A DNA stretch of 64,000 nucleotides from Paragordius varius (Eukaryota; Animalia; Nematomorpha): positions 13,268,001 through 13,332,000 of the forward strand of contig OZ176050.1 in NCBI GenBank assembly GCA_964247055.1, written 5' to 3'. The translations under genes and the position numbers were made by a program. Below, piece by piece: positions 1 through 64,000 of the stretch (the first letter of the stretch is position 1; every line of letters begins with the position of its first letter). Below the pieces are notes generated by a model. It was not told where the DNA came from. It saw only the letters and a list, made by a program, of their open reading frames with translations, and ran no database searches.

Positions 1-432
1 TTAAGTTAAGGCTTTTTTATGATTTGCATGCCTTTGCAGTCAAAAGACTATTTTGCTATCGTAACTTATGTAATTGCCTTACTGGGCTTATGAAATTCCT
101 CATCCGCTTTCATTACTAAGACAACTTTTGGCTGGGAAAAAATAATAGATAATGACTTAAGTGTTGTGATGCTAACGCCTGGAAGGATCGCAAATATTGC
201 AGGCAGTTTTATACGGATAGAATGGCTAACCATATATAAAAAAGAAAAAGACGATACGTTTTCAAAAAATAAAATGTTTAAAAATATCATGACGAGTTTA
301 CAAGCCGCATTCACGAGAAATATAATAATTATAATATGAAATATCAAACATATAAAATTCATCGACTTTTAAAGTAGTATGTGTAAAATTTAATTAAATA
401 TAAATATGAAATGATTTGTTCATTCAAAATGA

Positions 433-2804
433 TCACAATAGATAATAAGAATTAATTGAGGCAAAATTTTCGTTTGAGGAGTCGGCGATCGAATCAAGAA
501 GCGTGGAAGATTGTTGTAATTCGTCAGATTTAACGTCCAGTTGTAGGGTGGAAAGGGTGCTCCCATTTTGTAAACTAATAAAAAAAATTAAATTTCAAAG
601 CAAATCGATTAATACAGTAAAAATTGAAATTATATAGACAAATTTCATTTTTTTAAGACCACTGTATTTTTAAAAAATTTGATTTTCCTCATTGTTTTAA
701 AATGCAAAGTAAGAAATTGAGATGTAAATTGGTAACACAATTAATTAATTTTACAATTCTAATTTATATAGGAAAAATTAAGTTTAAATATGGCAGAGAA
801 AAACATTTGTTCAAATTTTACGATTTATCTATATGTCATTGACGGTATCGAAAAACATTTTAAAAGTTTACTATATGACAATATTTGCTTTAACCCTAGT
901 ATGCAAATACTCAATCTTAAAAAAGTTGACAATTTACTTATGTACAATAAAATTAACATCTACCGACAAACTTAAACTTTATCATATTTTAACAAGTAAT
1001 TTCCCTATTATAATTTATACAATTTAAAACAAATTTTTATGCAATAATTTTATGTTCTATTCCGTGTTTTCCAAGCAGAAATCATAGGTTATATTAATAA
1101 ACAAAGTATATGACAGTTTTTTAAAAAAAATATTTGTCTTTAAGCTCATACATTTTATCTTTATTATTTCAATATTTTAAGTAAAGTTTGACGATAAAAA
1201 CCTAATTTTGTTTTAAATTTAATATATATCTTAACACTAGTCATAGGGAGCAATCCAATTACTTATAATTAATATGGAAAATATAATTATAAAATATAAA
1301 TTATTACATAGACGTAGTAGATGGGATTGTATTATTGTTTAATTGAGCCATAGAATTACTTTCATCTGTATGACCGTTTGAATTGAGAGACGGTATTTTC
1401 ATCCAAACATTTTTTGGTAAATTTGAAATTTCCGATGATAAATTTGAATTAGTTGCTAAAGAATTTAGCATATTTATATTACAACTATAAAGATAAAATG
1501 TAAAAACTTAATGACAAATATTTTTTAATAAAGACAATGTTTAAATCTTGATTCTTTTCAGTATATACGGTTTAAAGTTGGGAAATAAGGAATGTCGATG
1601 AAAATTAATAATAACCTTAATTATATATATTATAAAATTATAATCTTTAGGTTGTATGGCAAAAATAGATTAAAGAGTAAGGCTGTGTGTTAGGGAAAAA
1701 ATGTTTGCCTTTTAGTTTTCACATTGTGTCTTGATATAAATAATTTTATAATTACTTTTATGATTATTTTGGATAAAGGAATCATCATAATTGTTTGATG
1801 ATTCAGGAGGGGTAGCACTACTAGAAATAAATGGAAAATTTTGGGATGAACTTATCATTAATTCATTTTCTGTCATGATAGGGTTGTTGGCCTTCCCCAT
1901 GGCCATGTTGAGTAAGGCATTTTGCATTAATCTATTGGTGGATTTCATGCTCTATAGTAATTATTGAAATAAATAAAATAATTTAATACAGAAATATATT
2001 ATTTGTTGGTTAAATTAATTAGATATAAGAAACGAAAAAACCTATATTGTAAACGATTTTTGATCACAAAGAATATGAAAAAATTTTAATTAATAAAAGA
2101 TTCCAAAATAAAATCCAAATATTTTATATCGTCGCCTGGCCTGTAATTTACAATTTAGAACTGATCTATAACCTTATATTGCACACAAATAAAACAAATT
2201 TTAGGAACTTGTGTGTATTTATAACCATTGGTCAATAAAAAATATCAGAACAAAAACTGCCTAATTTTAAAGTAGAGATTTTAATAAATGTTTATTGGAG
2301 AAAATATATAGTATAAATAAAAATATTACATCACGATATTTGTATAAATAAAATTTTAGAGGCTGATAATATGAATCGAATCCAAGTGTGTTTAAAGCAT
2401 GTAAAATATCGTCACCATTTATAGTTTTCCTTTTTTCCTTTTGACAATTATCACTTGCCCTGGTAATTCAAAAATTTGATAAGTCAATGAAGTTATTAAA
2501 TTTAACAATTTATATTTTCAATACTCGCTAGTTAGGAAACTAATAAATTCTGATACACATTCTTGCATACACTCCTTAGCATCTTTTGATATCTAAATTT
2601 AAGACAACATTACCTTTCCATTAATGGGTACATTCCGTTTCATTAGTCTTCCAACATTTGCAATTGGCAAAAACCGATCCTTCAATAATATAATTTAAAA
2701 CTTGTTCTCTTAGCGGCTCATTGTCTTTTCCTATATATATAAAAAATATTATTACTTGATGAATAAATATCATCTTCATAAACGAGATATTGTGATGGGT
2801 CCAT
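433..2804 (-). CDS. NFYB: Nuclear transcription factor Y subunit beta (histone-fold CCAAT-binding factor), 8 exons
   Basis: Exons 2804-2756, 2730-2702, 2679-2614, 2592-2525, 2459-2330, 1951-1756, 1455-1308, 574-433 join in frame at GT-AG junctions. Core reads [93 protein letters not shown], the NF-YB histone fold. The three 3' exons (low-complexity tail) rest on phase and splice sites only. Missed by the ORF track because of micro-introns. Confidence 0.93.
2593..2613 (-). other. 21-nt GT-AG micro-intron (NF-YB intron 3)
   Basis: gtaatgttgtcttaaatttag splits the conserved GK|ISKDAKEC; contains in-frame TAA and TAG. Confidence 0.92.
2680..2701 (-). other. 22-nt GT-AG micro-intron (NF-YB intron 2)
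   Basis: gttttaaattatattattgaag splits the conserved PLREQ|DRFLPIANV motif; retention frameshifts. Confidence 0.92.
2731..2755 (-). other. 25-nt GT-AG micro-intron (NF-YB intron 1)
   Basis: gtaataatattttttatatatatag; removal links ATG2804 in frame to [10 protein letters not shown]. Confidence 0.8.
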
Positions 2805-5129
2805 CTCGGTTTAAAAAACACATATGATATGGTGCCTGAAAATATTAAAAAGCTTATTTTTTGGTAAACGAAAAATTTTATTAAACATACTCCCTTGCAT
2901 ATTAACAATGACCTTTGGGGCTTGTTTTATACACTAGGGCCATCTAAAATTAAATATGAATAAATGTTTTAAATTAGGCCAAATTTGGGAATATGCTTTC
3001 TTCAGCCTTTCCCTTTTTTGTCCTAGTTTACATATTAGGGTATTTTTATACCACAGACCTCAATTTTTATCACTACTGATTAAAAGTTATTTTAGTTAAA
3101 ATTTAATTATCAAATTCACTTTATTAGAAAAAAAAGCATATATTTATACAGTTTTTGTAACTTCTATCTAAAATTTAATTAATTGAAACCAGACCATATT
3201 AATTAAATTATATCAAGTTTTGTTAATGTAGCCCGAAGGCTTTTTAAACCTCATTTTATTTTTTAACAATAATATACATTTATTCGACTTTGCATTAGCG
3301 ATTTAAAAAAATTATGGAGATAAATGACAGAAACAAGTGTGATGATATAGATTACTATTTCATTTTTTAAAAAAAATTAATAATGTCCCTTGATGGCTCA
3401 GGAAGGTATTTAAAAAATTTATCCAAATTTTTTTGCTATTGTTTTCTTTAAATATTTTCAAATCGTGAATATAACAAGAAAATATATAATATTTAAAAAA
3501 AATGTAAATTCACTTTAGAAACCTTTGAAAATACAATTTACAAGCATTAATTATCGATTTTAATATCAGCTGTTTGTTTCAATCGTGTTTTAAAGTATCT
3601 AAATACGGGATCCAGAAGTCAAAAAACTAAAAATTATATTTTTTTACCAAAAACAGGAAAAGGGGGTTTGATAATTAGATTTTAACCAAAAAAACTTTAA
3701 AAACAGTAGTTTGTTTACTACTTTTCGGTACTAGAAAACTATCCCATATGTCTTAGGAAATAAAAGGTTATCAAGTGTTAACACTTTATTACGTAACTTT
3801 ATATCTCAAAGCAGCAGTTTGAAATTGGATATAAAATGTTATGATATTAGGCGGAATTTTATAATTTGGTTTTTTTATCCCTTTGAGCGCATTTTTTTAA
3901 AAAACATTTAATACGCCACTATTGATTTTTCCTTAAGGTTTATTGAATCGCTGATATAATAGAAGAAATTTATATTATGGTTAAATGTTAATAATTAATT
4001 TTTAATCTTTCAGGTTACATTACCAGCTAAACTTGATATTAATTGATTTTAAAATCAGCTGTTTAGTTAATTCGTGTTTTGGAGCTGTTCTAATCAAATA
4101 ATTTAAACTTTCATCTAATATAGGAAGACATACTCAAATAATTTTAAAACAGTAGTTTATTAACGAGATTGAGCTCTGGGAAATAAAACTACCCCAATAT
4201 GTCATCGCGGACATATGCTGACACCTGTTCGAGGAAATTGACTACTACATTTATACATAGATATAGGCCACTCAGCAAAATATTTTGTTGCAGGGCCAAT
4301 AAAATATTTTTATTGTATCAAACTGCCTGGGCCATATGACACCCATTTGTATAGCTTTTTGATACATTTGGAGATATTTATCAAAAAAGTATATCAAAAA
4401 TAAATAAATATTTCAGGGCCATAAGAAGCACCTTTAGGGCCGCGGTTTTAATACCGCTGAAGTATGTGTTAAGCAGAAAAAATGTTTCCTTTAATAAAAA
4501 AAGTTGTTTTTTCGATTCGTTTGGTATCATATGGCGGATATTCGTATAAATTTTTTTGTTATTCGTAAAGCCATAATCTAGTTGTTAGATAAATTATTAA
4601 CAATTTAATCTAATCCTGTTAAGTACTATGATTATACAACATTCCGCACTCTTTTCAATCATAATTTTGGCAAAACAATTTTTTTTAAATTTTATAAAAA
4701 AAAATGTGTTTATAAAAGGAATTAAAACTTAACCGTTTTCGGTTCCGATTTCAGGCAAAAAACATTTCCAAAATTCCGATTCCAAATTTTTGGTCGTTCC
4801 AATGTTTATTGGTCAAATGGTTCCGACCTCGTTTTTTTATTTGAATAACTTTGTTAAATAGATGAAAGTTAAAGCCACCATAATAATGATCCGCTTATTT
4901 CTCTAAAAAATTATATTAATTATAATAAAGCATCTGAAATAAATTATTATGGTTTATATTTTATACATAATTGAAAATTATATTTGGGAACTGATATTCC
5001 ACTTTCAAAAACGATTAAGACCGACCGTTTTAGTCCCAATCCCAGTAACATATATTTTTTTGCTATATTACTGGTCAACTTGAACGAAGGACCAAGTTCC
5101 TCGATGGTTAAGCTTGCGGGTAATTCCTT

Positions 5130-6560
5130 AGGAGGAGTTTGACCCCTTAAAGATTAAAATTTTCCCATGCTGTTTCTTTCAATTCCTTTATACATCTAAC
5201 AGATTCCTTCTTTACAGTATCCAGCCATCTTAACACCGGTTTTTCTTTTTCCTTCAACTTTTTCAAAAATCAAATCCTTCTCAAGGGATGTATTTCTTAA
5301 AATGTGACCAATGTAGGTTTATCTTTTTATTATAGTACCATTAAGCGACCCTCAATATTTAATTTTTCTCTTATTGTTTTTAACCTTGTCAGACCATCTT
5401 TATTCAACATTTTCCTCCAACACCACATTATAAATGCTGCAATCTTATATTCAATTTTAGTGTCCAACTTTCGGGAGCATAAGTAGCTCCCGGAAATACC
5501 TTGCATTTTATTACTCTAACTTTAGTCATAGTGATATCTTTACTTTTCCATAAGCTGACTTCCCTAATGTTATGCGGTGTTTAATTGGCGTGGAGAAGCC
5601 GTTGATATCTATTAGAGAGCCTAAGAATAGGATTTCATATACAACTTCTACTGTGGTGTCGTCTGTGGTTATATTAGGTTTGTTTTTTTGACTTTGGTTT
5701 TCTTAAGATTAAGGTTCAATCCATATCTTTCTTCCCTTACTAACCTTATATTATTCCAACTTTCTATATGTTAACTTGTAAAGATGAGGAGATAATATAA
5801 GAAATGTGAAATGAATTCATTCGGTTTTTTTAGGGTTTATATATACTAATTTTAGTTGTGCATAATTTGCATTATATCAATAAAATTTCAAGTAACAAAG
5901 GATATAATATTTACATAGTACACAAAATATAGAAAATAATACAATTCAAATAACGGTGAAAGTTATGATATACAACCAAGGTATGTATTTCACATTTGCA
6001 TGTAACACAGAAAATTATGATATAAAAACAAAGTATATCTTTCAGATTTGCATAACACTATATTATCCGCGATCAGCGTCGTGTCATCTGCGAATCTTAT
6101 TGTTAATACTTGTCCCTCCTATCCTTAGGCTTTCAGTAGCTTCATCTACTTTTCTCATGATCATTTCTGTACAGATATTAAACAAGTATGAGAGGCAACC
6201 GTGTTTAACACTTTGTATTGAAATTTGGTTGGTTCTGCCCAACGAGGTTTGTATTATAGCTTTTTGATGTTCATACAAATTTTTGAGCAAGGTTAGAAAC
6301 CCTAACTCCCATTGTTTCCAAACTTTGCCATAATTGGACACGGTAAATCAAACAAAAGCTTGGGTAAATAAAAACAACATATTACTCTTGATATTCTTTT
6401 TACATGTTTCTATTATGCGTCTCATTTAGAGATGTGATCTCTTGTGCTACATTCTTTCATAAATCCTGTTTAAACGTCTGGAATCTCCCTGGCTATCACA
6501 TGATGTAATTTGTTCTGGATGATTGTAGGGTTTTGCTGACCAAGTCATGACCCGTTTAAG
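5130..6560 (-). mobile_element. Decayed RTE-clade (BovB-like) LINE, RT and C-terminal region, interrupted by an AT-rich segment at ~5800-6060
   Basis: Minus-strand peptides with stops and frameshifts: REIPDV..GFMKECSTRDHI; LLKNLYEHQKAIIQTSLGRT..VKHGCLSYLFNICTEMIMR..LRIGGTSINN; GLNLNLKKTK..EVVYEILFLGS; AAFIMWCWRKML; YIGHILRNTSLEKDLIFEKVEGKR..RWLD. Confidence 0.85.
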
Positions 6561-7733
6561 GCCAGTGACTATTTATTTTTTGACCATGATCATTAAAAAA
6601 ACAGCTGTTTTTTTGAATTGCTGGTAAATTTTTTTTGGAAGAGAAATAAATTTTATTGTTTTTTAATATATTATTTAAAAACATAAATTAAATATTTAAA
6701 TATGCTAATTTAACAATATAAAATTGTTATACATGCATCGTTATACCATTAGCATTCCAGTTATTTCGAAAAACAAAACAATCAAGCACTTTGGAAAATA
6801 TGCAATTATTCCATATATGTGAACCGATATTTCGACAAAATATTCTATAATTGGATATTTCAATGATGAAAGAAAGTGCAAAACAAACTAGGTAAAATTT
6901 TATTTGAAATATCCAGTATTAGAAGCTATGTATTCGAAGATTCAGAAGGCACAAACATGAAGAAAATTTTATTTGAAAACAAAATTATTGATTATAATAA
7001 ATATCAAAAAAATGTATAATAAAAACTTTTTAATAACATGTCATTATTAGTGAAACGCAAGTGTCGTACGAACATTATTTTCACAATCCATTATCGCATG
7101 ATATTTACTTGAGAAAAAGTGGCCATGACCATGGTCTGACCGGAATTTTTTGAAAAAAGCAGTCAAATGCACAAATCTACTAATGAGAGTTATGTTTCTA
7201 TTGTTCTCCCAATTTAATTTATCTCCATTTTTAGACTGGGCAAACAGCGATGTTGTTGGCATTTGTTAAAATATTTTAATATTCTAATATTTAAAAACTT
7301 GCTCTCAGCTAATGAATGCTATTTGGAGAAAATAAATTAAAAGTGCAAGTTTGGAACAAGTTTACAAAAAAACTAAGAGATTTTTACCAATTAAATGTAT
7401 TTTATACTGCATACCAAGATTTTCTAATAAATTGTGGTTGAGTTTCTAATGATAAATTCTTAAAACTAATCCTGTACAAAAAATAATAGTAAAGTCGATT
7501 ATAAAAAATCTAAAAACCAAATATTTCTGATACATCCAAGTATTTTTCCGATAAATAAGCTAAAGTTAGTCCACATGGTTTATAAACATTTTTTTGTATG
7601 ATTTTTTCCGCCATTTTACATTGTTAACAACTAATCTTTTTATAAAATTTCAAATTAATTTTAATATATAATAAAGTATATATATAAAATTAGTTTATTA
7701 ATTGGCTAATAGCAAACCATATCATTTTTATCC

Positions 7734-10700
7734 ATGCCAAATATTCTGGAATGTGATATATGCGGTGAAATATTTAAAATTAAATCTTTACTATACAAGC
7801 ATTTATCAACTCATAAATCCAATGAAGAAATTCCCAAAACTAATGTTGTTACAAATGATACAACTACATCATCGGTTCAAAATTTTGTTTGTGAAAAATG
7901 TGAAGAAATATTTACGTCTGAATCAAACCTTAAAGATCATTTAAAATTATGTGAAAAACCTTTTAGTTGTTTGATCTGCCAAAAAGTATGTGATTCAGAA
8001 TGGGACTTACAAAAACATGAGGTGAAGCATAGTCGTAGTAAAAAGAAATGCAAATTTTGTGACAAATTGTTTGCCGTAATAGGGCATTTAGAACGTCATG
8101 AACAACTTCACAACAGTGAACCCAAACAATCAACAAACGAAGAGTTAAACGATGAAATAGCAAATTTTGATACCTCAAATATTCTATGCGACAAGTGCTC
8201 CGTAAATCTTAGTTCCTTTACCCCTGAACAAATACAACTCCATAAACTGCGCCATAGAAATATTTCTACCAATTCCAAATTTTTTCATACCCATCGTCGC
8301 GTACTAAATGAATCATCCACAAAAACTAAATCAAAAAAGAAGCTTATTAACAATTCCAATAGTAATTATAAGCGTCATACCGAATCTGCTCAATCAAAAC
8401 TTTATAAATTATTTGATCTTAATTCTGATCAGTTGACAACAATATTCGATACTTCATTTTGGTTGCATGATGATCTTCGCCAAATTACTCATGTAGGTGA
8501 CAACGATTCTGTTAATATTTTTTCACAGGTTGGTCAGACATATAGGTGCATTTTTTGCTCTTCGACATTCGATCAATCCATAGACCTGAAAAGGCATTTG
8601 TTTGGACACATGTCAGTCCCTTTATTCACTTGTGACATGTGCGGTGAACAGTTTGAAGAGAAGGCCCGTCTCCAAGACCATATTATTCAACATCAGCTTG
8701 AGGATACACCACTAACATGCAATATTTGTACCAAATCTTTTACATCACTCGAAGCATTACTTCACCATGAAAAAAGTCATGGCATCGCTTTTATTCCAAC
8801 TTCTATTCTTTCATCCATGATAATTGATGCACCTTCAACCGCTTCCAATGTATCTGCCACAGCTATTCCCGTTAATTTCAATGCGGTACTAGATACCGCT
8901 GTTATGCCTGAAATGAATTTTTCACTGAATAACGTTAACGATTCAGCCAACATTGACATAAGCAATTACAACAACCTCCAATTAGCTAATGCATTAATAC
9001 TAAATAATGCTGCTTTGCCAGGTGATGTTTTTATTTTTGAGTGGTTAAGGATTTTTTATCAATCCATGGTTAAGGTTTTAAAATCGTCTGGTCAGGGCTT
9101 GCAGTATGGTGTGCGTTAACAAATCTTATTTTGAATATTAGGTTTATATATTATTTTTATAATAAAAAGCAGACGGTACCGTTAACAATGTGTTAACTGC
9201 AACACTTCAACAAGCCTTTACGCCTTGTCCAAACTGTGGCAAACAATTTGATCGTTATGAAAAATATCAAGTTCATCACCAATTGTATCATGCAAAGAGA
9301 GCCCCCTTTTTCTGTGCTTTTTGTCGGAGTGACCCGACATCCTCACAATCCCAAAATTCAGTTTCTTTAGGGGCTGACCAAACCACACCTACTTTATTCA
9401 AATACAAGCGTGGTGCCGTTTTCGATCGCAAAATTTTGTTACTTAAACACCTTCGAAAGTATGCGTTTTTTAACAATTACATATTCTTAATTGTTCTGTG
9501 TATGCTAAATATACCTAAAATGGTTTATAAATATATTTTTATTAACGAACATATTAATTTTACGCAGATATCACAAAGATATATATAAACCAACTAAGTA
9601 CAAATGCACAATTTGCCGAGCCCTATTTTCTACCGAATCTTCTTTACGGGATCACGAATATACGCATGAGGATGTAAAAAGGTATAATGATATGTAATAT
9701 TTTTATAATTTGTTACTTTATTTTAAAAAGGCTGTAATTTACTGCTTAAAACAAATATAAGCGTTCAATCATTTTATTAATATAAAATATATTAGTTTTT
9801 CTGATATATAAATCATGCTTTTAATTCGCCGGGAATTTTTAACCTAATTCGTTGGTGTTTACACAGATATGTGATTTATAAATCACTAGGTTAAAAAAAT
9901 AAAGTCGACTATTTGATCAATAATAATTTTTATGTATCCACCAATAAAACTTTTATGCATTGTATTTTTAGATATAATTGCAATCTATGTGGCCTATATT
10001 TCCGACAAATTCTCAGCGTAAACAATCATTTGCGTAAATGTCATTTTGATGTTCCTGATTTGGAGTTATTGATTCAACGGTACGAATCAATGGCTAATGA
10101 AAGTCTTCTTTTTGGCTCTGATGCAGAATTCTTGAGCTCTCACCTAAGTGATTTTTGCTTACAAACTCTTCCATCAACATCACCGGTCGGCAAAACATTA
10201 GCAGCAAATAATCGTGAAAAAGATGACTTTAGCTTTGATATGGAAACGGATGATTGTGATACAGTTTTTTCTGGTGCTTTACAAAGGGTAGACACCGTTT
10301 CTGACGCTGATTACGTCGATGACTTTTTCCGACAACCATTTGATCAAAGCACCATCGCCGTTACTGGTGAGAATGGTGATGATAGTGAATGTAGCGTTTA
10401 TCAATGCACAAATTGTGGTTTGTGTTTCATGCAAGCGGAAGCTTTCAAAATTCACAATGGTGTCCATGGCAACAATGTGTTGGGTCGAGTGCCTTGTATC
10501 TCAGCATCTGAAACTACTTTGGAGTGTACGCAATGCTTTTTTATGACACGTGATATACCCATATTTAATGCCCATTTCCACACCAATTTCCATCACATGC
10601 GTCAAAATAATTATTTGTTGTTTGATTCATTGAAACCTTACAGAAGCGATTCAGGTTGTGATAAAAAACGTAGTCAAGAACAACATCTGCAAGCAAAAGC

Positions 10701-13700
10701 TATTACCACTACCTTCTTTGAATGTAAGACATGTCAAAGCTCCTTTTCAACCCAAATGAATTATATCAGGCACATTGGTGTACATAGCACCATATTACCC
10801 TATGAATGTTACTTGTGTGGCCAAGCGTACGTGATTGTGGAAAATTTGCGGAAACATTTGCTCATACACTTTGAAGTGTTGTATCGAACCCATAATCTTG
10901 CGTACTTTAAACCCGAATATTTGAGTGGCACATGCATATTTTTTCATTGTGTATATTGTGGTTCCATCTACGATACTAAATCTGAGTATCAGCACCATCA
11001 AGCAATATGCAGTAAACCATGTCCAGTTCTGCATTCAGCCTTAAAATCCAATAATATAAGCAGTGGAGGTATCCAGGAAATTTTGCATTACAGATGCGTT
11101 GATTGTCACCATGTTTTTCTCTCTAACGATCTTTACATTGGCCACGTGTGCCTTGGGAGTTGTGACAAACACCCTGCCCTACCATTCCTAGTTGATTATG
11201 GTATTCAAGGGGCTACTAGTCAAATCCTATCGTTGTACATGCCCCTCATGGGCACAGCCAGCAGTCACAATCAAAATGATACCAATAATAACACATTTGT
11301 TGGGGCAACTATTATACAGGACCCGTTTCCCCACCATCATGGAAATAAAAATAATCAAGGAAAATGTAACATTGTTACCACTGCCCCTACGTATACTGAC
11401 ATGTCCGCCAATAAACAACAACTAATGCCTTCTATGATGGTTTCAAAATATAATGCATACGGTTCCCAAACGACCCCAATCTTGAAATGTCTTGATGGGT
11501 CAAGTTCGGTCAAAACGTTGGGCGTTATCTTACCCGATAACCCGTGGGATGAACGATGGCCCAAATATCAAATGGTGGTTGAACGGAAACATCATTCCTG
11601 TCAATTGGATATATGTAAAAGGGATAGGGAAATTCTACGAACTTTTGAAACAAGAGATAACACAAATGGGAAAGGCGCCTACGAATTATGCGCAAAAAGT
11701 ATTCCCATCATTAATTTGCACCTATTTGATGCCGCTAAAGCCTACATTTGCTTGTGTTGTGACACGTGGAAAGCGACCAAAACCTCATATCGTGAACGCA
11801 AAATGCTTGATGATCACATTGTTAGTAGCCATTTCCGTGTTTTACCAGCTCTACAGTATATGTGCCATGTGTGCGGAAAATTCGCTAAAGCGGGTCGGAG
11901 TTATAAGGTGCATATGGAGAGGCATTCTTCAGTTCTTATGACTACTGCTCCAACAGGCTCATCAAGTCTCACCACTTTTGGCAAATCATTGAATAATAGC
12001 ATGACAAAAAACTTTTTTGTCGATCAATTATCTGAAGCTACCAACAGCAACACCGTAAACACCGACATAATATATGATTCATCAATCATTATGAATTCCG
12101 CCGCCGCCGCCCCCGCCTCTAATCATCAACCACCACAAACCTACCTTTGTGATCATTGTGCCTTGTGTTTTGTCACGAGACATGAGTTACATGATCATTT
12201 ACGTACCGTACATAATGATACAACAATTACCCTTGAACCCGATGAACCGCTGGATAGTTTGGAGCAATCAAACAGTGTTGTCGGTGAAAATTTGATAAAC
12301 TCTCTACTAAGGGCAACAAACAGTGGTATTGGTGAGGATGGTTCTCGCCTTTTCACCTGTGCCATTTGTTTGCGAGAATTCGATTCTCAGGCCAAATTTG
12401 CACTTCATTCATACACGCACACGGGTGTAAAACCCCATGTATGTAATGTATGCCTTAAAACTTTCACGAAACGTAACAAATTACTGGAACATGTTAGGAT
12501 GGTACATTCCTTAAACACTGTCACACAAGCGCAACAACCCCAATTGGTTAAATGTTTCATTTGTTCCCAAAGCTTTGCACATCGAGCCATGTTACAGGAA
12601 CATGTAAGTTCATGCCATGCCAACCAAATCTACAAATGTAAACATTGTGATAAAACGTTTTCGCATGAACCACACCTCCTTCGTCACCAAAGATCCCATA
12701 ACGGGAATAACCCGTACACGTGTCACATTTGTCACAAAGATTTTTATCGCAAAGAAAAACTGCAACGACACTTGTTTGTCCACGATTCCAACACCCTGTA
12801 CAAATGTGAAATTTGTCACAAGGGCTATTCAACACGCGAAGTTTTGGAAAAACATATATGTATACGGGAGAAGGGATGTGAAAACATTGTTTTCAAATGT
12901 CCACTTTGTCCCCGTAAGTTTACGTTTAAAAAGAATCTGGAATTGCATATAGCACATCATCAAACAAACGATAGCCGTAACGATCAGAAAAAAGTACCCA
13001 AACAGTATTACTGCAATCTGTGCCCAAAGGCATTCGTACACCTTAAGAAATTGAACCGACACTTGATTTTCCATCAAAAGTATCCAAACCTTGATGGTGG
13101 AATACCCATCATAGTTGAGGAAAAGAAATTTAAGTGTCACCTGTGTCCTAAAACGTTCATCAAAAATTTTTACCTAAAAAAGCATTTGGAAAATCATTAC
13201 AAATATTCGGCTGGCATTCGTAGAATGCGGGCACCCAACGTTGGAACCGTTCCTGATCCACCTACTTCAATGATGGATCCTTCGCTCCCCTTTTTTCATG
13301 CTGGCCCTTCGACAGTTTATGATTCAACCAATATGGTTAACATTAACAACAACAGCAACAATCAACAATTTATAGATAATTCAGCAGGTAATTGTAACAA
13401 ATATTTGCAGCTTTATACATACATATTTTATGTTTTATACATATTTTGAGTACTTTTTGAAATTCATTTACGTTTTTGTATAAAAATGTAATGGAATCAA
13501 ATTTAAATAACGAAATTGTATATATTAGTAAAGAAAATAATTTTCAACTAAAAATATCAAATATCAACCAAATTAAAATTTTTTTATTTTTTGTAATAAC
13601 TTTTGTTTATAGCCAACAATAATATTCTTTTTGTCCCAATGAACGCGGAAGATGTTAATATCAGTAATTTTACCGACGGAGGCTCATTGATTGGAATTGA

Positions 13701-14989
13701 TTCAAACAATGTCGTTATAAATCAGGCTTTTAACTTAGATGGCACGTTTGATGGAACCCAAATTAACCTTATAACTGATAAAAATAATGTGTTGCATTCA
13801 CAACACCAAGGTACATATATTTAAAATATTCACCGTCTTGACGTTTGGTAAATATATTTATTTACCCTTTTACATAATCCGTGCGTTTACTCAGGGTATT
13901 ACAGTCTGAGTAAGTATACATTGCTCGAAAGTTATTAATTATTGCCAAATAGCATATGCAACAAAGGGAATTATTGGCTTATAGTTATTTTCTTCACTTT
14001 TAAGTATTATTTGTGAATAATAATTCTCGTTGCTGCATATGCTATTTATCAATAACAAATAACTTTCTACCAATATATACTTACTCATACTGTAATTTAA
14101 TTAGTCTATTCTAAATAAAATTGTGATAAAAGAAAAAATATTATTTTAACAATAAATTATTAAATGGTGCAATTTTTTTACATATTATGATAAATATTGT
14201 TCAAATTTATTTTTATTAGTTAACCGCCTCTAAAATTTAAAAAAACAAAACGATTTAATCAGTATGTAATCCTTAATTTTACCGTGTATATTTCCATTTT
14301 TATATCAAAACTTTTTACTCCACTCATTGTGTTTAGGTTCAGAAGGAGGAATCCTTGTAAACTTGGATGGTACGACCGTGTCCTCAACCGATAAATATAT
14401 AAGTCACCAATTCTTAGCAATGGTTAATGGTACTGACCCTAACAATGATGAATCCGAAATGTTAATAGATGGTGGTAGCCAACAATCACACATGCTTACG
14501 ACTTCAGATATAATTTCACAGCAGGGGGCCTCTAATCATCACAATTTTTTAAATATTATCCCACATAATAATAATAGCAGAGAATTGTATTTCCAACAAA
14601 GATCACAAGGTGGTGAAACTTGCCTGTTAACTGAGCAAACAACATCCCTTTTGAGTAATAACAGGACAGAACATTGTGATGGGTTGTTAGATGGTGTCGT
14701 CACATTTACCGATGATAAGTTTGGTGGGCCAACCTATGACATTGTATTGAATGAAGGCAATATCAGCAGCAATTTGGTAGTTAATAGCAAAGGAGTTATT
14801 AACCTTCAAACTGTAAACTCTTCTAACTTACTTGGTGCATTTAGCGCTAATGATATGATTTTGGATGAACACGGGTCTGAATGCTTTTTACCCGATGAAT
14901 CGTATGTCGTTTCTGTGGGCTCTTCTCAACCCAACCATAACAATAGTTTGACAGATTTTACCAATTTTCCTTCCACATCGCTAGGATAA
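7734..14989 (+). CDS. Large multi-C2H2 zinc-finger protein (~1984 aa, more than 20 fingers), 6 exons
   Basis: Exons 7734-9021, 9173-9458, 9568-9681, 9972-13387, 13613-13810, 14337-14989 join in frame (5955 nt). Many CxxC-x12-HxxxH fingers, an HTGVKPHVC linker and an N/D/S-rich low-complexity C-terminus. Introns 151, 109, 290, 225, 526 nt. The start codon is the first ATG of the ORF; an upstream exon is not excluded. Confidence 0.88.
13902..14092. mobile_element. Tc1/mariner-type MITE in ZNF intron 5
   Basis: TA|CAGTCTGAGTAAGTATA ... TATACTTACTCATACTG|TA; imperfect ~80-bp inverted arms flanked by TA. Confidence 0.7.
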
Positions 14990-15779
14990 TTATTTGGCAT
15001 ATGAAGTTGTGAAGTTTTTTGAGTTTAAATTGGCTTTATTTTAATTATAATTATATTATAACGTTTATACATGCACCCTTTATTGACTCCCATACCCCCG
15101 TTTAATTATTTAATAATATTTTTTTTGAAATTGAGTTATATCTGTTTTGGTTGGATTTTAGAATAATTAATAAATTATATTGCTAACATATTTGAACCGG
15201 CTCGTGTTGTAAGTGATTATTTTATTTGGAAGCAAAATTTATAAAAAAACAAAAGTTTTAATAAAATAAATTTTATCATTTTACTTAATGACAAATAATT
15301 ATTAACATATCAAAAAATAATATACAATCAATGGTATCCATAACATAAAATATTATAGGACCGTTTAAAAGTCAGAGCTATTTATCAAAATATTCTATTA
15401 AAGTTTGTGTTTCAGAAAAAGACATTAAGTAATTAAATTTATATACCTCTAATGGTGACTAAATAACTATTATGTTTTAAAATGATGTTCTGATATTAAT
15501 TAGTCGCATTAACCTTTTACAATATGGTTGGATACTTTAAAGAAAACAACCCATCGATTGTGTTGAGGGCAGTTTTAGCACTATATCAATATTCAAGCCC
15601 CCATAATCCATTTATGTCCTTAAAAGCAAAAAAGCCGACGTTGCGAGATAAAATGTTTCTGATAAATTTAATTACTCTTCAATATGAAAACAATTTGTAA
15701 ACAGGCGAACTAGTAAGCTACATCGCTTCTGAAGTTTTATTAAATACGTCTAACTATAAATATTATAAATGTCCAAATA

Positions 15780-16053
15780 CAGCAAGAATTGAAATTATAC
15801 CGACAAAACGTAAAATATAAAGACAATATTTTTTACTAAAAGACAACCATACTTTTTAAATCTTAATTTTTAATAACTCATTGTTCCAAACTATAAAGTA
15901 GGAAATAAATATTTAAATTGATAATTATGTATTATACGATTGTAATTAAATTATTTTAATAGGATAAACTAAGGTTTAAAGAGTATGGTTGTCTTTTAGA
16001 TATATTTGTCTTTATATTTTTACGTTTTGTTCGTATATTTTCAATTTTTACTG
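15780..16053. mobile_element. MITE family B (~275 bp, TA-flanked, CAG...CTG ends)
   Basis: ~80-bp imperfect terminal inverted repeats (cag.aa.aattgaaa.tata..gacaaaacgtaaaa.ataaagaca...aaagacaaccatac). Other copies at 23799-24077 and 53295-53564, partial at ~613-650. Confidence 0.7.
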
Positions 16054-16189
16054 TATAGAAATTCAGCAGTTGCAATTTTTGTTGATGTGTGTATTGAAAA
16101 ACAACATATCTGTAGTAACAAGTTTTTACCGGTTTTTTTGACACAAAACATGTAATTTGAAAGAAATTTATTAATTATATTAAAGATAT

Positions 16190-16975
16190 AACATACGCTT
16201 ATACACATTCGCCCATCTCTCTCGTAATACATAAATGCTGTGCAGCTGCAAATTATTCGTCAGTTATTTACGTCTTTAAAATTATTGGCGCTTGTCTGCG
16301 AGGATACGTCCCTGTGATGTGAAATGTATTAGGAAGATGGCGCCAAGTTAAGAAAGTTAACTGGATGCGAAAGAATTTCCCATTGAAGTAATAAGGTGTC
16401 TTTTATTGGTTTTGCTGTGTGAGATGGAGCATTGTCATGTAGCAAGATAACTTTCTCTGTCTTTTGGCCAATTTTGGTCGTTTTTTAACTCATGCATGGT
16501 TTAAATTTATCAATTTTTGGCGATAGCGTTATGAATTTACGGTTTAACTGGGTTTCCCAAGTTTATAATAGACAATGTAGATCTGATCCCAACGACATAG
16601 AGTACAGTTTTCTTGCTGATGGCAATGGTGTTGATGGACCGTCTTGGCAAGAGCCGGGATTTTCCGCTTTAAATTTACTAGTAAAAATTATTTATTTTTA
16701 TGACGGAAACAGGATTTATAATTCATTTTGCTTTAGATTTCACGTTACATTAAATTGTATGGGTACCAAGTTTATTGGTGTTTTTCATCGCAAATAGACA
16801 TCTTTTATAATTGATATAGCATGTTCACCATATGTTTAACCGAAGTTTTTTTGGTCAATGCGTATTTTTCAGGCACAAACTTTGAAATGATTACCGAATA
16901 AATGAGTATCAAATTAATCGTCTGCGTACTTTTCACTGACGTTTTTTATTTAATTAAACCGGTAATAACATATAA
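16190..16975 (-). mobile_element. Degenerate mariner transposon relic
   Basis: Minus-strand RPKLAKRQRKVILLHDNAPSHTAKPIKDT and a LAPS motif. Shares the 5' leader aaattaatcgtctg.gtact with the mariner copies in the tandem array. Confidence 0.8.
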
Positions 16976-17473
16976 CCAAACCTGGTAATTCAAGTCTACT
17001 ATTTTAACCTATCCATTTGATAATTTTTGCGAAACTTATTTTTTGACCTAAATAAGATTACAAATATGATTATTTTTAAGTGTTTTAAATGTTATATTTT
17101 CGTGAAAAAGCAGTTAAAAGATAGAAAAGCGAAAAAAAGGATAAATTTTAGAATAATACAACAAAAGGTTGAAATAAGCGTACCAACCCGTCCAAAATAT
17201 GGACTAATAAATAAGTATTCTTTAATATTAATTAGTTTGCTTATTTAGAATGCATATTTCTGATTTATGGCAATTTTAGGTCTTACTATGATGATAAAAT
17301 ATACGTGTGGAATATAACGGATTTAGGGAAGATTGAAACAAAGAGATCAATTTTTTTATATTATATAAAAAATTATTGGAAAATAAATATAATTTAATAA
17401 TCTAATACTAAAACTAATCTATAAAATAGATAATGTACGTAGAAATTTGTAATAAATTTTCAACATAAAAAAG

Positions 17474-20400
17474 TTATAGCAATGGGAATGAATGTATAGC
17501 TTCAATTAATAAGTCAACACTATTGATTGGAGTTTCAGGATATATCCCATGACCCAAATTGGCAATATAATTTTTCCCATTAAATTTGCTAATCATGTCA
17601 CATGCTGAATTTTGTAGTGCTTCCTAAAAAAATATGTATAAAATAAAAAAATATATGTATGAAAATATTTTTCAACGGTAAAATTTTTACAAGATATTAA
17701 AGATAAAAATTTTATCTTTAAGCTTTTTTTTTCAGTGAAAAATTTATAAAAAAAATAAATATTGTGAAAAATATTAAGTAACATTATAATATGATTTGGC
17801 ATGAATAGTATATACTTTTGTTCCAAACAATGCGCATGGATCTAAATTCCCCTGAAGAATTGTTTCGTTACCAAATATTTTTCTGTATGCACAAATATAC
17901 AATAAAATTTAAAAGACATATTTTTTATAATGACAACCATCATATCTGTAAAATCTATTTTTTTTTATCAAAATCATCGTTTTGAGTTGCAAAGTAAAGA
18001 ATTGATATATAAATTAGTAAAAACACTTCATTTTAAATTTCATAATTGTAATCAATTAAAGTACGAAAAAATAAAGATAAAAACATTGTTTTCCTTCAAC
18101 AAACTATCTATGTTTTTTAGTTTTACATATTGGTTTTGATTTTTATTGTAAATAGTAATAAATAGGGAATGTTATATAAATTCTTAAAAAAATTATATAT
18201 CCAAAACATGGATTTACAAAAGTAGATAATATATATTTTGATACCAAAAAAACGTAAACATAGTTGGCTACCTAGCTTCTATGGGGTCTACAGTCCAATC
18301 TAAACTAATAGCATCGAAACCTAGATTCCCAAGTTGAGCCATTGAATGGGAAACACCTTTGGCAAAAAGGATCTATAACGTTTAAAATAACGAAAAAAAA
18401 ATTGTTTTCAACAAAAAGCTGAATTACAATCCATTAATATAAACAATTTATTAAATTTGTTAAAATTATTAAAGTTAATTTGATTTAAACAAATTACCTG
18501 ACAAAAATCAAAGGTAAATTACAGTAAACACTAAAAGACAAATATATTTTTATTTAAAAATTGTTTTATATTTTATTCTGATCTGATTTTACAACTTTAT
18601 GCCTTATTCTGCAACCAAAACGATATATATTAGGAAAAAACATGGTTGTTTTTATAAAAAATTTAATTTTAACGTTTTTAAAACGTATTAAATATGGTAA
18701 AGATCAAATATTTATATCATAATAATAGGAAAACTTTCAATTTTAGTTAATGGACAAAAACTAAACCGGATTATAAAACTATTTTTACAAATAACATAAA
18801 AGGATACCAATGGTGGACAATTATCTGGTCCCAAAGTCCTTTTAATATGTTCAGCGATGAGTTTAAGGTATGGTGTACAAAATCTTTGGAAGAGATGTTT
18901 GTTCAAGCAATCGCCATGAGATTCAAATATTTGCAAAATCTAGCCGATAAAAATTTTGATAATGAATGTAAATGATAGGCAATTTTTATCATTTTACAAC
19001 CTAAGGCAACATTTTTCAATTGTATTTGCTTGAAAAAATGTTGCGTTTGCTTGATAAAGTGTTGATTTTTAAAGAATAAGTATTTTATAAAATAATTTTT
19101 ATGGGAACATATAAGTTTACCTGTGCACCAGCCTGCGCTTGTTTAATCAAATGTTGTGCAATGCAAACAGAAAGGTTTCGAAGTAAAAATTCACTTTCCT
19201 CGGGATATTTGTATAACCCGGTTCGAGCCCGTATTTTTTGAGCAGAACCGGACCCACCTTCAATAGCGTATGTCATTAGAGTCCACTGGAAAAGAAATGA
19301 TATATTGGTAAGGACATAAAAGAATTAAAAGTATGTAAAATAGCTTTAAATTATATTAAATTATTTGAAACATATATGCCACATTTTTATGACAATAAGC
19401 GTTTTTAGATCAAAAATTGTATTTATATCCTTAGACCTTTTTTACCGTTTGGAGTAGTTTTCCAAGGGTTATTTTAAATTCGAAAATAGTAATAATGATA
19501 TTGGGCTAAATTAAAAATAGATATGCATTCTATCATTTTCGGCGCATTATATATTTTTCTTGAATGTAATATAAAAAAATCATCATCTTATAGCCGTAAA
19601 AATTTTATTTTTAATATATTTTAAGCAATCAGTTTATATTTGGACATTTTTATCATGTGTTGCAAGCAGATTTAAGTGATAACAAAATTAAAAAAAAGGT
19701 AAAACGTGATACATATATATATATTCCCTTATTACAAGAATATTTTTATTCAACATACCTTTTATTACAAATTATAAGCTCATATTTTTCAATAAAAATA
19801 TTTAATACAGTGTGTTTTGAACGCGAATAATAAGCTATCTATGTTTTTGAAAAAACCTTATATCGCTATGAACAATATTTAATTATTGTTCAAAATATTT
19901 GATTAACATTTAATTTAAATAATTTTATACCGGCGCTCCAGCGAATCCAATCAGAGGAACTTTTCCCTCTAATTTATGACGCGTTAATGTTATTCCTTCG
20001 TATACTGGAGTCAAAACTTTTTGCGACAAATTTATTAGATCACCACTAGAGTGCCCATTCACAGTAGAATCAGACGAATTATACCAATTTAATCGGTTTA
20101 AATCTTCTGGCTTTTGCAAATAATTTACAATAACTGGACCCTTAAATTGTAAAAACAAAAAAAAACTTTGCTTTCTTCCATTTTAACTTCTAAACCAATA
20201 CTTTGTAAAATAACAAGAATGTCAGAAAAAATAATAGCAGCATCGAGTTTATACCGATTTATTGGCTGTTAGTTAAATAAATTTTACCATTAATGTGACT
20301 TCAGCAATTAATTCCGGATTTTGACAAATGTCAAAAAAACTATGTCGAGCACGTATTTCTTTAAATTCTTACCCTATTAAATTATGATTACCTGGTAAAT

Positions 20401-20518
20401 ATCTACCAGCTTGTCTCATAATCCATATTGGAATTCTATTAACTTTTTCTCTCCTGAAAACTTTTAAAATCAAATCATTTTTCAAAATTGGAAAATTATT
20501 TATGCTTTCACCATTCAT
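17474..20518 (-). CDS. UROD: Uroporphyrinogen decarboxylase (376 aa), 9 exons
   Basis: Exons 20518-20392, 20367-20288, 20265-20167, 20140-19931, 19285-19121, 18939-18808, 18372-18272, 17882-17816, 17623-17474 join in frame (1131 nt). Motifs [82 protein letters not shown]. Confidence 0.97.
20141..20166 (-). other. 26-nt GT-AG micro-intron (UROD intron 3)
   Basis: gtttttttttgtttttacaatttaag between MEESK and GPVIV; removal is required to keep the frame. Confidence 0.9.
20266..20287 (-). other. 22-nt GT-AG micro-intron (UROD intron 2)
   Basis: gtaaaatttatttaactaacag between EVTLM and PINRY; branch-like CTAAC abuts the AG. Confidence 0.93.
20368..20391 (-). other. 24-nt GT-AG micro-intron (UROD intron 1)
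   Basis: gtaatcataatttaatagggtaag splits RYLP|E; read-through gives an in-frame TAA. Confidence 0.92.
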
Positions 20519-22153
20519 AGCGTGCGAAAGATGAGTTGATGAATGAATATAATTTAGGGTTGTAAAAACAGAAATGTTTGTATTTTTTCATTTTTTTGAC
20601 GATGGCATCTTGTGGTAGAACCGATGTGTACTTGTCTAATGCCTTGAAATTGCTTTGAATTAACAGACATTTTACCCCTCTCTCTAGGATAAAAATCTTA
20701 TATTTTTTCAGTTTCCAGATGATAACCTTTTTACAATACATTTTAAGATTATTTTTAAAAATGAGACTAAAACACCTGAAAATTATAAAATTTAACAAAT
20801 ATTTTACATTCTAAATTAAAATAATCTGGAAATAAAGGAGTTAATTCCATGATGAACTTGTTGCTTGTATGTTATTAAACAAGCTTTTTAGTTGCAACTA
20901 AAATATATATAAAACAATAACATATTTCATTATGTTTCATAACAAATATCATATGCCTTTTCCGATAATGCACTTTTCATTAAACGCAACACTTTTTCAC
21001 CAAATTTAACATTTTTTTCAACCAAAATCTAGACTTTGCCAATTAAACTTAAAACTTTTTCTTCAAACTCAACGTTTTTTTCAATTGATAATTTAAAAAT
21101 GATTAAATGCATTTTAAACGAATAAGCATATTTTATGTATTAGTTATTTAGTATAATAATATCAGTTGGAATAAAAATAGGTGAGTAAAAAATGAATGGC
21201 AATTGGTTAACCCAATACATTTTATTAATAAATACATAAATCTAATAAAATTTATTAATCAACATTACAAGATTTTTTCAAAGTTTATATAACTGCGGAA
21301 AGTGATTTTGCGTAACCCATTCAGATTTTACACAACATGATAAATACCATAAAAAGGCAGTGTAAAGTAGATTGTCAAACGACTCTAATTCCATTGGTAA
21401 TCATCAAATTCTTTTGTAGGGCCGAAAAAATATTTTTCTTTGTCCCAAGGGCCTTGTACTATATTATACCGATAAATATTTTAAAACATTTTGACAGATT
21501 TGCAGATTCCCACACTCAAGTTATACCTGAAAAATTAAATTTAAGGTCACATGAGGCCCGTGGACCGCAGTTTAAAGAACATTGTAATAATTGTAATTGT
21601 CGAACGTCATTGATATAAATAAATTACGATTTTAATAAAATAGATTTTCATAAAAATCTTATCAAATTTTTCAATTATAATATTTTTGAAGTATATAATT
21701 GGTCAGGATTGATTTGTTAAACTTTTCACTTAAAAATAAATTTAATTACCCACAAATTTTATAAATTTTAACGGGAAAATATTGCCTTAAAATCGGTAAT
21801 ATTGCGAGATTATTATCATATTTGGGAATGTGGAAAAATTAATTTTCAATTTTCGTTTTCTAGGTGGAAATTAAAATGGTTATTATAATAATTTATTAAT
21901 GACATAATATTGCTTTTCAAATAATTAAATTGTGAAGCCTTTTTGTAAAGGCGGCTATTAGTAATGCAATACAAAATAATGTAGTGTATAATAAATATAA
22001 AAAATACAAAATTAGTCAATTTAAATGCAATCATAATCATTCATAAATATCCAATTAACGTAATTATATAAATATATTCCGCCAGAAAATTCAATTATAT
22101 AGCAAAATTATAGTTTTGCGTCAAACACAAATTTCGCTTTGCACATAATTAAC

Positions 22154-24316
22154 TCAAGAGTTTTTAGTCTTTTTCATATTACTGATAGATTGTAAATATG
22201 AATTTAACAAATTAATATCATTAGTATTATTATTAGAAATGTTATGATCGATGCTAGACGAAGCCAGATTGGAAATTGTAGAATCGTTAAAGGATTGAGT
22301 TTTATTCCCATTAGATAAAGGCACTGTTGAAGCCTTACTCATAGTTGTAATGTATAAATTTTCGGATTTTTCAAGCGCCATAATTTCACTGGGATTCATA
22401 GAGCGTATTCCTTTTATGGAAAGTAATGAAATTTTTTTGAAAATTAATCTATATTATAAAATCTAAACTTTGTATACAAAAAACTTGTAAATATATAAAT
22501 TAGAGTATTTCAATTTTAAAGTTGCTCTTATTTTTGGCATAAGGCATCTTTACCATATTTCACACTATGCATATATAAACCATATCGCATTAATTTTATA
22601 AAAAATACCTAAGAGTCTAAAAATATGGTGTACTTTATAAAAAAACTTGAATTTTTATGCTAATATATTTTAAATTCAAACATATTTTCTTTCAATAACC
22701 CTAGAAACCTGTATATAAATTAATAAAACTACTAAACACCTTTCAAATCAAATCGATTATTATATTTATAAAATAAAACTAATCATACCTTTAGCTGAAA
22801 GTATCATATAATGTCGAGCTCGGAGATGGCGTTTATACGTATTTCGGGTTTTAAAAGCGTGACCACATTGAATACAAGTGTAAGGTGTTTCACCTATTTA
22901 TTTTTTAGGAAAGAGATTAACATACAATAATAATAAAATAATATATGTATTAAGCTGAAACACTGTTAAGAAGAATATAAATGCAATATCAGCAAATTTA
23001 TTAATGAATTTATTAGTGAATTTCCATTTCTATCTTTATTTCATTTTTTGTGTTGATCCGAAGAAGTTAGAGGAATCTAACGAAAATTCATTAATACATT
23101 ATTATTAATTTTGCTAATATTGTATACCATTTACAATTCGAATTCAACCCTGAACAATTTAAATTCACCCTCAAATAATATATATGTTTTTTAAGATTAC
23201 AAATTACCTATATTTTACTATTAATTTTAAAAAATAAAATTTTGTTTAAATTAAAATAATACTGAAAAAATGATAAACTATGCCATAAGGATATATACAA
23301 ATAATGAGTTATATTAGTTTATAATTTGTTTTTAGGGTGAATTTGAATTGTTCAAGGGTAAATTCGAACTGTAAATGGTATATAATACTATTCTAAAAAT
23401 AATATATGTATTAGTTAAAACACCATCTAAACCAGAGTATGTCCAACATAAATGGCTTTGCGGGCCGCATTTTCTAATGAAAAAAACCGGGCAATCAGCT
23501 TTAGCAAAATATATGGGTATAAACAACAAATATTTAATTAGGTTTATAACACACCATAAGACTTTAAAAACTACTAATTATTTTAACTTTATTTGCTGGT
23601 TCATTGCCGAAATTCGGGTAGATTCATTCAAAAAGTTTGTGTAGAAAAATAAAATTTATTAAATTTCGTAAAATTTTGAATGTAAAAAATCTCACGAGCC
23701 ACAGTAATCTTTTAAAGGGCCGAACCGGTTTTTTTACAATTAAATAATAAGCATAAAAACATGATGGATGTTATACATGGATGATTAAAATATATTTACA
23801 ACAAAAACTGAAATTATACTATAGACAAAACGTAAAAATATAAAGATATTTAGACAATCATAGTTTTTAAATCTTGATTTTTTACATATAACTTATTGCT
23901 TTAATGTTTGAAGTATAAAATAGACATGTATTTTAATAACTAAATCAATTACATATTTTTAAAATGGTAATTAAATATTTTATATAACAAAAATTAAGGT
24001 TAAAAAAAGTATGGTTGTCTTAAAAATATTTCTCTTAATATTTTTACATTTTGTCCGTATAATTTCGATTTTTACTGTATGTATTAACAGTACGGATGCA
24101 AACCGTTTACTAAATTGCCCCTTTATACATTGTTTTGTGTTAAATTAACATTTGTGTATATATTAAAATCAGATTCTTTATTTTTCTGCTATAAATAAAC
24201 CGCACATGTCTTCAACATTTTTAATATGAATGCTGATGAAATTGGATTATTAGATAAAATAATTTTTTTTATTAATATTCATTCATCAACATCATTAATA
24301 ATTTAAATAAATAAAG

Positions 24317-24347
<31 letters not shown>

Positions 24348-24989
24348 TAATGTATAAAAATACACGTTTTTTAGTGCCAATATAATTTTAAAACATTTTT
24401 TTCGGATATTTTTGCACAATAAATAGGTTTCGTTACCTTTTTATGCAGAAACTAAAAATAGTTGAGAAAATTTGTGACACTGAAAATTTGAACAAACAAT
24501 TTTAGGTATAATTTCCCTCAAAATAAATGTAAATTATAATTTTCCTTTGGTAGCAAATAACATGTCTTTTCTACATAACTCTAATAATAATTATAAATTT
24601 ATTCAATTTAAGCTGAATTATAATTGCAATAATAATATAATCTATTAAAAAAAATGAAAAGTATAAAGCTTACCAGTATGTTTTCTCAAATGCTCCTTGA
24701 AATGTGACCTGTGCCGAAATCCACGCTGACACGTAGGACAAGTAAAGGGAAGTACTTTAGCATGGCATAATGCATGATATTCCAAACTGTGTCGTCGGGT
24801 AAATCGATTGCCACATTCATTACACGCGTACGGTTTAATGCCTATAAATAAATGATAAATTATTGTAAAAGCAAAGGAAAATAATATAAAATGGATAAAT
24901 TAATAGAAATACAATAAAATGATGCAGAGTTTATTTTTACAATGCGGGCTTTAAATAATAAAAATGAGATACAAAAAGGCTTTTAAAGG

Positions 24990-25042
<53 letters not shown>

Positions 25043-28000
25043 CTGGTGAGGAATTCGCGAGATAATTTTATTTTAAACAAAACACCTAAATTAATCATAA
25101 TGGGAAAAGGGAAAAATTAATATATCTATCTACCCTTATACTGTTCTTATAAATAAATGATATGCAACATATAAATGTAGAAACGTGAATGTCACCGGTT
25201 ATAAAAATATTTGCCAAAAACCTTTCTTTTATCATAAATTTATCGAGCAATTATTAGTAATATCAAAATATATATATTCTAAAATTATATCAAATTTTAA
25301 ATTTTGAAAACTATATGAAACATTTTAACAGATTAACTTTATTAGGTGTTAATAATGATTGGTTATGATCATCAATAATTCCATTTCTTAGCGGTCAGAC
25401 CGTCCTGGTGTAAATTTTAAGTTAAATCAAAAAATCAATAAAATTGGGATCCGCACAAAAAAATGTTAACTATGGGCCTGCTGAATAAAAGCTAGTATAT
25501 ACTAAAAACTAGGTTTTTTCCAGTATATACTAGCTATGTATTGAATAAAAAAATATATTGCTTTTACTATCCAGTACGTACTATGTTTACCAGTATTTAC
25601 TGACAAATATCATTGAATAAAAATTGTCTTTTTACAAATTTTACCTAGTACTTACTGGTTTTTTTTAAGCTGGTAAATGGCAACATTTTAAACTATTATT
25701 TCACTTGAAATAATATCGGTTATATTTTTATAAAATTTCTAAGATAAATGTTTTTTTTAAATTATATGATTCATATATATATATATATATATATAAAACA
25801 TATTAATATATTAATTAAATATTATTTGTTTTATTATTAATAATAATTTTTTTCCTTCTCTATTTTAAGCTTTGTGAGTTAAATTTGCAGAGATTATTAC
25901 TTTTGTTAAAAATTTTTTTTCAAGAATGTCCACAATCATTTTCTTCGATTATTTCATCTTTGTTAAAAATATTTTAGTTATATACTTTATAATGACCTTA
26001 ATTTTATTTTATAAACATTTAAATTTTATATATTTGAGTGAATATTTTTGAATGAAGCTATTTTCTATATAAAAAACCACCGATTTATTCAAATTCGAGT
26101 TATGACTAAAATAAAATGACCTTTTCATATTTTGGTTAAAAATTAAGTATATCTTTAAGGAAACTAACTCCCAGGATGCAAATGGAGGTATTTATAATAT
26201 CATAAATATAGATTTTGTGTTAAGATTTCTTGGATATCCGGGATATCAAGCGGGTATAGGACATGATTTTAATATTCACAGTTCCACAATATGCAAAACT
26301 ATACCTAAAGTTATGGACGAAATAGTATCAAAATCTCATTGGGTAAAAATTCCCAAGTCATTTAAAGAGCTTAATATGGCGAATAAATTATGGCTTTCCA
26401 AATATAAAATGTCAACTGCTATTGGTTGCATTGATTGTTCACACTTTGAAATATTAAGACCTAAAAATGTTGAGGCCTATATAAATCGAAAGGGTCGATG
26501 CACCCTCAATGTACAATTCACATGTAATGCCAATGAAGAAATCTGTGGATGCACAATGGCCAGGATCTGTGCATGATTCAAGGATATGGCGAAACACGAT
26601 TGTTCAGTCATATATGTGCAAACAAAATGATTTTTGTTCGTTAGGTGATAATGGATATCCACTATCACCCTGGCTCCTAACCCCCTTCAAAAATATGATG
26701 ATCGATAACGAGAAAAAATTCAATAAATTACATTGTTCTGAAAAAAGCATTATCGAGCGCGGGTTTTCGGTCAGATGAAGACCCGATTTCCTATACTTGG
26801 AAACGAAATTCGTTTAAGTCTAGAATCCCAAAACTTATATTAACATGTTCCATATTTACATTATGTATCCAAATATATTAACGAACCTATAACAGATTTT
26901 GAAAGTAAATATTTTGATATTGAATATGTGGAGGATTGTGAAGCAAATATTGATCTAACCCAAATACTCAAGGCTGACAAAATGAAACGAGATTCAATTG
27001 TTCAAACATTATTTTGATTTATTTTTTGTGTATTTATGAATAAATGTGTATTAATAAATGCATTATTTAAAAATATGGGTAGATATTCGATATTTATTTT
27101 CCAAAAGTTAGACTTTCTAATTTTCTTTATGAATTTTTCAAACGCATTTTATGAATGAAATCAAAAACTAACAAAAAACAAAATGAAAATAAACATTTTA
27201 CACATACTAAAGACTTAAGTACGTACATGACAGTAAGTACCTATTTTTATTCAATGTTTTTTCAAAAACTGGTACATAGTATCAAGCACCTACTACCCAG
27301 TAGGTGCTTGTTTTTATTCAGCAGGCCCTATATTCTTAAGAGAAATTTTTTTTAAATATTATTATGCTATGTATGTTTATGCTAAATGTACAAAACTCAT
27401 TTTTTTTACATCAAAAAAGGTGATTTTTCAGAAAAAAAGCTAAAAAACGTTTAAAAAAACACACATGCAACATAAACTTTTTAACCCGAAAACACATAAT
27501 TTATTTATAGGACGAATTTGCATTGTTCGAGGGTGAATTCTAATTGTAAATGGTATATTAACACTAACCTGCATGACTCCGATAATGTGAAAGTAAGCTA
27601 GCAGATGCAGTATATGCCTTATGTGGACAAAGGGCACATGTCCAATATCGCTTGGTGGTTGAATTAAACGTGGTGGATGATTTGGTTTTAGTCATCGGAA
27701 TTTCTAAAGCGTCGTTTTTACTCATATTTTGTTGTTCAATTTTAAAATTATCTTCATTTAAAACACCAGTATTCACGTTTTCTAAAGAACTAATGTTTGC
27801 GTTTTCTGATGAGTTTTCTTTAGTTTTTGTATGGAGTTGTTTTCCTTTCGGCAAAAGCCTTGCGTGTAAATTACGTTTTCCAATCATGATTTGTGAGGCT
27901 TCTTGACTATTCTGGTCAATTATTCCTATATTTTTGGGGGCATTTTTAACACTAATATTATCAAAGCCATTGTCAGGGGCTATGTTTAAAATGGTTTCAG

Positions 28001-29248
28001 GCAAAGAATTACAACAATTATTGGTAGTTGAAAATGGGTTGTTACTTTTGTTATTGTCAAATACACTTTTTAACAATGACACAGTTTTTGTGTAATTTAA
28101 TCTGTTATTCTCGCTAGGTATAAGAGATGTGGATGTTGGTACAAAAACCAGGGCATTCAATAAGGTATCATCCTTTTTCTTTATGCAATCTTCAATGATT
28201 TTTATGTACTGCAAAGCAATTTGCTATATTACAAAAGAATATAGACAAAGTTTTTATATAATGAAACCAATAAAACTCTTTAGATTTTATATGAGATTAT
28301 TGATTTTGGGCCTTTATGAAAAAAATATATATTAAAATTGTCATTTTTTATAATGAAAAAAGAGGATCAAACCTTCTCCAATTCTTGTTGTGAGTTTTTT
28401 GATGTATCTGACTTAAATGGAAAATTATTGATTGCACAATTAGCCGTTTCCTTTGGTACAGTAAGAGTCCCTTTAGCTAACAAAAATTAATATATTTACA
28501 TTAATAAAATTACGTTTAAGCTAAATATTTTGTATTATATAAAAATTTTATTTTATCTTTTCGTATAAAAATTAATTTTAAATTAATTACCTGTAGTGTC
28601 AGATTTTTCGCTGATGTTTTTTGCAGACGAAATATTTTGGAGTTTATCTCGACGAGTATTTTGTTGAATACGCTTGACGTAATTATGGTCATTTTTCCAT
28701 GATTGCATCTCATCTTTTTTTGGATTAAAACTTAAGATATTTTTCTTGGCATGGACGATGGTAATACTTTTATTGACATAAATATCTTTATGCCTGAATC
28801 GTTGAGACCGATATGAATGTTTAACATATTTTCTTTTTATACTCTTTATCAATTCTTTCATAACCTATAAAGTTATATAAATAATACTTTTGGAGTGATT
28901 TTAACATTATTATCAGAGCTTAAAGAAGTAAAATGTAGAAACGACATTGGATTGTCTTCCTTTTGAGGAGTATTTGCGGACAAATTTCTCAGATAATCAT
29001 TGGCAATACCTAATTTCTTTTCAGGAATTCCAAATACATGTTTAAGTAGGTAATTGCGAAACTTTTCACTATTGATATCAAGCTTCTTATAATTTGATAA
29101 CTGAGAAATGGACTTTATTTTCTTATATAATAAATTATTTTTACCAATTCCTTTTCTAATCGATTTGTAGCAAGGTCAGCTAAAATTTCTAAATAATTAT
29201 TTTCATCTAAAATTAAAATTTCGCTTTACTTCCAATTTTTTTAGCCAT
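22154..29248 (-). CDS. C2H2 zinc-finger protein (~625 aa; four C-terminal fingers), 9 exons
   Basis: Exons 29248-29230, 29206-29145, 29121-28888, 28864-28591, 28476-28373, 28223-27569, 24841-24674, 22893-22789, 22410-22154 join in frame (1878 nt). Fingers CALCPHKAYTASASLLSHYRSHAG/IKPYACNECGNRFTRRHSLEYHALCH/PFTCPTCQRGFRHRSHFKEHLRKHTG/ETPYTCIQCGHAFKTRNTYKRHLRARH. N-terminal exons and the last acceptor are inferred from phase and splice sites, not homology. Confidence 0.8.
23123..23385. repeat. ~55-bp inverted repeat pair with ~160-bp spacer (probable MITE remnant)
   Basis: tataccatttacaattcgaattcaaccctgaacaatttaaattcaccct at ~23123 is reverse-complemented at ~23333-23385; a related stretch lies at ~27510-27560. 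Confidence 0.55.
23799..24077. mobile_element. MITE family B copy
   Basis: Same inverted arms as 15780-16053, ends ...tttttactg|TA. Confidence 0.65.
24317..24343. repeat. (TA)n microsatellite
   Basis: Direct reading. Confidence 0.9.
24995..25041. repeat. (AT)n microsatellite, ~23 units
   Basis: Direct reading. Confidence 0.95.
25474..27328 (+). mobile_element. PIF/Harbinger DNA transposon with both ends (1855 bp), inside ZNF2 intron 6
   Basis: Perfect 17-bp TIRs GGGCCTGCTGAATAAAA (25474) and TTTTATTCAGCAGGCCC (ends 27328), a 3-bp flanking duplication TAT, and an internal transposase relic. Confidence 0.9.
26217..27018 (+). pseudogene. Frameshifted Harbinger (HARBI1-like, DDE_Tnp_4) transposase
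   Basis: IGCIDCSH, YINRKG..NVQ, then after a frameshift WPGSVHDSRIW, GDNGYPLSPWLLTPF, IIER.F; another frameshift near 26765. Confidence 0.88.
28865..28887 (-). other. 23-nt GT-AG micro-intron (ZNF2 intron 3)
   Basis: gtattatttatataactttatag; read-through hits TAA, and splicing joins a 78-codon open exon to VMKELIK. Confidence 0.8.
29122..29144 (-). other. 23-nt GT-AG micro-intron (ZNF2 intron 2)
   Basis: gtaaaaataatttattatataag reconciles two otherwise out-of-frame open segments. Confidence 0.75.
29207..29229 (-). other. 23-nt GT-AG micro-intron (ZNF2 intron 1)
   Basis: gtaaagcgaaattttaattttag links MAKKIG to NENNYLEILADLAT in phase 1. Confidence 0.7.
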
Positions 29249-29789
29249 AAATATATTTAAAATACAACTTCAGAATATAAAAAAATTCGGCTGCTAAATT
29301 GTCTGCAATTCATACCTGTTGGTAAACATATTCAATTTCATAAATAGCAGTATTTGCACAGCGTACAACGGGGCATAGAAATATGCATCCTGATAATATA
29401 TAATATAAAATTCATCAGAACCATGATGTATTAGGTGTGGCTAAGTACACATTGATACTTTTCGGACTTTTATGTAATTGCACCAGCTCAAAATGTCGCA
29501 AAATTAATACTTTTATATGAATATTTTGGTTAAAAAAGACTTAACAAACTTTATGAAATTTTTAACACATTATTTGTATCAATAGAAGAAATGAAGTAAA
29601 ACAGAATGCTATTTTTAAATAATCTCAGATAACAAATATACCGATAATACACCAAATAGCTATTGACTAATAGCAGAATATTTCTATTTTTATATGCTCT
29701 CTTGCAATATTTACACTTGAAAACACATTTTGAGTCCTTCGATTTAAATTGTGTTTGTTAGATTCCCCAGGTCTGTGTAAAATTATATG

Positions 29790-30260
29790 CTTTATGGAAG
29801 GAAATGAAACCATGGCAAAATTTTGCACCTATATAACATAATACACCAAAATATAAAAACATTTTAAAATACTTGTTACTTATTTTAACACTTAAATACA
29901 ACACATCCGTCCTTCGATTAAAATTGGGATGGTTGGATAGCCCAGGCCTATTAAACATTAAATAATTTAAAAAATATGGAAAAAACATGGCAAAATTTTG
30001 TACTTATTTAACATTAATAAACCTATGTAAAAAATTTCATTCCAAAATACTTAATATTTGTTTTAACACTTGGATACAACACTTTCAATTCATTGTTTAA
30101 TTGAGGTAGTTAGATACCCCGGGCTTGTTAAAAATTAAATATTTCAAAAATATGAAAATAAAATCATGGCAAAAATTGGCATTTGTATACCAGTAATAAC
30201 CCAAAATATAACAAAAAATTAATTCAAAATGCTTGATATTACTATTCAAAGCTACCCAAA
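29790..30260. repeat. ~178-bp imperfect tandem repeat (about 2.5 units)
   Basis: aacactt..atacaacac unit starts at 29887 and 30065; each unit carries ttgg/gataccc..ggc and catggcaaaatt. The same module lines the palindrome arms. Confidence 0.75.
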
Positions 30261-30329
30261 GGTAAAAATTTAGCCAATAAAATTCTGTGCAGAAGCCAAA
30301 TATAAAAATAATGCAAAATCACTTTTCCT

Positions 30330-30930
30330 GTTTATCACGTTTAACACTTTAATTCAAATTGGGGTATCTAAATACCCCAGACTAAATTTGAGTTAGGATT
30401 TTTGAAAAACTACTGAAGGAAACGGTCCCAATTTAAATTTATGCTTCCTAATAAATATTATATAAATATTTTAAAATATCTAAATGAAATTTCGTTTTGA
30501 AAAAAAAGTTCCATGTCAAACTACTTTGACGTCATTTTTATTTTACAAAATTTTTACAAAATATCGTCTTCATTTAATTTTAAGGGGAAAATTTAAGCTG
30601 ATTTTGTATTTAAATTACAACTTACATTGATAGAAATAGAAAAAGCGGTTTATTTTGTATTATTTTTTACTTTTACCATGGCACACTGTCAGGTTGACTA
30701 AATTTTTACCTTTCGGTTTCAGCTTAAATAAGTAATATCAAGTATTTTTAAATAAAATTTTTTATATATTTCGGTTTATTAATGTTATATAAGTGCAAGA
30801 TTTTGCCATGGTTTCGATTCCTTCCATATTTTTTAAAAAATTTAATTTTAAACAGGCCTGGGGTATTTAACTACCTCAATTTGAATCGAAGGACTAAAAT
30901 GAATGTGTTGTATCCAAGTGTTAAATGTGA
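30330..30930. repeat. Element A arm (direct copy of 31271-31860)
   Basis: tttaacactt..ttcaaattggggtatctaaataccccagactaaattt ... gtatccaagtgttaa; further copies at ~38595-39145 and ~51630-52095. Confidence 0.8.
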
Positions 30931-31270
30931 TTTCAACATAGGAGAACTTAATTTTAGGCTGCGAATTAAATAAACAGATATTTTGCAAAAATGTTGTAAA
31001 ATTAAAATTGATACGGAAATTTTTTTCCATAACTTTATTTTATTTAGCTATTTTGGATTATATATATAATTTTTCATTAGGATAGAACATAAATTTAAAT
31101 TGGAACCGTTTCTGTCGGTAGTTTTGTAAAAATATCAACTTATATTATATGACACTGTTAAGGTAAGAAATGTAAAAATTAAGTTAACCTGACATGTGTA
31201 CATTAGCTAAATTTAAATATAAAATACAAAAACCACTTTTTCTATTTTCAATGTGAGATGTGAAATTAGC

Positions 31271-32450
31271 TTTAACACTTCGATTCAAATTGGGGTATCT
31301 AAATACCCCAGACTAAATTTAAATTAAAATTTTTAAAAAATTATTGAAGGAAACGGTCCCAATTTAAATTTATGCTTCTATCCTGATAAATATTATATAA
31401 ATATGCCAAAGTATCTTGATAAAATTTTGTTTTGAAAAAAAAGTTCCATCTCAAACTACTTCGACGCCATTTTTATTTTACAAAATTTTTGCAAAATATC
31501 GTCTTCATTTAATTTCAAGGGTAAAACTAAAGCTATATATTTATATAAATTACATCTAACATTGATAGAAATAGAAAAAGCGGTTTATTTTGTATTATTT
31601 TTTAATATTTAAATTTGACACATGTCATGCTGACGAAATTTTTTTCCTTTCGGTTTTAGCTAAAAATAAGTAATATCAAGTATTTTTAAATAAATTTTTT
31701 TATATATTTCGGTTTATTAATGTTATATAAGTGCAAAATTTTGCCGTGGTTTCGATTCCTTCCATACTTTTTAAAGTATTTGATTTTAAACAGGCCTGGG
31801 GTATCCAACTACCCCAATTTGAATCGAAGGACTAAAATGAGTGTGTTGTATCCAAGTGTTAATTTTAGCTTTAAAATTAACACTTGGATACAACACACTC
31901 ATTTTAGTCCTTCGATTCAAATTGGGGTAGTTGGATACCCCAGGCCTGTTTAAAATCAAATACTTTAAAAAGTATGAAAGGAATCGAATCTATGGCAAAA
32001 TATTGCACTTATATAACATTAATAAACCTAAATATATAAAAAAATTTATTAAAAAATATTTGATATTAAATATTTTAAGCCAAAACCGAAAGGTAAAAAT
32101 TTCGTCAACGTGACATGTGTCAAATGGTAAAATTAAAAAATAATACAAAATAAACAGCTTTTTCCATTTCTATCAATGTTGGATGTAATTTATAATAAAA
32201 TTTAGCTTTAGTTCTACCCTTAAAATTAAATGAAGACGATATTTTGCAAAAATTTTGTAAAATAAAAATGGCGTCGAAGTAGTTTGAGATGGAACTTTTT
32301 TTTCAAAACAAAATTTTATCAAAATATTTTGGCATATTTATATAATTTTCATCAGGATAGAAGCATAAATTTAAATTGAGACCGTTTCCTTCAGTAGTTT
32401 TTTAATAGTCTGGGGTATTTAGATACCCCAATTTGAATCGAAGTGTTAAA
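31271..32450. repeat. 1.18-kb foldback palindrome (element A head-to-head)
   Basis: Arms 31763-31867 and 31872-31976 are perfect reverse complements (105 bp) around a 4-nt loop GCTT. The outer 45 bp (31271.. / ..32450) are also perfect; the region between is imperfect. Confidence 0.92.
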
Positions 32451-34942
32451 TAAACCCGATATTTTGCAAAAATGGAGTAGAATAAAAATGGCGTCGAAGT
32501 AGTTTAATGTGAAACTCTCTTTTCGAAATCAAATTTTATCTTAGGATTATGTGTATAATCTTAATCAGGATAGAAGAGTAGTTTTTTTAAAATATCAAGT
32601 TAATTATAATCTGGGGTATTTAAAACATTTAAATCGAAGTGTTAAATCGCTATTACAACAGACAAATAAATGTATCTTATTGTTAATAATGTCAATAATT
32701 ATTAAAAAGCACTCATATTTTACGGACAAAATTTGATATAATTTGAGTTTAATATCAGCTGTTTATTTCAATCTCGTTTTGAATGCTGTCCCTATTAAAA
32801 CTCTAATAGTCTCCAAACTTTAAATATGGTTTTAATTGTAAATAAACTACATTTTTAAATGTTGGTTTAGTTAAATTTCAATTATCAAACATTGTTCTCA
32901 TATAGCTGTGGAATATAAAACTATCCTAAAAGATTAACTAGGGAAAAGTGAAAAGGTATATGTCATGCAGGCTAGATTTTTACTTTCGGGTTTGTCCATA
33001 AGGTGATATCAAGTTTTTTTAAATGGTCTTTTTTTATACTTCTATGCATCAATGTTATATTAGTGCAAACTTTTGCAATGGTTTTAATTTGTTCCATATT
33101 TTAAGAAATATTTGATTATAAAAAGGCCAGGGGTTCCCATAGACCCCAATTTGAATTGAGGACTAATATAAAAGTGTTGTACCAAATGTTAAGATAACCT
33201 GTTCATGTTAGACGGGTCCAAAAATATGATAAGACTTCGGAACCCACATTTAAAATTTAAAATTTTACAAAGAAATTGTTTTGTTTAAATAGGGTATGAT
33301 TTTAGTGGATACTTTTAGGTGGAGCATTTGCCTTCGGCATAAAACATATATTTAGCAAAATCTGTGCACCATTTTCTGATATGGACCAATTACCATATCT
33401 ATATTTTCTCATTTCCCTCGTAATTAAAACCAAAAGCACTATGAGAATCCTGATATTTTCATTTATCAGAATATTCCAAAAATATCATTAATTATATCAT
33501 TATCTTAAATATTATCAAATACAGTAATTTAATACAATGATATAGGAATGAATATCTACTCAAAATTTTGTAATTATCATCTTTTCTGCCGGAGAAGTGG
33601 AATAAATACCTTCTTGTGTAAAAACAGCCAAATTTTGAGGAAAAAACCGTTTAAAAGGAAATTATGTCTTTTCATAACGAATTAAATAAAACAAGTCTTT
33701 TAAATATTATAGTGTCTATTCTAACCTATTTATTTCTGGTATAATAATACTGCTAATGTAGTTTACATACACGAAATTCTAAAACTGATTTCTGGTGTTT
33801 TATAATTTGAATATAATACAATTCATATAAATCAAAGGTTATTGTCAAAAACTCCACCTTTTAAAAGACAAATGGTATTTTTTTACATTTTCTCTTTAAT
33901 GGACTTTGAGGTGTCATATTTAAACGTAGACTGAAATGATTATATTTTCTATATATAAAATTTTTTATACGCTTAATAACAAATAAAATCGAGATAACTG
34001 TTTCATTAGGCAAATAATTTTTTCTTTCCATCTAATAATTTAGCTGAAAAGATTTTCTAGATTCGGGCAATTATGAAAAATACTGGAAATTTTTTTTGCT
34101 TTTATGTAATATATTCCAATAATTATTTTGAATATAGACTCAGCGTTGGAGGATGTTTTACCTTAATATTGCACATTCTATAACTAAGGGTAAAACTCCA
34201 GGAAATTAATATAAACTATTTATATATCCTAGAAGAAAAACTCAAAACTAATAAAATTATCATAACTTTCTAAAATGGAGCAAAAAATTTTTAAAGAGTT
34301 AATTTCTTGAGGAAAAGCAAAGTTAATACAGTAAGCTAAACACATGGATTAATTAAGACTCAACTGTTCTGATAAAAAATTATTTTAAGCTTAGTTTAAT
34401 AAGCATGTCTCTTAATTTTTGATTTAATTTTTTTGTTTTTTAAAAATTCGTTTAGATATAAAATTTCAATTTAAATAGGCTTTTGCTTCAACATTTTTTT
34501 ATTTTAATTAATTTAATAATTATCAATAAAAACCTCCAAGATTAAGTGATTAAATATTTTTTAGAATAGTTTTAATTAATTAACATTAAGTATTAACTTT
34601 GAATGGTTGAAGCAGGGTTGAATTCGATTAAAAAGTATGTTATATATATTGCCTGGATATTACCTCAAAATGGTATGTTTTTTTTACGAAAACCCTATTC
34701 AGACAAGTAACGCTTAATTTAGGGAATAGAAAAACTCTCTATCCCCCTCTGTACATTCATAATATTATTGATAAATGATCGAATAGGTTTCCCAATGAGC
34801 TGTATAGTGTTTTAAGTTTTTTTTTTCAAAATATTTTTATTTTACATATGGCACTTAACTGAAAAAGGGGCTAATGAAAAAAGAAACCACCAACACTGAT
34901 GTGAACAAGGCAACAAAATTTTTATAAGAAAAAAAAACAGAT

Positions 34943-35917
34943 TTATTGTCCATGTAAATTAAGGTAAATAAGGGTAAGCCAATTCATGATTAAAACTAGT
35001 ATCTCCATTTCTAACATCCAATGCACAATAACATAAAATAAATGATAAATTACATAATGGTAATCCATATGACAAATCATATAACTCAATAAAACTCCAT
35101 AAATTTGGATCGAAGAATTTGATCCCACAGCCATACAGTTATAATAATATGGTTGTATAAATTTTGACACTCGACTTTCATGCTTGAAAAAATGTCGGAG
35201 TTTTTGCACATAGCAAAACGCAAATAGCGCAACAAATACCAAGTAAGTATAGAAAGCGTATCTTTGCAAACCTGACAACATTAAAGAAGCAATCCAAAAA
35301 ACGCTTATACGCCCGCTATCTCTGGCGGGCTCAGTTGATTTATCTTCCACGAAAAATATATATGGGGCCGAAACCAGGATGGTGAAAAAAATGGCTAAAA
35401 CAAACATATATTTTGACGTAGAATTCAATCTATACATGCATGGAGACCTGATGCGCAAAATATCATCGATTACAAGGATGTTTGGAAGCACCCATTGATT
35501 CATATAGGCGACTAGACTGGCAAATGTCCAATATGAGCTGAAACCCTTCTTTAAGATCATCAACGTCGAGGGAAACGATTCAAACACAATGATCGCATAG
35601 ATAATTGTGTAGCAAACAAGTAACAAATGTAATATTCTATACCTTGTATGGTATAAAAAACGTTCATTTTTATCATCTCCCTCATCATAGTAGCACGATT
35701 CTGATGTTGTGTTTTTATAACTGGTATAATCGTTATTGTAGGGAAGGCCATATGATGAAAGAATATTTTTGGATTTTCTCACTTGAGAATCGGATGAATG
35801 TATTAGGAATATTTTGACAAAATTACTGGCAATACGTTTCACGGGTTCCGATACAAAGAATATGATGTTTGCAAAAAATGTAATATGGTACAAAAATCTA
35901 GTTAAATTATAATCCAT
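34943..35917 (-). CDS. Intronless 324-aa multi-pass membrane protein, copy 1; putative highly divergent rhodopsin-class GPCR
   Basis: About seven hydrophobic segments. VIDDILRIRSPCMYR has the exact spacing of the class A TM3/ICL2 motif (IDRYxAIxxPxxYR), and the following helix ends in ILVSAPYIF like a TM4. ORF confidence is high; the family call is an inference. Confidence 0.8.
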   Translation of the reverse strand: MDYNLTRFLYHITFFANIIFFVSEPVKRIASNFVKIFLIHSSDSQVRKSKNILSSYGLPYNNDYTSYKNTTSESCYYDEGDDKNERFLYHTRYRILHLLLVCYTIIYAIIVFESFPSTLMILKKGFSSYWTFASLVAYMNQWVLPNILVIDDILRIRSPCMYRLNSTSKYMFVLAIFFTILVSAPYIFFVEDKSTEPARDSGRISVFWIASLMLSGLQRYAFYTYLVFVALFAFCYVQKLRHFFKHESRVSKFIQPYYYNCMAVGSNSSIQIYGVLLSYMICHMDYHYVIYHLFYVIVHWMLEMEILVLIMNWLTLIYLNLHGQ

Positions 35918-36532
35918 AATTGTACTATTCCTTATAGTAGTTAGTTTATAAGAATAATTATCAGTTTATGAAAAATTTTAGAAGAAAGCGTATCACATAG
36001 CATTGTCATCAAAAATTAAATCAATGTTGTTCTTTTTATAAAGTCATCAATAATTAATAATTTTCGTTTATTTTACGAATTTATTGTCAAGTCGCCATTC
36101 CAACATATACACTTTTGTAATTCGTAGCACCCATATAAATCTTATATATAAATATATATATTCAAAGAGGAAAGCTCTATTATTAATAATTCATAGATGT
36201 CTATGGATTCCTTCAATTTAACATTTTCATTACATTAAGTATATTTATAAATATTAAAAATGGAAAGTTATTTCGTTAAATATTTATATGTTAGATGTCG
36301 CATGCAATTTATCCCTTCAACTTGCATTTTTTATATAAATATGCTTGTGACCACGCCACAAGAAATCTCTCTAATTTTAAATTATGGATGTTTTTAAACA
36401 AATTAATTTTTTAAAAAAGTCAGATGGGCTTTCAGGCTTCAATTAAGCCAAAAAATCTCGAGGAATCAAAACTTAAAGACCCAAAACCAGATAATAAAAT
36501 TTACCAACTGTAAATCAATACTCCGAAATCCT

Positions 36533-37630
36533 TAGATTTATACTTCATAGGTTTTACCGGTCTTTTAGTAAAAAATGTAAGTTTTAAAAATTTATTATGT
36601 ATATTATTTAATAAATTGTCCATCCGTTCCAAACATTTTGCCCGTTTCTCAGGTAGTATATGAATGTCGTGCCAAATTTATTTTCTTATGCAAAAATCCA
36701 TTCTTTCAGATAATATCTTACGTCTTTGGAATTATCAAAGTGTTGCTGTATGGTGCCCTACTGATGCAAAATTGTATTAATCAGATGGCTCCAGAGGAGG
36801 AGAGCTCAGCGAATACTGAAATTTTTTATCAATGCGATCTTAAGGTGTCTTTCACCGGTTTTGCTGTGTGAGATGAAGCAGTTTCATATAGCAAAATGAC
36901 TTTGCCCGGTTGTTTTTCGATCAATACATGGTTTTAATTACGCATTTGTTAGCGATTTGTATTACCAATTTCACGGGGCCTCAGCCGCTTGAGTCTCGCC
37001 AGACACAGTGCATGATTTCTTGCCGATTTGACATTGGTGTTGATTGACACACTTGGCAAGGTAATAGTCACGATTTGTCCGCTTTAGTTAACAATCACCC
37101 GTCCCAATTTGGTGCAAAAAGGATATCTTTTCGTGACTTTGAACTATTTTCGATTTGATGTTCATTCAAATGGTGTAGGTACCGAGTTTATTGGTCTTCC
37201 CCATTACTCGTAAACATCTAATAATTGTTTTTTTGTAGCACATGTAATGCTCCTGCCAATTACCATTAAGTTGTTGGGTCATCATTTAATTACCTTTGCA
37301 TTTGATCGGCTTCGTAGTTGTGCGGTCTACCTAAGCGCCCACATTCTTTGGCAAGACATCTAACTTTTGAGATTTTTAACCATGTTTCACATCTGTTAAT
37401 CAAAATATGTTTACCACAGGTTTCTGCCAGCAAACGATAACTTACAGCTGCTTTTTCTTCTAATGGCAATGCGTGCTGCAATTTCTTTTTCCTAGCGTAA
37501 TTGACATAATCACTGAATGATAAAAGTAAAGATACTAGTTAATGATGAACTCAAATTGCAAGTGTGTAAATTAATCGTCTGTGTACTGCTAACGTCTTCT
37601 CTTAGTTAAACCAGTACCTACATATGAATA
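36533..37630 (-). mobile_element. Degenerate mariner copy in unit 1
   Basis: KAAVSYRLLAETCG..RCETW (Mos1-like N-terminal HTH) and C-terminal HILPEKRAKC; many frameshifts. End coordinates are approximate. Confidence 0.82.
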
Positions 37631-37794
37631 GGTAAAAAGCATTGAATCGGTTATATTTTACAAAAATTGAGCCGGATATAAATTATAACGTTTATTAAAC
37701 GGTTATTTTTGAATAGTTAAATTTTTTTAATTAGATTTAGTATTCTATTTCAGATTCGACACAGTATTTTTATTATACCACCTTAAGTTTTAAA

Positions 37795-38400
37795 GATGAA
37801 GAGAAAAGAATAAAAGCTTTTGAAATGTTCTGATGGAAGAAAATACATGGTATAACATGGAAAAACAAAGGGAAAAACATCGATGTTGCAAACAAAATCA
37901 ACACACAAACAACTGTTAAATTTGTTTATTTTGGACATATGATTTGAGGTTATTCTTTGGAAAAGGATATAATGTTAGGAAAACTAAATGGCAAGAGAAT
38001 ATGCTGAAGATGCATTGGTTGAATGTTTCAAATTTTATCACTTTCTAAAAATCCCTGCAAAAACTATCTCTAAAAGCCCATGTTAGAAGCGTACCTTGCA
38101 TTTCTGGCGCCCAGTGCTTGAATCTGCGATGGCGCCCCATCCCCTCCATGCAACCCCTTGCATTTTAAAAATAATCAAATTCAAACCATACTCATAAATG
38201 GGTGATTTTTAATGTATTATTTAAAATAGTAACATTTAAATATTTATTTGGTTATAATCTGGCGCGCCTTCAACTAAGGAGCCTAGTGAATTAAACCCCT
38301 TCCTCCCATTTGTTACGCCACTGCATGATAGAACCGACTGGAGGAAGTTTTGTAAGAAAGCGATAAAGGTATATAATGAAAATCCAACGAAACAAGTTTT
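37795..38400 (+). mobile_element. RTE LINE 3' relic interrupted by a MITE
   Basis: EKRIKAFEMF*WKKI..FVYFGHMI*GYSLEKDIMLGKLNGKR, resuming after 38323 as DRTDWRKF. Confidence 0.75.
38087..38323. mobile_element. hAT-type MITE family C (CAGTGGCGTA ends, GGCGCC motifs)
   Basis: Right end gttacgccactg; flanked by catgttag / catgatag (near 8-bp duplication). The empty site with a single catgatag is at 54093-54100 on the minus strand. Confidence 0.65.
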
Positions 38401-41400
38401 TTGCATTAATATATTTGGTTAGATAAAGGGATGAAGGCAAAAAAAATTTACATTCATCAAAAAAATGCTTGAAATACCTTTATAATATTTTTCTTATAAT
38501 TTTTCTATTTATCGTTTTATTTGAAGTATATTACATATAATCATAATTCTTTTTCCTCAGTTTTAAATATGCGTACTTTATTTTTTTATATCTAAATACA
38601 CCAGACTAAATTTAAGTTAGGATTTTTACAAAACTACTGAAGGAAAAGTCCCAATTTAAATTTATGCTTCTATCCTAATTAAAATTTATAAATATGCCAA
38701 AATATCTAAATAAAATTTTGTTTTGAAAAAAAAGTTCCATGTCAAACTACTTCGACGCCATTTTTATTTTACAATTTGCAAAATATCGTCATTTAATTTT
38801 GAGGGCGAAATTAAAGCTAATTTTTAAATTACATCTAACATTGATAGAACTAGAAAAACAATTTATTTTGTATTTTTTAATTTTACCATTTCACACATGT
38901 CACGTCAACGTTTTTACCTTTAGGTTTGGCTTAAAATAAGTAATATCAAGTATTTTTGAATAAGTTTTTTTATTTTTTTCAATTTGTTAATGTTATAAAT
39001 GTGCATATTTTTGTCATGGTTTCAATATCTTCCATTTTTTTGAATTATTTAATTTTGAACAGGGCTGGGGTATCGAACCCCAATTTGAATCCAAGGACTG
39101 AAATGAATGTGTTGGTATTTGCAACATTTAAATCGAGGTGTTAAATCGCTATTACAACAGACAATAAATGTATCTTATTGTTAAAAATGTTAATAAATAA
39201 TTTTAAAAAGCATTCTGGTTACATTTTACGGACAAAAACTTGAATAATTTGAATTTAATATCAGCTGTTTATTTCAATCTCGTTTTGAATGCTGTCCCTA
39301 TTAAAACTCTAATAGTCTCAAAACTGTAAAATAAGGTTTTAATTGTAAATAAACTACATTTTTAAATGTTAGTTTAAAATTTCAATTATCAAACATTGTT
39401 CTCATATAGCTCTGGAATATAAAACTATCCTAAAAAGTTAACTAGGACGAAAAAGTGAAAACGTATATGTCATGCAGGCTAGATTTTTACTTTCAGGTTT
39501 GTCCATAAAATAAGTGATATCAAGTTTTTTTAAATGATCTTGTTTAACTTCTATGCATCAATGTTATATAAGTGCAAACTTTTGCAATGGTTTTAATTTG
39601 TTCCATTTTTTAAGAAATATTTGATTATAAAAAGGCCCGGGGCTCCCATAGACCCCAATTTGAATTGAGGATTAATATAAAAGTGTTGTACCAAATGTTA
39701 AGATAACCTGTTCATGTTAGACGGGTCCAAAAATATGATAAGACTTCGGAACCCACATTTAAAATTTAAAATTTTACAAAGAGATTGTTTTGTTTAAATA
39801 GGGTATGATTTTAGTGGATACTTTTAGGTAGAGCATTTGCCTTCGGCATAAAACATCTATTTAGCAAAATCTGCGCAAATTTTGCCATTTGATATGGACC
39901 AAATACCACAGCAGTTGTAAATTTCATATTTCTCTCGTAATCAACACCAAAAACTGTAGGAGAAGGATGATACATTTAATTCTTAGAATTACATATTTCA
40001 ACAGGATATTTTTTAAGAGCAAACGTTATGTTAAAATCATTTTCGATGAAAGTAAAATGCTTCATTCCAAAAAATATCATTAATTTATATCACATTCTTT
40101 ATATATTATCAAAAACAGTTTTTCAATACAATGATATAGGAATAAATATATATTCAAAACTTTGTTATTAACATCTATTCTGCCGGAGAAATGAAATAAA
40201 CACTTTTGTGTAAAAATAATCAGCCAAATTTTGAGGGTAAAAAACGTTTTAAATGAAATTGTGCAATTAAATAAAAAAGTCTTTCAAATATTATTTATGC
40301 AGGCCTATTTAGAATGATACCACCAATGTAGTTTACATCCATTTTGGAATTATAAAACTGGTTTCTGGGGTTTTATAATTTGCATATAATTGAATTCATG
40401 AAAATCAAAAGTTATTTTCAAAAACCGCGCCTTATTAAATGACAAATGGTAATTTTTTGCATTTTCTCTTTAATGGACTTTGAAGTCCCATTCACATAGT
40501 TTTAGGATGATGATATTTTCTATTTATAAAATCTTTTATACGCCTAATAACAAATAAAGTCAAGATGACTGTTTTTATTAGGCAAATAATATTTCCATCT
40601 AATAATTTAGCTGAAAAGATTTTCTAGATTCGAGCAATTATGGAAGGATATTTTTTTGATTTTCGTAAATATTGCAATAATTTTTTTGAGTGTGGTGTAG
40701 TCTAGTAGGAGGAAATCTTAAATTTTGCACACTTTATATAAAGGGAAAAGCATTAAGGGCCGATTTATAAGAACCGTTTATTTGCTTTTAAATTTAGTCT
40801 TTCAAAAAGCAAATTTTTAGACTAAATTTCTAAAGAAAAAACAAAATTTAAAACAGGGGCTAGTTAGGGGTCAACAAACTTTAAAAATATTTTAAAGCGT
40901 TTTTATTTGATTTTTTTTATTTTTTATTTTTAACCAAATATTTTATCAAAATGTTATCAATAAATTTTTGAACCGAAACTTTATTTGGAATTTAATTAAA
41001 TAATTATCAATAATTTTCCATGATTTTTGTGATTAATTATTTTTTAGAAAAGTTTTAATTATTATAAAATTAATATTAAGTTTGATTGGTTGAAAAGTGG
41101 TTAAATTTGATCGAAAATATATATGATTATATTTCCGGATATTACCTCACATTGCTGTTTTTTTTCAGATAAAGTATCGCTTAATAGAAAAACTCTCTAG
41201 CTCTTTCTATACATTCATGATATTATTGATAAATGATTGAATAGGTTTCCCAATTAGCTGTAAAATCGTGTTTTAAGTTTTTTCTAAAAACATTTTTGTT
41301 TTTACATATGGCATTTAACTGACGAAGGGGAAAGGAATTGCGCTTTGCGCATTCATAGATTAAATATATGGAATAATAATTAAATTTGAACATTTAAGTA

Positions 41401-41429
41401 ACAAAATTTTTATATAAAAAAAATCAAAT

Positions 41430-42401
41430 TTATTGTCCATGTAAATTAAGGTAAATAAGGGTAAGCCAATTCATGACTAAAACTAGTATCTCCATTTCTA
41501 ACATCCAATGCACAATAACATAAAATAAATGATAAATTAGATAATGGTAATCCATATGACAAATTATATAACTCAATAAAACTCCATAAATTTGGATCGA
41601 AGAATTTGATCCCACAGCCATACAGTTATAATAATATGGTTTTATAAATTTTAAAACTTGACTTTCATGCTTGAAAAAATGTCGGAGTTTTTGCACATAG
41701 CAAAACGCAAATAGCGCAATAAATACCAAGTAGGTATAGAAAGCGTATATTTGCAAACCTGACACCATTAAAGAAGCAATCCAAAAAACGCTTATACGAT
41801 CCTTATTCCTGGGCTCAAGAGATATATCTAGGTCGAAAAAGATATATGGGGCCGAAACCAGGATGGTGAAAAAAATGGCTAAAACAATTATATATTTTGA
41901 CGTAGAATTCAATCTATACATGCATGGAGACCGGATGCGCAAAATATCATCGATAACCAGGATGTTTGGCAGCACCCATTGATTCATATAGGCAGCTAGA
42001 CTAGCAAATGTCCAATATGAGATGAAATCATTCTTTATGATCATCAACGTCGAGGGAAACGATTCAAACACAATGATCGCATAGATAATTGTGTAGCAAA
42101 CAAGTAACAAATGTAATATTTTATACCTTGTATGGTATAAAAAACGTTCATTTTTATCATCTCCCTCATCATAGTAGCACGATTCTGATGTTGTGTTTTG
42201 ATAATTGGTATAATCATTATTGTAGGGAAGGCCATATGATGAAAGAATATTTTTGGATTTTCTCACTTGAGAATCGGATGAATGTATTAGGAATATTTTG
42301 ACAAAATTACGGGCAATACGTTTCACGGGTTCCGATACAAAGAATATGATGTTTGCAAAAAATGTAATATGGTACAAAAAATTAGTTAAATTATAATCCA
42401 T
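41430..42401 (-). CDS. 7TM/GPCR-like membrane protein, copy 2 (323 aa)
   Basis: Intact ORF. Differs from the other copies mainly at IIKNDFISYW and FDLDISLEPRNKDRIS, with an in-frame one-codon deletion. Confidence 0.8.
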   Translation of the reverse strand: MDYNLTNFLYHITFFANIIFFVSEPVKRIARNFVKIFLIHSSDSQVRKSKNILSSYGLPYNNDYTNYQNTTSESCYYDEGDDKNERFLYHTRYKILHLLLVCYTIIYAIIVFESFPSTLMIIKNDFISYWTFASLAAYMNQWVLPNILVIDDILRIRSPCMYRLNSTSKYIIVLAIFFTILVSAPYIFFDLDISLEPRNKDRISVFWIASLMVSGLQIYAFYTYLVFIALFAFCYVQKLRHFFKHESQVLKFIKPYYYNCMAVGSNSSIQIYGVLLSYIICHMDYHYLIYHLFYVIVHWMLEMEILVLVMNWLTLIYLNLHGQ

Positions 42402-43014
42402 ATTTGTACTATTCCTTATAGTAGTTAGTTTATGAGAATAATTATCAGTTCATGAAAAATTTTAGAAGAAAGCGTATCACATAGCATTGTCATCAAAAAT
42501 TAAATCAATGTTGTTCTTTTTATAAAGTCATGTATAATTAATAACTTTCGTTTATTTTACGAATTTATTGTCAAGTCGCCATTCCAACATATACACTTTT
42601 GTAATTCGTAGCACCCATATAAATCTTATATATAAATATATATATTCAAAGAGGAAAGCTCTATTATTAATAATTCATAGATGTCTATGGATTCCTTGAA
42701 TTTAACATATCATTACATTAAGTATATTAATAAATATTAAAAATGGAAAGTTATTTCGTTAAATATTTATATGTTAGATGTCGCATGCAATTTATCCCTT
42801 CAACTTGCATTTTTTATATAAATATGCTTGTGACCACGCCACAAGAAATCTCTCTAATTTTAAATTATGGATGTTTTTAAACAAATTAATTTTTTAAAAA
42901 AGTCAGATGGGCTTTCAGGCTTCAATTAAGCCAAAAAATCTCGAGGAATCAAAACTTAAAGACCCAAAACCAGATAATAAAATTTACCAACTGTAAATCA
43001 ATACTCCGAAATCC

Positions 43015-44527
43015 TTAGATTTATACTTCATAGGTTTTACCGGTCTTTTAGTAAAAAATGTAAGTTTTAAAAATTTATTATGTATATTATTTAATAAATT
43101 GTCCATCCGTTCCAAACATTTTGCCCGTTTCTCAGGTAGTATATGAATGTCGTGCCAAATTTATTTTCTTATACAGAAAACCATTCTTCAGATAATTTCT
43201 TACGTCTTTGGACTTATAGAAGAGTTTCTGCTCTACTGTGCCCCATTGATGCAAAGTTGTATTAGGATGGCGCCGGATGAGGATAGTTCAGTAGATATTG
43301 AAAAATTTCCTATTAAAGCGATCTTAAGATGTCTATCACTAGTTTTGCTGGAGATGAAGCAGTTTCATATAGCAAAATCACTTTGCCCGGGTTATTTTTC
43401 GTAATTAGTTGATAGCGATAGTGTTTATTAACAAATTCACGGGGCCTCAATCGCTTTTATCCCCCAGACACAGATCATGATTTCTTGCCGAAGCGATTTG
43501 GCATTGGTCGGGAATGACTAGGGTTGTGATTTTGACCCCTTTTTCAAAAAAGGGGGTCAGACCTAGGTCATACCATATGTTATTGCCAATAATAAATAAC
43601 TACATACATAAATACTTGATTAAATTACATAAAAAAGGTTTTTACATAAAGTATATAATTTTTTAAAAGTATACTTTCACCAATACTGATAAAATTTATA
43701 AAATTAACTCATGGAATTATACATAAAGACCATAGAAAGTTTTAAATCACAGAAAGATAAGACTAACAATTTGGAATTTATTGAAACCTATTTATGCTTT
43801 AATTATTTTAAACTATGAATGAAATCCGAAAATGTTTATTTTCAACTATGTTAAGAGTTGAGGATGTAGAAATAAATAGACACAGATCATGATTTCTTGC
43901 CGAAGCGATTTGGCATTGTCGGGAATGACACACTTGGCAAGGTAATAGTCACAACTTTTCCCTTTGGATTTACAAATAGAGCCATTTTTCATCACCCGTC
44001 CCAATTTGGTGCAAAAAGGATATCTTTTCGTGACTTTGAACTATTTTCGATTTGATGTTCATTCAAATGGTGTAGGTACCGAGTTTATTGGTCTTCCCCA
44101 TTGCTCGTAAACATCTAATAAATTGTTTTTTTGTAGCACATGTAATGCTCCTGCCAATTACCATTAAGTTGTTGGGTCATCATTTAAATACCTTTGCATT
44201 CGATTGTCTTCGTAGTTGTGCGGTCTACCTGAGCGCCCACATTCTTTAGCAAGATTACATAACTTTTGAGATTTTAAACCATGTTTTACATCTGTTAATT
44301 GATAGAGTATGTCCACAGGTTTCTGCCAGCAAACTATAACTTACAGCTGCTTTTTCTTCTAATGGCAATGCGTGCTGCAATTTATTTCAGGCGCAATTGA
44401 CATAATCACTGAATGATAAAAGTAAAGATACTAGTTTATGATGAACTCAAATTGTAAGTGTGTAAATTAATCGTCTGTGTACTGCTGACGTCTCTTAGTT
44501 AAACCAGTAAAAACTAAATGCACCTAG
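43015..44527 (-). mobile_element. Degenerate mariner copy in unit 2, containing a 359-bp insertion
   Basis: Collinear with the unit 1 and unit 3 mariner relics apart from 43519-43929. Confidence 0.8.
43519..43877. mobile_element. 359-bp insertion starting TAGGGTTG, flanked by a 52-53-bp direct duplication
   Basis: agacacagatcatgatttcttgccgaagcgatttggcattg(g)tcgggaatgac at 43466-43518 and 43878-43929. Hairpin tgacccc...ggggtca at 43533-43559. Confidence 0.65.
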
Positions 44528-45548
44528 TAAAAAGCGTTGAACCGGTGATATTTGACAAAAAAATTGAGCCGGATATAAATTATAAAAGCCGTTTATTAAA
44601 CGGTTATTTTTAATAGTTAATTTTTTTATCAGATTTAGTATTCTATTTCAGATTTATTGACACAGTAATTTCATTATACCACCTTAAGTTTTATAGATGA
44701 AGAGAAAAGAATAAAAGCTTTTGAAATGTTCTGATGGAAGAAAATACATGTTATAACATGGAAGGACAAAATGAAAAACATCGATGGTGCAAACAAAATC
44801 AACACACAAACAACTGTTAAATTTGGATGTTTTTTATATTAAAAAAAAATTGTAATAAATATATACTCAGAATAAAGTAGACTTTTCGCGATTCGGTCGA
44901 AATCGTCTGCCTTTTGGATATGAGAAGAACACACCAAAACCATCAAATACATTTTATATACTTTTACTTTAGGGTTATGGATGATTCCTTATTGGTAAAG
45001 AGTGCAATCCAAAGAGGCTTATTACCCTGATGAAGTTTTTCGATACTCGGAAATGAATTCTTTTTTAATAAAGTTGAGTCACCCGTAAAACTTCAGTTGT
45101 TTAGGGGAACAGTATCTATGCCACAGGAAAATCAAAGATAAGTACCATTTTCTACTAAATTCTATTTTTTATAATCTTTTAACCATATATTCTTATGAAT
45201 TTTATTTGGGTTATCGTCTGCTCGGTTAAATCATTATTGTTTTTTGTCGTTAACGTTTCATTTAATTAAAACTATTGTCGCATATCAACAACTCAATTAT
45301 TATCAAACCTCTGTTTCAAAAATCAAACAATAATGTTCTTTCCAAAGCGCAGGTTATGTACGGTATTTTTTTTTAATTCCTTTTTTTCCTAATAAGCAAA
45401 TTTAATAACACTAACTTACAGTAAAAAATTAAATCACAATAATATTTTATATACATACATATATATACAAACATTTGCAATCATAAAAAGTTTTATTAGA
45501 AAAGTTTTAAAAGGTTTTTTCCAAATACTTATATAGCTCACGGTACTC

Positions 45549-45884
45549 CAAACAAAATGGACAGACAAAGTTTCAAACACCACCATTCTAAATAAAATAA
45601 ACCCAGAAATGTCACTCCTTGGCAGCTTAACACGGCAAAAACTCTCCTTCTTCGGGCACATCATGAGATCCAGCTCACTCGAAAAATCACTGATGCTGGG
45701 GAAAGTGAGTGGTGCCCGAAAAAGAGGGAGAAGACGAACTCGTTGGAGGGATAACATCCTTAAAGAAACCAACCTATCCTTATCCGACCTAAACACCAAA
45801 ACCGGAAATCGAAATGAATGGAGAAGCTATATTTTCAATGTTGCAATTAGTCGGAATCGACTTTAGCAAACAACAACAACAACA
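45549..45884 (+). mobile_element. Young 5'-truncated RTE/BovB-like LINE insertion with a (CAA)n tail
   Basis: Open frame QKLSFFGHIMRSSSLEKSLMLGKVSGARKRGRRRTRWRDNI..NRNEWR..VAISRNRL* followed by caacaacaacaacaac. Flanked by ACTC on both sides. The empty paralogous site is at ~59310-59325. Confidence 0.92.
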
Positions 45885-47998
45885 ACTCTGACAATTGGTT
45901 CACCAATTGTACAAAGGGGTGTACCCCGTGCTATTGTCATTGTCACTGTTAAATTTGTTTATTTATTGGAATATAAAACTATTCTAAAAGGTTAACTAGG
46001 GAAAAGTGAAAAGGTATGTCATGCAGGCTAGGTTCTTACTTTCGGGTTTATCCATAAAATAAGTGATATCAAGCTTTTTTAAAATGATCTTTTTATATAT
46101 TTCTGTGCATCAATGTTATATAATAGCAAACTTTTACAATAGTTTTAATTTGTTCCATATTTTGAAATAATTAATATAAAAAAGGACCGGGTTTCCCATA
46201 GACCCCAATTTGAATTGGAGGACTGATATGAAAGTGTTGTACCATGTGTTAAGAAACATGCCCATTTTAGACGGGTATAAAATATTAGATCCAAAACCCT
46301 GATTTAACATTTAAAATTTTGTAAAGAGATTGTTTTGTTTAAATAGGGTATGATGTGATACTTTTTGGAATAAAGCAGTCTTCGGCAAAAAATTTTTATA
46401 TTGCAAAATCTGCTCAAATTTTGCCATTTTCTGTTATGAACCAATTACCACAAAAGCAATTATATTCTTATTTCTTTTCGTAATCAAAACCAAAAACTGT
46501 AGGAGAAGGATGATACATTTAATTCTTAGAATTACATATTTCAACAGGATATTTTTTAAGAGCAAACGTTATGTTAAAATCATTTTTGATGAACGTAAAA
46601 TGCTTCATTCCAAAAAATATCATTAATTTATATCACATTCTTTATATATTATCAAAAACAGTTATTCAATACAATGATATAGGAATAAATATATACTCAA
46701 AACTTTTTTATTAACATCTATTCTGCCGGAGAAGTGAAATAAACACTTTTGTGTAAAAATAATCAGCCAAATTTTGAGGGTAAAAAACGTTTTAAATGAA
46801 ATTGTGCAATTAAGTAAAAAAGTCTTTCAAATATTATTTATGCAGGCCTATTTAGGTTAATGATACCACCAATGTAGTTTACATCCATTTTGAAATTATA
46901 AAACTGGTTTCTGGGGTTTTATAATTTGCATATAATTGAATTCATGAAAATCAAAAGTTATTTTCAAAAACCGCGCCTTATTAAATGACAAATGGTAATT
47001 TTTTGCATTTTCTCTTTAATGGACTTTGAAGTACCATTCACATAGTTTTAGGATGATGATATTTTCTATTTATAAAATCTTTTATACGCCTAATAACAAA
47101 TAAAGTCAAGATGACTGTTTTTATTAGGCAAATTATATTTCCATCTAATAATTTAGCTGAAAAGATTTTCTAGATTCGAGCAATTATGGAAGGATATTTT
47201 TTTGATTTTCGTAAATATTGCAATAATTTTTTTGAGTGTGGTGTAGTCTAGTAGGAGGAAATCTTAAATTTTGCACACTTTATATAAAGGGAAAAGCATT
47301 AAGGGCCGATTTATAAGAACCGTTTATTTGCTTTTAAATTTAGTCTTTCAAAAAGCAAATTTTTAGACTAAATTTCTAAAGAAAAAAACAAAATTTAAAA
47401 CAGGGGCTAATTAGGGGTCAACAAACTTTAAAAATATTTTAAAGCGTTTTTATTTGATTTTTTTTATTTTTTATTTTTAACCAAATATTTTATCAAAATG
47501 TTATCAATAAATTTTTGAACCGAAACTTTATTTGGAATTTAATTAAATAATTATCAATAATTTTCCATGATTTTTGTGATTAATTATTTTTTAGAAAAGT
47601 TTTAATTATTATAAAATTAATATTAAGTTTGATACGTTAAAAAGTGGTTAAATTTGATCGAAAATATATATGATTATATTTCCGGATATTACCTCACATT
47701 GCTGTTTTTTTTTTTCAAATAACCCTAATTTCAGATAAAGTATCGCTTAATAGAAAAACTCTCTAGCTCTCTCTGTACATTCATGATATTATTGATAAAT
47801 GATTGAATAGGTTTCCCAATTAGATGTAAAAAAAATCGTGTTTTAAGTTTTTTTCAAAATATTTTTATTTTTACATATGGCACTTAACTGAGGAAGGGGA
47901 TATTACACTTTGCGCATTCATAGATTAAATATATGGAATAATAATTAAATTTGAACATTTAGGTAACAAAATTTTTATATTAAAAAAAACCAACAGAT

Positions 47999-48973
47999 TT
48001 ATGGTCCATGTAAATCAAGGTAAATAAGGGTAAGCCAATTCATGACTAAAACTAGTATCTCCATTTCTAACATCCGATGCACAATAACATAAAATAAATG
48101 ATAAATTACATAATGATAATCCATATGACAAATTATATAACTCAATAAAACTCCATAAATTTGGATTGAAGAATTTGATCCGACAGCCATACAGTTATAA
48201 TAATATGGTTGTATAAATTTTGACACTTGATTTTCATGCTTGAAAAATTGTCGGAGTTTTTGCACATAGCAAAACGCAAATAGCGCAATAAATACCAAGT
48301 AAGTATAGAAAGCGTATCTTTGCAAACCTGACAACATTAAAGAAGCAATCCAAAAAACGCTTATACGCCCGCTATCTCTGGCGGGCTCAGTTGATTTATC
48401 TTCCACGAAAAATATATATGGGGCCGATACCAGGATGGTGAAAAAAATGGCTAAAATAATTATTAACTTTGACGTAGAATTCAATCTATACATGCATGGT
48501 GACCTGATGCGCAAAATATCATCGATTACAAGGATGTTTGGAAGCACCCATTGATTCATATAGGCGACTAGACTGGCAAATGTCCAATATGAGCTGAAAC
48601 CCTCTTTTAAGATCATCAACGTCGAGGGAAACGATTCAAACACAATGATCGCATAGATAATTGTGTAGCAAACAAGTAACACGCGTAATATTTTATACCT
48701 TGTATGGTATAAAAAACGTTCATTTTTATCATCTCCCTCATCATAGTAGCACGATTCTGATGTTGTGTTTTTATAAATGGTATAATCGTTATTGTAGGGA
48801 AGGCCATATGATGAAAGAATATTTTTGGATTTTCTCACTTGAGAATCGGATGAATGTATTAGGAATATTTTGACAAAATTACGTACAATACATTTCACGG
48901 GTTCCGATACAAAGAATATGATGTTTGCAAAAAATGTAATATGGTACAAAAAATTAGTTAAATTATAATCCAT
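47999..48973 (-). CDS. 7TM/GPCR-like membrane protein, copy 3 (324 aa)
   Basis: Intact ORF, collinear with copy 1; private changes include W300R near the last helix and C-terminal DLHGP. Confidence 0.8.
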   Translation of the reverse strand: MDYNLTNFLYHITFFANIIFFVSEPVKCIVRNFVKIFLIHSSDSQVRKSKNILSSYGLPYNNDYTIYKNTTSESCYYDEGDDKNERFLYHTRYKILRVLLVCYTIIYAIIVFESFPSTLMILKEGFSSYWTFASLVAYMNQWVLPNILVIDDILRIRSPCMYRLNSTSKLIIILAIFFTILVSAPYIFFVEDKSTEPARDSGRISVFWIASLMLSGLQRYAFYTYLVFIALFAFCYVQKLRQFFKHENQVSKFIQPYYYNCMAVGSNSSIQIYGVLLSYIICHMDYHYVIYHLFYVIVHRMLEMEILVLVMNWLTLIYLDLHGP

Positions 48974-49594
48974 AATTGTACTATTCCTTATAGTAGTTAG
49001 TTTATAAGAATAATTATCAGTTTATGAAAAATTTTAGAAGAAAGCGTATCACATAGCATTGTCATCAAAAATTAAATCAATGTTGTTCTTTTTATAAAGT
49101 CATCAATAATTAATAATTTTCGTTTATTTTACAAATTTATTGTCAAGTCGCCATTCCAACATATACACTTTTGTAATTCGTAGCACCCATATAAATCTTA
49201 TATATAAATATATATATTCAAAGAGGAAAGCTCTATTATTAATAATTCATAGATGTCTATGGATTCCTTGAATTTAACATATCATTACATTAAGTATATT
49301 AATAAATATTAAAAATGGAAACTTATTTCGTTAAATATTTATGTGTTAGATGTCGCATGCAATTTATCCCTTTAACTTGCATTTTTTATATAAAAATGCT
49401 TGTGACCACACCACAAGAAATCTATCTAAATTAAATTTTGGATGTTTTTAAACAAAATACTAAATTAATTTTTTAAAAAGGTTAGATGGGCTTTAAGGCT
49501 TCAATTTAGCCAAAACATCTGGAGGGATCAAAACTTAAAGACCCAAAACCAGATAATAAAATTTATCAACTGTAAATCAATTCACCGAAATCCT

Positions 49595-50670
49595 TAGATA
49601 TATATTAGTAAAAAATGTAAGTTTTAAAAATTTATTATGTATATTATTTAATAAATTGTCCATCCGTTCCAAACATTTTGCCCGTTTCTCGGGTAGTATA
49701 TGAATGTCGTGCCAAATTTATTTTCTTATGCAGAAAACCATTCTTAGATAATATCTTACGTCTTTGGAATTATCAAAGTGTTGCTGTAGGGTGCCCCACT
49801 GATGCAAAATTGTGTTAATCAGATGGAGCCAGATGAGGAGAGCTCAGTGAATACTGAAATTTGTTTTTATCAAAACGATTAGGTGTCTTTCACCGGTTTT
49901 GCTGTGTGAGATGAAGCAGTTTCATATAGCAAAATGACTTTGCCCGGTTGTTTTTCGATCAATACATGGTTTTAATTACGCATTTGTTAGCGATAGTGTT
50001 GTATTAACAATTTCACGGGGCCTCAGCCGCTTTAGTCTCGCCAGACACAGTGCATGATTTCTTGCCGATTTGACATTGGTGTTGATTGACACACTTGGCA
50101 AGGTAATAGTCACGATTTGTCCGCTTTAGTTAACAATCACCCGTCCCAATTTGGTGCAAAAAGGATATCTTTTCGTGACTTTGAACTATTTTCGATTTGA
50201 TGTTCATTCAAATGGTGTAGGTACCGAGTTTATTGGTCTTCCCCATTGCTCGTAAACATCTAATAATTGTTTTTTTGTAGCACATGTAATGCTCCTGCCA
50301 ATTACCATTAAGTTGTTGGGTCATCATTTAATTACCTTTGCATTTGATCGGCTTCGTAGTTGTGCGGTCTACCTGAGCGCCCACATTCTTTCGCAAGATA
50401 TCATAACTTTAGAGATTTTAAACCATGTTTCACATCTGTTAATCAAAATATGTTCACCACAGGTTTCTGCCAGCAAACGATAACTTACAGCTGCTTTTTC
50501 TTCTAATGGCAATGCGTGCTGCAATTTCTTTTTCAGGCGCAATTGACATAATTAATGAATGATAAAAGTAAAGATACTAGTTATGAACTCAAATTATAAG
50601 TGTGTAAATTAATCGTCTGTGTACTGCTAACGTCTTCTCTTAGTTAAACCAGTACCTACATATAAATAGG
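49595..50670 (-). mobile_element. Degenerate mariner copy in unit 3
   Basis: Near-identical to the unit 1 relic. Confidence 0.8.
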
Positions 50671-50829
50671 TAAAAAGCATTGAATCGGTTATATTTTACA
50701 AAAATTGAGCCGGATATAAATTATAACGTTTATTAAACGGTTATTTTTGAATTAAATTTTTTTAAATTAGATTTAGTATTCTATTTCAGATTCGACACAT
50801 TATTTTTATTATACCACCTTAAGTTTTAA

Positions 50830-51420
50830 AGTTGAAGAGAAAAGAATAAAAGCTTTTGAAATGTTCTGATGGAAGAAAATACATGGTATAACATGGAAGG
50901 ACAAAGGGAAAAATATCGATGTTGCAAACAAAATCAACACACAAACAACTGTTAAATTTGTTTATTTTGGACATATGATTTGAGGTTATTCTTTGGAAAA
51001 GGATATAATGTTAGGAAAACTAAATGGCAAGAGAATATGCTGAAGATGCATTGGCTGAATGTTTGAAATTTTATCACTTTCTATAAATCCCTGCAAAAAC
51101 TATCTCTAAAAGCCCATGTTAGAAGCGTACCTTGCATTTCTGGCGCCCAGTGCTTGAATCTGCGATGGCGCCCCATCCCCTCCATGCAACCCCTTGCATT
51201 TTAAAAAATAATCAAATTCAAACAGTACTCATAAATGGGTGATTTTTAATGTATTATTTAAAATAGTAACATTTAAATATTTATTTGGTTATAATCTGGC
51301 GCCCTTCAACTAAGGAGCCTGGTGAATTAAACCCCTCCCTTCCATTTGTTACGCCACTGCATGATAGAACCGACTGGAGGAAGTTTTGTAAGAAAGTGAT
51401 AAAGGTATATAATGAAAATC
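50830..51420 (+). mobile_element. RTE 3' relic with MITE C insertion (51123-51359)
   Basis: Paralogous to 37795-38400, with the same insertion point. Confidence 0.72.
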
Positions 51421-52099
51421 CAACGAAACAAGTTTTTTGCATTAATATATTTGGTTAGATAAAGGGATGAAGGCAAAAAAAATTTACATTCATTCAAAAA
51501 ATTCTCGAAATACCTTTATAATATTTTTCTTATAATTTTTATATTTATCATTTTATTTGTAGTATATTACATATAATCATAATTCTTATTCCTCAGTTTT
51601 AAATATGCGTACTTTATTTTTTAAAATCTAAATACACCAGACTAAATTTAAGTTAGGATTTTTACAAAACTACTGAAGGAAACAGTCCCAATTTAAATTT
51701 ATGCTTCTATCCTAATTAAAATTTATAAATATGCCAAAATATCTAAATAAAATTTTGTTATGAAAAAAAAGATCCATGTCAAACTACTTCGACGCCATTT
51801 TTATTTTACAATTTGCAAAATATCGTCATTTAATTTTGAGGGCGAATTAAAGCTAATTTTTAAATTACATCTAACATTGATAGAACTAGAAAAACAATTT
51901 ATTTTGTATTATTTTTTAATTTTACCATTTCACACATGTCACGTCAACTTTTTTACCTTTAGGTTTGGCTTAAAATAAGTTATATAAAGTATTTTTAAAT
52001 AAGTTTTTTTATTTTCAATTTGTTAATGTTATAAATGTGCATATTTTTGTCATGGTTTCAACATCTTCCATTTTTTTGAATTATTTAATTTTGGACAGG

Positions 52100-53250
52100 G
52101 CTTTTCTCATATGGACCAATTACCACAGCAGTTATAAATTTCATATTTCTCTCGTAAACCAAAAGCACTATGAGAATCCTGTTATATTTATCTATCATTT
52201 ACATATTTCATCAGATTTTTTAAGAGCAAATGTTTAAATCATTTTTGGTCAAAGTTAAATTTATTCAAAAAAATATCATTAAATCACATTCTTTATTTAT
52301 TATAATAAACAGTTTTTCAATACAATGATATATAGGAATAAATATCTACTCAAAATTTTGTTATGAACATCTATTCTGCCGGAGAAGTAGAATAAACACC
52401 TTTTTATGTAAAAATAATTCTTTAAGCCAAAGAGGGAAAAACCGTTTAAAATAAAATTATGCCTTTTTATAACATATGAAAAAAGTCTTTCAAATAATAT
52501 AGTGTCTATGCAAGCCTATCCGGTATTATAGTAATGTTAATGACGTCTTCCATTTTGAAATTATAAAACTGGTTTTTAGGGTTTTATACTTTGAATATAA
52601 AATTCATAAAAATCAAAAGTTATTGTGAAAAACACCGCCTTAAATGACAAATGATAATTTTTTACATTTTTTCTTTAATGGACTTTGAGGTGTCATATTT
52701 AAACGTAGTCTTAAAATGATTATAGTTTCTATACAAAATCTTTTATACGCCTAGTAACAAATAAAATCAAAATGACTGTTTATATTAGGCAAATAATATT
52801 TTCTTTCCACCTAATAATTTAGCTGAAAAGATTTTCAAGATTCGGGAAATTATGAAAAATACTGGAAAAATATTTTTGCTCTTATGTAATATATTTCAAC
52901 AATATTTTAAGTCTGTCAGTGTTTGAGGATATGCTTAATGTTGCACATTCTATACTAAGGGTAAAACTCCAGGAAATTTGTATATACTGTTTATATTAAT
53001 CCTAGAAGAAATACTCAAAAAAATTAATAAAATTATCATAACTTTCTAAAATGGAGCAAAGAATTTTTTATGAGTTAATATCCTGTGGAAAAGCAATATT
53101 AATACAGTGAGCTAACACAGGGTCTAATTAGGATACAACTCTCTTTATAAAAAATTTATCTTAAGATTAAAGCTTAATAAGCATGTATAGTCCTTTAATC
53201 TTTAATTTAATTTTATTTTTTTATTTTTAAACTTCGTTTTAGGGGTAAAA
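52100..53250. repeat. Truncated unit-1-type downstream flank lacking the 7TM ORF
   Basis: Matches ~33380-34500 (gaggtgtcatatttaaacgtag, aagggtaaaactccaggaaatt), variants that are absent from units 2-4. Confidence 0.7.
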
Positions 53251-53294
53251 TCTTTAATTTAAAAAGTGTAAAACTCAATTTTGGAATTTAATTA

Positions 53295-53564
53295 TAGTAA
53301 AACTAAAATATACGGACAAATGTAAAAATATAAAGACAAAATTTTTTTCAACCATAGCTTTTGAATCTTGATTTATTAAAATTAATATAATTGTTAATTT
53401 GAAAGTATGGAATAGAGATGTTTATTGGTAATTAAATATTTTATCATTGTAAATAAATCATTCAATATGGGAAAGATTTAGATTCAAAAATGTATGGTTG
53501 TATTTTGAAAAAAATATTTGTCTTATATTTTTACGTTTTGTCCGTATAATTTCAGTTTTACCTG
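53295..53564. mobile_element. MITE family B copy
   Basis: Same inverted arms as 15780-16053. Confidence 0.65.
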
Positions 53565-53851
53565 TAATAATTATTACTAACTATATATAAAAATATCAGG
53601 AACGCAAATTAGACTCAGGATGCCAAGTCATGTAAATACTAGCATTTTTAAATATAATATTAGGAATCTAAGTATACGCCAGGTTAAAACAATTTTTTTG
53701 GGTAGTATTTATATCTTGCAAGGGGGCCCACAATTTATAGTTCGCCAGTTAATTAACCGCCACGTGCTCCCACACTGCATGTTTTAAAACTTTCTGGACT
53801 CTAAATTAAACCATTAATTTATATATCATACACGTAACAAGACACGTAAAT

Positions 53852-53924
53852 GCCCGGCTAGCTCAGTCGGTAGAGCATGAGGCTCTTAACCTCAGGGTCG
53901 TGGGTTCGAGCCCCACGTCGGGCG
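53852..53924 (+). tRNA. tRNA-Lys: tRNA-Lys(CTT)
   Basis: GCCCGGCTAGCTCAGTCGGTAGAGCATGAGGCTCTTAACCTCAGGGTCGTGGGTTCGAGCCCCACGTCGGGCG, 73 nt, fully paired cloverleaf, A and B boxes, followed by a T-run Pol III terminator. Confidence 0.97.
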
Positions 53925-54064
53925 CATTTTTTTATTTTTTGTACTTCATGTATCTATGGATTTATTTATAGACGCTATTAATTATCGACTTCATTAAATC
54001 TAACCAAATATTTAAATAATGTGGAAAACTTGGTTAATTGGGAGCTTGTAGTCGATTTATTGAT

Positions 54065-54370
54065 TAAATAGAAATACTTCCTCCAGTCGGTTCTATCATG
54101 GCGGAGCTAGTTTTTGCAGAGATTTTTAGAAAGTCAGAAAATTCAACCAATACACCTTTGGCCTATTCCTCTCTTGCCATTTACTTTTCCTAACATTATA
54201 CCCTTTTCCAAAGAATAACCTCAAATTATTGGTTGTTTCGATATTTTTGCCACGCGTTGTTAGTGTGTTGATTTATGTTTGCATTATCGTTTAACTTTGT
54301 CCTCCCATGTTATACCAACTATCCTTAATTAAAATATTTCAAAAGCGTTTATTCTTTTCTCCACATCTTT
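54065..54370 (-). mobile_element. RTE 3' relic, diverged paralog without the MITE
   Basis: Reverse complement reads ctgcaaaaactagctccgccatgatagaaccgactggagg contiguously. Confidence 0.7.
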
Positions 54371-54539
54371 TTTAAAGTTAAGGTGGTATAATGAAATTAC
54401 TGTAAATAAATCTGAAATAGAATACTAAATCTGGCAAAAAAATTAACTATTTTAAAATATAGTAACCGTTTAATAACTGATTTTATAATTTATATCCGGC
54501 TCAATTTTTGTAATTTATAACCGATTCAACGCTTTTTAC

Positions 54540-55643
54540 TAGGTGTATTTAGTTTTTACTGGTTTAACTAAGAGACTTCAGCAGTACACAGACGATTAAT
54601 TTACACACTTACAATTTGAGTTCATCTTAAACTAGTATCTTTACTTTTATCATTCAGTGATTATGTCAATTGCCCCTGAAATAACAGCACGCATTGTCAT
54701 TAGAAGAAAAAGCAGCTGTAAGTTATAGTTTGCTAGCAGAAACCTGTGGACACACTCTATCAATTAACAGATGTAAAGCATGGTTAATCTCAAAAGTTAT
54801 GTAATCTTGCTAAAGAATGTGGGCGCTCACGTAGACCGCACAACTACGAAGACGATCGAATGCAAAGGTAATTAAATGATGACCCAACAACTCAATGGTA
54901 ATTGGCAGGAGCATTACATGTACCACAAAAAAACAATTGATTGATGTTTACGAGCAATGGGGAAGACCAATAAACTCGGTACCTACACCATTTGAATGAA
55001 CATCAAATCGAAAATAGTTCAAAGTCACGAAAAGACATCTTTTTTGCACCAAATTGGGAGGGGTGATGAAAAATGGCTCTTTTTGAAAATCCAAAAAATT
55101 GTGACTATTACCTTGCAAAGCCGGTCAATCCACACCAATGCCAAATCGCTTCGGCAAGAAATCATGCACTGTGTCTGGTGGGACCAAAGCGGTTGACGCC
55201 CCGTGAAATCGTTAATACAAAACTATCGCTGAATACCTAATCAAAACCATGTATTGATCGAAAAACAACCGGGCAAAGTGATTTTGCTATATGAAACTGC
55301 TTCATCTCACACAGCAAAACCGGTGAAAGACACCTTTTCGCTTTGATAAAAAATTTCAGTATTCGATGAGCTCTCCCCATCTGTCGCTATCCTAATACAA
55401 TTTTGCATCAATGGGGCACAGTAGAGCAACAACTCTTCTATAACTCCAAAGACGTAAGAAATTATCTGAAAGAATGGTTGTCTGCATAAGAAAATAAATT
55501 TGGCACGACATTCATATACTACCTGAGAAACGGGCAAAATGTTTGGAACGGATGGACAATTTATTAAATAATATACATAATAAATTTTTAAAACTTACAT
55601 TTTTTACTAAAAGACCGGTAAAACCTATGAAGTATAAATCTAA
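54540..55643 (+). mobile_element. Degenerate mariner copy in unit 4
   Basis: FLHQIGRGDEKWLF and HCVWWDQSG motifs (ORF 54996-55196). Confidence 0.85.
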
Positions 55644-56252
55644 GGATTTCGGAGTATTGATTTACAGTTGGTAAATTTTATTATCTGGTTTTGGGTCTTT
55701 AAGTTTTGATTCCTCGAGATTTTTTGGCTTAATTGAAGCCTGAAAGCCCATCTGACTTTTTTAAAAAATTAATTTGTTTAAAAACATCCATAATTTAAAA
55801 TTAGAGAGATTTCTTGTGGCGTGGTCACAAGCATATTTATATAAAAAATGCAAGTTGAAGGGATAAATTGCATGCGACATCTAACATATAAATATTTAAC
55901 GACTTTCCATTATTAATATTTATAAATATACTTAATGTAATGAAAATGTTAAATTGAAGGAATCCATAGACATCTATGAATTATTAATAATAGAGCTTTC
56001 CTCTTTGAATATATATATTTATATATAAGATTTATATGGGTGCTACGAATTACAAAAGTGTATATGTTGGAATGGCGACTTGACAATAAATTCGTAAAAT
56101 AAACGAAAATTATTAATTATTGATGACTTTATAAAAAGAACAACATTGATTTAATTTTTGATGACAATGCTATGTGATACGCTTTCTTCTAAAATTTTTC
56201 ATAAACTGATAATTATTCTTATAAACTAACTACTATAAGGAATAGTACAATT

Positions 56253-57227
56253 ATGGATTATGATTTAACTAGATTTTTGTACCATATTACATTTTTTGCA
56301 AACATCATATTCTTTGTATCGGAACCCGTGAAACGTATTGCCCGTAATTTTGTCAAAATATTCCTAATACATTCATCCGATTCTCAAGTGAGAAAATCCA
56401 AAAATATTCTTTCATCATATGGCCTTCCCTACAATAATGATTATACCAATTATCAAAACACAACATCAGAATCGTGCTACTATGATGAGGGAGATGATAA
56501 AAATGAACGTTTTTTATACCATACAAGGTATAAAATATTACATTTGTTACTTGTTTGTTACACAATTATCTATGCGATCATTGTGTTTGAATCGTTTCCC
56601 TCGACGTTGATGATCTTAAAGAAGGGTTTCGGCTCATATTGGACATTTGCCAGTCTAGTCGCCTATATGAATCAATGGGTGCTTCCAAACATCCTTGTAA
56701 TCGATGATATTTTGCGCATCAGGTCTCCATGCATGTATAGATTGAATTCTACGTCAAAGTATATAATTATTTTAGCCATTTTTTTCACCATCCTGGTATC
56801 GGCCCCATATATATTTTTCGTGGAAGATAAATCAACTGTACCCACCAGGGATAGCGGGCGTATAAGCGTTTTTTGGATTGCATCTTTAATGGTGTCAGGT
56901 TTGCAAAGATACGCTTTCTATACTTACTTGGTATTTATTGCGCTATTTGCGTTTTGCTATGTGCAAAAACTCCGACATTTTTTCAAGCATGAAAGTCAAG
57001 TTTTAAAATTTATAAAACCATATTATTATAACTGTATGGCTGTGGGATCAAATTCTTCGATACAAATTTATGGAGTTTTATTGAGTTATATAATTTGTCA
57101 TATGGATTACCATTATATGATTTATCATTTATTTTATGTTATTGTGCATTGGATGTTAGAAATGGAGATACTAGTTTTAATCATGAATTGGCTTACCCTT
57201 ATTTACCTTAATTTACATGGACAATAA
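56253..57227 (+). CDS. 7TM/GPCR-like membrane protein, copy 4 (324 aa), inverted
   Basis: Intact ORF carrying a mosaic of residues diagnostic for copies 1/3 and copy 2. Confidence 0.8.
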   Translation: MDYDLTRFLYHITFFANIIFFVSEPVKRIARNFVKIFLIHSSDSQVRKSKNILSSYGLPYNNDYTNYQNTTSESCYYDEGDDKNERFLYHTRYKILHLLLVCYTIIYAIIVFESFPSTLMILKKGFGSYWTFASLVAYMNQWVLPNILVIDDILRIRSPCMYRLNSTSKYIIILAIFFTILVSAPYIFFVEDKSTVPTRDSGRISVFWIASLMVSGLQRYAFYTYLVFIALFAFCYVQKLRHFFKHESQVLKFIKPYYYNCMAVGSNSSIQIYGVLLSYIICHMDYHYMIYHLFYVIVHWMLEMEILVLIMNWLTLIYLNLHGQ

Positions 57228-60200
57228 ATTTGATTTTTTTCATATAAAAATTTTGTTACTTAAATGTTCATATTTAATTATTATTCCATATATTTAATCT
57301 ATGAATACGCAAAGCGTAATTTATCCTTCCTCAGTTAAGTGCCATATGTAAAAATAAAAATATTTTTAGAAAAAACTTAAAACACGATTTTTTTTACAGC
57401 TAATTGGGAAACCTATTCAATCATTTATCAATAATATCATGTAGTACAAAGGGATCTAGAGAGTTTTTCTATTAAGCGATACTTGTTCTGAAATTAGGGT
57501 TATTTGAAAAAAAACAGCAATGTGAGGTAATATCCGGAAATATAATCATATATATTTTCGATCAAATTTAACCACTTTTTAACGTATCAAACTTAATATT
57601 AATTTTATAATAATTAAAACTTTTCTAAAAAATAAATAATCAAAAAATCATGGAAAATTATTGATAATTATTTAATTAAATTCCAAATAAAGTTTCGGTT
57701 CAAAAATTTATTGATAACATTTTGATAAAATATTTGGTTAAAAATAAAAAATAAAAAAATCAAATAAAAACGCTTTAAAATATTTAAGTTAGTTGACCCC
57801 TAATTAGCCCCTGTTTTAAATTTTGTTTTTTTCTTTAGAAATTTAGTCTAAAAATTTGCTTTTTGAAAAACTGAATTTAAAAGCAAATAAACGGTTTTTA
57901 TAAATCGGCCCTTAATGCTTTTGCCTTTATATAAAGTGTGCAAAATTTAAGATTTCCTCCTACTAGACTACACCACACTCAAAAAAATTATTGCAATATT
58001 TACGAAAATCAAAAAAATATCCTTCCATAATTGCTCGAATCTAGAAAATCTTTTCAGCTAAATTATTAGACGGAAATATTATTTGCCTAATAAAAACAGT
58101 CATCTTGATTTTATTTATAAAAGATTTTATAAATAGAAAATATCATCATCCTAAAACTATGTGAATGGGACTTCAAAGTCCATTAAAGAGAAAATGCAAA
58201 AAATTACCATTTGTCATTTAATAAGGCGCGGTTTTTGAAAATAACTTTTGATTTTCATGAATTCAATTATATGCAAATTATAAAACCCCAGAAACCAGTT
58301 TTATAATTTAAAAATGGATGTAAACTACATTGGTGGTATTATTAACCTAAATAGGCCTGCATAAATAATATTTGAAAGACTTTTTTATTTAATTGCACAA
58401 TTTCATTTAAAACGTTTTTTACCCTAAATTTGGCTGATTATTTTTACACAAGAAAGTGTTTATTTCACTTCTCCGGCAGAATAGATGTTAATAACAAAGT
58501 TTTGAGTATATATTTATTCCTATATCATTGTATTGAAAAACTGTTTTTGATAATATATAAAGAATGTGATATAAATTAATGATATTTTTTGGAATGAAGC
58601 ATTTTACTTTCATCAAAAATGATTTTAACACAACGTTTGCTCTTAAAAAATATCCTGTTGAAATATGTAATTCTAATAATTAAATGTATCAGCCTTCTCC
58701 TACAGTTTTTGGTTTTGATTACGAAAAGAAATAAGAATGTATTTGCTTTTGTGGTAATTGGTTCATAACAGAAAATGGCAAAATTTGAGCAGATTTTGCA
58801 ATATAAAAATTTTTTGCCGAAGACTGCTTTATTCCAAAAAGTATCACATCATACCCTATTTAAACAGAACAATTTCTTTACAAAATTTTAAATGTTAAAT
58901 CAGGGTTTTGGATCTAATATTTTATACCCGTCTAAAATGGGCATGTTTCTTAACACTTGGTACAACACTTTCATATCAGTCCTCCAATTCAAATTGGGGT
59001 CTATGGGAAACCCGGTCCTTTTTTATATTAATTATTTCTAAAAATATGGAACAAATTAAAACTATTGTAAAAGTTTGCTATTATATAACATTGATGCACA
59101 GAAATATATAAAAAGATCATTTTAAAAAAGCTTTATATCACTTATTTTATGGATAAACCCGAAAGTAAGAATCTAGCCTGCATGACATACCTTTTCACTT
59201 TTCCCTAGTTAACCTTTTAGAATAGTTTTATATTCCAATAAATAAACAAATTTAACAGTGACAATGACAATAGCACGGGGTACACCCCTTTGTACATTTG
59301 GTGAACCAATTGTCAGAATACCGTGAGCTATATAAGTATTTGGAAAAAACCTTTTAAAACTTTTCTAATAAAACTTTTTATGATTGCAAATGTTTGTATA
59401 TATATGTATGTATATAAAATATTATTGTGATTTAATTTTTTACTGTAAGTTAGTGTTATTAAATTTGCTTATTAGGAAAAAAAGGAATTAAAAAAAATAC
59501 CGTACATAACCTGCGCTTTGGAAAGAACATTATTGTTTGATTTTTGGAACAGAGGTTTGATAATAATTGAGTTGTTGATATGCGACAATAGTTTTAATTA
59601 AATGAAACGTTAACGACAAAAAACAATAATGATTTAACCGAGCACACGATAACCAAAATAAAATTCATAAGAATATATGGTTAAAAGATTATAAAAAATA
59701 GAATTTAGTAGAAAATGGTACTTATCTTTGATTTTCCTGTGGCATAGATACTGTTCCCCTAAACAACTGAAGTTTTACGGGTGACTCAACTTTATTAAAA
59801 AAGAATTCATTTCCGAGTATCGAAAAACTTCATCAGGGTAATAAGCCTCTTTGGATTGCACTCTTTACAAATAAGGAATCATCCATATCCCTAATGTAAA
59901 AGTATATAAAATGTATTTGATGGTTTTGGTGTGTTCTTCTCATATCCAAAAGGCAGACGATTTCGACCGAATCGCGAAAAGTCTACTTTATTCTGAGTAT
60001 ATATTTATTACAATTTTTTTTAATATAAAAAACATCCAAATTTAACAGTTGTTTGTGTGTTGATTTTGTTTGCACCATCGATGTTTTTCATTTTGTCCTT
60101 CCATGTTATACCATGTATTTTCTTCCATCAGAACATTTCAAAAGCTTTTATTCTTTTCTCTTCATCTATAAAACTTAAGGTGGTATAATGAAATTACTGT

Positions 60201-60339
60201 GTCAATAAATCTGAAATAAATAACTAAATCTGATAAAAAAATTAACTATTAAAAAATAGTAACCGTTTAATAAACGGCTTTTATAATTTATATCCGGCTC
60301 AATTTTTTTGTCAAATATCACCGGTTCAACGCTTTTTAC

Positions 60340-61448
60340 TAGGTGCATTTAGTTTGTACTGGTTTAACTAAGAGACGTCAGCAGTACACAGACGATTAAT
60401 TTACACACTTACAATTTGAGTTCATCTTAAACTAGTATCTTTACTTTTATCATTCAGTGATTATGTCAATTGCCCCTGAAATAACAGCACGCATTGTCAT
60501 TAGAAGAAAAAGCAGCTGTAAGTTATAGTTTGCTGGCAGAAACCTGTGGACACACTCTATCAATTAACAGATGTAAAGCATGGTTAATCGCAAAAGTTAT
60601 GTAATCTTGCTAAAGAATGTGGGCGCTCAGGTAGACCGCACAACTACGAAGACGATCGAATGCAAAGGTAATTAAATGATGACCCAACAACTTAATGGTA
60701 ATTGGCAGGAGCATTACATGTACCACAAAAAAACAATTGATTGATGTTTACGAGCAATGGGGAAGATCAATAAACTCGGTACCTACACCATTTGAATGAA
60801 AATTAAATCGATAATAGTTCAAAGTCACGAAAAGACATCTTTTTTGCACCAAATTGGGATGGGTGATGAAAAATGGCTCTTTTTGAAAATCCAAAGGGAA
60901 AAATTGTGATTATTACCTTGCAAAGCCGATCAATCCACACCAATGCCAAATCGCTTCGGCAAGAAATCATGCACTGTGTCTGGTGGGACCAAAGCGGTTG
61001 ACGCTCCGTGAAATCGTTAATACAAAACTATCGCTGAATACCTAATCAAAACCATGTTTTAATCGAAAAACAACCGGGCAAAGTGATTTTGCTATATGAA
61101 ACTGCTTCATCTCACACAGCAAAACCGGTGAAAGACACCTTTTCGCTTTGATAAAAAATTTCAGTATTCGATGAGCTCTCCCCATCTGTCGCTATCCTAA
61201 TACAATTTTGCATCAATGGGGCACAGTAGAGCAACAACTCTTCTATAACTCCAAAGACGTAAGAAATTATCTGAAAGAATGGTTGTCTGCATAAGAAAAT
61301 AAATTTGGCACGACATTCATACACTACCTGAGAAACGGCCAAAATGTTTAAACGGATGGACAATTTATTAAATAATATACATAATAAATTTTTAAAACTT
61401 ACATTTTTTACTAAAAGACCGGTAAAACCTATGATGTATAAATCTAAG
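60340..61448 (+). mobile_element. Degenerate mariner copy in truncated unit 5
   Basis: Near-identical to 54540-55643. Confidence 0.82.
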
Positions 61449-61498
61449 GATTTCGGAGTATTGATTTACAGTTGATAAATTTTATTATCTGGTTTTGG

Positions 61499-61825
61499 CA
61501 GTGGCGTACCGAGCGTTTGCGGCGCCCGGGGCATAAAACTTTTATGGCGCCCCCCCCCCCCTTTTTTTTAAAAGCCAATAAAACAATTTTTTAAAATACA
61601 AACGTTGTAACCTAAACACCATAGATAAGACAGCACAGTCATATAAATTTTAGATCTATTAGATACTAAATTTATTCAATACTAATTAGGTGAATAATAG
61701 AGTATATATCATCGGGATTATTACCTAAATTGTTGAAACTCATTTGAAAGTTCTTTTTTTGCATAAATTTAATGTTAAAAAATCATTTAGGCGCCCCTAA
61801 ATAACGGCGCCCTGGGCATGATACA
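61499..61825 (+). mobile_element. MITE family C copy with an intact CAGTGGCGTACC end; right end replaced by a hAT terminus
   Basis: cagtggcgtaccgagcgtttgcggcgcccggggc...atggcgccccc; ggcgcccc...ggcgccctgggc at ~61787-61817. Confidence 0.65.
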
Positions 61826-62770
61826 TAAGGTGACCAGATTTTTTGAAGGAAAAAGCGGGACAAATCTGAGAAGGGAGTGGGTCATTGGGGGGTACAACCA
61901 AAAATTTTTATACAAAAAATTTATTGTAATATTTTTTTATTTTTAACAAAATACATTATAAATATAAAAAAAATTGTACCTCACAGGTTGTTTGTACCTT
62001 ATTCAATAAATTTCCATGTGCACGAACAAAGGGTGAAGTTATTTTAATATTCTAGAAAAAAATAATAAAGACAAAATTATCACAAAGTGCGCTGGGTGAT
62101 GCAAGAAGCGGCACAAAAATATTTTTAACAATTTAGCGAATAATCTTAATCAAAACATTATTGGCAGATACACAACGTTCAAACAGCTACTCATTTGTTA
62201 CCCCTGGATGTGGAAAATATAGATGTTAAAATGCTTGAATATTGTAGAACTGTTGGTTAGCTCTTCTGCCAGCGATTGATAAATTTATAAAAATATGATC
62301 TCCTAGAATCCTATTTGTTATCACAGGACAAAGGTCAAAATTCCAAGTCAAAAAAGCTTAGAAAATAATTTTATACCATTACCTAATCGCAATATTATAA
62401 AGCATCCAGAAAAACAAGGCTCAATGAATAGCCAGAATATAAAAATGTTTTATACAAACAGAAACGATTATTTGGAAGACAAGACGGTGTACAATGACAC
62501 TTTTTTATGAAGTCTCATTATTAAATAAATATATAGATAATGAAAACTTAAATTATGGACAGAAAAAAATACGTAGGATATAAATGGTTAAAATAATCAT
62601 TTTTAAACAAATTATGTTCCACACAATAATATTTTAATTGTAGAATTTAAATGAACCACTGGTATTGAACGCGTTTTTCCACAGTAAATTAAGTAAGGAC
62701 ACGGAATCAAATTTAAATGTTGAATAAAAGCCATTTTATGTGTTCAAACATAATTTGTGAAGACTATACA
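61826..62770 (+). mobile_element. Internally deleted hAT (Blackjack-like terminus) derivative
   Basis: Starts taaggtgaccaga...gcgggaca, resembling the TAGGGTGACC terminus. Contains deleted versions of the transposase sequence at 62800-64000 in the opposite orientation. Confidence 0.7.
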
Positions 62771-62798
62771 ATATTAAAGTAATTTTGTGTATTTTTTA

Positions 62799-64000
62799 TC
62801 ATAAAAACTTTATAAATATAAGAAAATATTTTTCTTTGGTATATTTTTTGTTTGAGTGAATGCGTTTTAGCAGATTGTCACCATTTTTTAAAATATTGCA
62901 GAAGTCTTCACAAGAATTTGTCAAGTTATATTTGACAGATAAAACGGCCTTTAAAGTTTCAACATTTAAATTTGATTTTTCCGATGTCCACACCTGATTT
63001 ACTGTGGAAAAAACGCGCTCAGTAGCAGCGTTGGTAAAGATAGTGCGAATTCCACAATTTTTAAAATATTATTGTATGTAAAATAGTTGGCTTCAAAATG
63101 ATGAAATATTTCCAACCATTTCTTTTCGACTGTATATTTTCTTTTGTCCATAATTTAAGTTTTTCATTATTAATATATCTTTTAACTAATGATACTTCAG
63201 AAAAAAGATCATTTTCTGAAAGATTACCTTTTGATAAATTTTGGGAGCAGATATAATCAAATCGTTTTTGAACATCGCACCAATTAAATTCTGATTTTAA
63301 TGTTATCCAATGAAAATGATCTTTCAATGAATTGGGTCGTCCAGTCTTCCAAATAATCTTTACAGTTTGTATAAAACATTTTTATATAGTACAGGATATC
63401 TTGGCGATTTATTAAGCCTTGTTTTTCTAAATTATTTATTATATTGCGGATGTTAATAGTATAAAATTATTTTCTAACCGTTCTTGACATTGGAATTTTA
63501 GGTTACTAACTTCATTGGCTACTTCGATTGCCGAAATTTTGTCACCTTCTATAAATTTAATAACATTTTGAAAGAGAGAAGCTTGATTATGTAAGCATTC
63601 TAACCATATTTTTGAACAATCACTTTCAAAAAACTTTTTTAAAGTTGTAGGACATTTGTCCTATGGTAATAAAAAAGATTTTAAAGGATCATACATTTTT
63701 AAAATTCTTCCGATAGCTGGCATAAAAGCTAACCAACGAGTTTTACAATATCCAAGCATTTTTTGATATTAAACTTCTGCATTTTCACAGAATTCTTTAA
63801 GCGATTCCTACTGTGTATATTAAAAAATAGGAATATATTTTAACAACTACATTTTCCACATCTAGGGGTAACAAATCAGTAGCTGTTTGAATAGCGTTGT
63901 GTAAATGCGTTGCACACCCAACGCCAATAATGTTTTGATTAAGATTATCTGTTAATTTATGAAAAATATTTTTTTGTTCCTCTCCTTGCTTTTCCACCAA
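62799..64000 (-). pseudogene. Disrupted hAT transposase, C-terminal part (runs off the window)
   Basis: NIIGVGCATHLHNAIQ, and the dimerisation-domain motif TNAATERVFSTVNQVWTSEKSNLNVETLKAVL; stops and frameshifts in between. Confidence 0.85.

Follow-up and report, generated by a model that had tools for sequence, protein, structure and literature searches.

The question raised by this locus is what four open reading frames (ORFs) of nearly equal length, lying within an array of transposon-bearing repeats in the Paragordius varius genome, encode, and whether they are genes at all. Most likely, they belong to a young single-exon gene family that has been duplicated both in tandem and in inverted orientation, and our analyses suggest that this family is probably a degenerate offshoot of the class A (rhodopsin-like, Pfam clan GPCR_A) GPCRs that has lost the usual signalling motifs. 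The window, by which we mean the whole stretch of 64,000 nucleotides analysed, contains 13 ORFs of at least 110 aa and no more. The four ORFs that the initial annotation had reported as intact, with one in-frame codon deletion and no stops, were confirmed on the sequence, and a genome-wide count revealed a fifth intact copy just past the end of the window:

34943..35917, minus strand: ORF copy 1, 324 aa, intact
41430..42401, minus strand: ORF copy 2, 323 aa, with a single in-frame codon deletion; the most divergent copy
47999..48973, minus strand: ORF copy 3, 324 aa, intact
56253..57227, plus strand: ORF copy 4, 324 aa, intact; head-to-head with copy 3
G000:C1:13333858-13334790 (= L005:1501-2436), plus strand: ORF copy 5, 311 aa, just outside the window end

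Copy 5 carries in-frame deletions of 21 and 18 nt, and no copies beyond these five were found in a search of the 110.6 Mb genome. The window copies share 93–94% protein identity with copy 4, and five adjacent intact copies of this kind bear out the proposal of a recently amplified cluster. The probability that a frame of 324 codons remains open by chance at 28.6% GC is ~1e-12. The copies are embedded in mosaic repeat units with several passengers:

32615..64000, no strand: array of mosaic ~6.5 kb units, three direct, then inverted, running past the window end to copy 5
55683..56252, plus strand: upstream block of ~570 nt, conserved in all five copies, with TATAAA-like boxes kept; presumed promoter/5′UTR
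57225..57232, plus strand: stop codon (TAA), overlapped by a hexamer resembling the poly(A) signal AATAAA, CAATAAAT, kept in four of five copies
38589..39115, plus strand: passenger, dispersed repeat of ~525 bp, ~85% identical to very many genome copies
45434..45799, minus strand: passenger, 121-aa ORF of a high-copy element, with at least 150 scored matches at up to 94% identity
54996..55196, plus strand: passenger, weak mariner Transposase_1 remnant (E = 0.039, 14.3 bits)

The ~525 bp repeat is also found at 30365–30913, 31296–31851, and 31888–32405, and its genome count is a figure of thousands of first-look candidates. The 121-aa passenger ORF matches no Pfam family, and the DNA of the Transposase_1 remnant is repeated at ~60900–61200, 37094–37356, and 50136–50417. 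The units had been described as containing mariner and RTE passengers full of indels. The transposon passengers are real and the flanks, including the DNA downstream of the stop codon, are indel-rich; however, the mariner signal is the weak match listed above, scanning the whole genome for mariner gave no listed element within the units, and RTE was not detected in them.

The ORF family is under moderate purifying selection, as the initial annotation had proposed. Among the copies we count 52 non-synonymous and 28 synonymous substitution events (omega ~0.48), a deficit of non-synonymous changes relative to the neutral expectation of ~4:1 (binomial p = 0.0017), and pairwise dN/dS ranges from 0.23 to 0.68. 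Within the repeat unit, conservation is highest over the coding sequence (CDS) and the ~570 nt that precede it; divergence is lowest, in all five copies, from just upstream of the CDS into its 5′ portion (−127 to +272, 1–3% pairwise). These observations bear on the possibility that the copies are non-functional, i.e., that a once-coding ORF is carried in a young, transposon-rich segmental repeat and is open only through its youth. Divergence between copies is indeed low (dS of 0.05–0.12), an omega of ~0.5 can be read as relaxed, the units are mosaics with transposon insertions, and, between some copies, parts of the flanks match the ORF in similarity (95.6% identity over 4.2 kb for copies 1 and 3). 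However, in addition to the significant shortage of non-synonymous changes, ~80 substitution events in an AT-rich frame have produced no stop codon, all three indels in the CDS of the five copies are multiples of 3 whereas the adjoining 200 nt downstream contain many indels of other lengths, and an 18-residue predicted intracellular loop, described below, is invariant. We therefore consider decay of a once-coding ORF quite improbable.

If the ORFs are genes, the next question is what kind of protein they encode. Kyte–Doolittle hydropathy identifies seven hydrophobic segments (residues 8–26, 93–115, 129–150, 169–189, 204–237, 262–283, and 289–320), the first of which is weakly hydrophobic (peak 1.4). 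Lysine and arginine number 18 in the odd loops versus six in the even loops and the N-terminus, a balance that fits an N-out/C-in orientation by the positive-inside rule. Together, these features predict seven transmembrane (TM) helices, with the N-terminus outside the cell and the C-terminus in the cytoplasm, in agreement with the 7TM reading of the initial annotation. The AlphaFold2 models computed from alignments of the five sequences have pLDDT values of 37.7 (full length) and 39.9 (core, residues 88–324), and in both of these runs (pLDDT <40) the secondary structure consists of long helices that match the hydropathy segments. The first inner loop (ICL1) is unusual in having 66 residues, and only four residues follow the last helix, leaving no helix 8 or C-terminal tail. 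Two further predicted loops differ sharply in their conservation:

56703..56756, plus strand: predicted ICL2 of copy 4, aa 151–168, DDILRIRSPCMYRLNSTS, protein-identical in all five copies; centre of the GPCR-matching stretch
41796..41834, minus strand: predicted ECL2 of copy 2, a divergence hot spot with ~13 substitutions and a 3-nt deletion within ~40 nt

Sharp divergence of one paralogue is confined to ECL1 and ECL2. Between the end of TM3 and TM4, DDILRIRSPCMYR is present and invariant across all copies. The region spanning TM3, ICL2, and TM4 retains the class A signature D-x-x-x-x-I-x-x-P-x-x-Y-[KR]-x-x-x-T, and I156, P159, Y162, R163, and T167 align with the consensus SiDRY.AI.yP.kYk...T of the class A GPCRs of the same genome. 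As in class A GPCRs, an aspartate occupies position 3.49, the ICL2 carries I-x-x-P-x-x-Y-[KR]-x-x-x-T, and TM4 ends in (A/T)PY; the SAPY sequence of the family aligns with the TM4 proline of the genome's own GPCRs. Unlike class A GPCRs, the family has D151-D152-I153 at the DRY position in all five copies, so that Arg3.50 is replaced by aspartate and the E/DRY motif is lacking. The family also lacks a D2.50-type acidic residue at the expected spacing, W4.50, and P5.50. The TM3/ECL2 cysteine pair, CWxP, and NPxxY, described previously as not recognisable, are all absent on inspection: cysteines occur only at positions 75, 102, 160, 235, 261, and 282, with none at the start of TM3 or in ECL2; there is no proline within residues 262–324; and TM7 has N312-W-L-T-L-I-Y318 in place of NPxxY. 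Apart from D3.49 and the proline and tyrosine of ICL2, then, all class A micro-switches are missing.

Homology searches with complete sequences returned nothing. Full-length proteins matched no Pfam family even at E ≤ 10, two word searches of 5.8 billion proteins retrieved no relative, HMMER, run exhaustively over 1.84 billion representatives with nematode proteins included, gave no match at E ≤ 0.001, and no relative was found among PDB sequences. At the level of sequence, the description of the family as unrecognised therefore holds. This should not be overrated, since the word search likewise came back empty for a bona fide, Pfam-positive class A GPCR of this genome; being an orphan is nothing unusual here.

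The sole stretch that ever matched anything comprises aa ~133–192 (the end of TM3, the invariant motif, and TM4), and its matches were to GPCR_A-clan models, always in the DRY/ICL2 register. The best Pfam match of a fragment was to 7TM_GPCR_Srsx (PF10320; E = 0.0012, 18.7 bits), a signal obtained, like the other homology signals, after ~15 fragments had been tried; all fragment scores (12–18.7 bits) lie below the Srsx gathering cut-off of 24.1 bits. With Srsx, E was 0.0019 for copy 4, copy 1 gave 0.08, and for the copy 2 fragment DUF6106 (E = 0.005) preceded Srsx (E = 0.14). In a comparison by hhalign with an alignment of 27 7tm_1 ORFs of the same genome, the family obtained P = 0.014, a score reached by one of 130 full shuffles and five of 130 block shuffles; the probability was 3–5% in this comparison and 2–5% over all hhalign comparisons. 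An HMMER search against 48 GPCR ORFs of the genome gave three top matches, all of which align IDD-ILRIRSPCMYR to motifs of the type IDR-VFAIKAPYTYR and APY to the (T/A)PY of TM4; one of 150 full and five of 150 block shuffles scored as high as the best of them. The empirical p of the matches to the genome's own GPCRs is thus ~0.01–0.04. Three computations accordingly fall in the register proposed by the initial annotation, which had mapped the invariant motif onto the class A pattern DRYxAIxxPxxYR with DDI in place of DRY, yet each is weak, and no GPCR_A profile was reached at or above its curated cut-off. In the HMM comparison, then, Srsx and the genome's own 7tm_1 receptors matched in the expected register, but below the cut-off and with a low hhalign probability. 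We are cautious in combining these signals, which are not independent because all of them come from one stretch of ~60 residues.

Comparison of protein-language-model features points in the same direction. The best matches (scores of 0.93–0.95) are nematode hypothetical proteins and Srg, Srv, Srx, and Sru clusters, every neighbour belongs to the rhodopsin clan or to the nematode serpentine receptors, and with the core (residues 88–324) each named match lies in clan GPCR_A. In the atlas, recognition reaches 2265 and thus falls short of the mark of 2300, with shared features mostly <170, and a third of shuffled proteins also obtain ten matches of the same clan; feature similarity is a lead and not a test.

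Given the narrowness of this signal, the family could instead have no kinship with GPCRs and encode an orphan multi-pass membrane protein, such as a lineage-specific channel subunit, a transporter-like protein, or a structural protein, whose ICL2 likeness arose by chance in an alphabet rich in I, F, Y, L, and N. The empty full-length searches, the shortness and modest empirical significance of the matching stretch, the loss of nearly all class A hallmark residues, the long first loop and missing tail, AlphaFold models without a confident bundle, and the behaviour of shuffled proteins in the atlas are all compatible with such a protein. Against it, Srsx is the only model among 24,736 in Pfam to recur, matching five of six TM3–ICL2–TM4 fragments and being the sole match for four (the copy 2 fragment scored better with DUF6106). 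Its register is always where the independently predicted topology would place it, on the cytoplasmic side as the third helix ends; the best matches within the genome are GPCRs in the identical register, and helix count, helix spacing, and positive-inside balance all fit a GPCR. We regard an unrelated membrane protein as unlikely, though it is the foremost competitor to a GPCR origin.

A more specific alternative is membership in the superfamily of seven-helix ion channels related to insect gustatory and odorant receptors (7TMIC, GRL), whose members have no GPCR motifs and end right after the seventh helix. The family resembles them in its seven helices, its four residues after the last helix, and its lack of GPCR micro-switches, and GR-like proteins are notoriously undetectable by sequence. 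However, the charge distribution favours N-out, the opposite of 7TMIC topology; neither the proteins nor their fragments match Pfam 7tm_6, 7tm_7, or Trehalose_recp; no GR/OR cluster is present among the language-model neighbours, all of which are in the GPCR_A clan; and the sole sequence signal is the class A ICL2 motif. This assignment is very improbable.

Descent from class A GPCRs, the reading that we prefer, is easier to evaluate in the context of the genome's own receptors. These are mostly single long ORFs, the single-exon gene being the rule, and some are amplified in tandem, as is the family; the divergent, lineage-specific class A ORFs L034/L035 and L040 share its seven predicted helices and N-out/C-in topology. 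The arginine of the DRY position is kept in 22 of 27 of these GPCRs, but some class A receptors lack R3.50 (DTF, DHY, DIF, CQM, SQY) and some have (N/T)FYxx instead of NPxxY. A very long ICL1 also occurs in some, e.g., L034/L035 (G000:C2:11052713-11054077, C3:7665661-7667031). Because recognised receptors of the same genome share single ORFs, loss of R3.50 and NPxxY, and a long ICL1, the odd features of the family lie on a continuum with them, although at 324 aa it is shorter than the other GPCR ORFs (350–790 aa). A scan of the genome for PF10328 did not list the ORF family locus, and the genome's matches to this Srx model are ordinary 7tm_1 genes.

Nematode serpentine chemoreceptors offer a second comparison. 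The recurrence of Srsx on the fragments and the proximity of the Srg/Srv/Srx/Sru group in language-model features are accompanied by similar length (~290–350 aa), by class A motifs that have likewise degenerated, by short tails, and by the arrangement of recent duplicates in tandem clusters. The family differs from them in its subthreshold Srsx score, in having five genes versus tens to hundreds, and in the absence of nematode proteins among HMMER matches. Among the lineage-restricted orphan rhodopsin-like families of worms that are parasitic or evolve fast, the flatworm PROF1/Srf-type ones are known from planarian and schistosome GPCR surveys. The likeness to these is in concept only, i.e., phylum- or species-restricted and often intronless 7TM proteins that escape standard models and expand in tandem, and it implies no sequence relationship in a different host phylum.

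We hypothesize that the family descends from the rhodopsin-like receptor stock of a fast-evolving animal lineage, and a divergent orphan of this kind is in keeping with the rapid evolution of all receptors in the genome. The family's product would be a seven-helix protein of the plasma membrane in N-out/C-in orientation. The outer half of the bundle, together with ECL1 and ECL2, may sense a ligand, and the invariant ICL2 would then relay the signal to an intracellular partner that is itself conserved. With R3.50 and NPxxY missing, it is doubtful that the proteins activate G proteins in the classical way. As the initial annotation proposed, they may serve in chemoreception or host interaction, with non-canonical activation. 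A bolder reading, which we consider improbable, is that they form an undescribed 7TM receptor family restricted to this worm lineage, probably Nematomorpha, in which one paralogue is adapting to a new ligand through ECL1/ECL2. The ICL2 docking surface of class A would have been kept, whereas the ionic-lock arginine, CWxP, NPxxY, helix 8, and C-terminal tail have been lost, and signalling would therefore not be through G proteins. If this were the case, possible routes would include action as a ligand-binding partner or decoy, constitutive coupling to a scaffold via ICL2, or channel-like behaviour.

The initial annotation described four intact open reading frames (ORFs) for putative 7TM receptor-like proteins in the window, and we located all four, together with a fifth just past the window end.

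ORFs of the family (window positions unless a contig is named)
34943-35917, minus strand, copy 1, 324 aa, intact
41430-42401, minus strand, copy 2, 323 aa
47999-48973, minus strand, copy 3, 324 aa
56253-57227, plus strand, copy 4, 324 aa
G000:C1:13333858-13334790, just past the window end, copy 5, 311 aa

The four window copies are among the 13 ORFs of at least 110 aa in the window, which is AT-rich (28.6% GC); at its base composition the chance probability of an open frame of 324 codons is approximately 1e-12. The window copies share 93-94% protein identity with copy 4 and lie in mosaic units of approximately 6.5 kb, three direct and then inverted. Searching all six frames of the 110.6 Mb assembly yields exactly five copies, and a profile search of the assembly at E<=10 found no copies beyond these five.

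The ORF is under moderate constraint, and the duplications are recent. Pairwise dS among copies is 0.05-0.12 and pairwise dN/dS (Nei-Gojobori) is 0.23-0.68; counting changes per codon column gives 28 synonymous versus 52 non-synonymous events, with a ratio of approximately 4:1 predicted from sites (omega approximately 0.48; binomial p = 0.0017). Indels in the coding sequence are limited to 3, 21, and 18 nt, and the 200 nt 3' of the stop codon contain many indels of other lengths. In a five-way alignment of the loci, a conserved block extends from approximately -570 to the stop codon, with a divergence minimum of 1-3% at -127 to +272; diversity is 8-16% directly 3' of this block and 20-40% farther away. 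The omega value, the indel pattern, and the conserved block uphold the earlier claim that the ORF is under selection, and we consider it improbable that the copies are open but functionless relics of recent segmental amplification, a reading with which the youth of the duplications is compatible. The 300 nt 5' of the ATG (window 55953-56252 and equivalents) are identical in copies 4 and 1, 97% identical across the five, and less divergent than the coding sequence, which suggests either promoter conservation or a recent conversion event covering -127 to +272. An AATAAA hexamer overlaps the stop codon and TATAAA-like boxes are conserved upstream; both are weak evidence in such AT-rich DNA. Two segments absent from copy 5 were considered as micro-introns and rejected, their ends not being GT...AG, and an intron reading of a 102-nt in-frame GT...AG segment in the region encoding the first inner loop (ICL1) has no support, since the lengths of both deletions in that region are divisible by three.

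The transposon-like passengers of the units had been assigned to mariner and RTE elements. Pfam searches with 20 ORF pieces of the passengers leave one weak mariner match and nothing else, with no reverse transcriptase or RTE signal in the pieces scanned; the assignment is thus confirmed only in part. A genome-wide mariner scan lists a remnant at window 16463-16648 and none inside the units.

Repeats and transposon-like features in the window
38589-39115, dispersed repeat of approximately 525-550 bp; also 30365-30913, 31296-31851, and 31888-32405
45434-45799, minus strand, 121-aa ORF from a high-copy element with at least 150 scored matches, identity up to 94%
54996-55196, weak mariner Transposase_1 remnant (Pfam E=0.039)

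The dispersed repeat, with 5276 first-look candidates genome-wide at approximately 85% identity and at times found in tandem or inverted pairs, looks like a MITE/SINE-like, non-autonomous element. The 121-aa ORF matched no Pfam family; a fragment lies at approximately 59317-59427 (see also L062 and L063), and a single in-frame TGA recurs in many copies. Upstream of the array are two long ORFs rich in C2H2 zinc fingers, at 7734-9119 and 9913-13449 on the plus strand (461 and 1178 aa).

Hydropathy supports the proposed topology, with seven segments at residues 8-26 (weak), 93-115, 129-150, 169-189, 204-237, 262-283, and 289-320 of the 324-residue protein. Low-confidence AlphaFold2 models of the full-length protein and of the core (residues 88-324) have pLDDT values of 37.7 and 39.9, respectively, and the helices in both coincide with these segments. 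The predicted first inner loop has 66 residues, of which copy 5 tolerates a 13-residue deletion, and only four residues follow the last helix. With the N-terminus outside, the loops on the cytoplasmic face would carry 18 Lys and Arg residues, and the opposite side 6. This predicted orientation is that of GPCRs and the opposite of that of insect GR/OR-like channels; consequently, a GR-like 7TM channel, which would also accommodate the seven segments, is a very improbable identity for the family.

Among the five copies, all 18 residues of the predicted second inner loop (ICL2) are identical. The predicted outer loops are enriched in variable residues (15 of 39 positions versus 32 of 285 elsewhere; p=6e-5), an excess that is due to copy 2 and loses significance when that copy is removed. 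Within the predicted ECL2 of copy 2 (window 41796-41834, minus strand), approximately 13 substitutions and a 3-nt deletion fall in approximately 40 nt; additional changes occur in ECL1, and the copy is otherwise approximately 95% identical. Either retuning on the ligand side or gene conversion by an unseen donor could explain this hot spot.

The description of the family as unrecognised is borne out at sequence level. At E<=10, none of the four full-length proteins had a Pfam match, a word search of 5.8 billion proteins with the whole protein and with region 88-324 returned zero matches at E<=10, an HMMER profile compared exhaustively with 1.84 billion representatives gave none at E<=0.001, and the family profile and best fragment had zero matches to PDB sequences at E<=10. 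One class A GPCR ORF of this genome that Pfam does recognise (L056, 499 aa) is likewise without relatives in the word search; orphan status is therefore the normal state for this genome, the lineage evidently being absent from protein databases or too far from them.

Only residues ~133-192 of the family match anything, always in one register. In Pfam searches, 7TM_GPCR_Srsx was matched by five of six fragments covering this region, in four as the sole family; copy 4 residues 120-200 (E=0.0012, 18.7 bits) and 128-216 (E=0.0019), a copy 1 fragment (E=0.08), and a copy 2 fragment (E=0.14, behind DUF6106 at 0.005) all score below the Srsx cut-off of 24.1, and the copy 3 fragment did not match Srsx. 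Alignment of the five-copy profile with 27 7tm_1 ORFs of the same genome using hhalign (P=0.014) registers VIDDILRIRSPCMYRLNST...SAPYIFF on SiDRY.AI.yP.kYk...T...iP..f, and among 130 shuffles of each kind, 1 full and 5 block shuffles reached this score; the reversed query gave nothing. When the HMMER family profile was compared with 48 GPCR ORFs of the genome, L034, L035, and L040 ranked on top with a shared register, IDRVFAIKAPYTYRNVMT...TTPYGF, and among 150 shuffles of each kind, 1 full and 5 block shuffles reached the top score. The three tests all centre on a single motif and so are not independent, and approximately 15 fragments were tried; therefore, the combined evidence for homology (empirical p ~0.01-0.04) is suggestive, not conclusive. 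Separate hhalign comparisons with the L034/L035/L058/L060 and "(N/T)FY" receptor subfamilies recover the same ICL2 stretch alone (P=0.022 and 0.054), and extended and global alignments to GPCR subfamilies are not trustworthy. Two likenesses seen by eye have no score support (global hhalign P=0.15): the N-terminal helix ITFFANIIF resembles ITFYLNVLF, TM7 of the "(N/T)FY" subfamily, and TM7 shows a possible E-x6-N-[FW]-x6-N match. Protein-language-model features are a separate, independent line of evidence. The best neighbours by these features (0.93-0.95) comprise nematode hypothetical proteins 335-352 aa long together with Srg/Srv/Srx/Sru clusters, and all named neighbours of the core are in clan GPCR_A; with a recognition value of 2265 (<2300) and shared-feature counts mostly below 170, these are a lead only.

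The initial annotation's mapping of DDI onto the class A DRY motif is thus upheld in register by all three tests, but with scores below family thresholds. The family shares predicted helix number, predicted topology, and the ICL2 signature with class A GPCRs but fails the profile thresholds and lacks R3.50, the Cys pair, CWxP, and NPxxY, and its class A membership is not established. These differences and the blank searches would suit an orphan multi-pass membrane protein unrelated to GPCRs, which the recurrent ICL2 register makes rather unlikely in our view. We favor as the best explanation, with some confidence, that the five genes are young, very degenerate rhodopsin-clan 7TM receptors.

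The receptors of the same genome provide a comparison. There are well over 100 7tm_1 matches, and many are complete ORFs of 350-790 aa in a single exon; 5 of 27 class A ORFs are without Arg3.50 (DTF, DHY, DIF, CQM, SQY), an entire subfamily carries (N/T)FYxx at the NPxxY position, and ICL1 of L034 and L035 is approximately 110 residues long. Given such decayed motifs and long ICL1 in recognised receptors, the oddities of the family are less odd, and its DDI motif, missing NPxxY, and long ICL1 are thus extreme points of trends among these receptors. Single-exon, Pfam-positive loci L019-L030 (e.g., G000:C6:10049675-10051547, C4:244177-246475, and C5:7436346-7438788) have (N/T)FY(I/L)(Y/N) for NPxxY, several also without Arg3.50 (the same five triplets). 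An ICL1 insertion of approximately 110 residues characterizes a small GPCR subfamily (L056, G000:C2:11052713-11054077, which matches 7tm_1; L057, C3:7665661-7667031; L058, C5:1843135-1843851). Several matches to positions 1-127 of a 7tm_1-type model, 13-17 kb apart, at G000:C9:4654575-4715960 and three near-identical 415-aa 7tm_1-type ORFs at G000:C4:883388-939603 are other locally amplified receptor clusters.

The proteins may have a chemosensory or host-sensing role, by analogy with other 7TM families that evolve fast and are amplified in tandem. Lineage-restricted orphan 7TM families are already known from fast-evolving worms, and it is reasonable to regard the finding as an annotation lead of modest interest and not as a new kind of system, its wider significance being modest with five young copies only. 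If correct, our interpretation would illustrate how much drift a rhodopsin-type receptor can undergo while selection still maintains it (DRY to DDI; no NPxxY, CWxP, or helix 8; a 66-residue ICL1) and would contribute one candidate family of sensory or host-sensing receptors to a very poorly annotated parasite lineage, in whose genome some of the receptor repertoire will escape standard family models and gene finders.
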